Positions 1-64,000 of a DNA stretch of 64,000 nucleotides are shown here, in pieces. The stretch is taken from contig NC_086097.1 of the NCBI RefSeq assembly GCF_963921235.1, forward strand, positions 163,372,001 to 163,436,000. The letters are read 5' to 3'. The position numbers were made by a program, and so were the translations under genes. The DNA comes from Mobula hypostoma (taxonomy: Eukaryota). Positions within the stretch are counted from its first letter, which is position 1. The number at the start of each line of letters is the position of its first letter. The notes beneath the pieces were generated by a model. That model searched no databases, was not told where the DNA came from, and saw nothing but the letters and a program-made list of their open reading frames with translations.

Positions 1-172
1 TTAAGAGATTGGTGACTGGAATGTGCTGTCAGGGGTGGTAGTGGAGATTTGTATATCCAGAAAATGAATGAGTCACATGCAGGCAGAAGATGGGTTAATC
101 AGACATCATTAACTTAATTAGTCTGGTACAGCATTGTGGACTGAAGGACTGTTCCTGTGCTGAACTGTTCGA
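1..172 (+). mobile_element. CR1 LINE 3' end fragment
   Basis: 'tggaatgtgctgtcaggggtggtagtggag' (WN.L...VV tail) and '...gaaggactgttcctgtgctg' match the CR1 3' ends elsewhere in the window. Confidence 0.65.
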
Positions 173-329
173 AGCAAGGCACTAAAGCTTGGAATTCTGA
201 TAATACTGTACCCTTGGTTATGGACTACTTTTACGAGTAAAATAAAAAAAAGTAGTGTGGGGAAAAGAGACACTTTCTCTTCAGTTCTTTGATCTTAATC
301 TTTGATATAAACATAACCTCAAGCACCAA

Positions 330-1960
330 GGTAATAAGAGGGAAATGTATAAATGTGTGGTGATCTTGGTATGAAGCACTGACAGCTGGTGAGAACTGAT
401 CAGGCCAACATATAATGGGAGCCTGTTGTGAAGAGCCGAGTCTTCAATGTTACATGAAGGTGAGCATCGCAACGATTAAAGTGGTTTCTATGGCATGGAC
501 CCTATTCCAGTAGCTGTATATTCAGAATAGTGCAGAGGGTTAGAAAGATGCTGTTGGATTAGGCTTGGTGAGTGACAGTAATGCACTCTATACAGTACAC
601 ACTGCTGGAAGTATACAAGGTGGTGGATTGGATGCCAGTCAGACCAACTGCTTTATTCTAGATGCTGTCGAGCTTGTTGCTGATGTCATCGTCGAATAAC
701 TGGACTATGACAACCCACACTCATTCATCAACCACACTTATGCACAAGGAGAACAGTTCAGTCCCTTGTCACCAAACTGCTCTGAAGTTACAGTTCGTTT
801 GTCAATTTTTATATGGATATTGATCCAAAAGAAACTTTGTGCACTTCTGAATCCAATTGCTTGCATCAATACCAATCATAATGCACTTCAGGTGTAAAGC
901 AATAGAACATACACTTTTAATGCCAATAATATTTGAAACTTAGTGAATTAACTGCAGAATAGATAACGCATGCCATCAGGTTTTTGTTAGCATTCTTGTC
1001 TTGATTTGAACAAAAAAGCTGTGTAAAGAGGAGCTAGGCACTCATTGTTCAATTGTAACTTAGCAGCCAAGTTCAGCTAAGGTGACTACAATGTCTGCAC
1101 CGTCTCTGTCAGTACACTACCTTAACACTTAGCTTGCTGCAGCTTCCATACTGGAGATGAACTAATTCTGACTTGTGCCTTGGGGAATCAAAAGAGAATC
1201 ACATCAGTGCAGATCTTAATTCTGACCTGTCCTGTGGCTGCTGCACTTTCTGGCCATTGATAACCCTTCCACGCAGATGTGTTGATGAAGGGGAACCCAC
1301 GATGGTAGTACCATTGAATGTCAAGAGTTAGTTAATACCTTGTCTGTTGGAGTTGCCCTTTGCTTAGTTCTGTGATGCAAATGTAACTTGCCATTTGTTG
1401 GCCTATTTCTGAATGTCATCTTGTATGAAATGAAGTGTTACTTGTTGCATCAACTCTATACTGGATATCATTCTACCTTGATACATGTGGGGATAGATTG
1501 TATCATATCTGGAGATAAAACACGTTTTAAAAATCATTGAAATTGTTTTAAAAAAATTAAAATTATTTATCACCTAAAGTAATTATCAGTAAATATCCCC
1601 ACTATTGATGGTGGAAGGAAGGTCAGTGATTTGTGTGTTGCAGATGATTGTAGAACAGTCCCTGGAGAACTCTTACAGTGGTGACCTATAGCTGGAATGA
1701 TTGAGCTTTAAAAATCAAAGCCATCTTTCTCTGCTGGGGACAGATCTGATGTCTGTCCAGGAAAGAACCTTCTCCCAGATTTTCATTGACTTCAATCTTA
1801 CCTTGGAGCTCCTTGACATTGTATTAAGTCAAATGCTGAATTGTAGGCAAGAGTAGTCCATACTTCACTAAGGTTGGAATGGAATATCAGAACTGAACTA
1901 GAGCATCTGTTGTATATTATTGACAAATCTGCTTGATGGATTTGAAGACACTTTTCTCAG
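330..1960 (-). mobile_element. Old fragments of an L2/CR1-group LINE (RT and 3' region), interrupted; same family as 63060-63430
   Basis: Reverse complement of 1820-1850 resembles a D..KAFD motif; similarity by eye to a shark LINE consensus; heavily decayed. Confidence 0.45.
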
Positions 1961-2011
1961 TTTGGGGCTGATGAGCTGACAGTTTACTTTATTGGATTAC
2001 TTTTGAAATAT

Positions 2012-2735
2012 TCAGAATAAGAATCAGAATCTAGGTTATTGTTACTGACATTAGTTTTAGAATTTGTGGCAGCAGTACAATGCAGACATAACAAATTACT
2101 AAGTTACAATTAAAAAGATGAAACAGGAATAATGAGGTAATATTCATGGATTTGTGGACTATTCAGAAATCTGGCAGGGGAGGAAGCTGTCTTGAGGGAT
2201 AGCTCAGATGGTGAAGGCCTTCAATAATGGGAGCTGCCACCTTGAGACACCAATTCTTGAAGATGTAATTTATGGTGGGGATGGTTGTGCCCATGATGGT
2301 GAGTATAGAACCCTCTGCGGACTCCTGTGATCTGTGCATTGGAGTCTCCACACAAGGCAGTAATGCAACCAGTCAGAATGCTCTCCATCATGCATCTCTA
2401 GAAATTTGCTATAGAGTTTTTGCTGACATACCAAATCTCCTTGAACTTCTAACAAAGTAGAGCCACTGGCGTGCCTCTGTCATGATTGCAGCAATGTGAT
2501 GGGCATCTGAGATGTTGCCACCCAGGACTTTTAAGCTGCTTACTGTTTGTACCGCTGGCGCCTCAGTGAGGACTGGTGTGGTTTCCTGACCTTCCCTTCA
2601 TGAAGTCCACAATCAATTTCTTGGTCTTACTGTCATTGAGTCCAAGGTTGTTGTTGTGACAAGTCCACGATCAATTTCTTGGTCTTACTGTCATTGAGTC
2701 CAAGGTTGTTGTTGTGATACCACTTGACCAGTTTA
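2012..2735 (-). mobile_element. Rex1/Babar-type LINE 3' fragment
   Basis: Minus-strand peptides 'LYSKFL...ESIL', 'NCGLHEG'; (attctg)n-type tail at 2012-2030; contains a 58-bp tandem duplication. Confidence 0.7.
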
Positions 2736-2784
2736 TTGAGGCTATTGTTTCTGCTCATTTGAGTGGGTAGGAATAAGCTTGGCT

Positions 2785-2893
2785 TGAAATGACACTTCTG
2801 AATGCACAGGACTGAAATATCAGTCTAAGCCGTGTGCTTAGTTTTTGAGTGGAACTTCGTCTCTCAAAGGTGAGTCGCTATCTGAGTCGAGCC
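2785..2893 (-). mobile_element. Decayed tRNA-derived SINE head (SacSINE/DeuSINE-like)
   Basis: Reverse complement 'ggctcgactcagatagcgactcacctttgagagacgaagttccactcaaaaactaagcacac' resembles a Deu-SINE 5' region. Confidence 0.35.
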
Positions 2894-5764
2894 TTACACA
2901 TTAAATAAAAGTACTCATTATTTTATGTGCCCCTGTGCCTTGCTTGTTTCTCAATATACTTTCGTGTAAGTCATCACCTTCTCAGTGCCAACACATCTCA
3001 TGAGGCACAACAAAATGGTCACAGTTATCTCTGACCCTTGATCCTGTAGCAAATATTTTAAAATATTTTTGTGGTGAACCAAATGTACACCCAAAAGATA
3101 AACATGGTCTTTTAAGAGGAATATTTCCACTTAGACCCAAGCTTAGGCTGAATAAATTGATGGTTCTAGTAAATAATGTCCACCTTTTATGAATCTGTAA
3201 ATAATTTCTGCTTTTGCTAATGCAAGTCCATTTGAGTTTAGTAAAAACAACTTTAGCAGGCTTAATGGAGCTACAAGTGACTGTAAATCTATGCCTAGGC
3301 AGGCAATAGTTTTACATGCTGCTATTAATATTGACATGTTCCACCTTTGTATTGTGCAGAATCATTAAAAAGGGTAATGGCATTTGCCTTGAATTGTTTG
3401 ACTATCTGTGAAAATGCCGGCACAGTTTTGTCATCTGTGGTCTTTCACAGTACTCCTACTAATGGGCTGGTGGACTTAACCAGAAATTTCACAACATAAT
3501 TGTGTATTGTCTGCATACAGTTGCAAGTGCCACATCAGGAAGTGAATGGATAAATGAACTGCTACTGCTAATTACTGACAAGGGTGTCAAGAGCAGAGAG
3601 GCATTCCAAAAGGGCTGGTCTGATAGTTTCATTGCCGTGTGTAATATCCATCATGTTTCTTTCACAGGCAGATAACATCTGGTTGTCTTGACAGCTCTCT
3701 GGGGCTGCACTTAGTCACCCCCATGGTGGAAAGAAAAGAATTGGTGTTTTGCAAAAGAATTGCATTTATTATGTTTGATATAAATTATAGAGGGCTGTGC
3801 CCCACAGCATGATGTTTATTGGCTGGAATTTTGGGGAGAATGAAGTGAGTTTATTGACATGTACATTTAAAATTTTATCCTGTGACAGGGTCTCTATTTA
3901 AAAAAAATCTTTATCTTCTACTTAATTGACTGCTCATGTTTTGTGTATTGTGATGGATCACATTAAACAGTCTTTAACTGTACTGATACAGTCCATTTTA
4001 CTGAGGCACTTGAGACAACAAAAGTCTTGATAGCTTCATGAGTGTATTAATTACCATAATTTTCCAGAGACAATGTCACAATGCCAAAAACATCAGCGTA
4101 TTTCAAAGGCAGACTTATTGTAATTCACTGGGCTTTTCCCACCATGCAGCTAAGGCTTGATGGGGTTTGGAGGTGGTGGGTGGAGGAGGTGAAATTTTAA
4201 CCAAACCTGTGGTGGAATGCCAAGCGAATTGATAAGCAGCATGCATACTCTTAACAGCAATTCTCAAAATTTAAAAAAAACAATTACAATATCCACCAAT
4301 TTCTGCCAGAAAGTGGCAGTGGTTCAAGAATGTGGTTTACCACTATCTTTTTCAAGAGCAATGAGACCAATAAAGACTGCTCTTGCCACCAATGCTCAAA
4401 TTCCAATAATTGAATTAAAAAGGGATTATGTTTGCAACATTGAGTTTAAAAGGTCCTCTGGCATATTTACTAGCAATGGTAACTTTTAAGAAATTAATGC
4501 TGGAAATCTGACAGTTCATTTCTGGCATAAAACTATAACAGTGTAAGTGACTGTTCAAAAGTTGAATAAGAGTAGCAAACCTGAGGATTGGGACAGTTTT
4601 AAATTTCTGAGGAGAATTTAAGATAGTGAAAATAACAGTTTAGTAAATAGGAAAGTAGATTTTAAAACCTAAAATGCTTATTTAACGCAAAGCCAAGTGT
4701 AGTAAGAAATGGGGGAAATTCACAAATAATTTAGCAGGTGGATGGAAACTGGAGTGATAGGGCTGAGGACGGGGAGGTTGGAATACTAATAGATGAAGTG
4801 TGTAGTTTGAGGAAAGACAGGCTGGTAGGGCAAAATTGCAGTCAGTGGGATGAGTTAGTGAAACAGGTAAAATCAAAAAGGGTGATGAATACAGGACTGA
4901 AGGTGAATACACAATATATGGAATAAGGTAGATGAACTTGTAGAGTAATTAGAGAATGGCAGGTAAAATGCTGTGGGCATTTGAGTCATGACTGAAAGAA
5001 GATCATAGTTAGGAGCTTAACACCCAAGGATACATTGTATAGGAAGGACAGGCAGATTGGCAGATGGGGTGTTGTGGCTCTATTGGTAAAATGTGGGCCA
5101 CAAATTATAGTGGGAGATAGAAAAGGCATGTTAAAAATAGCAATGTTGTGACAGTCAAGGGGGTTTCAATACGTGGGTAGTTCAGGAAAATCTGGCTGCT
5201 GGATCCCAAGAGGGAATTTGTACAATGCTTACAAGGTAGGTTTATAGAGCAGCTTGTGGTTGAGTCCACAAAGGGAATGGCATTTCTGGATTGGGTGTTA
5301 TGTAATGACCCAGATTTGATTAGGAAGGTTAAGGTAAAGGAACCTTTGTGGGGGCAGTGACCACAATAGGATAGAATTTACCGTTTAAATTGAGGCAGAA
5401 GTTAAAGTCAGATGTATCGGTATTACAGTGGAGTAAAGGGAATTAGAGACGAGAGATGAGCTGGCTAAAGATGATTGGAAGAGGCACTAGCAGGGATGAC
5501 GACAGAACAGCATTGGCTCGTGCTCCTGGGGGAAATTTGGAAGGTGTATGAAAATGCAGCCAAAGCTGAAGCACTCTAAAGGGAGGATGAGGTAACTGTG
5601 TTTGATAACGCAAGTCAAAGACAGCATAAGAGCAAAAGGGGGCATGAAATGTAGCAAAAATTAGTAGGAAGTTAGATAATAGGAAGCTTTTTCAAAACCA
5701 ATAAAGGTAATTTGGAAAAAGCCATACAGAGGAAAAAAAGATGAAGGTAATAGAAGGTAAGATG

Positions 5765-6092
5765 AAGATGGTGTGGATAGCCAGAGGCTTTTTCCCAAGG
5801 CTGGAAAGGCTAACATGAGGCGGCACAGTTTTAAGGTGCTTGGAAATGGGTACTGAGGGAATGTTGGGGGTAAGTTTTTCACACAGTGGTGGGTGCGTGG
5901 AATGCACTGCTGGCGTCGGTGGAAGCGGATACAATAGGGTCTTTTAAGAGCCTCTTGGATAACTGCATGGAGCTTAGAAAAATAGAGGGACATGGGCTAG
6001 GGAAATTGTAGGCAGTCTCTAGAGTAGGTTACATGGTTGGCACAAAATTGTGAGCGGAAAGGCCTGTAATGTGTTGTAGATTTCTGTACTAT
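5765..6092 (+). mobile_element. CR1 3' end of a second subfamily, nested in the older CR1
   Basis: Closely similar to 11708-12035 ('gtggatagccagaggc...cacagttttaaggtgcttggaa...ttctgtactatgt'). Confidence 0.85.
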
Positions 6093-6121
6093 GTAAACTA
6101 GTCAATAATAGGTTTAAGTAT

Positions 6122-7012
6122 TTTAGTAGTAGTAGTCATACTTTACTGATCCTGGGGGAAATTGGTTTTCGTTACAGTTGCACCATAAATAATTAGTAAC
6201 TGAACCATAAATAGTTAAATAGTAATATGTAAATTATGCCAGTAAATAAGTCCAGGACCAGCCTATTGGCTCAGGGTGTCTGACCCTCCAAGGGAGGAGT
6301 TGTAAAGTTTGATGGCCACAGGCAGGAATGACTTCCTATGACGCTCTGTGCTGCATCTCGGTGGGATGAGTCTGGCTGAATGTACTCCCGTGCCCACCCA
6401 GTACAATATGTAGCGGATGGGAGACATTGACCAAGATGGCATGCAACTTAGACAACATCCTCTTTTCAGACACCGCCGTGAGAGAGTCTAGTTCCATCCC
6501 CACAACATCACTGGCCTTACGAATCAGTTTGTTGATTCTGTTGGTGTCTGCTACCCTCAGCCTGCTGCCCCAGCACACAACAGCAAACATGATAGCACTG
6601 GCCACCACAGACTCGTAAAACATCCTCAGCATTGTCCGGCAGATGTTAAAGGACCTCAGTCTCCTCAGAAAATAGAGATGGCTCTGACCCTTCTTGTAGA
6701 CAGCCTCAATGTTCTTTGACCAGTCCAGCTTATTGTCATTTCATATCCCCAGGTATTTGTAATCCTCCACCACGTCCACACTGACCCCCTGGATGGAAAC
6801 AGGGGTCGCCGGTACCTTGGCTCTCCTCAGGTCTACCACCAACTCCTTAGCCTTTTTCACATTAAGCTGCAGATAATTGTGCTCACACCATGTGACTAAG
6901 TTTCCTACCATAGCCCTGTACTCAGCCTCATCTCCCTTGCTGATGCATCTAACTATATGGCAGATTCATCTGAAAACTTCTGAAGATGACAGGACTCTGT
7001 GCAGTAGTTGAA
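6122..7012 (-). mobile_element. Rex1/Babar LINE, 5'-truncated
   Basis: ORF 6336-6632 'MFYESVVASAIMFAVVCWG...INKLIRKAS...HPLH'; upstream 'KFSDESA' and 'YKYLG'; (cta)n tail at 6122-6134. Confidence 0.88.
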
Positions 7013-7195
7013 GGTACATAAAGAGTAAAAGACTGGCCATTGAAAAATGATACTGGAGAGGTCGGAACGGGACAGAAATGGTGGATGAGTTCAGTATTTT
7101 ACATCAGTCTTCACAGTGGAAGACACTAGCAGTATGCAAGAAATGCGAAAGGTAAGTGTATTGCTATTACTAATGAGAAGGTGCTTGGGAAGCTG

Positions 7196-8172
7196 CCCTT
7201 GACCATTCTCACCCACCTGGTTTCACCTATCGCCTTCCTGCGAGCCTCCTTCACCTCCCCTCACCTTTTTATTCTGGCATCTTTCCCCTTCTCAGTCCTG
7301 AAGAAGGGTCTTGGCCTGAAACATCAACATTTTATTCTTTTCCATAGATACTATAGGTACATTTAATGTCAGAGGAATGTATATGATATACATCCTAAGA
7401 GTTTTTTCCTTTGCAAACATCCATGAAAAGTGCCCCAAAGAATGTATGACAGTTAAATGTTAGAACCCCAAAGCCCCCCCAGCTCCCCCTGTCTCACATA
7501 GGCAGTAGCAAAGCAATGACCCCCTTCCCCCACCAGCAATAAAGCATCTGCACCCTCCATTGAGCACTCAAGCATGCAGCAAAGCATCAATAAAGACAGT
7601 GCCCCAACGACTACTCGTTCACCCAGTATTTGACATACCATAGACTGTTTCCCCAATGATGGAAAAAGAGGTGTCCCTGTTTGACGGTGAAGGGAGATGT
7701 GACAAAATGACTCGCCGATTTATGGTGATAAGTCTGCTGCATCGCTTTTTCCGAGCTCTGTGCCCAAAGATCTTGGGTCTCTGGGCACACAGCCAGCTTG
7801 CTGCTTTCGATCTTCCATCTCTCATGACGCACCAGACATTGGCACTGACCTAGAGTCTGCCCGCCTCCAGAGCCATGAAAATCTGGTACCCTGAAGGCAT
7901 GCTAGTTTTCCAGACTGCGTCCTTGGCTTATCGAAAAGCGCCAAATCGTGAGACCCCAAGAGCGGGTTCCATTTCAGCAAAGAACCAAAGTCAGAGTGTA
8001 ACTCCAGGTCAGGGTCTTCAAAATAACCCAAAAAGGAAAGAAATGTTAAAGATAGAAATAGAGCTGTTTTCAAAGACGCAAGCAAAGGAATTGCAGTTGG
8101 GTGCCATTGTCCTCCTAAGCTGTGCCCTCTATACTGCCTGACCTGAGTTTCTCCAGCACTTTGTGTGTTGCT
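7196..8172 (+). mobile_element. Older PLE 3' end with degenerate hammerhead, split by the 7356-8118 insertion
   Basis: 'cagtc ctgaaga agggtcttggcct gaaacatc' at 7293-7325; resumes at about 8130 with 'tactgcctgacctgagtttctccagcactttgtgtgttgct'. Confidence 0.75.
7356..8118 (-). mobile_element. Unclassified non-autonomous (SINE-like) element; second partial copy at 18327-18440
   Basis: 'ggtacatttaatgtcagag.aatgta....atatacatcct' shared with 18336-18376; no coding capacity; interrupts a PLE fragment. Confidence 0.6.
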
Positions 8173-10311
8173 GTAGATAAGTCACCTGGATCAGATGAAC
8201 TACAATCCAGGGTTTTGAAAGGGGTAGCTGAAGAGATTGTGGAGGTATTAGTAATGATCTTTCAAGAATCATTAGGTACTGTAGTGGCTCCTGAGGGCTG
8301 GAAACCTGCCAATATCACTCCACTCTTTAAGAAGGGAATGAGGCAGAAGAAATGAAATTTTAGGTCAGTTGGCCTCACTTCAGTGGCTGGACAGATGTTG
8401 GAGTCTATCGTTATAGGTGAGGTTCTAGGGTACTTGGAAGCACATGATAAAATAGGCTGACATCGGAATGATTTTCTAAAGGGGAAATCATGCCTGACAA
8501 ATCTGTTGGAATTCTGAGGAATTAACGAACAGAATAGACAAAAGAGAATTGGTAGATGTTTATTTGGATATCCAGATGGCCTTTGACATGGTGCCACACA
8601 AGAGGCTGCTTAACAGAATAAGAGCCTGTGGTGTTATGGGAAAGATACTAGAATGGATAGAAGACTGGATGAACGGTAAGAGGCAAAGTGTGGGAATAAA
8701 GGGAATCTTTTCTGGTTGGCTGCAAGTGACTAGTGGTGTGCAGCAGGGGTCGGTGTTGGGACTGCTGCCTTCCACGCACGTCAATGATGTGGATGAAGGA
8801 ATTAATGGGTTTGCAGCCAGGTTTGCGGACAATAAGATGAGTGGAAGGGCGCGTAGCATTTGGGAAGCAGGGCATCTGCAGGAGGACTTGCGATAATCTG
8901 CAAAGAAGTGGCAGATAGAATATAATGTAGGGAAGTGCATAGTCATGCACTTTGGCAGAAGGAATAAAGGTATGGACTATTTTGTAAATGGGGAGAAAGT
9001 TTAAAAAAAAAATCTGAATTTCAGACAGACTTGGGAAGATTCTGTGGTTTATCATGCAGATTGTATCAGTGGTGAGGAAGGAAAATGCAATGTTAACATT
9101 CATTTTAAAAGTACTAGAAAACAAAAGGACGGAATGCTGAGGCCTTGCAAGGCATTGGTCAGAACATATTAAGTATTGTGAGCAGTTATGGGCCCCTATC
9201 TTAATGGATGGGCTGGCATTGGAGAGAGACCAGAGGATGTTCACAGGAATGAAAGTGTCACTGTATGAGGAGAGCTTGACTCTGGGCCTGTGCTTGTTGG
9301 TGTTCAGAAGAGTGAGAGGGTGCTCTCATTAAAACCAATCAAATATTGAGAGATCTGGAGAGGGTATTTCCTATAGTGGGGGAGTCAGTTTGGAGGGCAC
9401 AGCCTCAGAATTGAGGGATGTCAAATTAGAACAGATGAGCAAAAATTTCTTTAGCTAGAGTGTGGTGAATCTGGAGTTTGCCACAGCTGGCTGTGCACAT
9501 CAGGTCATTGTGTATGTTTAAGGTGGAGTTTGATAGGTTCTTGATTAATGGTTATGGGGAAGAGACAGGAAAATGGGGTTGAGACCGTGATGAAATGGTC
9601 TATATCTACTCCTAGATCTTATGGAAACGGTAATAGCAGAATAGTCAAACACCTTCATTTTCACTGGAGGTCTTCAGTAAAATTCCAGAGTTGTTGGGGA
9701 ACAAGATTCTGAAGGTGAGGAACTAAAGAAAACTAGCACAAGAGTAAAATTCCAGTTATTGACACAAAGCAAATCTAGAAGCCCCAATGGTTTGGCAAAT
9801 AGTTCATCTGTAATACTGGCTTTGACCCCTTTCAACTCACTAAGCTCCATTTCCCGCACATTTGAGCCACATTCTCATGTTCCCATTCAATACACCGTAG
9901 CCCTGGTTACTGCCCTTGCTTTAAATGGACCAAGTGTTCTCTCTAAACTTAATAGATTTAATAGGGAATTTATTATAATACAGTATGACATCTAACAATT
10001 GTGAATTCAGATTGTTTTGGGGGTGGTATTAACATCTAGTATTCCAGAAAATCTGCTATTCTGGCACTACCAAAGTCCAAAACATGCTAGATTATCAGAG
10101 AATAGTGCTGGAGAAATGAATGGTACTGAAAACGATCAATCTTTGGGCTCTATTCCTCATCTCAAAGTATTAAATGAGGTAGTGTGGGAATAGTGACTAT
10201 ATTATTTGTTTTCTAGAATGGATTATGGAAGATCAGATTATAGAACAAATTTCACGACACATGTCAGTGTTAATAAACCTTTGTCTGAGTGCAGTAAATG
10301 TAACCCCAATA

Positions 10312-11086
10312 CAGTGGATTTTGGTTAATTGGGCCATTGGTTAATTGGGGCAGCCAGTTGTTTGGTTCAACTCTTAAAGAACAATAACTAATAGAGAAAA
10401 TAGCCAAAATTCCCTTTGTTTATTTGGGACTATGCCACTTAAGTGAGGCAGGAGACTTTTTTTGAACAATTTCCAATTAGCATCAGTCATGTACTCTTGC
10501 TTTCTGTGCTTCTAGCTAACAATTTATAAGTGACGTCAGTTGTGTATGTTTGTGATCAAAAAGCAGCAATTTTTGTCACTGATATTTGACGATAATAAGT
10601 AGTAAATCAATTCAGAACTGTTTTGCTCACCGCAGTTTCATGCATTCAGTCTTGGAGATCCCAGAAATGGCCAGGACTGAAAATGAACTGATTTCACTAC
10701 TTCAAGTTAGGAACTGCAAAGGATATGAAAGTGTCGACAAACATCTTGAATGTTGCAATGAAAATAAATGTTTGCAGGACGCAGTCATCAACAGCTTTGT
10801 CTGAAGGCAGTCCATTATCTACACTAGATGTCTCTGCTGATTCTGTTCATTTTCAGTCAAAAGATTGTGGATGAATTCCTCCATCAGTAAGTATTAGGAA
10901 CTGATACAGTCTTGTACTGCAGCAGTATTGGTAGTGTTCTAATTTGTTCTGTATTTCATTTAAACACCTAATTTGTTCAGTTTGTTTTTTTTTGTCTCCA
11001 ACTATTTCCAAGAATCTTCAGCTAATTGGGGTAGCAGCTTAATTGGGCCAAAATGTACTGGTGTTGCAATTAACCAGAATCCACTG
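10312..11086. mobile_element. MITE of the Tc1/mariner superfamily (pogo/Tigger-like)
   Basis: 20-bp TIRs CAGTGGATTTTGGTTAATTG / CAATTAACCAGAATCCACTG (1 mismatch), TA on both sides; related fragment at 34120-34318. Confidence 0.85.
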
Positions 11087-11224
11087 TAATTGATAAAGAA
11101 GGGAGGGAGAAAACAGGAAATCACAGACGGATTGGTACTGGGAAAAATGGTAAGTATTATAAAAGATGGATGATAGAACGTTTGGAAATATTAACAGGAT
11201 TACAAGTTCAATATGGATTACTAT

Positions 11225-11352
11225 TAGCTGGCTGTGGTGTAGTAGCATCAGCCCTGGACTTCGAGGCAAATGGACCCCAGTTTGAATCCATTTGGCTCAT
11301 TGCATGTTTTCCATCCGTGCTGGGTTGAGCATCAAGCTCAACAGTTCTGATA
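11225..11352 (+). mobile_element. tRNA-derived SINE head
   Basis: A-box-like 'tggtgtagtag' and B-box-like 'gtttgaatcc' at tRNA-like spacing. Confidence 0.4.
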
Positions 11353-11434
11353 AAGTCCCATATGAAAGGTTTGTGTGAAAAATTAGTGTTTTATTGGGGG
11401 TAATCTATTTGCCCATATTGGTGATTAGGTTGTG

Positions 11435-12035
11435 GGATTGAGTCTAGGAGCCAAGAGGTAATGTTGCAGCTATATAGGACCCTGGTCAGACCCCACTTGG
11501 TGTACTGTGCTCAGTGCTGGTCGCCTCACTACAGGAAGCATGTGGAAACTATAGAAAAGGTGCAGAGGAGATTTACAAGGATGTTGTCTGGATTGGGGGC
11601 CATGCCTTGTGAGAATAGGTTGAGTGAACTCAGCCTTTTCTCCTAGGAGTGACGGAGGATGAGAGGTGACCTGATAGAGTTGTACAAGACGATGAGAGAC
11701 ATTGATTGTGTGGATAGTCAGAGGCTTTTCCCATGGTTAAAGTGGCTAGAATGAGAGGGCACAGTTTTAAGGTGCTTGGAAGTAGGTACAGAGGAAATGT
11801 CGGGGCTAAGTTTTTTACGAAGAGAGTGGTGAGTGTATGGAATGTGTTGCCAGCGACGATGTTGGAGGTGGATACGATAGGGTCTTTTAAGAGACTCCTG
11901 GATAGGTACATGGAGCTTAGAAAAATAGAGGGCCATGGGTAACCCCAGGTAATTTCTAAAGGAAGGACATGTTCGGCACAGCTTTCTGGGCCAAAGGTCC
12001 TGTATTGTGCTGTAGATTTTCTATGTTTCTATTTC
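11435..12035 (+). mobile_element. CR1 LINE 3' fragment
   Basis: 'LYRTLVRPHLVYCAQCWSPHY...EKVQRRFTRM', 'RGHSFK', 'RVVSVWNVLP'; 'ttctatgtttctat' tail. Confidence 0.92.
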
Positions 12036-13476
12036 CATGAAAGGGAGTGTAAGATTAAATAATTTCAGAAATCATCTGCCAGATGAGGTGTGGAGACATT
12101 GAACAACATTACAGCAACATTGAAGAGGCATCTGGACAGGTACTTGAATGGACAGGGCATAGAGGGATATGCAATTAATTCATGCATATAGAACTAGTAT
12201 AGATAGACATGGTCGCCATTAATGCTATAGACCAAAGGGTCTGTTTTTATGTTGATCAACTCTGACCTTAAAGGGACATTTTTTGGAGTGGGAGACGCTG
12301 GTGAGTGGGGTACTACAGCAATCTCTGCTTGTGCCTTAGCCATTGAATACATGTTTTCATTTAGATGAGCAAACAAAATAAGTTTTTTTGAAGTTTGCCA
12401 AAAAAAGACATCTGAAGACTTGTTGTGACCTCATCGAAACATAAAATTCTCACAGGGAAGCCAGAGTTGATGCTTCTCTGGTTGGGTGCTTAGAACCAGA
12501 ACTCTCAATCTCAGAATAAGTAGTGTTCTCTTCAGGTTAGGGCTGAGAAGATGTATCTTTATCCAGCCTTGTGTGCCTTTGTCTTGAAAGTACTCAAGTG
12601 ACTGAGCATCCACAGCACTTGGGAGAAAGAATTCCAGAGTCTGACAGATTTTTAGGCACTGAAGATATCAAGGGATATGGAGTTGGTGTAGATAAGTGAG
12701 ACTGGGGTAGAAGATCAGCCAGTTTAACCTTGGTGATGACAATTTTCAGAAACAACAGCTTTAATGGCTTTTATTTTTGCTGCTTTTATTAAATGCCCAG
12801 AAATGATGTACTTTTTGTTCTATTTGTGTCTCGAGTCCTATATTTTCACCAGCTGTAGCGGCACTTCCTGAAAAGCCTGCCCCTGTCATTTTTTACAGTA
12901 CACAAGAATGGCAAGCTCTCTGAGCAAAATGTAATGCCTAACAGATCCCCACAGAGCTATGGAAAACATTGCCATGACTGGGAACAGTAATAAGATTTTA
13001 TTATTGTTATTGTGGGTTTCCAGAAAGCTTGTGTACTACTTGGAGTTCAGGTATTTCTGGAGCCAGCACAACAGAGAAGTGTGGAACCAATAAAGGAGAG
13101 GGATGTCTTGCCAATGACCCCAAAGTGGTGGACTGAAAACACATTTACTGTGCACTGTACTGTGGTCGTCTTCTAGATTATTCATGACTCAGATATGAAT
13201 TAGGAAGTCAACCCAGGACATTGGAATTGGTGTTAACTCTTCCTTGCCAAGGCCTTCAAGGATTCTTGGATTACTGGACCTTCCTGCATTTTCAGTGGAG
13301 AAATCAAGGGTACGGTTATGATTCTGGAAGCCTACCTTTAAAGGTGATGCAGAATACACCTTTCTTGTGGGATAGTACAGGACAGATTGGCTGGGCTGTT
13401 ACACAGGCAACCTATGTGGTTTTGAACACAGGGTTCTCTTCTGTGCTATAATTATTCTGATTTCATAATTGGGGTG

Positions 13477-13737
13477 GGGGTGGCATGGTAGCATAGTGGT
13501 TAGTGCAACACTTTACTGTACCAGTGATCTAGGTTCAATTCCTGCAGCCACCTGTAAGGAGTTTATACCTTTTTCCCCATGTCTGTGTGGGTTTACTCCC
13601 ATGGTCCAAAGTCCAACTGGTTGATAGGTTAATTGCTCATTCTAAGCCATCCCATGATTAGTGTAGGATTAAATCAGGGGATTGCTGGATGACACAGACT
13701 GAAGAGCCTATTCCACGCGGTATCTCAATAAATAAAT
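13477..13737 (+). mobile_element. V-SINE (HE1-like) tRNA-derived SINE
   Basis: A box 'tagcatagtgg', B box 'ggttcaattcc', V-domain 'tgtctgtgtgggtttactcc...ccaaag', 'aataaataaat' tail. Confidence 0.8.
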
Positions 13738-14839
13738 CTTTCACTTTGAGTTTCAGCTTGTGTTATTATCTCATTGGCTAACTCTGCTCTACCATGTGAA
13801 TGAATGTCTTAAAATTTTGACTTTGGTTCTTGGTCTGTATTCAATTAGTAGGTGATTTCATGCTCCTGGCTAGGAGAGGGGAGAATCAGATGATAGGACA
13901 ATGTTCCTATGCCCTACCATTGCTAAAATGTGAAATGAGGGAAGGATTAGGCTTAACTCTGAAACATTTAATGTTATTGTTTGCTGCCACTCACTCTGTA
14001 ACTTTCAGGTGAAAAATGGCTGCTCAAGGAAGGTCTATTACAAGCGAGATTGTAACCATGCTTGTAAACCAACACCACATAAAACCCATCTGCTTTTGGA
14101 TGGGAAAGGGTGGAAACAAAAATTAAGTGGACCAACAGGGGTTGACCCAAAATAATGTCTGTTTCCCACTGCAAAAGCTTCCTGACTAACCTGAGTTCCT
14201 CCACTAATTTGCTTGTTGCTGCAGATCCCAGCAATTGCAGTCTTTGTCTCCATGAATCATTTTAGATCATTTGTGATTCACAATGATTCCGGCATAGGAG
14301 GCCACTTAACCTGATACAGCTATATTAACTCAACATGAGCAACCCGGCCAGTCCCACTCCCTTGTCCTTGCCCCTGCCCCATAATCCTAGTTCTTTCCTG
14401 ATTCTCGACCAGCTCACTTCTGAACACCACAGTTGAAGCTACCTTGAACTCTTTTCCCAGTAATGCATTTCAGACCTGAATCACTCACTGCATCAATGGA
14501 CTCTTCTTCCTCTAAAGTTAGATTTTACCACTATTTACCTTTTTTCTCTTGCCTCTACCAATGGAAACAGTTTCTCTTGATTCTCTGACTCTACCCTTCA
14601 TGCTTCCTGCAGATCTTCTGCCAGTCTCCTTGCTCTAGGATCCCTGAATGATAACTCATTTCTCCACATGCCCTTCTACTTTTAATAAACAAGTACACAT
14701 ACAACCTGATCTTTACTTGCACCACTTTTTAGAATTCCTTCCTCTGATTTATATTGCTGTTTCTGATTCTTATACTAAAATGTACAGATTTCTCAACAAT
14801 AAATTTTATCTACCATTTGTCTCCCATTCCATCAACCTG

Positions 14840-15305
14840 TTTATATATAGATACTTATCCCAAAGGAAATTAGTGTCACAGTAGCATTAAAAGTGCACAG
14901 AAACAAATATTAGAAGAGAAATAAAAAGAATTTTAAAAAAGCCTCAGTGTAACAAGGGGTGTTATCACTTCCCCAGCTATAGGGTGACTTATTATAGAGC
15001 CTGATGGCTGAGGGGAAAAATGACCTCATAGTGCTCATTGGAGCAGTGCAGTTGTCTTGGTCTATTAGTAAGTGTTCCTCTGTTAAGGCAAGGTGGCATG
15101 CAGAGAGTGAGAAACATTGTTCAGAATTGCAAGGATTTTCTGTAGGCTCCTTTGTTCTACCATAACCTCCAGTGTATCCCAGTTTGACTCCATAACAGAG
15201 AATAGCCTTTCTAATCAGTTTATTGAGCCTTGACATCAACCATGTTTATGCCCTTGCCCTAGTACACCACATCGACAACAGATTGGTAGAACATGTGAAG
15301 GATAG
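14840..15305 (-). mobile_element. Rex1/Babar LINE 3' fragment
   Basis: ORF 14910-15239 'RLNKLIRKA...RSFFPSAIRLYN'. Confidence 0.8.
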
Positions 15306-15787
15306 TTCCTTAGATTTCAAGCCTATCCGCAGTTCACTATGCCTCCAAGTTTGGCGTCAGCTACGTATGTTAGGGAGCCTGGAGTTGTGTGAATATGGCA
15401 GATATTACTTCAAAGAAGAAACAGTACAGTTCTCAATGGAAATGGTAAACTGGAGTTAAAAGTACACCTTTGCAAATAAGCAATACTATCTGTAAGAGAT
15501 GTAGCTTGCAAAATTGTGACTGAGACATCTGCCAATGCATCAGCCAAACACCTGCTTGATTACAGGCAACTATGGCTTTTGTCTGTCTCTGTCATCAGAA
15601 GTTTTTAGAATATTTGTGTTAATTACAGTTTCTCCCAGAAAAGATATTTGATCTTTCAGAGGTGTTGTTTCGATTACAATCTGCTTCAAAAAATAAGTAC
15701 ATCAAATAAGTATGTACATCAAAGGAACCATTTGTCAATCCAAGGTATTGAAGTAAACAATGTCATTGTAAATACTGAATCACCTAC

Positions 15788-15943
15788 TGTTACCTTGGTC
15801 CTGAGGGTATGAAAAATGTGATGTACCTTTGGATTTATGAGCCTCTACTGAGAGTGTCTCTCAGAATGAAGGTTGTTGTGATGAATAAAGACTATATCAC
15901 CAATTTCACTGTTTCTTCAATGACTTTGATCACAGTCACAACA
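15788..15943 (+). mobile_element. 3' part of an LTR-like repeat (same family as 58519-59270)
   Basis: 'gtgatgaataaagactatatcacc...cacagtcacaaca' matches the reverse complement of 58519-58590. Confidence 0.55.
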
Positions 15944-15944
15944 T

Positions 15945-16452
15945 GTATTCAGTGGCCATTCTGTTTTAGGTGCAGCCATACACCTCCTTAATACAAATAT
16001 CTAATCATGTGGAAGCGTCCCACTCATAAAAGCATGCAGTCATGGCCAAGAGATTTAGTTACTTAGACTAAACTTCATAACAGGGAAGAAGCATAATCAT
16101 TCATGGTCAAATTCACTTGGGTTGTTGGTGCCAGACTGTGTAGTTTGAGTATCTCACTGCTGATTTTCATGCACAACAATCTCTTGGAGTTTACAAAGAA
16201 TGGTACAATAAATATCCAGTGAGCGGCAGTTCTGTGGGTAAAATATCCTTGTTGATCAGAGGGGTCTGAGGAGAATGGCCAGACTGGTTCAAAATGACAG
16301 GAAGGTGACTAACTCAAATAACTGAGAGTGGTGTGCAGAGGAGTATCTGAATGCACAGCATGCCAAACCTTGAAGTGGATGGGTTACAGCAGCAGAAGGC
16401 CACTTAATTAGGTACAGGAGGTACTCAATAATGTGACCATGCAGTGAGTGTA
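15945..16452 (+). mobile_element. Internally deleted Tc1-like DNA transposon
   Basis: Degenerate termini 'tattcagtggcca...taggt' / 'aataatgtgacca...tgagtgta'; internal sequence resembles Tc1 transposase N-terminus ('G.RRMARLVQNDRK', 'TLKWMGYSSRRP'). Confidence 0.65.
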
Positions 16453-16599
16453 TTTAGAAATTGCCCGAGTCCAATTTACATGTATTTAAAAGGTGAGGTT
16501 TAGCTGATCCCTGGAAACTCTACTGTATACCTCCCTTCAGACTAAAACAAAAACAAGAATACTGTTTCCTGTTACTTTATTTCATGGCCTTGAGCCTTC

Positions 16600-17050
16600 A
16601 TGATATGCCTGTTCAGTGGCATCTAACCAAGGGCTTTTTGGATATATTTGCATTGCACATCCCTCATTGAGCCGCCTCTGTTACTCCATCCAGAAACTCC
16701 AACTTAGTTTGACATGATTTGCTTTTAGCAATCCGTTTCACCAATTAATCCACATTTGTTGAGTGATTGCTAAATCTGTTCTTGATTGTTTCTGGAACTT
16801 TCCCCATTACTATGATTAAATAGACTGCTCTATAATTACTTGATTTATTCCATTCCCCTTTTAAAGCAAAAAAAAAAGCAACTTCGGTTATCTTTTGATC
16901 CTTAGGCACCACTGCTGAACTTGTATGTAGCTGGCAGTGTCTAAGGCCTCTGCAGTTTGTCCCTAACAATGTAGGAGAGAGACCATTTGAACCAAATGAT
17001 CCACTCAGGGTGCAGTTAGCCTCCACCAAGCCCAATGCCTCCATTAATAG
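16600..17050 (-). mobile_element. Old CR1 RT fragment
   Basis: ORF 16745-17044 'FALKG...SNYRAVYL..VMGKV.ETI'. Confidence 0.6.
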
Positions 17051-17384
17051 ATTCTTCCTTTTACATGCACATGAAGGCGAGAGTGATTGCTGCCCCTTAA
17101 CACAGCAGATTCCATTATTAGCAAGGTTACTGGCTCAGGATCATTTATCAAGTTATGGGTTCAAATTGCTTTTGTGGTAGTTGGGGGAATTTAAATTCAA
17201 GTAATTAAATGAATCTGGAAATTTTCAAAAGCACATACATTCACAGCAGCCTTGGATTTTCCTTAAAATGTATCTAGTTCATGTAAATCTCTTGGAAGAA
17301 ATCTTTGCTTATTCTGGCTCATTTGCAACCTCAGGCCCATCAACATGTTTGCTCCACCTACCTCAGGTGTATAGAACTAGGAAG

Positions 17385-18228
17385 ACAGAACAGATAAATC
17401 CATGGCTAAAGGGCAAAGGTGTGTGTGTGTGTGGGGGGGGGCTTTAAGTTTTAGATCATTGGGATTTCTTCTGGGGCAGCAATGAGCTGTAGAAGAATGG
17501 TGGGTTCCAGCTGAAATGGAGAGAGATCAATATCCTTGAACAAGAGATTTGCTAGTGTTACTTAAGAGGGTTCAAACTAGTGAAGCAATGGTGTGGGAGG
17601 GGAATATGATGGGATACAAAATGACAATGCAGCAGGTAAAGATGCTAACTCAGACATGGCGAATAGAACAGGCAAATCCAGTGCAAAGGGTATACCAAGA
17701 CAAGAAGGGAAGTGTGACAAAGCTGGTGGGCTTATTTATGTCAGTGCAAAGATCCTTACAGGGAAGGACGATGAGCTGAGAATGTAGATCAGCACATGGG
17801 ACTATGATATTGAAGCAATCATGGCAATGACATTGAGGGAAGAGGAAACTGGCAGCTCGATGTTCAGGGTTTTAGGGTTGGGCATGAGAGAGCGGCTGAG
17901 AAGCAGAGGTTTGTTGTGCTGCTAATCAGGGAGAGCATTACAGCAGTACTTGGGTGGGATAACCTGGAGATGAATTTGCAATGGGCTGACTTTGGCAACA
18001 AGAAGAGGGTGGTATAAATGGGGTTATACTGTAGGCCCCCAATAGTTAGGAAGAAACAGAAGAACAGATATACAGTCAGATTGCAGAAGACAATGAAAGT
18101 GAAAGGTTTTAACTTTCCCAATATTGACTGGGCTTGCCCATGTGCTAGGGATTTCGTTGTGGAGGAATGATGGATCTATGTTCACTTGGCAAGCCAGTGC
18201 CTGATTAGAGGAGATAGAGACCTACCTA
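17385..18228 (+). mobile_element. Old CR1 fragment (ORF1 esterase end and APE start)
   Basis: 'tttagatcattggga' (LDHWD), 'YVSAKILTGKDDELR', 'tttaactttcccaatattgactgg' (FNFPNIDW). Confidence 0.7.
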
Positions 18229-18699
18229 CACCTCCCAAAATTTGGTCAGGCTCCCCAGTCCACCCACCCTCTGATGCAAAGAAAACCCTAACGTAGCCAA
18301 GTCTATCTTCATAAATAGTGAATCATGTTTCAAAGGTACATTTAATGTCAGAGAAATGTAAACAATATACATCCTGAAATGCTTTTTCTTTGCAACCATC
18401 CACGGAAGTGGAGGAGTGCTCTTAAGAATGAATGACACCTGCACCCACTCAAACTTCCTGTTCATTCATGGTCATGTGAGAGAGGATAGATTACAGGGAA
18501 ATATAGGGGAATGGGAATGATGGTATTGATCTGAGAATTAGCACAAACAAATAACTGCCTTCTGTTTCATATGAATGCATGAGATATGGAAAATTAATTT
18601 TGCTAGATGTTGGCCTGTTACTGAGATACTGTATTAACATAATGTTTGTTTTGCTTTGAAATCTCAAGATAAATCTGATCTCTTGGTGACTTGGTTGAC

Positions 18700-20132
18700 A
18701 ATAGGTGCAGAAGTAGACCATTCAACCCTTCGAGCCTGCACCGCCATTCTGAGATCATGGATGATCATCTACTATCAATACCCGGTTCCCGCCTTGTCCC
18801 CATAACCCTTGATTCCCCTATCCATAAGATACCTATCTAGCTCCTCCTTGAAAGCATCCAGAGAATTGGCCTCCACTGCCTTCTGAGGCAGCGCATTTCG
18901 CACCTCCACAACTCTCTGGGAGAAGAAGTTCCTCCTCAACTCTGTCCTAAATGACCTACCCCTTATTCTTAAACCATGCCCGCTGGTACTGGACTCTCCC
19001 AGCATCTGGAACATATTTCCTGCCTCTATCTTGTCCAATCCCTTAATAATCTTATATGTCTCAATCAGATCCCCCCCCTCAATCTCCTTAATTCCAGCGT
19101 GTACAAGCCCAGTCTCTCTAACCTCTCTGCGTAAGACAGTCCGGACATCCCAGGAATTAACCTAGTGAACCTACGCTGCACCTCCTCCACAGCCAGGATG
19201 TCCTTGAGACCAAAACTGCACACGATACTCCAGGTGTGGTCTCACCAGGGCCCTGTACAAATGCAAAAGGATTTCCTTGCTTTTGTACTCAACTCACTTT
19301 GTAATAAAGGCCAATGTTCCATTAGCCTTCTTCACTGCCTGCTGCACTTGCTCATTCACCTTCAGAGACTGATGAACAAGTACTCCTAGATCTCTTTGTA
19401 TTTCTCCCTTACCTAACTCCACACCGTTCAGATAATAATCTGCCTTCCTGTTCTTGCTCCCAAAGTGAATAACCTCACACTTATTCACATTAAACGCCAT
19501 CTGCCAAGTTTCTGCCCACTCACCCAGCCTATCCAAGTCACCTTGAATTCTCCTAACATCCTCATCACATGTCACACTGCCACCCAGCTTAGTATCATCA
19601 GCAAACTTGCTGATGTTATTCACAATGCCTTCTTCTAAATCATTGACGTAAATCGTAAATAGCTGTGGTCCCAATACCGAGCCCTGTGGCACCCCACTAG
19701 TCACCATCTGCCATTCCGAGAAACACCCATTCGCTGCTACCCTTTGCTTTCTATCTGCCATCCAGTTTTCTATCCATGTCAATATCCTCCCCCTCCCAAT
19801 GCCATGAGCTCTGATTTTACCTACCAATCTCCTATGTGGTACCTTATCAAATGCCTTCTGAAAGTCAAGGTACACCACATCCACTGGATCTCCCACATCT
19901 ATCTTCCTGGTTACATCCTCGAAAAACTCCAATAGATTAGTCAAGCATGATTTGCCCTTGGTAATCCATGCTGGCTCGGCCCAATCCTATCACTGCTATC
20001 AAGATATGCCGCTATTTCATCTTTAACAAGGGACTCCAGCATCTTCCCCACTACTGATGTTAGGGTAACAGGGCGATAGTTCTCTGCTTTCTCCCTCCCT
20101 CCTTTCTTAAAAAGTGGGATAACATTAGCCAT
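18700..20132 (-). mobile_element. CR1 LINE, 5'-truncated, well-preserved RT
   Basis: ORFs 19941-20132 'NYRPVTLTS', 19294-19944 '[12 protein letters not shown]...[10 protein letters not shown]...FADDTK', 18775-19038 tail. Confidence 0.96.
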
Positions 20133-21741
20133 TGGTTGTTTCTAGAATTGCACTTTGAAACATTCCTTGGGTACTGATGAAGAATGATGAGACCTGAATT
20201 GTTAATCTTGCCACTTTCTCTACAAAATCTCTCAGACCCACTGACAGCTCTTAGCATTTTTGTTTAGTGTCTTTGATTTCCAGCACGATTTGAAACACTT
20301 TGTTCAGTGGCAAAAGCTCTGCAGTTCATGTTTTAGGTATTATTTGTTTACTTTTTGATTATTTGCACAATTTGTTCTTTTATCACACATTGGCTGTTTG
20401 TCAGCCTTGGTGTTTTTTTTGCGGATTCTATTGCTTTTCTTTGTGGGTGCCTGCAAGCAGTTGTATCTCAAGGTTGCATGAATGGTATACATACTTCCAT
20501 AATAAATTTACTTTGAACTTTATAATCAGTGAAAAGCTTTGGTCACAGCTTGTCATGTTCAGTAGTTGGACAAAACTTGTAGTCATGACAAATTCAGATT
20601 TCTTTTGACTTGTGTTTCTTCTGATCAGTTACAAATATTGGAGATAATGCTCTTAAAAGCATTATTACTACAGAATAATTCCAAATCCTATTGTCACTCC
20701 TAGTCCTTAATCCCATCTTTCTATATGTCTTAACTTTCAGGGTTCTTGTAGTAACTAATGATTGTTGGTCACCATAAGAGAGAAGAGAGTAGGATGCTGG
20801 TGTCTTAATGCAATAAACTCAGAATGTAATTGTCTTTATCTATTAATATAAAGTATATGGAATAGATTTCTTGACTTTATTTAAAAGTAACCAAATGCAA
20901 AATGTTATTCTTAATCAAAAAACTTGGGTATTCAAGCTCATTTTTTTTGTTTACAATCCCAGGTGGTATTAAGGTTGCTGCGACACTGTTGCACATCTTT
21001 GGTTGAGTCATTAAGCCACAAGTACATTCGGTTCAGAAAGGTACTTGATGGTCAGCACAAACATGGTGGGCCAAAGGGCTGTTTGACTCAATGACTTTAA
21101 GGGTGTAAAGAAATTCATGGAAGTATTTTATGAATAGGGGTAACGATCCCCATTTTCCTGGGCACTGTGAACTCTTCAATTCACAGTATTGAAAAGGTAG
21201 CTTTTTTTCTTGCCGTTGATCCTTGCTATATGAAAATTGCTAAATCAACGCATATCCTTCAGTGGTCCTGCTGTCTCCCCTCTGACCAACCTGCGGCATT
21301 ACCAAAGAGTGAGTTAAAAATTTAGTCACGTTGATGGTCTCCATCATTGTATTTTGTTCACTTACGTCTTTCAAGAAGATAATTTTTGGTTTAAAAACTA
21401 GGCACAAAGCAACAACAACTCAGATTTTATTGAAGTGTTGGGGTTCTTGCTCCAGAACAACAGTTACTATAGGTGTTATAGTAGGAGTAAAGGTCAGACT
21501 GTTGGAATTCATTTGGAGAAATCAGGCACAGGTTTGGCTATGCAGGGCACCAGAAGTCAATCTGAGGCAGTGATCCGAAATATACTGATGGCTGTCATCT
21601 CCCCCCCCCAACAGTTTCCTGTCTGTGGCCTTGTGTGCTGACAGAACATAAATCAATGCAGGCTGGAGAAACAGCGCCACAGCTTATGTCTGAGTATGTT
21701 TCATCTTTCTCCCTAAGATATTGAATTCTCTAATTTTACGC

Positions 21742-22297
21742 AGAACATAGGATAGTATAGCACAGGAAAAGGTCCTTTGGCCCACAGTGTTGAGTTGAAC
21801 CTTGTTAATTAGTAATCAAATGGGCAACTAAACCAATTGCTTCTGCCTAAGCAATGAACATATCCTTCTATTTCCCTCACATTCATGTGCCTATTTAAAC
21901 ATCTCTTAAAAATCCCTAATGTATCTACCTCTACCACCAACCTAGGCAGTGCATCCCAGACACACACCACACTCTGTATGAAAAGAACTTGCTACTCATG
22001 TCTTTGAACTTGCCCCCTCTTATCTTAAATGCATGCCCTCTGGTATTAGCCGTTTCAATCCTGGGAAAAAGATGCTGTCTGCCTACTTTATCTCTGCCTC
22101 TCGTAATCTTATAAACCTCTATCAGATCTCCACTTAGCCTCTGTTTTTCCAGACAAAACAACTCAAGTTTGTCCAACCTATTATAGCACATACCCTCTAA
22201 TCCAGGCAGCATCCTAGTAAACGTCTTCTGCACCCTCTACAAAGCCTCAACACCCTTCCTATAAAGGGGTGAACAGAACTATAGCAATACTCCAGAT
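21742..22297 (-). mobile_element. CR1 3' fragment
   Basis: ORF 21931-22233 'FTRMLPGLE...DLIEVYKI...TRGHAFK'. Confidence 0.9.
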
Positions 22298-22469
22298 AGT
22301 TAACTTTCTATCCATCCATCCATCCATCCAATCGATCCCAGTTTTTCTTATTCTATTTATATAGTCTGGCTGTGTACTACAACTTCACTGGTAGCAACCT
22401 GTTATACAGCCAACCCCATTAACTCGATTGGAGAGATACCCTTTGTTCTGCACATCTCCGTGCTTCACC

Positions 22470-22648
22470 TTCCATTCCACTCAAATGTAACTTAATTCTC
22501 CCCCTCCACCCCCCCAATTTTGGTGAAGGGTTCCAGACCTGAAACATTGACCTTGTTTCTCTTTGAACAGATGCTGCCTGATCTTCTGAGTGGTTTCAGC
22601 ATTTCTACATTTACTTTACATTTCTAGCTGCTGCATAGTTTTGATTTT
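22470..22648 (+). mobile_element. Decayed PLE 3' end
   Basis: 'tggtgaagggttccagacctgaaacattgac...agatgctgcctga..tctgagt...cagcatt' parallels the young PLE end. Confidence 0.65.
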
Positions 22649-23597
22649 GATAGCTGAGAAAGACATTCCAGCACCAAGGATTCAAAGTTATAGGGATAGT
22701 GGAGTTACTGTGGAAATTCAACCATGGCCTTTTTGAACCAGGGAGGAAAACTGCATGACTTTGGCCTTTTGCTTAATTGTTATGTTACTTACTATATTGT
22801 ATAGATTGGTCAGAAAGGTCATTGATTGCCCCTAGAGATATAAATATCATTAACTTGTGAGGGATGCTTGGTGAACCATATTTTATTTGAGTCACATGCT
22901 CTGGGAGCAAAACTATATTTAATTTTTATTTTTTGTTCAGAGTGCATTACAGAGACCAATATTTTTGATTATGGTGTTAATTTAAAAATAACTATTAATG
23001 AGAAATAGACAAGGCCTGGGAGATTAAGATCTTAACCCAGATAAGTTCGATTGGAGTAGGAAAAGGTCAGTATGGATGTGATGGGCCAAAGGGCCTGTTT
23101 CTTTGCCATATGACTCTTTAAGACAAAATGTAGAGCTCAACCCATCTTCAGCCCCATAAGCTGTAGCCGGAATCTGAATTAAAATAACACAGAAAGGTGA
23201 AGCAACATCTATGGAACTTGGGTCATCCCAGAACTTAAAGCATTAGGGAAAATTTTTGCACAGGTAGATGTGTCTTCAAGGCCCTCCCTGTGAATTCAAG
23301 CAAACAGTCTTGAGGGTGGGAAACACTTTTACAACCCTACAATGGAGAGTGCTGTGAAAGACACCTATCAACTGAAAATGTTCTAGTGCCCTTCTGCAAA
23401 AAAGAACTTGGCAAGGAGTTTTCTTGCCACAGATAAATATTTTTGATGTGTGTGCTTAGAATTTCTTTGCTACTGATATGGTGTCATTTGGCCATGATGT
23501 GTGCCAATGACATATTGCCAATTCTACTTCAAATGTCACTCATGCCTGAGGCCCATGAAATTAGTGCTACTGAATCAGCTGTACACAAGGAAAGGTC

Positions 23598-23773
23598 AAG
23601 TATCCAACAATGTGCTGGAGAAGCTCAGTGGGTTGAACAGCATCAGCAGGGGGAGAGGAATTTGTTGACACTTTGGGTCAAAATCCTGCATGAAAATTCT
23701 TGAGAAGTCCTGATGCAGGGCTTTGACAATTCCATTGTTTGAGACTTCAGCACCAACAGTCTCTTGTGTCTCT
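23598..23773. mobile_element. Decayed PLE-derived fold-back element
   Basis: Inverted 'gtcaaaatcctgcatgaaaatt' / 'agtcctgatgcagggctttgac' with PLE-end flanks. Confidence 0.55.
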
Positions 23774-24154
23774 AAGGAAAGACCATTTCTTCATATTCTT
23801 TACAGAATACATGAAGTATTTCAGGTCTGTTCAGTCTGGGTCTGGGAGGCCATGAGGAACTGACATCTATGGTTGTGAGGAGAAGATGATTACTGAAGAT
23901 GGAGAAGTTTTTTAGGGTATTGGTTACTGGTTGTGTGACTGGCAATCGCTGTTAAGGGCTAGGAGAGTTTAGTAGGTCAGGATCTGTGACTAAAGGGCTT
24001 GATTTATCATCAAAGAGTCTTGGTTCTTGACCAATGACCTAATGGGACCTCCTTTCTTTATGTAACTGACTAAACCAGTGCTCTTCTTAACTCCCCTTTG
24101 CTCTAAGAAGAGCATTGTTAATTTTCCTGCCTAACCTTGAAGCTGAAATCCTTT

Positions 24155-27100
24155 ATATAGAACATAGAACAGTACAGCAAAGTACAGGCCCTTCGGCCCA
24201 CAATATTGTGCTGACCCTCAAACCCTGCCTCCTAGATAACCCCCCCACCTTAAATTCCTCCATACACCTGTCTAGTAGTCTCTTAAACTTCACTAGTGTA
24301 TCTGCCTCCACCACTGACTCAGGCAGTGCATTCCACACAGCAACCCTCTCTGAGTAAAAAAAAAACCTTCCTCTAATATCCCCCTTGAACTTCCCACCCC
24401 TTACCTTAAAGCCATGTCCTCTTGTATTGAGCAGTGGTGTCCTGGGGAAGAGGCGCTGGCTATCCACTTGACCTATTCCTCTTATTATCTTGTCATGTCT
24501 CCTCTCATCCTCCTTCTCTCCAAAGAGTAAAGCCCTAGCTCCCTTATCTCTGATCATAATGCATACTCTCTAAACCAGGCAGCATCCTGGTAAATCTCCT
24601 CTGTACCCTTTCCAATGCTTCCACATCCTTCCTATAGTGAGGCGACCAGAACTGGACACAATACTCCAAGTGTGGCCTAACCAGAGTTTTATAGAGCTGC
24701 ATCATTACCTCGCGACTCTTAAACTCTATCCCTCGTCTTATGAAAGCTAACACCCCATAAGCTTTCTTAACTATCCTATTTACCTGTGAGGCAACTTTCA
24801 GGGATCCGTGGACATGTACCCCCAGATCCCTCTGCTCTTCCACACTAGCAAGTATCCTGCTGTTTACTTTGTACTCTGCCTTGGAGTTTGTCCTTCCAAA
24901 GTGTACTAACTCACTTCTCCGGGTGAACTCCTTCTGCCACTTCTCAGCCCACTTCTGCATCCTATCAATGTCTCTCTGCAATCTTCGACAATCCTCTACA
25001 CTATCTACAACACCACCAACCTTTGTGGCATCTGCAAACTTAACAACCTACCCTTCTACCCCCACATCCAGGTCGTTAATAAAAATCACAAAAAGTAGAG
25101 GTCCCAGAACGGATCCTTGTGGGACACCACTAGTCACAATCCTCCAATCTGAATGTACTCCCTCCACCACGACCCTCTGCCTTCTGCAGACAAGCCAATT
25201 CTGAATCCACCTGGCCAAACTTCCCTGGATCCCATGCCTTCTGACTTTCTGAATAAGCCTACCGTGTGGAACCTTGTCAAATGCCTTACTAAGATCCATA
25301 TAGATCACATCCACTGCACTACCCTCATCTATATGCCTGGTCACCTCCTCAAAGAACTCTATCAGGCTTGTTAGACATGATCTGCCCTTAACAAAGCCAT
25401 GCTGACTGTCCCTGATCAGACCATGATTCTCTAAATGCTCATAGATCCTATCTCTATGAATCTTTTCCAACAGCTTTCCCAGACGTAAGGCTCACTGGTC
25501 TATAATTACCCGGACTATCCCTACTACCTTTTTTGAACAAGGACACAGCATTTGCCTCCCTCCAATCCTCCGGTACCATTCCCATAGACAACAAGGACAT
25601 AAAGATCCTAGCCATAGGCTCAGCAATCTCTTCCCTCGCCTCGTGGAGCAGCCTGGGGTATATTCCGTCAGGCCCCGGGGACTTATCCGTGCTAATGTAT
25701 TTTAATAACTCCAACACCTCCTCTTACTTAATATCAACATGCTCCAGAACATCAACCTCACTCATATTGTCCTCACCATCAAGTTCCCTCTCATTGGTGA
25801 ATACCGAGGAGAAGTATTCATTGAGGACCTCGCTCACTTCCACAGCCTCCAGGCACATCTTCCCACCTTTATCTCTAATCGGTCCTACCTTCACTCCTGT
25901 CATCCTTTTGTTCTTCACATAATTGAAGAATACCTTGGGGTTTTCCTTTACCCTACTCGCCAAGGCCTTCTCATGCCTTCTTCTTAAGCTCCACTCTTGC
26001 TTCCCTGTATTCCTCATTAGACCCATCTGATCCTTGCTTCCTAAACCTCATGTATGCTGCCATCTTCCACCTGACTAGATTTTCCACCTCACTTGTCACC
26101 CATGGTTCCTTCACCCTACCATTCTTTATCTTGCTCACCAGGACAAATTTATCCCTAACGTCCTGCAAGAGATCCCTAAACATCGACCACATGTCCATAG
26201 TATATTTCCCTGCAAAAACATCATCCCAATTCACACCCGCAAGTTCTAGCCTTATAGCCTCATAATTTGCCCTTCCCCAATTAAAAATGTTCCTGTCCTC
26301 TCTGATTCTATCCTTTTCCATGATAATGCTAAAGGCCAGGGAGTGGTGGTCACTGTCCCCCAGATGCTCACCCACTGAGAGATCTGTGACCTGACCCGGT
26401 TTGTTACGTAATACTAGATCTAATATGGCATTTCCCCCTCGTCGGCCTGTCAACATACTGTGACAGGAATCTGTCCTGGACACACTTAACAAACTCTGCC
26501 CCGTCCAAACCCTTGGAACTAATCAGGTGTCAATCAATATTCGGGAAGTTAAAGTCACCCATGATAACAACCCTTTTATTTTTGCACCTTCCCAAAATCT
26601 GCCTCCCAATCTGCTCCTCTGTATCTCTGCTGCTACCAAGGGGCCTATAGAATACCCCCAATAGAGTAACTGCTCCCTTCCTGTTCCTGACTTCCACCCA
26701 TACTGACTCAAGAGGATCCTGCTACATTACCCACTCTTTCTGTAGCTGTAATAGTATCCCTGACCAGGAATGCCACCCCTCCTCCCATTTTCCCCCCTTC
26801 TCTATCCCTTTTAAAGCACTGAAGTCTAGGAATATTGAGAATCCATTCCTGCCCTGGTGCCAGCCAAGTCTCTGTAATGGCCGCTACATCATAATTCCAT
26901 GTATGTATCCAAGCTCTCAGTTCATCACCTTTGTTCCTGATGCTTCTTGCATTGAAATACACACACTTTAACCCTTCTACCTTACTATCTTTACACACTT
27001 TATTCTGCTTCTCTTTCCTCAAAGCCTCTCTATATGTTAGATCTGGCTTTACTCCATGCACTTCTTTCACTGCTCTATTGCTCCAGGTCCCATCCCTCTT

Positions 27101-27960
27101 GCAAATTAGTTTAAACCCTCCCAAACCATGCTCGCAAACCTACTTGCGAGGATATTGCTCCCCCTCGAGTTCAGGTACAACCCATGCAATCTGTACAGGT
27201 CCCACCTTCCCCAGAAGAGATCCCAATGATCTAAAAATCTAAAACCCTGCTCCCTGCACCAACTCCACAGCCACGCATTCAACTGCCATCTCTTCCAATT
27301 CTTACCATCACTGGCACGTAGTACTGGCAGCAATCCTGAGAATGCCATCCTTGAGGTCCTGTTCTTCAGCCTTCTGCCTAGTTCCCGAAACTCTCACTTC
27401 AGGACCTCATCCCTCTTCCTGCCTGTGTCGTTGGTGCCAACATTTATCACGACTTCTGGTTGCTTTCCCCCTCGTACCAGGATGTCGTGCACCCAGTCAG
27501 AGACATCCTGGACCCTGGCACCCGGGAGGCAACAAACCATGTGGGTGTCCTTGTCACGTCCACAAAATCTCCTGTCTGATCCCCTGACTATAGAGTTTCC
27601 AATGACGACAGCTCTCCTCTTCTCCGTCCCACCCTTCTGCACCACAGGGTCAGACTTAGTGCCGGAGGCCCTGCCACCGTGGCTCACACCTGGCTGGTCA
27701 TCCCTGCCAACAGTATCCAGGATGGTAAACTTATTATTCGGGGAATGGCTACAGGGGTGCTCTGCACTACCTGTCTACTCCCCTTCACTTTCCCCCCTCT
27801 GACTGTCACCCAATGACCTGCTTCCGACAGCCAAGGTGTGACTACCTCCCTGTAGCTCTCATCTATGACTGCGTCATTCTCCCTTATGAGTCGAAGGTCA
27901 TCCAGCTGCTGCTCCAGATTCCTTACACGGTCTTCCAGATCGCCCAGCCGCATGCACTTC
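24155..27960 (-). mobile_element. Near full-length degenerate CR1 LINE: ORF1 (coiled coil + SGNH esterase) and ORF2 (APE + RT)
   Basis: ORF1 'RVRNLEQQLDDLRLIRE', 'VVIGNSIVRG', 'CLPGARVQD', 'VGTND', 'LDHWDLFW'; ORF2 'YFNARSIRNK', 'ITETWL', 'SDH', 'KSPGPDGI', 'QHGF', 'DLSKAFDKV', '[10 protein letters not shown]'; (gttctat)n tail; several frameshifts. Confidence 0.97.
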
Positions 27961-28970
27961 TGATAGATTCTTGGATCTGTTCTGGTAAACCTTTTTAGGA
28001 TATTTATATTATTCTTAAATTGTGTTAACCAGAAATGAACAGATTTCTTCAAAATACACAAGCTTGCATATCACGCAAACAAAGCCCGATTTTCCTCTTC
28101 AATATCAAGAAAGAAATGGACGTGGAGAGTGTACTGGTTACCTATGGCCTTCCGGTGAATCAATTCAAATCTGAGGTTGAATAGTGCTTTTTCCTTTTCC
28201 TAATGTTATATCCTTTGACAAAGGACCCTGGGTTATTTCATCTGTGCAAGATTCCTTTATAAACATTCCCTCCAGTCTTTCAAAGCACTGCTCTGAATTC
28301 ACTTTAAGTGAACACAGCAGGTTAGGAGAAGGTGAGTTAATGTCAGTGACCCTTCATTAGGATCTGAAATATCTCCTCTTCTCTCTCTGAGAATAATCTC
28401 AGTTTTTATAGTATAATTTATTTGCTAATTATTTGGACCCTAACTTGACACATCTATATCCTTTGAGGACTTTATGTGAACTTTACAACTTACTTCTCCT
28501 TCCTGTCTGACCTGCTGAGTATTTCAAGAATTTTCTTGTATATTTCAAGTTTGCAGCATCTATACTATTTTTGTGTTGTATTGGTATTTACCTCATCCAA
28601 ACAATGTTTCTAATCCATCAGCAAGGTTTTCCCTTTACTGGCTTGTATGGGCTTTTTTAAAAATCTTCCTGTCATTGATACATCTGTAGTATTGGTAATC
28701 AAAGGAGGAGTTGCCACTTAAGGCGCTCATGTTTTCAGTCACTGACGCACCCTGGGTCACAAAATTGGCTATAGCATTGATATATCCAGGGATCCTGGAG
28801 TCCACGTTCATTGCTGTCTGAAAGTGGATGCACAAATCGATAGGGTGGTGTAGAAGTTGTTGGCACTGAGCTCAAGAGAGAGGAAGTAACATTGCAGTGT
28901 TATAAAACTTATTTCGGCCACATCTGGAATGATTTCCCTGTTATAGGAATGAAGTAGAGGTTTTGGAGAG

Positions 28971-29191
28971 AACGCAAACAACAGGAATTCTGCAGATGCT
29001 GGAAATTCAAGCAACACACATCAAAGTTGCTGGTGAACGCCGCAGGCCAGGCAGCATCTCTAGGAAGAGGTACAGTCGACGTTTCAAGCCGAGACCTTTC
29101 GTCAGTCCTGACGAAGGGTCTCGGCCTGAAACGTCGACTGTACCTCTTCCTAGAGATGCTGCCTGGCCTGCTGCGTTCACCAGCAACTTTG
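28971..29191. mobile_element. Young PLE-derived fold-back element (84-bp arms, 2-nt spacer)
   Basis: 29022-29105 is the reverse complement of 29108-29191 with 3 mismatches; sequence matches PLE end 37602-37735. Confidence 0.95.
29103..29140 (+). ncRNA. Minimal type I hammerhead ribozyme
   Basis: CAGUC-CUGACGA-A-GGGU(CUCG)GCCU-GAAA-CG-UC^GACUG: full core, 5-bp stem I, stem II tetraloop, minimal palindromic stem III. Confidence 0.85.
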
Positions 29192-29445
29192 TCAGGGTGC
29201 TACCTCGGTGGAGGTTCGTCAGGATGCAATCTCAAACCAGGGTTATTTTCTCTGGATGGTGGACTAATGGGAAATCTGACAGGTTTATAGGATTACAAGA
29301 GACATAGACAGTCAGTATATTACTACCAGGGCTGAAAAGTCTAATACAAGAGAGCATGCATTGAAGGTGAGAGGGGGCAAGGTCAAAGGAGATGTGCAGG
29401 ACAACATTTTTAGACAGAGTGGTGTGTACCTGGAATGTGCTCCCA

Positions 29446-30882
29446 CAGACTGTACTTCTACTCCCATCATATTTGCAGAGACAGAGGACCGCACCATCAG
29501 TGGTGATGAATGGTCAAGGGATGCAGAGCAGTGCTTGCAGGACTACTTCAACTTAGTAAACGGAACCACATTCTAGATTTAGCTTTGGATCTGAATAAGT
29601 ATGCCATAGTTGTCACTGACTTCATCAAGACCTGTCTGGATAAGAGTGTGCCTGTGAGAACATACCAGATATACCCAAACCAGAAGCCATGAACCCTGAG
29701 TCTGCAGAGGACTAAATCTTTGGCGTTCAGTATTGGTGATCCAGACTCTACAATAAGTCCATGTACAATCTATGGCAAGCTATAACCGTGTGAATCCCTG
29801 CAGCATCTGGCAACCCTGTGGTATCTGTCGCAGAGGTTGATATCTTTCAGGAGGATGAATCCTCACAAGGCATTAGGCCCCACTGGTGTATCTTGTAGGG
29901 CACTGAAAGCCTCTGCAAAACAGCTGATGGGAGCGTTCGAGGCCATCTTCAATCTCTCACTTCTGCAGGTAGAGGTTCTCACCTGCTTCAAAAGGCATCA
30001 GTTTCCAAGAAGAGCAGGATAAGCTGCCTCAGCAAATATTGCCCAATAGTGCTCACGTCAACTGTGAAGTGTTTTGAGAGTTTGATCATGGCTAGAATTA
30101 ACTCCTGCCTCAGCAAGGTCCTGGACCCACTGCAATCTGCCTTACAGCCACAGTAGGTCTACAACAGATGCCTCTCCACTTAGCCTGGGATCATCTAGAT
30201 AATAGTAATACCTAGTTCAGGCTACTGTTTATTGATTACACCTTACTGTTCAATACCATCATACCCTCAGTCCTAATCAATAAGCTTCAAAACCTGAGCC
30301 TTTGTCCTTCTCTCTGCAATTGGATCCTTGACTTCCTCATCAGGAGATCAGTCAGTGTGTATCAGAAATAACATCCCTTCCTTGCTGGCATACAGCACAG
30401 GTGCACCTCAAAGATGCATACTTAGCCTGCTGCTCTACTGTCTCCACATCCATGACTGTGTGGCTAGGCACAGCTCAAACACCAACCAAAAATTTGCCGA
30501 TGCCACAATGTTGTCGGCAGAATCTCTGATGGTGATGTGGAGCCGTACAGGAGTGAGATCGATTGGCTGGTTGAGTGGTGTTGTAGCAACAACATTGCAC
30601 TCGATGTCTGTGAGACCAAAGAATTGATTATGAACTTTAGGAAGGGGGAAGTCGAGGGAACACACACAGTCCTCATCGAAGGATCAGCAGTGGGTAAAGG
30701 AGAGCAAATTCAAGTTCCTGTGTGCCATTGAATCTGAAGAGCTATCCTGGGCCCAACATATTGATAGAAGCACAAAGGATGCATGCCCATGACTGCTTTG
30801 TTGTACTATACTACACTATACTGTTGCTGTAAAACAAAAAAATTCTCGACATGTGTCAGTGACAATAAACCTGATTCTGATT
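29446..30882 (+). mobile_element. Rex1/Babar LINE fragment (RT), internally deleted
   Basis: 'YPNQKP', 'KALGPTGV', 'IFNLSL', 'TGAPQRCILS', 'KFADAT', 'WCCSNNIALDVCETKELI'; 'aataaacctgattctgatt' tail. Confidence 0.88.
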
Positions 30883-30964
30883 TCAAAAATGAGGTGGTGA
30901 TGGTGGAGGCACGTACAATAGAGTAGAGGGTAAGAAGCTCATTGATGTGGTAGTGTATTTAAAA

Positions 30965-31164
30965 ATGCAAACACGAGGAAATCTGCAGATGCTGGAAATT
31001 CAAGCAACACACATCAAAGTTGCTGGTGAACGCAGCAGGCCAGGCAGCATCTCTAGGAAGAGGTACAGTTGACGTTTTGGGTCTCGGCCCGAAACGTCAA
31101 CTGTACCTCTTCCTAGAGATGCTGTCTGGCCTGCTGCGTTCACCAGCAACTTTGATGTGTGTTG
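30965..31164. mobile_element. Young PLE-derived fold-back element centred on hammerhead stem II
   Basis: Arms 31005-31081 / 31088-31164; 15-bp flanking direct repeat ttgatgtRgtagtgt at 30942-30956 and 31162-31176. Confidence 0.93.
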
Positions 31165-31435
31165 ATGTAGTAGTGTGGTGGTTTGCTCAATCGGGGTTCA
31201 ATTCCCACTACTGTCTGTAAAGAGCTTGTTCATTTTGCCTGTGACCACATTTACGGGTGCTTCAGTTTTCTTCCACATTCCAAAATCGGATGGTCAGGGT
31301 TAGTGAGTTGTTGGTGCTCGAAGCATGGTGACAGCTGCAACCTGCCCAGCACAATCCTTGCAGATTTGATCTGATGCAAAATGATGTGTTTCACTGTATG
31401 TTTCGAAGTACATGTTACAAATAAAGCTAATCTTT
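31165..31435 (+). mobile_element. V-SINE-like tRNA-derived SINE
   Basis: B box 'ggttcaattcc', 'ctgtctgtaaagagcttg...cgggtgcttcagttttcttccacattccaaa', 'aataaagctaatctt' tail. Confidence 0.75.
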
Positions 31436-31694
31436 CAGATAGGCACAGGAGATAGAGAATGGGGAGATGTGGACCAGGTGCAAACTGAGGTTGATTAGTT
31501 TAATTAGGCATTATTAGCTTAATTAGTTTGACACTCCATGGGCTGAATTACTGTTTGCAGGGCTGTACTCTTCTGTGTTCCACAGTCAATATTCCTTTAC
31601 TTACAGAAGCCTCCATAGTTATCTTTGAGGAGATATTGGAAGAAACAGCCCTGTTAGTTTGCTGAGCATGACAGCCAAACAGAAACAGTTGCAG

Positions 31695-32248
31695 TGATAT
31701 AAAGCATTGGTTAGAATGTATTTGGAGTATATGTACAGTTTTGGTGATCACACTACAAGAAGGATGTGGTAACAATAGAGTGAGTGAAGAAGTGATTCAC
31801 CAGGACTTCGACTGTATTGAAGGGTCCAGTTATGAAGAGTGATTGGATAGTCTGGGATCATTCTCACTGGAAAATAGAAGCTGGGGAATGATCTAAAAGG
31901 GTTTTTTTAAAAAATTGAAGTGTATAGTTGGATAAATCGGAATATTTTTTCTTGGTGAAGTGAGTGGAGGATGAAAGGGCACAGGTTTAAGGTGAGAGGA
32001 GAGAATTTAAAGGAGATCTGAGGAGTAAGATTTTCATGCTGGGGTAGTGAATATCTGGAGTAAGTTGCCATAGGGGGCAGCGGAGGCCAATCCAATTACA
32101 ATGGTTAAATGGTATTTGGAGAAATGCTTAGATTGGATAGGCATCAAGGGATATGGGTCTAATGCAGTAAAATGCCATGTGTAGATATGCATCATAACTG
32201 GCATGGACAAGGTGGGCCAAAATGATCCATTTCTGTGTAGTACAATTC
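31695..32248 (+). mobile_element. Old CR1 3' fragment
   Basis: 'gggcacaggtttaaggtgagagg' (GHRFKVRG) and CR1-type tail. Confidence 0.75.
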
Positions 32249-33764
32249 AGTGAAGCCAGGCACCACAGTAAGTCAACTACTTTGTTGTCCTTCTCTCACC
32301 CCATGCTAATTGCACATCTATTTTGTATGCGGAGCGTTAGCAGCTCTCCAAGTGTAATGTGCCCAGTGAACTGTGGTATTCTGGTATCATCCCAGTGGGC
32401 ACATGTTTTATTGCTCCTGATAGATATCGTAGAATTTTACCAGCATTTTAAACTGCCGCAAAACATAGTTTGAGGACATTGTCAATGACATCTATTATTG
32501 TTTGAAGGTCATTTCTCCATACTTTTGATCTCCTTTTAATTGGTATTCTCGATCGTCAATTTCAGTAGTTGTTATCCAAAAGAATTTTTTAAATTATTAG
32601 TCAATGCAGGAGGACTCTTGGTTAACTAATGACAAGTTTTCAAAATAAAATTTGTCACATCCTTAGCAATTTAATCAAACAGGGTTGTCTTCAGTGTGGC
32701 CCACTTATCCCTAAGTTCTGTTTTGCATTATGTACATTGTAGTTTTATAATCTCTTTCTTACAGTGGATTTTTGAAACAGATACCTCAAAGATTTACTGT
32801 AAGCCCCATCCTCACTTCTCACCCCAGCCACCCCTAACTCTAGGTTTGGAGTCCTCACAGAATAGCAGCTGGATTATTCCAGATGGGTAGCAGAATAGAC
32901 CCTTTCAAAATCTTGAAGATCTTTCAACTTGGAATGCAAAGATAATTAGTGAAAACAAGAGGAACTCTGGAACTGGGATTAATCTGCTTGTTCCTGAAGT
33001 CATGTCGATGCTCATAGTTCACAATTTCAAAAAAATTCTTTGACTGACAACAGCTCAGCTCTATCAGGTTCTCACCAGACTGCACAAATATGTGAACAAG
33101 TGACCAGGATCCCGCCAACCTATTATCTAAAAATAAACATGAAGTTACTGAAAATCACTCCTCCTCTGCTGTTATAAGACTATTAAATGGTTTCCTAGCA
33201 CCATAACATAAACTTTTGACTTCACGATCTATCTCGTTATGATCTTGCACCTTATTGGTCATCTGCACTGCACTTTTTAACTGTTACACTTTATTTTGCA
33301 TTGTTATTGTTTCCCTGGTTTGATCTTGATGCATTGTGATGATTTGAACAGCAGGTTTTTCACAGTATCGCAGTACCTGTGACGATAATAAGCCAATTCC
33401 AATACTAAAAACTCAATGCTGGAAGTACCTGGAGGGTCAGGCAATATCTATGTGAAAGAAACTAAAATATTAACTCTTCTCTTCCCACAGTTGATGTCTG
33501 CCCTGCTGAATGTTTCCAGTATTTTCAGTTTGTTTTGCAACTGTAATAATCCTCTTGAGTTCTTAACCCTATCAGGACCAACTTAGTCCCATAGTATAAC
33601 AAACAGAACTACTGTATACCTATTATTAAGCCATTATTCCCAGTTTACAGTCTGAGGGGAAGTTTTGCTCTTTGTTGTATGATTCCTGATACCACTCCCT
33701 GAGCACCCCAGTTCAGATGTTACAGTTCTGACACCTCTAGGGTTCTTTGCTAGGTTGTGGATCC

Positions 33765-34080
33765 AGTAACACTGTGGTTGAACACTGTCCAGGGTCTTAG
33801 GCCATTGATTCAGAGGTGAGCATTTGAATCCCATCACTGCAAATGCTGTATTTAAATTCAAGGAAAGTAAAATAAGCTGAAATTTAAGCAGGAATTCCAG
33901 TAATAAAATAAAATGGAATTAAATAATCAGGAAATAAGCTTCTAACAGTAATGTGGAATTTTAACGAGAGGAATTCATTCAGTGTACACTGTCGTGTTCT
34001 TTTGACTGTCTGTAAATGACCAAAATCAGTGCACACACCTCGTGCAGATAGTGGAATGCTTTCCTTGCCTTTGTGGCATC
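33765..34080 (+). mobile_element. Decayed tRNA-derived SINE; relative at 17110-17380
   Basis: 'tttgaatcccatcac...atttaaattcaag...aataagctgaaattt' parallels 'ggttcaaat...atttaaattcaag...atgaatctggaaattt' at 17158-17225. Confidence 0.4.
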
Positions 34081-34481
34081 TTGGCAAGGGTTCGAAATTT
34101 TTTAAAAGTCAAACTAAATAACAAAATGATCAAAAATCACTGCTTCTTGAATTGGAGTTGAACTGTTTTGCAGCAGTCTCCTGTGCCAGTTAAGTGCGCA
34201 CTGTCCTAAATAAATGAAGGGAATCCCAGTTATTTTCTTGATAATGTTTGTTCTTTAAGAGTTGTCCCAAATAAGCACCTGCCCCAATTAACCGATAGAA
34301 TAATTAACCAGAATCCGCATTCTATTTCATTTGAATTATATAGTATTTGTGATATGAATAAAATGCTACATCCGAGTGAATTAGGAAGTCTCTATCTGTC
34401 TTCTGCATACTCTTTATTCTTGAGAGAATACAAGGTTAATCTCTTCAGTATAGTCTCATAATTTAACTATCTTAGCCCTTT

Positions 34482-34690
34482 GGAGATGCAAGAAACTACA
34501 GAATATGGAATCTGGGGCAACATACAAAAAACTGTAGGAACTTGGTGGGTTATGCAGCATTGAGGAAGGGAAATAGTCACATTTTAGGTCAAGACTGTTC
34601 TTCTGGACCAGAAACATCAACTGTCCATTTCCCTCTAAAGAAGCTGCCTGACCTGCTGAGTTCTGCAGCTTTTTGTATGTTTTTCTAGCC
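34482..34690. mobile_element. Decayed PLE-derived fold-back element
   Basis: Inverted arms 'acatacaaaaa...gcagcatt...gggaaat' / 'atttccct...agctgc...ttttgtatgt' around a 'gaaacatc' remnant. Confidence 0.65.
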
Positions 34691-36322
34691 TTACTATTGT
34701 TCTCATGAAAAGTGCTCTGAAATCTCTGGATTAGTCCGATGTGGGAACCTTGTATCATGACCCACATTTTCTGGACCTTTGAACAATGAGGCAGATTTTT
34801 GTGTTATATCACCATGCAATATGATGAATCTAATGCCCAAGGAACACTGAGGAATTCCATCTGTTATGGCACTGTTGCTCAGATGACTCATCAAGTTTGT
34901 GTGGTGAATAGATAAATCAAGCCAATCGTGGAAGTTCCAGCTCCAAACCAACCCTGTATCAGCAAGCATGGATCCCCATTGGTCCTGAGTGAAGTTCTGC
35001 ACGTGGAAAGTAGAAAAATGTGTCAGTTGGATGGTTCTCCTAAAGGAAAATAATAGTTTTAAATCACCAGAGGAAGATTATTGAAGAAAATATAAAAAGT
35101 CTTAAACATATTGAATAGGATAAATACTAATAAACAGGAGATCTGCTGTTTCACAGGCTGAGTTTAAAAAAAAACAGAAAAGCATGGAAAATAGCTTTGT
35201 TCGTATATGTGATCACCTTGTGAAGCCATGATTATCTAGATAGAGAAGTACTGATGTAGAACAATTTGGGGTGTACAGCTTACAGCTGAATGAAAGGACC
35301 TTATTTTTGGATATTAACATTTGCTAACTGTCTTGCTTGGCATATTTAAGACTAGTTATATCTTGTAGCTCTGGTCATGCTTTCCCATGACAGAGGGCAG
35401 ATTGCAGAGAAGGCAACAGACTGACAGGCGTGCATTTGCCCGAGGCAGGTTGAGACATGATGGCGTGCCGCTTAGTGCTGACTTAGGGCAGAGCTTTCTC
35501 CTGAGGTTCCTTGTCCTTTAAAGTGACAGATTTAGAGAGACAGAGAGCACATGGGTAAGCAAACACGCCAACTAGGCACTCTCTGCCATTTAACAGTTTC
35601 CTCAAACTGCTGACATTTTCATTTGTTTTTTGTGCCCTGGCCTTCACTGTCTCAGTCCATTCCACATGGATCCTACTGTCTGATGAGAAATGACAACACA
35701 CTTTATTTGTGGAACATTGTTATTATCTCATTATTGCACAAGTCGTTGAAATGACAAACATTGGGATATTTAGAGTGCATCAGGGAACTTCATTTTTTTT
35801 CTGAAGAGTAATAAGGATGTTGTATTTGATCTCCACATTATTAGACATTTCAAAGGTGAATTTGCTTAAATAAATAATGCCAATGCTTGCTTGCAGGTTT
35901 CCAATCAACAAAACCGGATCTATACAACAGGGGAGTTTCACTGCAGTACAGTGAGCATCTGAAAGAAAAAATATCAGTGTTTATGTTGTAAACTTTCAGA
36001 TGGATGCTTTGTTGCTGCAGCCCAGATGAAGGGTCCCAGTTAAGCCACAACCTGTTTTTCATCCATGACTGACCTGCCTTGTGTGTCTAACATTTTCTGC
36101 TTTTGTTTTAGATTACCAGCACTGTTAACATTTTCTCATGGCAGTTCATTTCAGTTTGTTAGCATTGACATTGATCAGGTTCATCTAGAAGTGACATGAT
36201 GCAAGGACACGTCTGTATTTTCCCTTGATGTTGGTCATGAGTGTTGGCTCAGAGCTGTGGTGCTCACACCTTGGCCTGCATACTGCCCAACTAACCAAAT
36301 TTAGTTTCAGTCACTGAAGTGA

Positions 36323-36563
36323 ATTAAATATTTCCATAATATTTGATTAATATTGTAGATATATTGTTTGATTAAGCATTATTCTTTGTTCATTTAATTT
36401 ATTATGGGTTATATGCGTAAGTACATGAATGGCATACGTCATTACCCCACCACGTCACATGTGGGCACCTCACTAAAGAAATGAAATGAAGCGTATACAT
36501 TCTCCCAGTCTCCCTGTGTTTTTCTTAAGATTGGTTTTATGTTTTGGAGTTACAAACCATAAT
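36323..36563 (+). repeat. 5' LTR of the Gypsy element
   Basis: Aligns by eye with 43137-43362 ('attgtagatatat...ttgattaa...attatgggtt...gaatggcata.gtcat...gttacaaa'). Confidence 0.8.
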
Positions 36564-36565
36564 AG

Positions 36566-36577
36566 TGGTGACAAGGA
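36566..36577 (+). promoter_or_regulatory. Primer-binding site, probably tRNA-Ser
   Basis: TGGTGACAAGGA directly after the LTR; two CpG-type changes from TGGCGACGAGGA. Confidence 0.6.
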
Positions 36578-37700
36578 AGGTTTAGATGAACCTGAGATGG
36601 CTAACTGTCTGTTGATGCACAGACAATAGAAACAGTCATGCAAAAAAAAAGTGCAACTGTACTACTTTGGGAAGGGACAGACATTGTCGAGTTGGAAAAA
36701 AAAAAGCAGAAAATGGTTGACATTCACTGGTTCATAAGTGGTGAATACCAAGAGATAATAACATAGAGTTTAAAAAAGCAGAAACGACTAGCTGCATCGG
36801 AAAGATAGATGCATTCGATTGCACAAGTGATGACTGTATTTGTTTACTGAGTGAACTGAGTGGTATTTTAAAGCAAATTAAATGGCCAAAGCAAAGTGAG
36901 TGCCAGTGTTGCTGAGTATGTTAGATGGAAAGATGTACAGTTTGCTTGGAAGTTTGACTTCTGCAACTAATCCAGCCATAATGTATTTTGCTGATATCAT
37001 GAAAGTAGTGCCAGAACATTTAGAACTGAAACCATTGATTGTAGAATGCTTTGGGCTTCATAAGCAGAATCAAAAGGTGAGTCTACCTTGGTGCACATGG
37101 TTGAATTGAAGAGCATGGTCAGTTCAGTGGGCTTAATGACACACTGAGAGATTGTTTAGTTAGTGGAATCTTACAAGAAAACATTCAAAAATGGCTCCTA
37201 ACTGAAGTACAACATTTAAAAGAGCAATTGAAACACCTGTATCAATGGAAATGGCATACAGAGACACAATTGAGTTGCAGTCAGGAATGAAAGTGAGCTT
37301 GAATAAAATTCCAAGTTCTAAACAGAACAAATTGTGTTACTGTTGTGGCAGGGGCTCACATACACCAGACCAATGCAGATTTATCCACAAAGCTTACAGA
37401 AAATGCAATAAAGTAGGACACATACAAAGAGCATGTCAGGTAGACAAAAATAAATGGTCTGCACAGGGAAGAGAAAAATTAAAGTCAATTTACAGTTTCA
37501 AAAGGACCACTAATCTGCATGCTGCTGATGAAAAATCTGATGCTAAGTGATACAGGACTGGGTAGCCTTGAAATTTACAATGTGAAACTAACAATAGACA
37601 AGCAAACAACAGGAATTCTGCAGATGCTGGAAATTCAAGCAACATACATCAAAGTTGCTGGTGAACGCAGCAGGCCAAGCAGCATCTATAGGAAGAGGCG

Positions 37701-37738
37701 CAGTCGACGTTTCAGGCCGAGACCCTTCGTCAGGACTA
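37701..37738 (-). ncRNA. Minimal type I hammerhead ribozyme in the PLE 3' region
   Basis: Sense strand UAGUC-CUGACGA-A-GGGU(CUCG)GCCU-GAAA-CG-UC^GACUG. Confidence 0.87.
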
Positions 37739-38024
37739 ACTGAAGGAAGAGTGAGTAAGGGATTTGAAAGCTGGAGGGGGAGATGCAAAATGATAGGAGA
37801 AGACAGGAGGGGGAGGGATAGAGCCGAGAGCTGGACAGGTGATAGGCAAGGGGATACGAGAGGATCATGGGACAGGAGGTCTGGGAAGAAAGACAAGGGG
37901 GGGGGTGACCCAGAGGATGGGCAAGAGGTATATTCAGAGGGACAGAGGGAGAAAAAGGAGAGTGAGAGAAAGAATGTGTGCATAAAAATGAGTAACAGAT
38001 GGGGTACGAGGGGGAGGTGGGGCC

Positions 38025-40757
38025 TTAGCGGAAGTTAGAGAAGTCAATGTTCATGCCATCAGGTTGGAGGCTACCCAGACGGAATATAAGGTGTTGTTCC
38101 TCCAACCTGAGTGTGGCTTCATCTTTACAGTAGAGGAGGCCGTGGATAGACATGTCAGAATGGGAATGGGATGTGGAATTAAAATGTGTGGCCATTGGGA
38201 GATCCTGCTTTCTCTGGCAGACAGAGCGTAGATGTTCAGCAAAGCGGTCTCCCAGTCTGCGTCGGGTCTCACCAATATATAAAAGGCCACATCGGGAGCA
38301 CCGGACGCAGTATATCACCCCAGTCGACTCACAGGTGAAGTGTTGCCTCACCTGGAAGGACTGTTTGGGGCCCTGAATGGTGGTAAGGGAGGAAGTGTAA
38401 GGGCATGTGTAGCACTTGTTCCGCTTACACGGATAAGTGCCAGGAGGGAGATCAGTGGGGAGGGATGGGGGGGACGAATGGACAAGGAAGTTGTGTAGGG
38501 AGCGATCCCTGCGGAATGCAGGGGGGGGGGAGGGAAAGATGTGCTTAGTGGTGGGATCCCGTTGGAGGTGGCGGAAGTTACGGAGAATAATATGTTGGAC
38601 CCGGAGGCTGGTGGGGTGGTAGGTGAGGACCAGGGGAACCCTATTCCTAGTGGGATGGTGGGAGGATGGAGTGAGAGCAGATGTACGTGAAATGGGGGAG
38701 ATGCGTTTAAGAGCAGAGTTGATAGTGGAGGAAGGGAAGCCCCTTTCTTTAAAAAAGGAAGACATCTCCCTCATCCTAGAATGAAAAGCCTCATCCTGAG
38801 AGCAGATGCGGCGGAGACGGAGGAATTGCGAGAAGGGGATGGCGTTTTTGCAAGAGACAGGGTGAGAAGAGGAATAGTCCAGATAGCTGTGAGAGTCAGT
38901 AGGCTTATAGTAGACATCAGTGGATAAGCTGTCTCCAGAGACAGAGACAGAAAGATCTAGAAAGGGGAGGGAGGTGTCGGAAATGGACCAGGTAAACTTG
39001 AGGGCAGGGTGAAAGTTGGAGGCAAAGTTAATAAAGTCAACGAGTTCTGCATGCGTGCAGGAAGCAGCGCCAATGCAGTCGTCGATGTAGTGAAGGAAAA
39101 GTGGGGGACAGATACCAGAATAGGCACGGAACATAGATTGTTCCACAAACCCAACAAAAAGGCAGGCATAGCTAGGACCCATACGGGTGCCCATAGCTAC
39201 ACCTTTAGTTTGGAGGAAATGGGAGGAGCAAAAGGAGAAATTATTAAGAGTAAGGACTAATTCCGCTAGACGGAGCAGAGTGGTGGTAGAGGGGAACTGA
39301 TTAGGTCTGGAATCCAAAAAGAAGCGTAGAGCTTTGAGACCTTCCTGATGGGGGATGGAAGTATATAAGGACTGGACATCCATGGTGAAAATAAAGCGGT
39401 GGGGGCCAGGGAACTTAAAATCATTGAAAAGTTTAAGAGCGTGAGAAGTGTCACGAACATAGGTCGGAAGGGATTGAACAAGGGGTGATAAAACAGTGTC
39501 GAGGTATGCAGAAACGAGTTCGGTGGGGCAGGAGCAAGCTGAGACAATAGGTCGGCCAGGACAAGCAGGTTTGTGGATCTTGGGTAGGAGGTAGAAACGG
39601 GAAGTGCGGGGTGTGGGAACTATAAGGTTGGTAGCAGTGGATGGGAGATCCGCTGAACGGATAAATTCGGTGATAGTGTGGGAGACAATGGCCTGGTGCT
39701 CCTTAGTGGGGTCACGATCGAGGGGTAAATAAGAGGAGGTATCCGCGAGTTGTCGCTGTGCCTCAGCAAGGTAGAGGTCAGTACGCCAGGCTACAACAGC
39801 ACCCCCCTTATCAGCGGGTTTAATAATAAGGTTAGGATTAGTGCGGAGGGAGTGGAGAGCAGAGCGTTCCGAAGGAGTGAGGTTGGAATGGGGACAAGGT
39901 GCGGTGAAGTCGAGACGGTTGATGTCCCGTCGGCAGTTGGCAATAAAGAGATCCAGAGCAGGCAGAAGACCAGAGCGGGGTGTCCATGAAGAAGAGGAGG
40001 GTTGAAGACGGGAGAAGGGGTCATCGGTGGGGGTGGAAGAGTCCTTGCCGAAGAAGTAGGCTCGGAGACGGAGACAGCGGAAGAAAAGTTCCGCATCATG
40101 GCGAACACGGAACTCACTGAGGTGTGGTTGAAGGGGGACAAAGGTGAGGCCCTTACTGAGAACAGAGCGTTCTGCCTCCGACAGTTGAAGGTCGGAGGGG
40201 ATGGTAAAGACCCGGCACGGATGAGAGCTGGGATCAGAGGGGGGAGGGGGGAGGCTGGGTGTGTCAATGGAGAGGGGAGGGTTGGGGTGAGAGGAAGATG
40301 GAGCCTCTGAGGGCCCAGGAGCTGACGGTGGGATCTGAGGGAGACGGGATTGCAGAGTATTGGTGGGGGAAGGGGAGACGGGAGTCACAACAGCAGCACA
40401 TAAAGACCCGGCCTGGAGTTCAAGGCTGGAATCTTGAGAGCTGGGATCAGAGGGGGGAGGGGGGAGGCTGGGGGTGTCAGTGGAGAGGGGAGGGTTGGGG
40501 TGAGAGGAAGATGGAGCCTCTGAGGGCCCAGGAGTTGACGGTGGGATCTGAGGAAGACGGGGCTGCGGAGTGGTGGTGGGGGAAGGGGAGACGGGAGTCA
40601 CAACAGCAGCACATAAAGACCCAGCCTGGAGTTCAAGGCTGGAGTCGCAGTTGGTGGTTGCGCAATCGCTGTGAAGGTGTCCATGGTTGTTGCTGGAATC
40701 CGGGTTTTGAATATGTCCTGAGGTGTTGGAGCCGCCGAGATCAATGGCAGGAGCCAA
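38025..40757 (-). CDS. PLE polyprotein: reverse transcriptase + Cys-rich linker + GIY-YIG endonuclease (N-terminally truncated, no ATG start)
   Basis: 910 codons with no stop; 'IKPADKGG', 'FYLLPKIHK', 'GRPIVS', 'MDVQSLYTSIP', 'GVAMG', 'YIDD', 'FLD', 'YYKPT'; 'CKRNKCYTC'; 'VIYCVRCSRCGLLYIGETRR...RFAEH'. Confidence 0.93.
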   Translation of the reverse strand: MAPAIDLGGSNTSGHIQNPDSSNNHGHLHSDCATTNCDSSLELQAGSLCAAVVTPVSPSPTTTPQPRLPQIPPSTPGPSEAPSSSHPNPPLSTDTPSLPPPPSDPSSQDSSLELQAGSLCAAVVTPVSPSPTNTLQSRLPQIPPSAPGPSEAPSSSHPNPPLSIDTPSLPPPPSDPSSHPCRVFTIPSDLQLSEAERSVLSKGLTFVPLQPHLSEFRVRHDAELFFRCLRLRAYFFGKDSSTPTDDPFSRLQPSSSSWTPRSGLLPALDLFIANCRRDINRLDFTAPCPHSNLTPSERSALHSLRTNPNLIIKPADKGGAVVAWRTDLYLAEAQRQLADTSSYLPLDRDPTKEHQAIVSHTITEFIRSADLPSTATNLIVPTPRTSRFYLLPKIHKPACPGRPIVSACSCPTELVSAYLDTVLSPLVQSLPTYVRDTSHALKLFNDFKFPGPHRFIFTMDVQSLYTSIPHQEGLKALRFFLDSRPNQFPSTTTLLRLAELVLTLNNFSFCSSHFLQTKGVAMGTRMGPSYACLFVGFVEQSMFRAYSGICPPLFLHYIDDCIGAASCTHAELVDFINFASNFHPALKFTWSISDTSLPFLDLSVSVSGDSLSTDVYYKPTDSHSYLDYSSSHPVSCKNAIPFSQFLRLRRICSQDEAFHSRMREMSSFFKERGFPSSTINSALKRISPISRTSALTPSSHHPTRNRVPLVLTYHPTSLRVQHIILRNFRHLQRDPTTKHIFPSPPPAFRRDRSLHNFLVHSSPPSLPTDLPPGTYPCKRNKCYTCPYTSSLTTIQGPKQSFQVRQHFTCESTGVIYCVRCSRCGLLYIGETRRRLGDRFAEHLRSVCQRKQDLPMATHFNSTSHSHSDMSIHGLLYCKDEATLRLEEQHLIFRLGSLQPDGMNIDFSNFR
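40222..40645. repeat. In-frame 213-bp tandem duplication in the PLE ORF
   Basis: Units begin at 40222 and 40435; encode two 71-aa Pro/Ser-rich units 'DSSLELQAGSLCAAVVTP...SDPSS'. Confidence 0.95.
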
Positions 40758-43136
40758 GCAATAAGGCTTACACCAGAAGTGAACAGCAAATTAATTAACC
40801 TGGAATTGGACACTGGCTCAGCTGTTTCAATCATTCCACAAAATGAGTTTGAATGACATTTCAAAGATACTAAACTGAAGCATGCAGATATTCAACTAGG
40901 AACTTGTACTGGAGAAAAGGTAACTCCTGTGGGAATGACATTTGTAATAGTGTAAGAGTATAATAGTATAATACAACAGCCAGCAAGCCACATTGGGCTT
41001 GTATGAGGGCAAGCATTATGGGGATGTAGTTATCACAGCCATTCATAACTTAATTGGAGACCAATCCAAAACTTGCATGCCACATCCCCTGCAACAGAGA
41101 AAACTTAAAGCGAATTAAGTACTGGATAATGCCACAGCACTGTTCAAGGATGGCATTGGAAAACTCAAACATACCAGGGTAAAATAGTGTTAAATAAAAA
41201 TGCCAACTGAAGGTTTACAAGGCCTGACCAGTTCCTTGTACATTCTGTAATAGTCAGTGAGCTAGATGACATGGAGGCTAAAGGAATTCTGTCCAAGGCT
41301 GAGCTCATGATCCATGCAAGTGGTGCTAATAGCCAAGAAGAATGGGTCCCTCAGATCCTGTGGTGAATTTAAGGTCACCATCAACCCAGTACTGAAAGTC
41401 GATCAATACCCTCTGCTCAGGATAGAAGATAACTTTCCAAACCATTTTGGAGAAAAACTGCAGTAAAGTGGACTGAGCTGAGGTCTATCTAGATGGAGAT
41501 GGGAAAAACACTGACAAAGGGCTTTATTGCTTTGATAGGCTGATTTTTGGAGTAGCACCTGCATGTGCACCTTGGCAGGAAGCTATGGACCAGGTGCTAC
41601 AAGGCTGTTCAGTACTGTTACCTGGATGACCTCATTGTTACTGTTAAGAATGACAAGGAACTTCTCCAAAATCTCAAGATAGTGTTTTTTTTAAAGTTAG
41701 AAGACTATGGGCTCAGAGCATGATGCTACAATTGTGAATTCTTTAATCGAAGCATCATTTACTGTGTCACTCCCTTGATGCACAAGATTTACACAAGTGT
41801 GCTGAGAAAATTTCAAGCAGTAGTGAATGCCCCAAAACCAAAAGACATCACAGTTTTGGACCATTTTAGGATTTGTCATTTACTGTAGGAGGTTGCTGGC
41901 AAACGTGGCTACTGTGCCCCACCCCTTGAACTCATTCCTATAGACCGGGAAGAAATGGCAATGGACAAAGCAGTGTGAGGTGGCCTTCAAAAAGGTTAAA
42001 GGAAATGGTGATGTCAGACACTGTACAGATACATTATGATCCACATCATATGGTGATGCTTGTCTGTAAAGCCTCACCTTACGGTATAGGTGCAGTCATG
42101 TCACATGTTCTGAGTGATGGAAGTCAATGCCTTTGCATAACATTCCTTTACCACTGCAGAGAAAAATTACACACAGATTGACAGAGAAGCATTGAGTCTG
42201 GTTTGCATGTAAAACATCTCAATCATTACTTGTATGGGAGAAAGTTCACTCTCATTACTGAATATCAACCACTAGTGCCCATTTTCAATCCACAGAAGGG
42301 TGTTTCACTAAGAGCAGAGGCACAAATGAGAGATGAGCTCTGCTTCTTGGAGGACACAATTACAAGACGGAATTCAAGAGGATGACTAATCATGGGAATA
42401 CTGATGAATGTCCCATTTACCCTTGGAAAATTAAATAACTGAAACGTTTCCAAAAGAGGACACTCCTCTAACGTATTCTCCCTAATGAAACTAGAGGGCC
42501 TCCCTGTTATGGCAGAGATGATCCAAAGTGAAACCAGAATGGATCCTACACTGTCTGGATTTTGTAGTGGAAACTCCAGTTCCCCCATTTTTACCAGTGC
42601 CGGGATGAACTTGCCCTTGAATGGGTTTGTGTTACTTTGGGACTGAGTTGTTGTAACATTCAAGCTGGGAGCTAACATGTTGGAGCTGTGTAGCTGTCAT
42701 CTAGGCATGGTCACAGTGAAAGCATTGGCTCAAAGCTTTGTCTGGTGGCCTGGGATAGATCAGATCGAGCAGCTTACCATGGATGGTTCAGTCTGCCAGC
42801 AAGTCTAGAGAATGGCATCCAGAGCTGTCAGAACCACCACTTGCAGCCCCAGTCAACTCCTATAATCACCACCACGGAGGAGGCCTCAGAATACATGATG
42901 GTTTCACAGCCACAAGTCTCACCTACCAAGTAGAACAAACTCCCCTTGTCAGGAAAGGCTTTATCTCACAAGGGTAAGAAATCCTTCACAGCGATTAAAT
43001 CTTTAGATCTGAATGGGACAATCTAAAATTTACTATAATGCATATGTCTATATTGTAGTTGTCTTATGTAGTATACTGTGTATATAGTTGAGGTGCATTC
43101 TATATTAAGTTGGAGTTTATTGCTAAGCAGAGAGCA

Positions 43137-43362
43137 CTGTTGTGTATTTAATATTTCAATAAGAGTATTATTGTAGATATATTTGATTAAAGATTCCTTA
43201 TTTACATAATTCATTATGGGTTGTATGTAAAAGTATGGGAATGGCATATGTCATCACACTACCATGTCATGTGTGTCAATATGTCACCATGTCATATGAC
43301 AAAGCATACATGTTTAACCAATCTTTTGATTAGTTTTATAGTTTGGTGTTACAAAATATCAA
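43137..43362 (+). repeat. 3' LTR of the Gypsy element
   Basis: Starts TGT after purine-rich 'aagcagagagca'; similar to the 5' LTR. Confidence 0.8.
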
Positions 43363-43556
43363 TCATTGTAATATATTTCACTAGTTTGTTCAGTTAAAAT
43401 GTACTTGGTAAATACTAATATTGGAAATGGGTGACATTACAAAACGTTGATTTGGCAATCAGATAACAGATACTTATTGCATGAATACAGGGGAAGTGAG
43501 TCACTGGAGCACATTGAGTATTATTTCTTTTGCCCCCCCTCTAATGAACAAGGTAA

Positions 43557-44170
43557 GAATTGAATTGAATTTACTTTATTACTTACATCTTTCATATACA
43601 TGAGAAGTAAAATCTTTACGTTACATCTCTAAGTGTGCAATTTATAGTAATTTATAATGGTATGTACAACAGGGCAGAATATAGAAATACAATTGTATAC
43701 CAAACTTCTTAAACCGTCTGAGGTGAAAGAGGTGCTGTTGTGCCGTTTTCACCACACAGCCGGTATGGACGGATCACGGGAAATCCTTGGTGATTGCTGT
43801 TCACCCACTCAACCCCAGATCCATTGCTGTCAGTCGCGGTTAGCCTGCCTGCATTCCTCTTGTAGTTCCCAACCAGCTCCTTTGTTTTTGCAACATTGAG
43901 GAAGAAGTTTTCTTGACACCACTCTGTAGGCTGCCTCATATTATTTGAGATTAGGCCAATCAGTGTAGTGTCGTCAGCAAATTTAATTAGCAGATTGGAG
44001 CTGTGGATGGTGACACAGTCACTGGTATACAGAGAGTAAAGGACGGGGCTTGGGACACAGCCCTGAGGGGCATCTGTGTTGAGGGGAAGAGGTGACAGAG
44101 CCCACTCTTGCCACCTGCTGGCGATCTGACAGTAAGTCCAGGATCCAGCTACACAAGGCAGGGTGAAGAG
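43557..44170 (-). mobile_element. Rex1/Babar LINE fragment
   Basis: 'GCVPSP', 'KFADDTT', 'WCQENFFLNVAKTKELV'; (ttcaa)n tail. Confidence 0.85.
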
Positions 44171-44174
44171 CTCA

Positions 44175-45243
44175 TGATATTACAGGAAGGATACTAAGAA
44201 GATTTGCAGAGTGGCAATAAAAGGGGCATTATCTGGTTGGCTGGCGGTAGCCAGTGGTGTTCTGGTAATTGCATTGCATCCTTTCACACTATATGTTAAT
44301 GAACTGGCTGATGGAATTGATGGCTTTGTGACCATGTTTGCAGATGATACTAAGATGGGTGGAGCAGTAGATAGTGCTGAGGAAGCAGGGAGTGTGCAGG
44401 ACTTGGACAGATTAGAATGGGCAAAGACATGGTTGATGGAATATAGTGGCAGGAAGTGTAAGGTCATCCACTTTGGTAGAAGGAATGAAGTGTAGACTAT
44501 TTTATAAATGGGGATAGAATTCAGATTTTGGATGTTGAAAAGGGATTTGGGAATTCTAATACATGATTCCCAACAGGTAAAGTTGCAGACTGAGTCTGTA
44601 AGGAAGGTAAATGCAATGTTAGCATTCATTTTGAGAGGACTATAACATAAAAGCAAGGATGTAATGCTGAAGCTTTATAAGGCATTGGTTAGACCACACG
44701 GAATATTGTCAGCACTTTTGTAACCTATAGCTAAGAAAAGATGTGCTAGCATTGGAGAGTGTTCAGAAGAGGTTTAAAAATGATCCAGGAATGAAATGGT
44801 TAACGAATGATGTGTGTTTGGCTTTGAGCCTGTGCTCACTGGAGTTTCGAAGAGTGAGAGGGTATCTAATTGAAACTCATTGAATATGGAAATGCTTAGA
44901 CAGAAGGGATGTGCAGAGGATGTTTCCAATAGTGGGAGAGCCTAGGACCAGAGGGCACAGCCTCAAAATAGAACTACTTCCTTTCAGAACAGAAAGGAGG
45001 AAGAGTTTCTTTAGCCAGAGGGTGAATATGTGGAACTTTGCTATACTTGGCTGTGAACACCAAGTCATTGGATATGGTTAAAGCAGAGTTCGATAGGTAC
45101 TTAAATAATAGGGTGTCAAATGTTATGGAGAAAAAGCAGGAGATTGGAGTTGAGAGGGAAAATTAAGTCAGCAACGCTTGAAATGCACAGCAGACCTGAT
45201 GAGCCAAATTGCCTAATTCTGCTCCTTTGACTTATGGTCTCTG
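44175..45243 (+). mobile_element. CR1 RT and 3' fragment
   Basis: 'FTLYVNEL...MFADDTKMGG...KCKVIHFG'; CR1 tail. Confidence 0.9.
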
Positions 45244-45319
45244 GGCTATACATTGTAACTCACCAAGGGGAGAAGTTAATATACAGCATCATCAGATTGA
45301 AAGAAAGTGACAAACAATT

Positions 45320-45545
45320 GGCTGGAGGAAATCAAATGGTCAAACTCATGGTTGAGCAGTATCTGTGGGGGGAAGAAATTGTTTCCACCCATAACACCAA
45401 CACGGAGCATCAGGACTGAAGTTAGGATTTTGATCTGAAGCATTAACAATTCCTTTCCCTCCACAGATACTATTTGACCCAATGAGTTCTTCCAGTAGAT
45501 GGTTTGTTGCTGCAGATCCCAATATCTGTAGTCACTTGTGTCTCT
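45320..45545. mobile_element. Decayed PLE-derived fold-back element
   Basis: 'gctggaggaa...agtatctgtggggggaag' inverted against 'ttccctccacagatact...ttcttccag'; 'catcaggact' hammerhead remnant. Confidence 0.65.
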
Positions 45546-45619
45546 GGAAAGAAAGCATTTCCTGAGAGTAATGGAAAGGGCACCCTTGGAACTGTAAGTG
45601 AAACGCTTGATAAACACAA

Positions 45620-47068
45620 CACAAAGATAGGTGGGGAAAGTAAGTGGTGAAGAGGACATATCTAAGCGACAAGAGGAATGGATAAGTTAAGGGAGTGGGC
45701 AAAGATCTGGCAAATGGAGTATATTATGTGAAATTCCCTATTTTGGCAGGAAAAAAAAATTAAAAGAAGCATATTATTTTAATGATAGATTGCAGAACTC
45801 TGAAATAAAGGGCCTCCATATGTCTGAATAATTCACAAAAGTATAGTTTGCAGGTACAGCCAATAATTAGGAAAACCAACACAAAGTTGTCCTTTAAATT
45901 CAAAAATCTGAGGTGCAAAGGGATTTGGGAGTCCTCAAGTATGGTTCCCTAAAGGTTAATTTGTAGAGTGAATCATTCGAGAAGAAGGCAAAAAGTAATG
46001 TTAGCATTCATATGAAGAGGTCTAGAATACAAAAGCAAAGATGTAATGCTGAGCCTGTATAAGGTACTGGTGAGGTCTGACCTGGATATTGTGAGCAGTT
46101 TTGGGTCACTTATTTAAGACAGGATATGCTGATATTTGAGCGGGTTCGAAGGAGATTCTCATTGAAACCTACGGAATGTGGCAAGGCCTAAATAGAGTAA
46201 ATGTGAAGAGAACGTTTCCTTTGGTGGGGGAGTCAGGGATCAGAGGGCATAGCCTCAAAATAATCAATTTGGAACAGAGATGGACAAATTTGTGCAGCCA
46301 GAGGGTGGTGAATATGTGGAATTCTTTGCTGTAGGCAGCTGTGGAGGCCAGGTCACTGGTGCATTTAAAGCAGAGGTTAAAAGGTTCTTGATTATTTAGG
46401 ACATAAAAGGTTATGGGGAGAAGGCAGAAAATTGGGGTTGAGAGGGAAATCAGCCATGATCAAATGGTGGAACAGACTCAATGGGCTCAGTGGCCTAATT
46501 CTGCTCCTGTATCTTTTGGTCTTACGCTTTTAATACAAGAGGAATTCAGTACAACAGCAGGGAGATCATGCTTCATTTCTTCAGGGTACCAGCAAGACCA
46601 TGTTGAGTAGCTGAGCGGTTTTGCTGTCCCCATTTAAGGAAGAATGTTAGTGCATTGGAAGCTGCTCATGGAAGGTTTACAAGACTAACACCTGGTGAGT
46701 TGTCTTGTGAAGAGAGGTTGCCCAGGTCAGACTTGCATTTGCTTGTGTTTAGAAGAGACAGAAGTACCTTGATCCTGATAGGATTGAACAAAGGTTGAGG
46801 AGATAGCAGTCTAGAGCTAGTGGTTTGTATTTAAAAAAAAATAATTAGCAATCATTTATACAGGGACAGGACAAAATTTGTTTCCCAGGGGCACCTGAGC
46901 CTTTGGAACTCTCTTCATCAAATGACAGTAAAATATAGGTTCTTGATCAAAAACTCAGAGGTTAAGGTTAAAAGTTACAGAAGTTGTAATTCAATCAGTA
47001 CAATCTTTTTAAACAATAGAGCTGGATTTTGGGACCAAATGGTCTACTTCTAATCCTAATTTATATGA
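45620..47068 (+). mobile_element. Two nested CR1 3' fragments
   Basis: 45620-45895 and 46525-47068 (older) flank 45896-46524 (younger); 'tggcaaatggagtat', 'agagggcatagcctcaaaata', CR1 tails. Confidence 0.75.
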
Positions 47069-48368
47069 TTACACACCTACAAACAATCACCAAAACATAG
47101 TAGCAGCAACACAGTTTGGAAGCCAGAGAGAACTTTTCCCACGCTCTTATCTGTTATCTGCTGCCTTACCAGTATCCCCAATGGCAATTTCATTTGAGCT
47201 CAGAGCTTGGGCTGGAGCCTGGACTTCCCTCTTGGTCAAGTTCAGAACCACAACAGCATCTGTAATTTGGCCAGGAAGCCATTGGGATATTTTAGTCCTG
47301 TAATTAAAATAATTTTCTAACTTTGTCGCACGCTGGGCTTCTGTGAGCTTGATGACTGCTGCTTGGCATAACTGGGAGGCCTGGAACTTAAAAAAGATGG
47401 CAAGAGCTGGTTCTCTGCTTTTTGCACCTTTTTTTGAAGTTTATTAGTAGTAGAAATAACAGAATCCAACAGTCAGTGAAATGCAAAGGCCACTGACTAT
47501 GCAGTTTGACTCAAAATTCCAATTTGTGCATTACTAGTTCATCCATTTTAAATTCAAAAATATTAATGAAATAAGGCTCTGTGAATGCAGTAGATCTCCA
47601 GAGCAATACAAGTACTTTAACAGATGCAATCAATCAAAGATCTTTTAGAGTTTCCTTTCCTTTGCTGTGGTAACTGTTCTTTCTGGAAGGAGGAATCCAG
47701 ACCTAACTTTCTTTGTCTGTCCATACACTAAATGAGATGCACTAAATGGCAGTCAGGAGGGAACAGACATTGTCTTCTAGGTCATGTCATTCTGTATTCT
47801 GGCATTGAAAAAGATTACCACACATCATTATGCATGAGTGTTTAATAAAAAGCATCAACTTCACACACCACATGGAAACCACATTCCACCTGTATGATTA
47901 ATTCATACTAGCCAGCAGGCAGTTAAGTCAAGTGGAACAGGAATTAAAGGAGGTTAGCTTCCAATTACTGACTTTATTGCAAGATAAGGGCACAACTTCA
48001 TTCTTCAGGAGTTTCCTATAAACACAATTGAGTTTGAAAAGTGGTATATTAACCCTTAATCCTCCAGTGCCATTCAACAAACCAGAAATTGCTTCGAGTT
48101 GAAACTCGTGATAGGTTGATGCTGTTCCAGTGATCTGTTTGAAGTACTGTCATCAATTTTCATCAAGACCTGATCACTGACAAGATAACATAAAACACTA
48201 TTTGTGCACATCCAAATGCTTTTGCTACAGTGTGGATAAGTGGCTTACAGTTTCCATATTCGTAAGAGTCACAGAAATTTCATGGATTAAAAAAAAACAG
48301 CCTTATCTAATTTACATCAAAGTTGCTGGTGAACGCAGCAGGCCAGGCAGCATCTCTAGGAAGAGGTA

Positions 48369-48406
48369 CAGTCGACGTTTCAAGCCGAGACCCTTCGTCA
48401 GGACTA
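48369..48406 (-). ncRNA. Hammerhead ribozyme motif (weakened stem II)
   Basis: UAGUC-CUGACGA-AGGGUCUCGGCUU-GAAACGUC^GACUG. Confidence 0.75.
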
Positions 48407-48933
48407 ACTGAAGGAAGAGTTAGTAAGAGATTTGAAAGTGAGAGGGGGAGGGGGAGATCCAAAATGATAGGAGAGGACAGGAGGGGGAGGGATGGAGCCA
48501 AGAGCTGGACAGGTGATTCGCAAAGGGGATATGAGAGGATCATGGGTCAGGAGGTCTGGGGAGAAAGATGGGGGGGGGTGGACCAGAGGATGGGCAAGGG
48601 GTATAGTCAGAGGGCCAGAGGGAGAAAAAGGAGAGTGAGAGAGAGATGCCCCACCTCCCCCTCGTACCCTATCTGTTAATTATTTTTATACACACATTCT
48701 TTCTCTCACTCTCCTTTTTCTCCCTCTGTCCCTCTGACTATACCCCTTACCCATCCTCTGGTCCACCCCCCCCCCCATCTTTCTCCCCGGACCTCCTGTC
48801 CCATGATCCTGTCATATCCCCTTTGCCAATCACCTGTCCAGCTCTTGGCTCCATCCCTCCCCCTCCTGTCCTCTCCTATCATTTTGGATCTCCCCCTCTC
48901 ACTTTCAAATCTCTTACTAACTCTTCCTTCAGT

Positions 48934-48971
48934 TAGTCCTGACGAAGGGTCTCGGCTTGAAACGTCGACTG
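48934..48971 (+). ncRNA. Hammerhead ribozyme motif (weakened stem II)
   Basis: UAGUC-CUGACGA-AGGGUCUCGGCUU-GAAACGUC^GACUG. Confidence 0.75.
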
Positions 48972-49391
48972 CGCCTCTTCCTAGAGATGCTGCCTGGCCT
49001 GCTGCGTTCACCAGCAACTTTGATGTGTGTTGCTTGAATTTCCAGCATCTGCAGAATTCCTGTTGTTTGCTTATCTAATTTACTTCCTTTAAAACAAGAT
49101 TCTAATTATAAAAGGTCAAATTTGTGGAAAGAGATCACAAAATCCCCAGTAATATTCCTGGCATCCTGTGCAGCTAAAAAGAGAATCTGACTAATTCTGA
49201 AATGGAAACAATCGTCCTGTCTATAGAATCAACATTCCCTGTATTTTACGGGTAAAGATTGTTTTAGTGGCAGACTAATCAGTGTTTCGCTAGTTAGTGA
49301 GATGATCCCGATCAAGTGATTGGAGTTTATAAATCTTAAGGGCACCTTTGTTATTGGATGGTCAGTGGTGCTTGAAAAATAAATCAATAAA

Positions 49392-50995
49392 ATTCAAAGT
49401 AAATTTATCATCAAAGTACATATATGTCACCATATACAACTGTTAGATTCATTTTCCTGTGGGCATACTCAGTAACTTCAAAACCATAAAACAGTGGAAA
49501 TAACTAATTAATATAGTGAACATGAGAGGTGATTCCACAGGTTGTGGGAACAGTTCAATGATGGGGTGAGTGAGGTGATCCCCTGTGGTTGAAGGCACTG
49601 GTTTGGTGGTGATATCTGTTCCTGAACTTGGTGGTGTGGGTATAGAGGGTCCTGTACCTTTCTGATGAAGCAGCAAGAAGAGACCATAGCTTATGTGCTG
49701 GGGATCCCTGACAATGGATACTCTTTTCCTGAATAACTTTCCATAGATGTGATCAATAGTGGGAAGTGCTTTGACCATGATGGATAGGGCTGTATCCAGT
49801 ACTCTTTGTAGGATTTTTCTGCTCAAGGGCATTGCTGTTTCCATACCAGTTTGTGATGCTGCCAGTCCATATGCTCTCCACCACCCATCTATAGACATTA
49901 GTCAGCATTTTAGATGTTGTGCTGAATCTTTGCAAACTTCTGAGAAAGTAGAGATGCTGCTCTGCTTTCTACAAAATTGCACTTGCGTGCTGGGCCCAGG
50001 ACAGGTCCACTAAAATGATAACACTGACCTTCTCCACCTCTGACCCACTAATGAGGACTGGCTCATGGACCTCCAATAATCAACTCCTTGATCTTGCTTA
50101 CATTGAGGAAGAAGTTGTTGTTATGGCTCCACTCAGCCAAATTTTTAGTTTTCCTCCAATATGCTGATTTGTCCCCACTTTTGATTCTGAGCTCTGCTGA
50201 GCCACACAGTCGTAAGTGTAAAGTGAGTAGACCAGGAGGGTAAGCACACAGCTTAGTGGTGCACTTGTGCTGATGGAGATTATGGAAGAGATGTTGCCAG
50301 TCCGAACTGACTGGAGTCTGCAAGTGGGGAAAGCCAGGATCCAATTGCACAAGGATGCATTGAGGCCAAGGTCTTGAAGCTTATTGATTAGTTTTGAGGA
50401 GATGATGGTATTAAATGTTAAGCTGCAGTGAATAAAGAATGCATCTTTGCTGTCCAGAACTTCCAATGTTGAGTGAAGTATCAGTGAAATGGAATCTGCT
50501 GTGGACCTGTTGTGCCTGTAGACAAATTGGAATGGATCTCAGTTGCTTCTCAAGTAGGACTTGATAGGTTTCATCACCAACCAATCACTGAGGATTGGAA
50601 GTGCTACTAGATGATAGCCTTTGAGGCAAGTTACCACATGCTTCTTGGACACTAGTATAATTGAAGACTGCTTGAAGCAGGTGGGTTCCTCAGACTGCTT
50701 CAACTAGAGGTTATAGATCTCAGTGAACACCTCAGCACAGGTCTTTAGTACTCAGCCAGGCTCCCCATCTGGGCTGGATGCTTCCTGTGGCTTCACCCTC
50801 CTGAAGGATGCTCTCATGTCAGCCCCAGAGACTGAAATCGGGGCTGTGGGACTTTGTAATGGTTCCTTCATGTTTTAATGGTCAAAGCGAGCATAAAAGG
50901 CATTGAGCACATCTGAAAGTGAAGCCCTGTTGTCACTTAGCTTGATTTCACTATGTAAGAAGTGAAAGAATTCCAGCCCTGCCACAGCTGTCTTG
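49392..50995 (-). mobile_element. Rex1/Babar LINE fragment
   Basis: 'FNTIISSKLINKLQDLGLNASLCNWIL', 'SAPLSCVL', 'LTNVYRWVVESI.TGSITNWYG', 'LNAFYARFD'. Confidence 0.9.
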
Positions 50996-51479
50996 GATCC
51001 TTTGTTGATACATACTAAGATACTTGACTTCAAATCCATAACCCAGAAAATGCCCCTATCAACATAAATGGATGGACACTTCTGTGGTTTGACTCTTCTG
51101 TTTATTAATGCAGTCATTAACCCAATTAAAATGCCGTATGTATCATTGTTATATCATATTGTGGAAGGTTCCACTGCTAATAATAACACCAGTAAATTTA
51201 CTGATGTGATTAAACTGTATCTATCTAATTTAATCATCAGAACACTTATCCACAATCATTTCTTGCAAGAGTAATAATTTAATAACCAATTTTAAAGGCA
51301 TGAACATATTTTTAAATAACATCTATTGATCGTTGGCTCTTTATTCATGATTATATTTCTTTGGAGTATTCTTTCTAGAGGTTAAAAAGAACCAAAGATT
51401 GTTTTAGCAGCCAATTCCACCGCCCCCCCCCCCCCCACCCCAACTGAGGACTCTGTAGGGGCAGTTCTGGTGCTGGGGC

Positions 51480-51805
51480 AGGGAGTGGTACAGTGAGCAG
51501 AAATAAATAAAATATTTGTGCTTCATAGTTCTAGAGACCCAGGTTCAATCTGGACTTTGGGACCTGTCAGTGTGGAGTTTGTCAGTTCTGCCTGTGACTG
51601 TGTGGGTTTCCTCTGAACACTCTGGTTTCTTCCCACAGTAAGTTAATTGCCAATGTGTGTTGTCCCAAGTGTGTAGATAAGTAGGAGGCATTAATGTTAA
51701 TATAAGGAGACTGGGCTGCTTGGGAAATTCGTGTGAGAATGGAATTGCTCTGTGAGCCAGCGTACACCTGATGGGCTAACTGGCCTCTATGTCTTAAGGA
51801 AATAC
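51480..51805 (+). mobile_element. V-SINE (HE1-like)
   Basis: 'gacccaggttcaatc...tgtggagtttg...gtgactgtgtgggtttcctctgaacactctggtttcttcccaca'. Confidence 0.8.
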
Positions 51806-54544
51806 AGATGGGAAGATGCACTTGGTGGAAGATGACTCAAGCATCAGACAGATGCTGCCCTCCACAGTAGGGACACAGTTCATTGTCTAGCAGGAGTCAC
51901 TGATTCATGATTGCTGACTGAGTTTCCTGGCCTTGGCTGAGGAGAGGTCATGATGCAGCCGTTGAAATCCGCAAATTCAACATGAGCTGGGGATTAAACC
52001 CAAATGGTTGCCTTGCATTTACACCAAACTGCACCTTCGCCGTGCGGAATCACCAGTGTTTTTCTGATTTTACTTATGCCACTAAGCTGCTTAACAAGGT
52101 CTCCATGATTTTAAAATGCCTGAAATGTCAGTAGAGCAGAGGGAGGATGCTCTGCATGTGATCTTAGTTGGCAGGATCCAATGCCCTTCACAGTTGGAGT
52201 GTGACCTCCTTTCTTGAAAGGGGTTGGTCCCATGCCAATGTTGACCAGTTGTCAGTAACTTCTTTCAGCACTTGTCAAATTGAGAGTGTGAAAGAACAAA
52301 GACTGGAGGTGAACTGAATATTTAAGATTAGTCTTCAGCTGTATATGTTGAAAAGCAAATTGGACTTCATGCTGTTTGAAACTGAGAGTAAGAGAAAGCC
52401 TGCATAACTTCTCATGGAGCAAGTGTATTTTAATCAGACAAGGAGAGTTAAATAATAAATTACAAGATTTAGCCTGGTGCTAATCTTCATAGACAACAGC
52501 CAAAAATTAAGAATACAATATCTTAGATTTCATACTGTAATTTTTAAAAATTTAAAATGCAGTAGTAAAGTTGGCAGAACATTGGATTGTGTGACAAACT
52601 AGGTTGGGTTGTTGGTCTTGCTGTGTGTCAGAAGGAGATGCAAGTGTTTTCAGAAAACGTAAGTCATCTGCTGAATGGAGAAATGATATGAAGTTAAAAC
52701 TTGTTACAAACAGAAGCTGGTCAACCTTTATTTCTTCTTTAGTCTTCATATTCTCATGCCACTCAATATTCCTGTTTTGTGACAAAGAGTCAATGACATT
52801 TTAGCTGAGATTTGGGGTGTAGTAGCATGAGGAGTTGAACTTAAATGTCACCACTATATTGTGCCATCAGAGTTCAAATTAATTCTAGAAGTACAAGTAT
52901 CTGACTATATACTACCTTGAGATTCATCAACATTCCATAGAATATTAAATAGTTGCATAATCCACTTCCCTTGCTGTTGTGCAAAGTGAGAATTAATCTA
53001 ACAACCAAACATGCAGACTTTTACCGTCACAACTTAACTAAAAGGACACAATGAAAAGATGCCGAAGCCGTGGGTATCCCTGTGACATCTGTCATTGCTC
53101 TTCACAGTAGTAGTTCTTTAATGAAATTTATGCATAATTGGAATCTTTCCATTTTGCATCACCACTGAGAGTTGTGGATTCTCACAGCCCGTGTTTAGTG
53201 CTTGGTTGAGAAATCAATCAAACTGATGAAAGGAAGATGGGCAAGGGATTATTTTGTAAATACTTCAGCACAACTGAGACATCAGATTAGATTATCTCTA
53301 TATTGCAATAATTGAATGATTTTTTTTGCTACAATATCCAAGACCCAGCCAGTTCCTGAATTTGGCCAGAGAGTCAAGGAGAAGCATTTATTCATCACCA
53401 AGACCTCATTTTTTCCAATCTGTGCAACATTGCCTGTGCTGGCCCAATACATTCTCATACTAAATGTTCCAACTGGCTGCTGATCCTTCACACGCTCAAG
53501 TTTTGCTGAATGTAATTACCCAGATCTTTTCCAATACTAAGTAACATCCAATCAGTCTTTCATCTTTGCTAAATTTCACTCTCTGTACCGAAATACATTA
53601 GCACCACGTCTGCTGTGCCCAGATGCACAATGTTCTCCAGCAGTACTTGCCCTTTCACATTATGGCTCTCCAATTCCACCAATGTAGGTTTCCTCTCCTG
53701 AACAAACTGCTCTCTCATTGTTTCGCATTGGCTTGCTTATGTCCCTTTCTCAATCTGTTTCTTTAATATTTCTTTAAAATGTCTTGCTGATAGTCAGTAC
53801 TCGTGCTCTGAGTTATCTGATTTGTCTTAACCCATCTCCAAATGGGAGTCTTTCACTTCACTCCTGCCACCAGCTCTGCTGTGCTCTCCATTCTCTCCCC
53901 TAGTTCTGGGGAAGGGTTGCTGTCTCGAAGCATTGACTCTTTCCACAGAGGAGTTTGACTAGCTTGGCTCTTCCAGTGTTTTCTTTTTCTTTTTCAGATT
54001 CTAGCATCTACAGTTTTATTTGTTTTTACCCCAAGTGTCCTCTTTAGACACTCTTGCATAACCTTAAATTCCCTTTTAAAATATTAAATCTTACTTAGTT
54101 TTTTCTCTTTGCAGGTCTCTTGGGCTATTTTCTCCTTAACAACCTCCATTATAAAATATACTGGACTTTTGTTTTACATTAATAGTATCTATAACTGCAA
54201 CTAACGCTTTTCCATACTTCTGTACAAACAATATGCTGTCATAGCAGCCATACTATACATATGTAACAATAGCTTGACATCCTGTTTTCTCTGCTACCAG
54301 CTCCTATAGATATCTGCCCATTGTCTGTTGCATAGTTACATCTTCCTTTTGCATCATACCAACTTAGCTTCTATGTGCTGATGGAACTTGTTAAGTTATC
54401 TTTATCTAAAGATCTAGGGAATGCAAGTCTTATAATAACAGGCATCCTGTCATGAGAGCTTCTGTTATGTACACAGCCATTCCCTCTCAAATAGTAGTTG
54501 CTCCTTTGCCCAAGCATGTACTTGCACAACCAATACCAAGAATA

Positions 54545-56097
54545 TTACAAAGGAAAAAGTGCTAGGCAAACTGAAAGGTCTTAAATTGGATAAGTCACCT
54601 GGCCCAGATGGACCATATCCCAGAATCCTGAGAGAGGTTGCTGAAGAGATAATGGATGCATTGGTCATGACCTTTCAAGAATCACTTGATTCTGGTATGG
54701 TCCCGGAGGATTGGAAGTTTGCAAATGTCACTCCACTCTTTAAGGGAGGAAGGCAAAAGAAAGGAAATGATAGGCCTCAGTGGTTGGGAAAGTGTTAGAG
54801 TCTATTATTGAGGGAGGTTTCGGGCTACTTAGAGACTAATGATAAAGCAAGTCAAAGTCACCTTGGTTTCTCTAAAGGGAAATCTTGCCTTACAAATCTG
54901 TTAAGAGTTCTTCGGGGATGTAACAAGCAGGGTGGACTTGGATCTCCTTGGATCTTCAGAAGGTGTTCGATAAGATGAAAAACATGAGGCTGTTTAACAA
55001 GATAAAATCCTATGGCATTACAGGAAAGATCCTGGCATGGATAACGGATTGGCAGACAGTCAGAAAGCAGCGAGTGGGAATAAAAGGGGCCTTTTTATGG
55101 TTGGCTGCTGGTAACTAGTGGTGTTCCTCAGGGGTTAATATTGGGACCGTTACTTTTTCACATTGTTTGTCAGTGATTTGGATAATAGAATTGATGGCTT
55201 TGTGGCAAAGTTTGCAGATGATAGGAAGATAAGTGGAGGGGTAGGTGGTGCTGAGGAAGCAATGCAATTGTAGCAGGACTTGGACAAACTGGAAGAATGG
55301 GCAAAAAAAAGTGGCAGATGGAGTACTGTGTTGGGAAATGTATGATGCATTTTGGTAAAAGGAACAGTGATGCAGACTATTATCTAAATGGGAGAAGGTT
55401 CAAACATCCAAGGTGTAGAGGGACTTGGGAGTCCTTGTGAAAGACTCCCAGAAGGTTAATTTAAAAGCTGTGTTTGTGGTAAAGAAGGAAAATGCCATTT
55501 ATTTCAAGGGGAATAGAGTATGAAAGCAAGGAGACAATGCCAAGCCTTTATAAGGCACTAGTCAGGCTGCACTTGGAATATTTTCAACAGTTTTGGGCCC
55601 CAAATCACAGAAAGGGTGTGTTGCCATTGGAGAAAATCCAGAGGAGGTTCATGAGGATGATTCTGGGAATGAAGGGGTTAACATGTGAGGAGTGTTTGGC
55701 AGCTTTGGGCCTGTACACGCTGGAATTTATAAGAATGCGGGGGGGAGTGGGATCTCATTCAAACTTACCGAATGTTAGAAGGACTAGAAAAGGTGGCCGT
55801 GGAGAGGATGTTTCCTATGGTGGGGGCGTCCAGGACTAGAGGGCACAGACTCAAAACAGAGGTAAGGAGGTAGTTTTTAGCAAGAGAGTAGTGAATATGT
55901 GGACTGTGGTGGAGGTTAAATCCATGGATGTTTTTAAGGCAGAAGTAGATAGTTTCCTGATTGGTCAGGGCATCAAAGAGTATGGCAAAAAGGCAGGTGT
56001 ATAGGGTTGAGTGGGATCCAGGATCAGCTGTGATAGAATGCTGGAGTAGACGATGGGCTGAATGGCTTAATTCTACTCTTGTGTCTTTTGGTCTTAT
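54545..56097 (+). mobile_element. CR1 LINE, 5'-truncated, degenerate
   Basis: 'DKSPGPDGPYPRILRE...VPEDWKFANVTPLFK', 'KFADD', 'LYKALVRLHLEY'. Confidence 0.93.
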
Positions 56098-56479
56098 CCT
56101 AGTTTCAATTTTGTTTCTTCACCATCATGGCTGGTTTTGCAGCATTAAGTGCAGAAGCTGAGAACATTTTGCACCCTCAGCTAATGAATGCATCTGTAGA
56201 ACCCCTGCACCAGAAGATAAGTGGAAGATAATATCACTATTCATAAAACATAATCCCTTGAAACCTGTTAACATAAACACAGTACTTAAAATTAATATTG
56301 TTGCATTTTTAATCAGGAATGATAATTTAAATAATTATTGATGGATGCTCAACATCCATTAAGTCACTAAAAATGTTAATTCAACAATATTTTATTGCCG
56401 TATTGAGTAAATTTGAAAAATAATTTGTCAGGTATGAAGTACTTTGTGGTATGACAAATATGTAAAAAAGGGCATTATA

Positions 56480-57040
56480 TAAATCTCAGCAAGTCAGACA
56501 GCATCTGTGAAGAAAATAGTTAATTTTTCAGGTCAATGACTGTTCTTTAGAACAAAATTGACATTTAATGTCAATGACCTTTCATGAGTTCTGAAATACT
56601 CAGTTCCTCTCTCTACAACTGCTGCCTGATCTACAGTGTTTGTCATTTTTTCTTTTTGTTTCATATTTTCAGGATTTGTGATTTCTTGCTTTCCCACTAT
56701 ATAAATGCATTTTTATGTCCGATTTATTGATACAGTTTTTGCAGTCATTGCTCTTCCACAGATTTAATTTCTTCTGCAACGAGCAGTCTGTTGGAGGAAC
56801 TCTGGGTCAAGCAGCGGCTGTGGGAGGAGAAAATAACGAATTGCCTTCAACTCCTTTGTGTGTTGCCCCAGATTCCCAGCATCTGCAGTCTCTTGTCTCC
56901 TGTTCATACTTCAGAACCTGATGGGGGTTTTCAAACCAAAATGCCATCAATTTCTTCCCTGCCTCCGACGTTGCTTGACTCACTAATTCCTCCAGCAGAT
57001 CGTTGCCCCAGATTCCAGCATCTGCAGTCTCTAGTGTCTC
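56480..57040. mobile_element. Cluster of decayed PLE-derived fold-back elements
   Basis: 56480-56690 ('cagcatctgtg' / 'ctgctgcctga') and 56775-57040 (two copies of 'gttgccccagattcc.agcatctgcagtctc'). Confidence 0.6.
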
Positions 57041-57619
57041 CAATTCCTTTTTCTGTTCCCCATTTTCTGAAAATAAGGCTTTCTTGTTGTTCTCTCCTTG
57101 CATTCTCAACATATTGAGACCAAGACTAACAGGTGTCTCATCTCTGGCTTAGTGGTAGTGGTAGTATGGTTGTCTGTCATCTGAAGGCTGGTACCTGATC
57201 GATGAGACTCAAGTACAGCACTGAGAAGATGAGATATAATCATAGTCCTGTCCTATTGTAATACTTCAAGAGAATCCAGACAAGGTATTAGAGACACAAT
57301 TATAAACTGTTTCCCTTTCATTTTAGCAATACCATTTTAAAAACAATGTGTAATTACATCATTGTAATTTGTGGGACACAGATTTGTACAAAATGTTGCA
57401 TTCTTGTCCAACATACTTATTACACTCTTGTTTAAATGATCTTGTGATGTGAAAAAGCTATATATCAATGCAAGCAAGCTCTTTAACTGTTTGCTTATTT
57501 AAAAGAAAGCTCAACGTTCCCACTGCCTTGGACCTTCTTTTGGGGAATGAGTCTGGTGGGCCTGTTGATTGAAGTTTCAGTGGTAAACATTTTAGGAACA
57601 GTGACTGGTCCTCATCAGA

Positions 57620-59645
57620 AACTGTTGCTTGGGGGAAGGTTATGACAGTATTAGCCGGGAACTGGAGAATGTATGCAGATTGGGTATGGCTGTCTAAGGG
57701 TAAATTCACATCTGATCTGTGGGATTCTTTTAAAGGCCAGTTGATTTGAGTTCAGGATTAAGCATGTTCCCATGGGGATGAATGACAGGGATGACAAGGT
57801 TCAGTAACCCTAGGTGACCTGAGATATTGTAAGTTTAGTCAAAAATGAAAGTTACATGTGTTTAGAAAGCTGAACTCAAACACTGAGGACAGAAAAGAAG
57901 CAGGAAAGAACTTTTTTTTTAAAAAAAGGAAATTAATGTGCCTAAAAGGGGCCATGAAATGTCCTTGACAAGTAAGGTGAAAGAGAATCCTCAAGCATCT
58001 TACATTTATAGTAAGAGGTATCTAGGGCAGGGTGGCTCCACTCAAGGACAAAGGAAGGAAAGTAAAAGGGAGCCAGAGGAAGTGGGTGAGGTCCTTAATG
58101 GGAACTTTGCATCAGTCTTAATCTAGAAGGAAGTTCATGACGATGAGTATGTTGATATTCTTAGGCATGTTGATATTAAGGAGTGGTGTTGAGAATCTTG
58201 AGAAACATTACAATGTATAAGACCCCAGGACCTGATGGGGACCTGACAGGATTTGTCTTGGGATACTGAGAGGTATAAAGGAGGGACATTGAGAATAAAA
58301 GTTAGGAATTGTCCTGCAATTGTGTAAAACCTTAGTTGGACCACATTTGGAGCATTGCTTGCAGATCTGGATGAAACACTGTAGGAAGCATATGGGGTCT
58401 TTGGCGAGGGTACAGAAAATGTTCACCAGTGTGTTGTCTGTTTTTGGAGTATGTTAGCTGTAAGGAGAGGTTGGACAACCTTGAAAATGGTCTCTCTGAA
58501 GTGTCTGAGTCTGAGGGGTGTTGTAACTGTGAACTGGATCACTGGAGAGACACAGAACCCGGTGATATAAAAGTCTTTATTCATCACAGTGAGTAGGCAT
58601 TCTCCTGGAGATCCCCTCAGTATAGTGTCTCCCCAGTTCAAAGTATATTACATTTTTATACTCTTAAAATCAAGACAACAGCAGGCGAATCAATACAATT
58701 TCAACAGATGCAATGATATTACTCAATACTTTGGGTTTTAATGATATTTCCATTGAATCACAGTGGGAAACATCCCTGAATGTTTAACAACTTTTGCTTG
58801 GGACAAGGTAATGCAGAAAGATGGTCTAAAAGCCTCTGAGAACAGAAAACACAAAAACCAAGGTTTAGGTTGTGAGGGCATACACGAATATCCCAACTAT
58901 TGATAGACAAATACACCTGTGACCGGTGCCAAAATCATTCTGGTCTGCAAGCTCCCTTGACTTAGTCACAATGGTGCAAAATAGCGTGGTGTTGCTAGTT
59001 CTGGGGTAGGCCAATTACATAAACCCATCATCTTTCCTTTGGCTGTTGTATACGATTATCTCATGCCACTTCACTTTGCAAACCATTATCACTTGAGCAG
59101 CCAGCCTCTACTGTGTTTTGTAGAGAGAGGTGTTTACAAAACTGTCCTTTCAACTTCAAGCTGATTACTGCTTACAATTTATATTAAGAATTGAAGACTG
59201 GTTCTGGTTTGAATTAATATTTGCTACTTTCACAGAATTCTATAACTGCTGAATCCCAAACGACGTGTCACCTGATAGAAGTATAGACAGTTAGTAAAGG
59301 CACAGAAAGGATAAATAATTAGTCTTGTTCCCGGAGTGGAAATGCAAATACTAGAGGGCATAGGTGTAAGGTGAAATGAGAATATTTTAAGTAAATGTGT
59401 GATGCAAGTTTTGCTTTTAACAGTCAGCTGTTTGTGCCTGGAAAATGCTGCCAGGGAAAGAGATAGTAGAAGATAGGATAATAATGTTTAGGAGACACGT
59501 CGATAGACACATGAACAGGTGGAGAACAGAGGGCCGCAGACCATAGACAGGCAGATGGATTAGTTTATATTAGATTCAATGGTTGGCACAGAAATTGTTG
59601 GCTGAATTGCCTGTTCATATGCTATACTTTTTTATATTATGTTTG
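57620..59645 (+). mobile_element. Degenerate CR1 with internal deletions, interrupted by 58519-59270
   Basis: 'KVKENPQA...EVGEVLNGNFASV'; 'ctgagggg' resumes as 'cctgatagaagtata' after the insertion. Confidence 0.8.
58519..59270 (-). mobile_element. Probable solo LTR
   Basis: TG...CA termini; AATAAA about 60 nt from the minus-strand 3' end; cleanly interrupts a CR1; related piece at 15788-15943; no clear TSD. Confidence 0.6.
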
Positions 59646-60289
59646 TTTCTTTAGAATTCTATCTCTCCAACAATCTGCAGGCTGCTAGATTTAAGCCTTG
59701 CTTTATCTAAACACTGCATCTTGATATGCAAAGTTTTCCACTCTATGCTCTTTAGATCAGTGGTCAACTTCTCAATGGCTGGACAGAGGTTGTGCCCTCC
59801 CTAATTGGTGCACATTCAAAACTGGACATGTGTTCATAACTTGATACACATATTAGAAGTCAGTGGCTGCTTAAAGTTGGTGGCTAGTTTTAAAACTGGC
59901 ACATTCTGTTATGTAAATTCTGTATGTTTTCAATTGCAGGGGTGAGTGATCACAAGTTTCAGGGTAAATGTCTAATAAATCTCTGGGGAACCCAAGATTG
60001 ACATGTATGGAACTGACTTTAAAAGCATTTGATTGAATATTGCTTCAGTCTCTGAATAGCTGTCAGATTGGATTTATTACTGCTGGTTCCATTGCAGAGA
60101 CATACAATTCAATTCTAGGGGATTTTTATTCTCTTCAGGTACATCTCCAATGTCATAATCTCTGAGGTAGCAGTTTTGATATAGTTAATACAGCACAGGG
60201 TCAAACTACTTTAAATCCTTAAAATGCTGTACACATAGGTTAAAATAGCTTGCTTTGCACTTTTGGTTATAAAGACCTCAACAGGAACT

Positions 60290-60512
60290 TGAGAAAATTG
60301 GAGCAGGAGTAGGCCACCTTGCCCCTGGAACCTGCTTCGTTACCCAAAATTATCATGGTCGATCTGTCCTGGGCTTAAACCTCAATTCTATGCCAGTGCT
60401 CCTGGAAATTGGTTTCAAAATGTATCCATCCTCAATTTAAATTACTGCATTTAACTAACCTCTCCAACTCTTCATGCAGGTTTTTTTTCTAAGATCCACC
60501 ACCTTACTACAA
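60290..60512 (-). mobile_element. Old CR1 3' end
   Basis: 'ggagcaggagtaggccac...atcatggtcgatct' resembles other minus-strand CR1 tails. Confidence 0.6.
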
Positions 60513-61185
60513 GTAAACAAAAATAAATTGCTTAAGAACATGGTTATGGTCCTATCTGAGGTGGGTTTGCTGTCAGGTGAGCTCACTCTCTGGAAACAAG
60601 ATCAGGAAAGTAACTGAGGCCTTTCACAATTTGCTTGCCTCCTTGGCATTGTCTCTTCTTATTTTTCTGTCCTTTTTCAGTCCTTTCTGTTGTTCTAACA
60701 CTGGGCCCTTGGGAGATTCCCGATTTTAATTGTTCAACCCCATGTGATATACCTTCAGCTGTTTAGGACTTAAGGGTAGGAATTTCCTCTTTATGCAGTC
60801 TGCCTTCAATACCTCTCTCTTCCTTTAGAGTTCTAGTTAAATTCCTTTTTGATATTTCCTCACGTATTAATGCCAGATATTTTTTTAACATTCCTGTGAA
60901 GCACCATGCTGATCAAGGCAGTGCATATATAGAAGTCATGGTCCTGGTATAGAATCACTGCTGTAGCAAAGGTACAGCTGAGGCACCAAGTGTTTCTGAG
61001 AATGTATCTTGTGCCCAGCAAAAGCAAATCTATGTAAAATGCACGGCTAAAGCTTCCTTTCTGTTGCACAGTAATTTTAAAAAAAAACCACAGCCAAAGC
61101 AAAAATGTACTCTGCGGTCGGTTTGAACATTATAGAAGTTTCATATTGACATCCTTTTATGTAGAGGAAGCTCAAGCCCTCTCAG

Positions 61186-63020
61186 ACCACAAGACCATAA
61201 GATATAGGAGCAGAATTAGGCCATTTGACCCATTGAGTCTGCTCCACCATTTCATCATGGCTGATCCATTTTTTTCTTCTCTGTCCTGATCTCCTACCTC
61301 TCCCCCCCCCCCCCCCCATGTCTCTTCATGCCCTTACCAATCAAGAACCTATCAAACTCTGTCTTAAATATACATAAAGACCTGGCCTCCACAGCAGCCT
61401 GTGGCAACAAGTTACACCGATTCACCACTCTCTGGCTAAGGTAATTCCTCCTCATTTCTGTTCTAAAAGGACACTCCTCTATTCTGAGACACTGTCCTCT
61501 GGTCTTAGGCTCTCCCACCACAGGAAAAGTCCTCTCCACATCCACTCTGTCCAGCCCATTCACCATTTGGTAGATTTCAATTAGGTCACACGCACCTCCC
61601 CCACCCCCACCATTTTAAGTACCAGTGAATAAAGGCCCAGAGCCATCAAAGGTATTTCATATGACAAGCTATTTAATCCTGAAATTATTTTTGTGAACCT
61701 CCTTTGAGCCCTCCCCAGTTTCAGCACATCTTTCTAAGATAACGACCCAAAACTGCACACAATACTCTAAGTGAGGCCTCACCAGTGCTTTACAAAGTCT
61801 CAACATTACTACTTGCTCTATATTCTAGTCCTCTTGAAATGAATGATAATGTTGCACTTGCCTTCTGAAAAGCAGACTCAACCTGCAAATTAACCTTTAG
61901 GGAATCCTGCACAATGTCTCCCAAATCCCTTTGCGCCTCAGATTTTTGTATTTTCTCGCTATTTAGAAAATCGTCAACCCTTTCATTTCTTCTACCATAG
62001 TGCATGACCATACGTTTCCCAACACTGTACTCTATCTGCCATTCCTTTGCCCATTCTCCTAATCTATCAGTCCTTCTGTCGCCTTTTTACTTTGTCAAAA
62101 CTACTCACCCCTCCACCTGTCTTTGGATTTTCTCTTGAGGAAACCATGCTGACTACGGGCTATTTTATTATGTGCCTCCGAGTACCCCAGAACCACATCC
62201 TTAATGATGCACTCAAAAATCTTCCCAACCACCACGGTCCTATAATTTCCTTCCTTCTGCCTCTCTCCCTTGAAAAGTGGAGTGAAAATTGCAATTTTCT
62301 AGTCTTCCAGAACCATTCCAGAATCTAGTGATTCTTGAAAGATCGTTATTAATATCCCCACAATCTCTTCAGCCACCCCTTTCAGAACCCTGGGGCGTAC
62401 ATCATCTGGTCTCGATGGCTTATTTACCTCAGCCCTTTCAGTTGCCCAACAACCTCTCTGGTAATGGGAACTCACACACTTCAGGACTCCTGACACCTGG
62501 AACTTCCATCATACTGACAGTGTCTTCCACAGTGAAGGCTGATGCAAAGTGCTTATTCAGCTGATTGGCCATTTCTTTGTCCCCCATTACTACCTCTCTA
62601 ACACTGTTTTCCAGCAGTCTGATATCAACTCTCGCCTCTCTTTTACACTTTATCAGAAGAAACCTGTCATATGGTTGTGGAAGGATTGCTGATCTGTGAA
62701 GGATGTCATTATGAATCATCACATTTCCCATTTCCCAAGAGTCTGTGCTTAGGCAACCTCACTAGTCCTTAAAGAGACTTCTTACTATCTTGACATAAGA
62801 GTTCTCCTTTAACTTATCTGTCAAGACTATCTCATGTCTTGTTTTTTTGCCCTTCTAATTTCCTTCTTGTGTACTCCAACATCCCTTGTTTCCTTAAGGG
62901 ATTCAATTGATCCCAGATGCCTAATCCTGACACTTGCTTCCTCCCTTTTTCTGAGTACTCCCTCAACATCCCCAATTATCCAGGGTTTCCTAATCCTGCC
63001 AGCTTTGACCTTGACTTAAA
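61186..63020 (-). mobile_element. CR1 fragments (61186-62655 and 62745-63020)
   Basis: 'LNKHFASAFTVED', 'RPRVLKGVAEEI', 'QRDLG', 'TRGQCLRI...RVVN'; 'agaccacaagaccataagatataggag' tail. Confidence 0.9.
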
Positions 63021-63059
63021 TAGGAACGTATTGGCCCTAAACTCTTCTTGCCACACGTT

Positions 63060-63430
63060 TAAAAGCCTCCAAAGTGCCAGACTTGTCTCTGGAGTGCAGC
63101 ACCCATGGTCTGAGAACACATCTCTGATGGCGCCTGCTCTCTGCCACCACAAAGCACAATATCAGTCAGTACATGGCAATACCACCACCTGCAGTTTCTC
63201 CACCAAGCCAGGTGCCATCCTGAATTAGAAAGGTTTTGTTTGTCCATTGTCATTGGATCCAAATCCTGAGGATTGCTGGCTAGCTTCACTGTAGAGGTGT
63301 TGACACCAGAGGGATTGCACCAGCTCTGGAACCTGACCCACAAACACCTCCTCAAAGGCAAATAGGGATAAATAATAATTGCTGGCCCTACCCACAGCCA
63401 CATGCTGCATAAATGAGAATACTAAAAAAC
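63060..63430 (+). mobile_element. 3' end of an L2/CR1-group LINE
   Basis: 'catggcaataccaccacctgcagtt...ccatcctga...caaatcctg...ctcaaaggcaaatagggat...gctggcc' followed by an A-rich end. Confidence 0.55.
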
Positions 63431-64000
63431 CAGTTGATGTTCCTTGTTTGAACTTATTATTGAGGTGTGATGACAGGGTTGAGGCAGCGCCTCTGAATCT
63501 GTTTCCAGATTAAGTTTGTGCCTATGCTGAGAAGTGTGAGATCACAGAATTGAGAAAAAAAATTCTTCCGCTTTCTCTGAGTATGTTTTGGACATGCAGG
63601 GTGTTGATTACATGATGGGGTAATAGTGGGAAATATTAGTGGTCCACACAATACAAGGAAGCTGATTTTAAATGAAACATACTTTGAAATGCCCATGGTT
63701 AATCATGAATTCCATTTTTGATTTTTTTCACTGTGCTTGGCTCAATGACACCCAAGCATTCTTCCTGTAATGTAACCTCACGATTAAACTAATTAAATCA
63801 AATTATTTTTAGAATTCAATTCCAATAGAGTCAACAAGAGGTTATTGACACTGATGACCTTTGGAATCCTTTTGGACATTATGGCACAGAAGAGTGTCAT
63901 TTGGTCCATTGTCTAGTGAGGGTTCATAGAAGAGCTTCCTTATTAATTACTCATCAGTATAACAAGTCTTTTGTAACTGCTTGCTTCCTTGTAGATAGAT

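Follow-up and report, generated by a model that had tools for sequence, protein, structure and literature searches.

Ends of truncated Neptune-like Penelope copies in Mobula hypostoma pile up at helix I of their hammerhead motif, where the template RNA may begin

The 64,000-nt stretch of contig NC_086097.1 of Mobula hypostoma analysed here, hereafter the window, contains many short non-coding inserts derived from the 3' end of a Penelope-like element (PLE), and the question raised by this locus is why so many of them end or turn at a hammerhead ribozyme motif. The first-pass annotation had read them as a long-lived family of fold-back elements with a ribozyme-linked insertion route, an interpretation that is partly supported by our results. 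We consider it somewhat better than an even chance (about 55%) that each insert arose by its own 5'-truncated insertion and that the accumulation of ends at the start of helix I probably reflects a template RNA starting at this point, where the reverse transcriptase (RT) would run off. On the best reading, the ribozyme marks this site and does not cut there.

A source-type copy lies within the window, a long solo Neptune-like Penelope copy on the minus strand (37602..40752) recognised from its open frame, Pfam, its atlas neighbours and longer genomic copies, compared with which ~560 nt are missing at its 5' end; it had not been named in the first-pass annotation. Its order is RT, CX4CxxC linker, GIY-YIG-type endonuclease, pyrimidine-rich 3' UTR, hammerhead and tail. 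The open frame (38025-40790, 921 aa) contains ADKGG, YIDD, VIY...LYIGET and C/C/H/H as judged by eye; the Pfam match to RVT_1 in this copy (E 3.5e-5) is under the curated cut-off, and the atlas neighbours of its protein are RT/GIY-YIG clusters at 0.97-0.98. As in endonuclease-positive PLEs, a single ORF carries a PLE-type RT, the DKG motif and, C-terminally, a GIY-YIG domain with CCHH, and the layout is also that of PLEs, with pseudo-LTR partial tandems, an inverted 5'-truncated copy and a one-sided 30-40-bp tail. The in-frame zinc-finger linker CKRNKCYTC agrees with the Neptune-clade pattern CX2-5CxxC, a motif common to Nematis; according to the part of PMC8557442 dealing with this linker, it is absent between RT and endonuclease in Penelope/Poseidon. 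The linker motif points to a Neptune-like Penelope. Positions are given below as ref N along the minus strand of this copy, the window position being 41401 - N. The tail (ref 3763-3799, 37602..37638, minus strand) was delimited by the outer ends of the second arm and by tandem copies, in which it continues into the 5' part of the ORF. Second-arm outer ends lie at ref 3752-3770 in 46/55 pairs, with two preferred ends at about ref 3763 and about ref 3799, and target duplications of at least 8 bp (mode 13-15 bp) accompany 65/95 copies.

The minimal type I hammerhead motif occupies ref 3663-3700 (37701..37738, minus strand) and has the architecture described in PMC4209133. CUGANGA and GAAA boxes, helices I and II, a palindromic helix III and the GUC triplet are all present in the sequence, and the predicted cut falls after C3695, between 37706 and 37705. 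No Rfam hammerhead family was matched, and the hairpins gave only sub-threshold miRNA and snoRNA matches.

All three young inserts that had been reported are present as head-to-head pairs, and two of them turn at the hammerhead as claimed. The pair at 28971..29191, with the tail on its left arm, turns at a 2-nt spacer (29106-29107, ref 3664/3668) and lacks a clear target duplication, and the pair at 30965..31164, with the second tail subfamily, turns in helix II (31079-31090, ref 3676/3685) between target duplications of ~15 bp with one mismatch. The third (48314..49070, first placed at 48316) has a 12-bp target duplication but turns at ~48647 (ref 3378/3428), where the 3' UTR begins, a point ~290 nt upstream of the hammerhead. 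For older copies, a profile was built on the PLE 3' end; the reversed window, used as control, gave zero matches to it. All 12 older sites listed by the first-pass annotation aligned to the PLE end at or near the proposed places (E 2e-15 to 0.004), and two further old sites were detected by the profile at 8131 and 14142. The idea that many of the sites are inverted pairs held for five of the old ones by profile and two more by eye, and the remaining five are solo. The profile pairs are those near 33415 (33410..33539, mean turn estimated at ref 3695), 34482 (34496..34687, ref 3675), 45320 (45302..45531, ref 3662), 56480 (56484..56672, ref 3657) and 56775 (56777..57027, a complex insert with inverted arm, tail fragment and direct arm). 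Those completed by eye are a minus-strand copy with a short opposite arm, turning near the 5' edge of the hammerhead (23598..23730), and a decayed pair whose right arm, 28502-28561, was found by profile and whose left arm by eye (28310..28561). The solo copies, all on the plus strand, are at 7196..7352 (3' UTR and hammerhead, core from 7297; E 4.6e-10), 20174..20285 (weak, E 0.004), 22470..22635 (pyrimidine tract upstream, E 2e-15), 36023..36121 (weak, E 0.003, second arm not detected by profile) and 53880..54013 (E 9e-9). The inserts are thus 5'-truncated Neptune-like Penelope copies with the head-to-head arrangement and single-sided tail already known for PLEs. Their density, read as special by the first-pass annotation, is ordinary for the genome: the 64 kb here hold 18 inserts, and evenly spaced stretches totalling 240 kb hold 47; young copies number tens of thousands genome-wide.

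Breakpoints were mapped in a main sample of 100 young copies picked by their tail, the first 30 loci being excluded from the counts, as they were chosen with a query across the hammerhead. A spike at ref 3662 is partly aligner run-through over a quasi-palindrome, and the counts use resolved ends. The distribution is strongly non-uniform, as the annotation predicted, and centres at or just 5' of the hammerhead. In the 55 inverted copies of the sample, the deeper arm ends within the 21-nt stretch ref 3655-3675 in 27 and within ref 3655-3700 in 34. Per nucleotide and per 100 arms at risk, tail-arm ends amount to 1.59 in ref 3655-3675 and 0.12-0.47 in five other bins. A 233-arm set including the second subfamily gave the same peak. 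Arm-end maps and folding place the hot spot at ref 3658-3669 (37732..37743, minus strand), with its maximum at ref 3664-3665 (37737-37736), overlapping the 5' strand of helix I and a predicted hairpin loop; we take its sequence to resemble both initiator and splice-acceptor motifs. The turning point is also kept across ages, since 21/30 old pairs turn in ref 3650-3700, and in old short solos the consensus persists for the three bases 5' of the core and is lost further upstream. The stop had been regarded as peculiar to fold-backs, but solos peak at the same place (12/39 end in ref 3648-3671), so that it is not a fold-back feature.

The same ends bear on whether the ribozyme creates the template end by cleavage and drives fold-back insertion, perhaps as a self-propagating family. 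Genome-wide ends were counted as two-base patterns per position, raw and then roughly corrected: 194 and ~440 at 3634/5, 402 and ~1300 at 3649/50, 1160 and ~2900 at 3661/2, 2714 and ~9600 at 3663/4, 3730 and ~9800 at 3665/6, 455 and ~1200 at the cut site 3695/6 (true junctions in 24/30 inspected), and 316 and ~1350 at the control 3704/5. The peak thus exceeds the cleavage site about 8-fold, and the cleavage site equals its control 9 nt away. None of the 39 solos ends in ref 3672-3698, and in the in vitro work described in the relevant portion of PMC11167929 ribozyme mutants insert normally. In favour of cleavage, 7/110 arm ends of inverted pairs fall at ref 3694-3698, whereas the following 22 nt hold 5. 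This small excess may be explained by local palindromic sequence. Self-propagation is contradicted by 12 loci that share one junction and differ in haplotype, outer ends, flanks and spacer orientation, with private changes shared only within a locus; identical junctions recurring with different haplotypes and target duplications indicate that no such family exists. The cleavage explanation is therefore largely refuted. The suggested self-cleavage of the hairpins also fared badly, as the predicted probability of helix I was 0.0 in the folded 28971 pair. The hairpin, if transcribed, would probably bury the ribozyme. In predicted folds of RNA starting at ref 3664 the probability is ~0.3, and with 43 extra upstream bases it is 0.0007.

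The relation between the two arms indicates how pairs arise. Within pairs, the arms differ at 9/214 diagnostic sites, against 3378/7574 between pairs, and 8 private changes are common to both arms in 39 pairs; a few pairs do differ at diagnostic sites, as does locus L335. Both arms share one haplotype, that is, one template. Their inner ends are also coupled: in 25 pairs both lie in ref 3655-3700 and in 16 both are long, while the two mixed classes hold 1 and 0 (Fisher p 1e-10); the remaining 13/55 pairs have an end outside both bins. A shared haplotype and coupled ends are also expected from one cDNA folding back, which counts against our reading. However, the tail-less arm is deeper in 35/55 pairs, so that each arm holds bases absent from the other and neither is a plain copy; plain snap-back is disfavoured. 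In the rival that we take most seriously in this respect, though we consider it rather unlikely, the cDNA stalls at about ref 3664 on a longer RNA, folds back and is copied, and a short second cDNA gives the tail. Candidates for the road-block are a hairpin at ref 3649-3679 and proteins occupying either the ribozyme or the pyrimidine tract with its AG. This rival would account for the single haplotype and the coupling of ends with no need for a defined RNA end, the peak does sit in the predicted hairpin loop, whose pyrimidine arm is also found in old families, and one 2-nt-spacer junction makes up 12/50 tight palindromes. Yet this junction is split evenly between the two orientations (6 each), the junction expected from snap-back on the native hairpin was seen in only 1/50, and perfect loop-less palindromes in only 3/50. 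Microhomology is absent at 26/49 resolved junctions and present at 23/49 (6 with long inserts were set aside), the stability of the hairpin does not exceed that of shuffles (z -0.21), and a structure should halt the enzyme at the 3' base of the hairpin (3679) and not in its loop. Self-priming of an antisense transcript with its 3' end near ref 3664, the origin suggested for Penelope palindromes of rotifers in the part of PMC3846280 on head-to-head repeats, would likewise yield one haplotype and coupled ends, but it leaves unexplained why solos share the 5' end and carry a target duplication. Moreover, the stem is absent at many junctions and, in the experiments reported in the corresponding part of PMC11167929, sense RNA is used, and we regard this origin as very unlikely.

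In the preferred reading of independent insertions on an RNA that begins at helix I, the endonuclease would nick both target strands, and the two target ends would each prime reverse transcription of a shared RNA from one or other of two internal start sites. The two cDNAs would then run off the RNA 5' end, at ref 3664 in the short class and at a break in the long class, and be joined with few bases lost, matched or added; where a single cDNA is made, a solo stub would result. For a lizard PLE in vitro, the sections of PMC11167929 on insertion describe nicking and extension of both strands, two internal starts bounding the tail, and no need for ribozyme cleavage. Within this model, the RNA 5' end would most probably arise by transcription initiation in the pseudo-LTR, an origin with a modest preference over exonuclease trimming halted by the ribozyme fold and over an end linked to splicing. 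Two results count against a start site: no cap-derived extra G was found at the peak (~15/100 rows at pattern 3663/4), and only 1/8 long copies reaching the upstream pseudo-LTR begins at the peak. The peak is also broad (ref 3658-3675, with a shoulder down to ~3647), and 50/98 tail arms run beyond ref 3655, which indicates that many templates reach further upstream. A more tentative proposal is a strong-stop-like cDNA, in which a protein dimer would prime both target ends near the 5' end of one mRNA starting at the first base of helix I, and the two run-offs would join to give the inverted repeat characteristic of PLEs. Here the upstream hairpin would keep the ribozyme unfolded except in RNA starting there, and the hammerhead would therefore be a start-gated 5'-end fold and not a processing enzyme.

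A splice-linked origin, in which helix I marks the end of a spliceosomal intron and the cDNA end is fixed by bound splicing factors or by intermediates of the reaction, was also weighed and appears unlikely. The upstream sequence presumably reads as branch point, pyrimidine tract and AG (ref 3661 and 3665), and 54 long copies of old families retain the pyrimidines and CAG (C 0.89, A 0.94, G 0.76). Nevertheless, none of 183 arms starting in ref 3655-3672 is a spliced cDNA copy with an exon joined at a GT donor, and contigs of presumed RNA runs, queried with the ORF body, gave no GT..AG joint among the joints listed. The ends are mostly G3661, A3664 and G3665 rather than the first exon bases 3662 and 3666, and the G is kept in 69/100 (pattern 3661/2) and 74/100 (pattern 3665/6) rows. 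In addition, the entire 3' UTR is pyrimidine-rich and the AG is needed by helix I itself. In Penelope of D. virilis, the start lies well upstream and the intron end maps to the 5' end of helix I (PMC2377424, PMC4209133), which favours splicing and counts against a start site at helix I.

In L1 twin priming, cDNA is primed from the two target ends on a single RNA and short homology joins arms without overlap, whereas here each arm covers the same stretch of at least 100 nt. Related systems include the complex PLE insertions of Craig et al. (2021, PMC8557442 fig. 2) and the elements Pen2a_Av and Pen2 (Arkhipova et al. 2013, PMC3846280), which, in the portions of these papers considered, share the 5' truncation, head-to-head inverted copy, 30-40-bp tail at one end, target duplications and pseudo-LTR hammerhead. 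Those portions contain no genome-scale map of inner ends, and PMC3846280 attributes palindromes to antisense self-priming; the inverted layout, tail and target duplications were thus already known, and it is the inner-end peak at helix I, the coupling of the arms and the avoidance of the cut site that set our data apart. PAc of Anolis (Frangieh et al. 2024, PMC11167929) shares, in the corresponding sections, the two internal RT starts bounding the tail, extension from both nicked strands in vitro, dispensable ribozyme cleavage and a tail overlapping the ORF 5' part, but it belongs to Poseidon and its ORF begins inside the ribozyme, whereas our element has a CX4CxxC linker of Neptune/Nematis type and its ORF begins downstream; cDNA 3' ends and inverted products lie outside the coverage of those sections. 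Metazoan PLE hammerheads of the minimal type I (Cervera and de la Pena 2014, PMC4209133) share the core boxes, short helices I and II, a palindromic helix III needing a dimer and very high copy number. That study proposes precursor RNA cleavage, whereas no sign of cleaved templates is seen in the genomic ends here. Animal non-LTR retrozymes (bioRxiv 10.64898/2026.07.22.740005) share PLE origin and are non-coding and hammerhead-bearing, but form head-to-tail arrays with a ribozyme per unit, while our copies are solo or head-to-head stubs, each made anew. Assignment to the non-LTR retrozymes was rejected, since the window contains no head-to-tail hammerhead array and the arms are head to head.

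On the host side, the inserts are ordinary repeat debris. No host gene was indicated by a Pfam match above the curated cut-off in 120/331 non-repeat window frames and 30/488 flank frames, the host intron considered by the first-pass annotation gained no support from these frames, and neither a PDB sequence search nor a phage collection gave a match. Near-perfect hairpins of at least 80 bp are common genome-wide and would supply dsRNA where transcribed. For the element, the young copies act as a fossil primer-extension experiment: they place the cDNA end at helix I, show one template and a common stop for both arms, and speak against cleaved RNA as the template. The origin of inverted pseudo-LTRs and the role of the PLE hammerhead are open questions in the relevant passages of PMC8557442 and PMC11167929. 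Base-level predictions follow for the in vitro PLE system and for 5'-end sequencing, and the copy ends thus offer a testable clue to the insertion of a poorly understood class of elements.

Copies of the Penelope-like element (PLE) end preferentially at the front of its hammerhead ribozyme, at positions that we number along the minus strand of the long copy in the window (ref N = window 41401 - N). On this ruler the minimal hammerhead occupies ref 3663-3700, with the predicted cut after C3695. In the host genome of 3.48 Gb, an exact motif of the one-sided tail occurs 11,453 times for the first subfamily and 4,947 times for the second. The first 100 of the 11,453 matches, selected blind to the junction and all located in the initial 30 Mb of a single contig, comprised 55 inverted pairs, 39 solo copies, 4 others and 2 that were cut off. 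Their breakpoints are not uniform: the deeper arm ends at ref 3655-3675 in 27 of 55 pairs, solo copies end at ref 3648-3671 in 12/39 cases and at ref 3672-3698 in 0/39, and there are 1.59 ends per nt per 100 arms at risk in ref 3655-3675 versus 0.12-0.47 elsewhere. This peak, at the 5' edge of helix I, was reproduced in a set of 233 arms that included 90 added second-subfamily loci. The first-pass annotation had placed the turning point near the ribozyme across age classes, and this applies to the old pairs too: 21/30 have their turn in ref 3650-3700, counting pairs with both arms detectable and no more than 1.5 kb apart. Agreement with the old consensus among 45 old short solo copies is 0.84, 0.78 and 0.71 at the three positions preceding the core, and 0.49 and 0.29 at the two positions beyond those. 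Ends also gather, less strongly, around the stop codon (ref 3325-3400, window 38001-38076), where a 75-nt stretch receives the 5' ends of 15 of 120 long arms and each neighbouring 75 nt receives 4; this secondary cluster includes the turn of the insert at 48314-49070 and could reflect RNA breaks near translation termination. Short added pieces, which are copies of the target duplication or of the element's own first bases, are found at many 5' junctions (L221-L250 and L400-L439 among the collected loci).

The position of the peak was compared with the cut site by counting, genome-wide, the copies whose match starts in a chosen two-base window of the reference. Raw counts, with corrected figures in brackets, were 194 (~440) at the upstream control ref 3634/5, 402 (~1300) at 3649/50, 1160 (~2900) at 3661/2, 2714 (~9600) at 3663/4, 3730 (~9800) at 3665/6, 455 (~1200) at the cut site 3695/6 and 316 (~1350) at its control 3704/5. 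The corrected figures are rough, as they were adjusted by hand for the chance of a flank passing the pattern (0.25-0.56), for the share of true rows (24/30 at the cut site, 81/100 at its control, about 90% at 3663/4, 19/20 and 20/20 for others) and for the pattern match rate, the 3664 rate being assumed for its two neighbouring patterns. On these rough counts the peak is about 20-fold over the upstream control, and the cut site is equal to its control and about 8-fold under the peak, which argues against a link through ribozyme cleavage. Broken down by letter among the matches listed, the two-base counts are highest at A3664 and G3665, where the Watson-Crick pairing of helix I starts.

Four features coincide at the peak and cannot be separated from DNA alone: helix I itself, what we take to be initiator-like sequences at A3660 and A3664, AGs at ref 3661 and 3665 that presumably resemble splice acceptors, and the loop of a weak predicted hairpin. 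One reading of the DNA ends and the fold prediction is that the RNA would begin at the peak, at a putative transcription start site. In its favour are the rise in ends at A3664 and the retention of the same edge in old families, and helix I is predicted to be accessible only if the RNA begins there (0.3 versus 0.0007); however, the peak is broad, half of the arms extend past it, just one long tandem copy out of 8 begins at it, and a cap signature looked for at the ends was not seen.

The two arms of a pair point to one template. When the arms of 39 pairs are set against each other, 9 of 214 subfamily-diagnostic sites differ, compared with 45% between pairs, and 8 private changes are common to both arms. 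The inner ends are coupled (both in ref 3655-3700 in 25 pairs, both long in 16, mixed in 1), 46/55 pairs have their second arm's outer end at ref 3752-3770, and target duplication length peaks at 13-15 bp. In 35 of 55 pairs it is the tail-less arm that reaches deeper, so one arm is not simply a duplicate of the other. Resolved junctions (n = 49) showed microhomology in 23 cases, blunt joining in 6 and 1-12 added bases in 20. For a lizard PLE, the consulted text of PMC11167929 reports nicking and extension of both strands, cDNA synthesis from two internal sites bounding the tail, and normal insertion by ribozyme mutants. Given the lizard and arm data, the simplest model would be double priming on one RNA, with cDNAs that would run off at its 5' end and then be end-joined. 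Fold-back after a road-block is a serious rival, as it would also yield one haplotype and coupled ends. Tight palindromes number 1,242 genome-wide, and the first 50 of them include 12 of the type of the young insert at 28971, 3 perfect palindromes and 1 of the type predicted from snap-back on the native hairpin. Twelve loci with the same junction differ in haplotype, outer end, flanks and spacer orientation (6 and 6); identical junctions are therefore recurrent events and not a self-propagating family.

In the window, all three young inserts are head-to-head pairs, as annotated; two turn in the hammerhead, but the turn of the third (48314-49070) falls where the 3' UTR begins. A 3'-end profile matches 12/12 of the listed old sites and two further old copies absent from the first list (8131-8178 and 14142-14240), with no match on the reversed window. 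Of these 12 old sites, seven are inverted pairs (five by profile, two by eye) and five are solo. The window contains 18 inserts in 64 kb, and 47 were counted in 24 stretches of 10 kb spaced evenly over the genome, so that the density is a genome-wide property.

The long copy (37602-40752, minus strand) has an open frame with RT, CX4CxxC linker and GIY-YIG-type endonuclease, and by the clade features set out in the consulted text of PMC8557442 its sequence is classed as Neptune-like, not Poseidon. Other genomic copies show this one to be truncated by ~560 nt at the 5' side, and show the tail continuing into the beginning of the ORF, an arrangement shared with tandem PLEs. Within the ORF, the proline-rich N-terminal region holds a 213-bp in-frame tandem duplication (40222-40646), across which only some long copies align like the window copy. 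The surrounding window is mostly decayed LINE-type repeats, and the copy sits in an old Gypsy-like LTR element (37200-37601 and 40753-42700). Five other young copies (L001, L003, L004, L006, L009) have the same 3' flank with different 5' ends, and in four of them the 5' flank is also visible, 71-90% alike. The shared flanks of these six hint at a preferred target site resembling the tail end, although the search query contained five flank bases and the flank occurs in 0/100 unbiased copies.

A transcribed pair is predicted to form an extended hairpin (-173 and -162 kcal/mol) within which helix I is unable to form, which would make the suggested self-cleavage from inserts unlikely. According to the consulted text of PMC4209133, minimal hammerheads also depend on dimer formation and show weak activity in vitro. 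Neither contig matches nor the scanned subset of non-repeat frames of window and flanks revealed a host exon. About 26 kb before the window, L151:4235-5229 contains three open frames that overlap one another, each roughly 300 aa long, in sequence that is not repeat-masked; they have only a borderline DUF6727 match. Low-depth contigs of run X1 match window 46758-47099, 51148-51414 and 63175-63414 without difference, mostly outside masked repeats, and may be pre-mRNA or DNA.

A search of mostly open-access papers, in their main text, found no earlier description of 5' ends concentrated at helix I, and fig. S2 of PMC11167929 may bear on this. Overall, this is the known PLE insertion pattern, non-random, in a further element, and the addition is that ends lie at the ribozyme front and avoid its cut site, with the two arms of a pair coupled in where they end.

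Follow-up and report, generated by a model that had tools for sequence, protein, structure and literature searches.

The palindrome at 29 kb of the window (the whole 64,000-nt stretch of Mobula hypostoma DNA that was analysed) very probably consists of the truncated 3' end of a Penelope-like element (PLE) and, head-to-head with it, a second copy of this end that is inverted and lacks the tail. The two were likely joined in one insertion, and the native minimal hammerhead of the element is predicted to be locked off in the palindrome. The features of this insertion and of related copies are presented in Table 1.

Structure of the insertion and its host DNA

A near-perfect 170-bp palindrome with 84-bp arms, three mismatches and a 2-nt spacer had been described in the initial annotation, and both the self-comparison of the window and the fold shuffles bore this out. 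The arms were 96% complementary, differed at 29041C/29172T, 29087A/29126C and 29097T/29116G, and were separated by the dinucleotide TC. The RNA fold of the palindrome resulted in -168.1 kcal/mol (z -24.6), a value equalled by none of 200 shuffles, and the DNA fold in -106.1 (z -26.1). The palindrome is far beyond chance. Extrusion of a cruciform by the DNA is plausible, as for any such palindrome.

The whole insertion was determined to span about 28974-29191, including on the left a tail of 48 nt that had been overlooked previously. The same tail occurs at 37602-37649, at 49023-49070 and, slightly altered, at 30967-31014; the right arm lacks it.

Table 1. Coordinates and strands of the 29-kb insertion, its flanks and the related copies in the window.
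Feature	Position	Strand	Description
Left host flank	28868-28970	+	3' region of a decayed LINE; aligns to 24726-24665 and 22268-22235
Element tail, 48 nt	28974-29021	-	Left end only; outer limit uncertain by ~3 nt (28971-28974)
Left arm	29022-29105	-	5'-truncated element end running on from the tail; hammerhead core and stem II, stem I broken
Junction	29104-29107		AG (29104-29105) matches both arms (microhomology); TC (29106-29107) is the native sense sequence of the right arm; axis is that of the native imperfect hairpin
Right arm	29108-29191	+	Inverted copy of the element end without tail
Minimal type I hammerhead (predicted)	29103-29140	+	Stem I 29103-29107/29136-29140; CUGACGA 29108-29114; unpaired A 29115; stem II 29116-29127; GAAAC-GUC 29128-29135
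Right host flank	29192-29444	+	Same LINE resuming past a gap of 14-19 nt
Sister palindrome, 31 kb	30959-31164		77-nt arms; spacer of 6 nt corresponding to the region of the stem II loop; complete tail at the left end only; TSD of 15 nt, 1 mismatch
Parent copy, 5'-truncated, autonomous	37602-40754	-	RT, CX4CXXC linker, C-terminal GIY-YIG; same hammerhead and tail at the 3' end
Sister palindrome, 48 kb	48314-49077		Arms ~333 nt; spacer ~51 nt; tail right only; TSD of 14-17 nt

The host DNA is a decayed LINE which we take to be CR1-like, as did the initial annotation. The earlier statements that no target site duplication (TSD) was visible and that a few host bases were missing were both confirmed. 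The best match between the left and right flanks was 9 nt with one mismatch, located away from the ends of the insertion. In two paralogous LINE pieces, the aligned flanks are 18-19 nt apart; as 4-5 of these bases may still be present, the host loss amounts to 14-19 nt. This size is derived from only two of the four CR1-like paralogs, for which both sides could be aligned, the 11-kb and 31-kb ones having aligned too poorly. A paralog of the host DNA at the insertion site is the decayed LINE copy at 24258-27139 (-), with remnants of an endonuclease (26711-27139) and an RT (25051-25491), detected by Pfam as Exo_endo_phos and RVT_1. No clear host exon was detected in the window in a scan for which 16 of 32 long frames and one shorter frame were considered and 16 frames were scanned; the Pfam matches were RT, LINE endonuclease, ALKBH8_N, presumably a LINE-associated motif, and one weak DUF4899. 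At 2603-2717, two direct copies of 57 bp (98%) lie 1 bp apart.

Assignment to Penelope-like elements

The BLAST search of the region against the window gave the same sequence at 30959-31164, from 37602 onward and at 48314-49077, together with two old relics related to the element end, at 7292-7328 and 34602-34669 (75-89% over 37-68 nt). The 3' end of the copy at 37602 (the parent) was 92% identical to the tailed arm over approximately 145 nt (28974-29117). Its stop-free frame, 38025-40790 (-), comprised 921 aa from stop to stop and matched RVT_1 (E 2e-5) and GIY-YIG (E 4e-4), both below the curated cut-offs (24.8 vs 29.6 and 21.1 vs 22.6, respectively). The translation contained a DKG motif (KPADKGG), two cysteines between GIY and YIG (GVIYCVRCSRCGLLYIG) and, before the nuclease, a linker CKRNKCYTC that agrees with the CX2-5CxxC motif of Neptune/Nematis. 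In the accessible text of PMC8557442, the DKG motif, the GIY/YIG cysteines and the CX2-5CxxC linker define endonuclease-positive (EN+) PLEs and the Neptune/Nematis type. Since the parent has the DKG, the cysteines and the CX4CXXC linker, it belongs by these definitions to the EN+ PLEs of the Neptune/Nematis type, and a 'Poseidon' label considered for the family was dropped on the same grounds. Judged by its motifs, the 29-kb insertion is thus the 3' end of an EN+ PLE of Neptune/Nematis type, an assignment which does not separate Neptune from Nematis.

The flanks of the parent carried a duplication of 7-10 nt (read by eye) and no inverted piece. The parent is a young copy in which an internal stretch of 212 bp is repeated in tandem (40222-40433 and 40435-40646, 95%). 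It sits in an apparently decayed element which we take to be Ty3/gypsy and in which a gag-protease-like frame (37206-37550) had no Pfam match.

The family is abundant: 85,322-134,344 contig records per run were counted on a 2.8-kb stretch, other repeats included. At 31013, the tail gives way to other sequence in several hundred contigs of each run, which suggests a second abundant family with a related end. A 22-nt pattern of the family gave no matches in metagenome contigs and none in viral contigs.

Sister palindromes in the window

Of the four young insertions of the family in the window, three were head-to-head palindromes; no two of these share a centre, and the full tail is found at a single end of each. 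The tail-less ends retained 0 (29 kb), 10 (31 kb, right) and 4 (48 kb, left) of the 48 tail bases. Read in the hammerhead sense, every copy terminated with the same 84 nt past the core followed by the 48-nt tail. In the 48-kb palindrome, a 764-bp insertion, each strand carried one intact native hammerhead. The arms of this palindrome have one variant in common (CTT in stem II) and differ at a two-base variant (GTAC vs GCGC) for which the other copies are divided as well, hinting that the arms may derive from different templates. In the 31-kb palindrome, the left TSD copy is separated from the tail by about 10 AT-rich bases (30957-30966); in the contigs, the loose ends ahead of the tail were A-rich, which fits an AT-rich target preference.

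This layout has been published for PLEs, and the 29-kb locus is one more copy of a known pattern. As far as the accessible parts of the papers go, an inverted 5'-truncated copy adjoining the 5' end and a tail of 30-40 bp at one end were described in PMC8557442 and PMC8969392. Palindromes at inverted junctions were interpreted as self-priming in PMC3846280, where TSD-less copies are also reported, and dual hammerheads on opposite strands, 100-700 bp apart, were found in Schistosoma (PMC4209133).

The sister copies bear on two other explanations of the palindrome. It is improbable, though the best surviving of the alternatives, that the palindrome was made after insertion. In that case, repair would have trimmed or corrected a longer inverted insertion like the 48-kb copy, or a copy with the native imperfect hairpin, into a near-perfect palindrome, with loss of the host bases at that stage. 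Quasi-palindromes are the usual substrate of template-switch correction. The axis at 29 kb does coincide with a native quasi-palindrome, and the absence of a TSD together with the loss of 14-19 host bases sets this insertion apart from the other three copies, the TSDs of which were 15 nt (31 kb), 14-17 nt (48 kb) and 7-10 nt (parent). However, the 31-kb copy is alike in size and layout and has its TSD intact, and the divergence of the arms is similar in the three palindromes (3/84, 2/77 and 9/335 at 29, 31 and 48 kb, respectively), giving no sign of a later event. The left junction was also found in the left contig of a second organism.

It is very unlikely that the palindrome is a non-autonomous element, similar to a MITE, SINE or retrozyme, which multiplies as a whole. 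The outer sequence is indeed common to three palindromes within 64 kb and the family is very abundant, but the centre and the inner end are unique to each palindrome, the TSDs are long and variable, and there are no tandem direct units. MITEs have inverted repeats at both termini, a fixed short TSD and uniform copies. As the tail is present on one end only, the termini here are not inverted repeats, and this feature, the three different centres and the long variable TSDs ruled out a MITE.

The hammerhead motif

The CUGANGA...GAAA...GUH core with helices I and II was present on the plus strand at the junction, with a 4-bp stem II, a palindromic ACGU at 29131-29134 and a predicted cut after 29135; this layout is that of the minimal motifs in the accessible text of PMC4209133. 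The search with the core pattern gave five motif matches in the window, all in the Penelope-like family, while shuffles gave 0.14. The initial annotation had placed the inversion axis within the 5' strand of stem I and had reported a perfect CAGUC/GACUG helix on the plus strand and the loss of the two core-proximal pairs in the minus-strand copy. All three points were reproduced, with five Watson-Crick pairs in the plus-strand stem I, the GUC ending at 29135, and A.G and G.A at the core-proximal positions of the minus-strand copy.

The further proposal that the junction rebuilds a complete hammerhead did not hold. The native 5-bp stem I, TAGTC/GACTG with a distal U.G pair, was already present in the parent and in both 48-kb arms, i.e. 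in all three copies reaching that far. The net effect of the junction was the change of one distal stem I pair from U.G to C-G, with a modelled gain of ~1.7 kcal/mol per site (-15.9 vs -12.5 for two sites in the dimer model). Because the AG at 29104-29105 fits both arms, forming a 2-nt microhomology, the join regenerates native bases. In simulated junctions (8 start points with 13 spacers each), at least five pairs were always obtained when the sense arm started at least 5 nt ahead of the core. With a start 4 nt ahead, at least five pairs were formed with 8 of the 13 spacers and a perfect stem with 4 of the 13; with a start 2 nt ahead, five pairs were formed with 1 of the 13, which is the microhomology register seen at 29 kb. 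As for completeness, there is no stem III and GAAACGUC leaves no loop. Without stem III the motif is a minimal hammerhead that would need to act as a dimer. A double-hammerhead dimer can be drawn via ACGU, but in the model it is not the lowest-energy dimer. The accessible text of PMC4209133, like reviews, describes no monomer cleavage and low dimer cleavage for minimal motifs, and that of PMC11167929 states that the hammerhead of Anolis Poseidon needed protein in order to cleave and was not required for insertion. Judged by its sequence, the motif is the predicted native minimal ribozyme of the element.

No Rfam matches at gathering were obtained across the window; the hammerhead probably escaped detection because it lacks stem III. 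At E up to 10, the stretch 28900-31300 gave eight matches to hairpin-type miRNA and weak snoRNA models and none to a hammerhead. A microRNA precursor was rejected, as mir-5681 (51 vs 88) and mir-3926 (42 vs 82) scored under gathering and are generic hairpin matches. In the left arm, an apparent compensation within stem II (AAG/CUU) was also considered and dropped: C was the majority letter at 29097 in the contigs, and a different stem II register was preferred.

Folding of the RNA

It had been suggested that the RNA could fold either as one long hairpin or as a ribozyme. Nearest-neighbour folding did not support this choice. Forcing stem I with a free core in the 170-nt RNA cost +51 kcal/mol relative to the hairpin, in a method that omits the tertiary energy of the core and disfavours the active fold in native copies too, though not by 51 kcal/mol. 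With the ribozyme fold so far above the hairpin, no two-state switch is expected. In the RNA 29095-29150, the pairing probability of stem I was 0.003, since the leftover left arm pairs with the core. Both stems were formed only by RNAs starting at about 29103, with probabilities of at least 0.93 for stem I and ~0.9-0.97 for stem II. The two 29-kb motifs lie on opposite strands, the nearest other plus-strand motif is 20 kb off, and the 31-kb copy has no CUGACGA. According to these models, the hairpin would keep the hammerhead locked in an inactive state, and the copy, if transcribed, would give double-stranded RNA and not a cleaving ribozyme. With no coding capacity and no partner hammerhead on the same strand nearby, the copy was likely dead on arrival.

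It is accordingly hard to credit that the junction restores a working hammerhead and that the locus has been maintained, for some function, as a switch between the two states of hairpin and ribozyme. The plus-strand core bases are all intact with a perfect stem I, RNA from 29103 is predicted to form stems I and II, and the modelled dimer is 3.4 kcal/mol more stable with the junction. Against this stand the one-pair change from the native motif, the missing stem III, the distant same-strand partner, the folding values given above and the location of the locus within decayed LINE DNA. No RNA run with the stretch was found among the 21 listed, in a search of DNA kind that is silent on expression.

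Sequencing support for the palindrome

The read evidence consisted of Logan contigs from four runs. In two runs of one sample, possibly the source of the assembly, contigs identical to the window were detected over 28600-28995 and 29165-29368; these enter the element by 22-25 and 27 letters, respectively, which is below the 31-letter bridging rule. In two runs with a second organism label, the left junction was present with 13 differences and 5 gaps in ~400 nt, near the 3.6% between the arms. Among the contig matches listed, there was no piece over the centre of the palindrome, and under the second label neither the right junction nor the centre. The element is read in antisense where the left contig runs into it and in sense where the right contig runs out, so that an inversion must lie between them.

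An assembly or fold-back read artefact, for which the missing centre pieces, the outer junctions under the 31-letter rule from what may be the assembly's own sample and the trouble that inverted Penelope structures cause in assemblies (accessible part of PMC8557442) could be cited, is the least credible explanation, since the two ends have opposite orientations, the host LINE is collinear across the insertion and the arms are unequal at three sites (the 29087 variant being found in the 48-kb copy too), where a fold-back read would give identical arms, and the sister copies have TSDs.

Proposed origin of the inverted copy

The family identity, the layout, the native stem I, the 2-nt microhomology and the host deletion were shown; for the insertion of the truncated 3' end and its inverted copy, we infer the following steps. 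The GIY-YIG nuclease of the element would cut both host strands, and reverse transcription would begin at an outer (tail) and an inner start site, leaving one end tailed and the other tail-less. The synthesis might stop after ~90-130 nt at the native imperfect hairpin that spans stem I and the core. The ends could then be joined via AG/CT, through either a fold-back that primes itself or the annealing of two short cDNAs, the sequence fitting both, and 14-19 target bases would be lost during repair. In the accessible text of PMC11167929, the Poseidon protein cut and extended both strands in vitro from two RT start sites bounding the tail; as this mechanism concerns a Poseidon element, its use here is an extrapolation. 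The formation of inverted copies is called undefined in the accessible parts of PMC8557442 and PMC11167929.

In each of the three palindromes the arms are almost equally long, which speaks for a fold-back step and against two truncations independent of each other. At 29 and 31 kb the tail-less arm contributed the spacer, at 48 kb the tailed arm. Because of this different origin at 48 kb, a single fold-back of the first cDNA does not cover all three palindromes; they may have arisen by annealing of two cDNAs or by fold-back of either one.

The axis of the 29-kb palindrome is also that of an imperfect 10-bp hairpin predicted for the native sequence, a hairpin that buries the CUGACGA core, and in the native folds the hairpins of the hammerhead region pair this core. 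Since the axis coincides with a core-burying native hairpin, the junction perfects the off-state and does not restore an on-state. Over the last 429 nt of the parent, 3 of 353 axes were as good as the 29-kb axis in both sense RNA and sense DNA; the match was weaker for the cDNA strand (14 of 353, and 12 of 116 in the last 130 nt), although it is this strand that would fold. The 31-kb axis, which is the stem II loop, gave 7, 10 and 28 of 353 and was weaker with the 48-kb arm as the template, and the axis scan of the parent gave no hairpin at the 48-kb axis. The test was post hoc and covered three junctions under three energy models; two of the three axes fit. Among the contig joints, 7 of the 15 listed (1559 more exist) link 28995-29069 to 29104-29113, with a short side of 18-30 letters; as the sense part of the reference begins at 29104, which biases the joints, they were not taken as evidence of a hot spot. 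No description of a fold-back axis set by a hairpin was found in the PLE literature covered, which included few subscription papers.

Comparison with known elements

The closest resemblance is to the insertions of EN+ PLEs with an inverted pLTR and a tail (accessible parts of PMC8557442 and PMC3846280). [quoted passage not shown] The 29-kb copy differs in its length of ~220 nt, the near-equal arms and the 2-nt spacer; its tail is 48 nt compared with the 30-40 quoted there, a target deletion of 14-19 nt replaces the TSD, and the 5'-truncated parent in the window is without a direct upstream pLTR, full-length masters having pLTRs in direct tandem.

The minimal type I hammerheads of metazoan PLEs (accessible part of PMC4209133) share with the 29-kb motif the absence of helix III, the palindromic ACGU, a helix I of 4-5 bp and the unpaired base 5' of helix II. 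The helix II of the Schistosoma motifs is 7-8 bp, whereas it is 4 bp with two G.U pairs here, and the 29-kb motif is, by contrast, buried in an 84-bp hairpin. Non-LTR retrozymes (accessible part of bioRxiv 10.64898/2026.07.22.740005) are likewise short, non-coding and PLE-derived with a type I hammerhead, but they are tandem direct repeats with at least two hammerheads on the same strand, whereas the 29-kb motifs lie on opposite strands. The Drosophila Penelope inverted repeats described as siRNA sources (accessible part of PMC3681739) are similar in that an inverted repeat would give double-stranded RNA if transcribed.

Significance of the inverted copies

The 29-kb copy is one dead copy of an abundant family, and the locus alone is of little weight; the value lies in the family. 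Short palindromes of this kind keep the junction at single-base resolution, and their axes, spacer strands and arm variants could separate fold-back from the joining of two cDNAs. As a tentative and on balance doubtful proposal, the native core-burying hairpin and stem II might act as points of stalling and self-priming, with junctions recurring at both axes throughout the genome; the products would then be antisense-locked hairpins, which could feed small-RNA silencing of the family.
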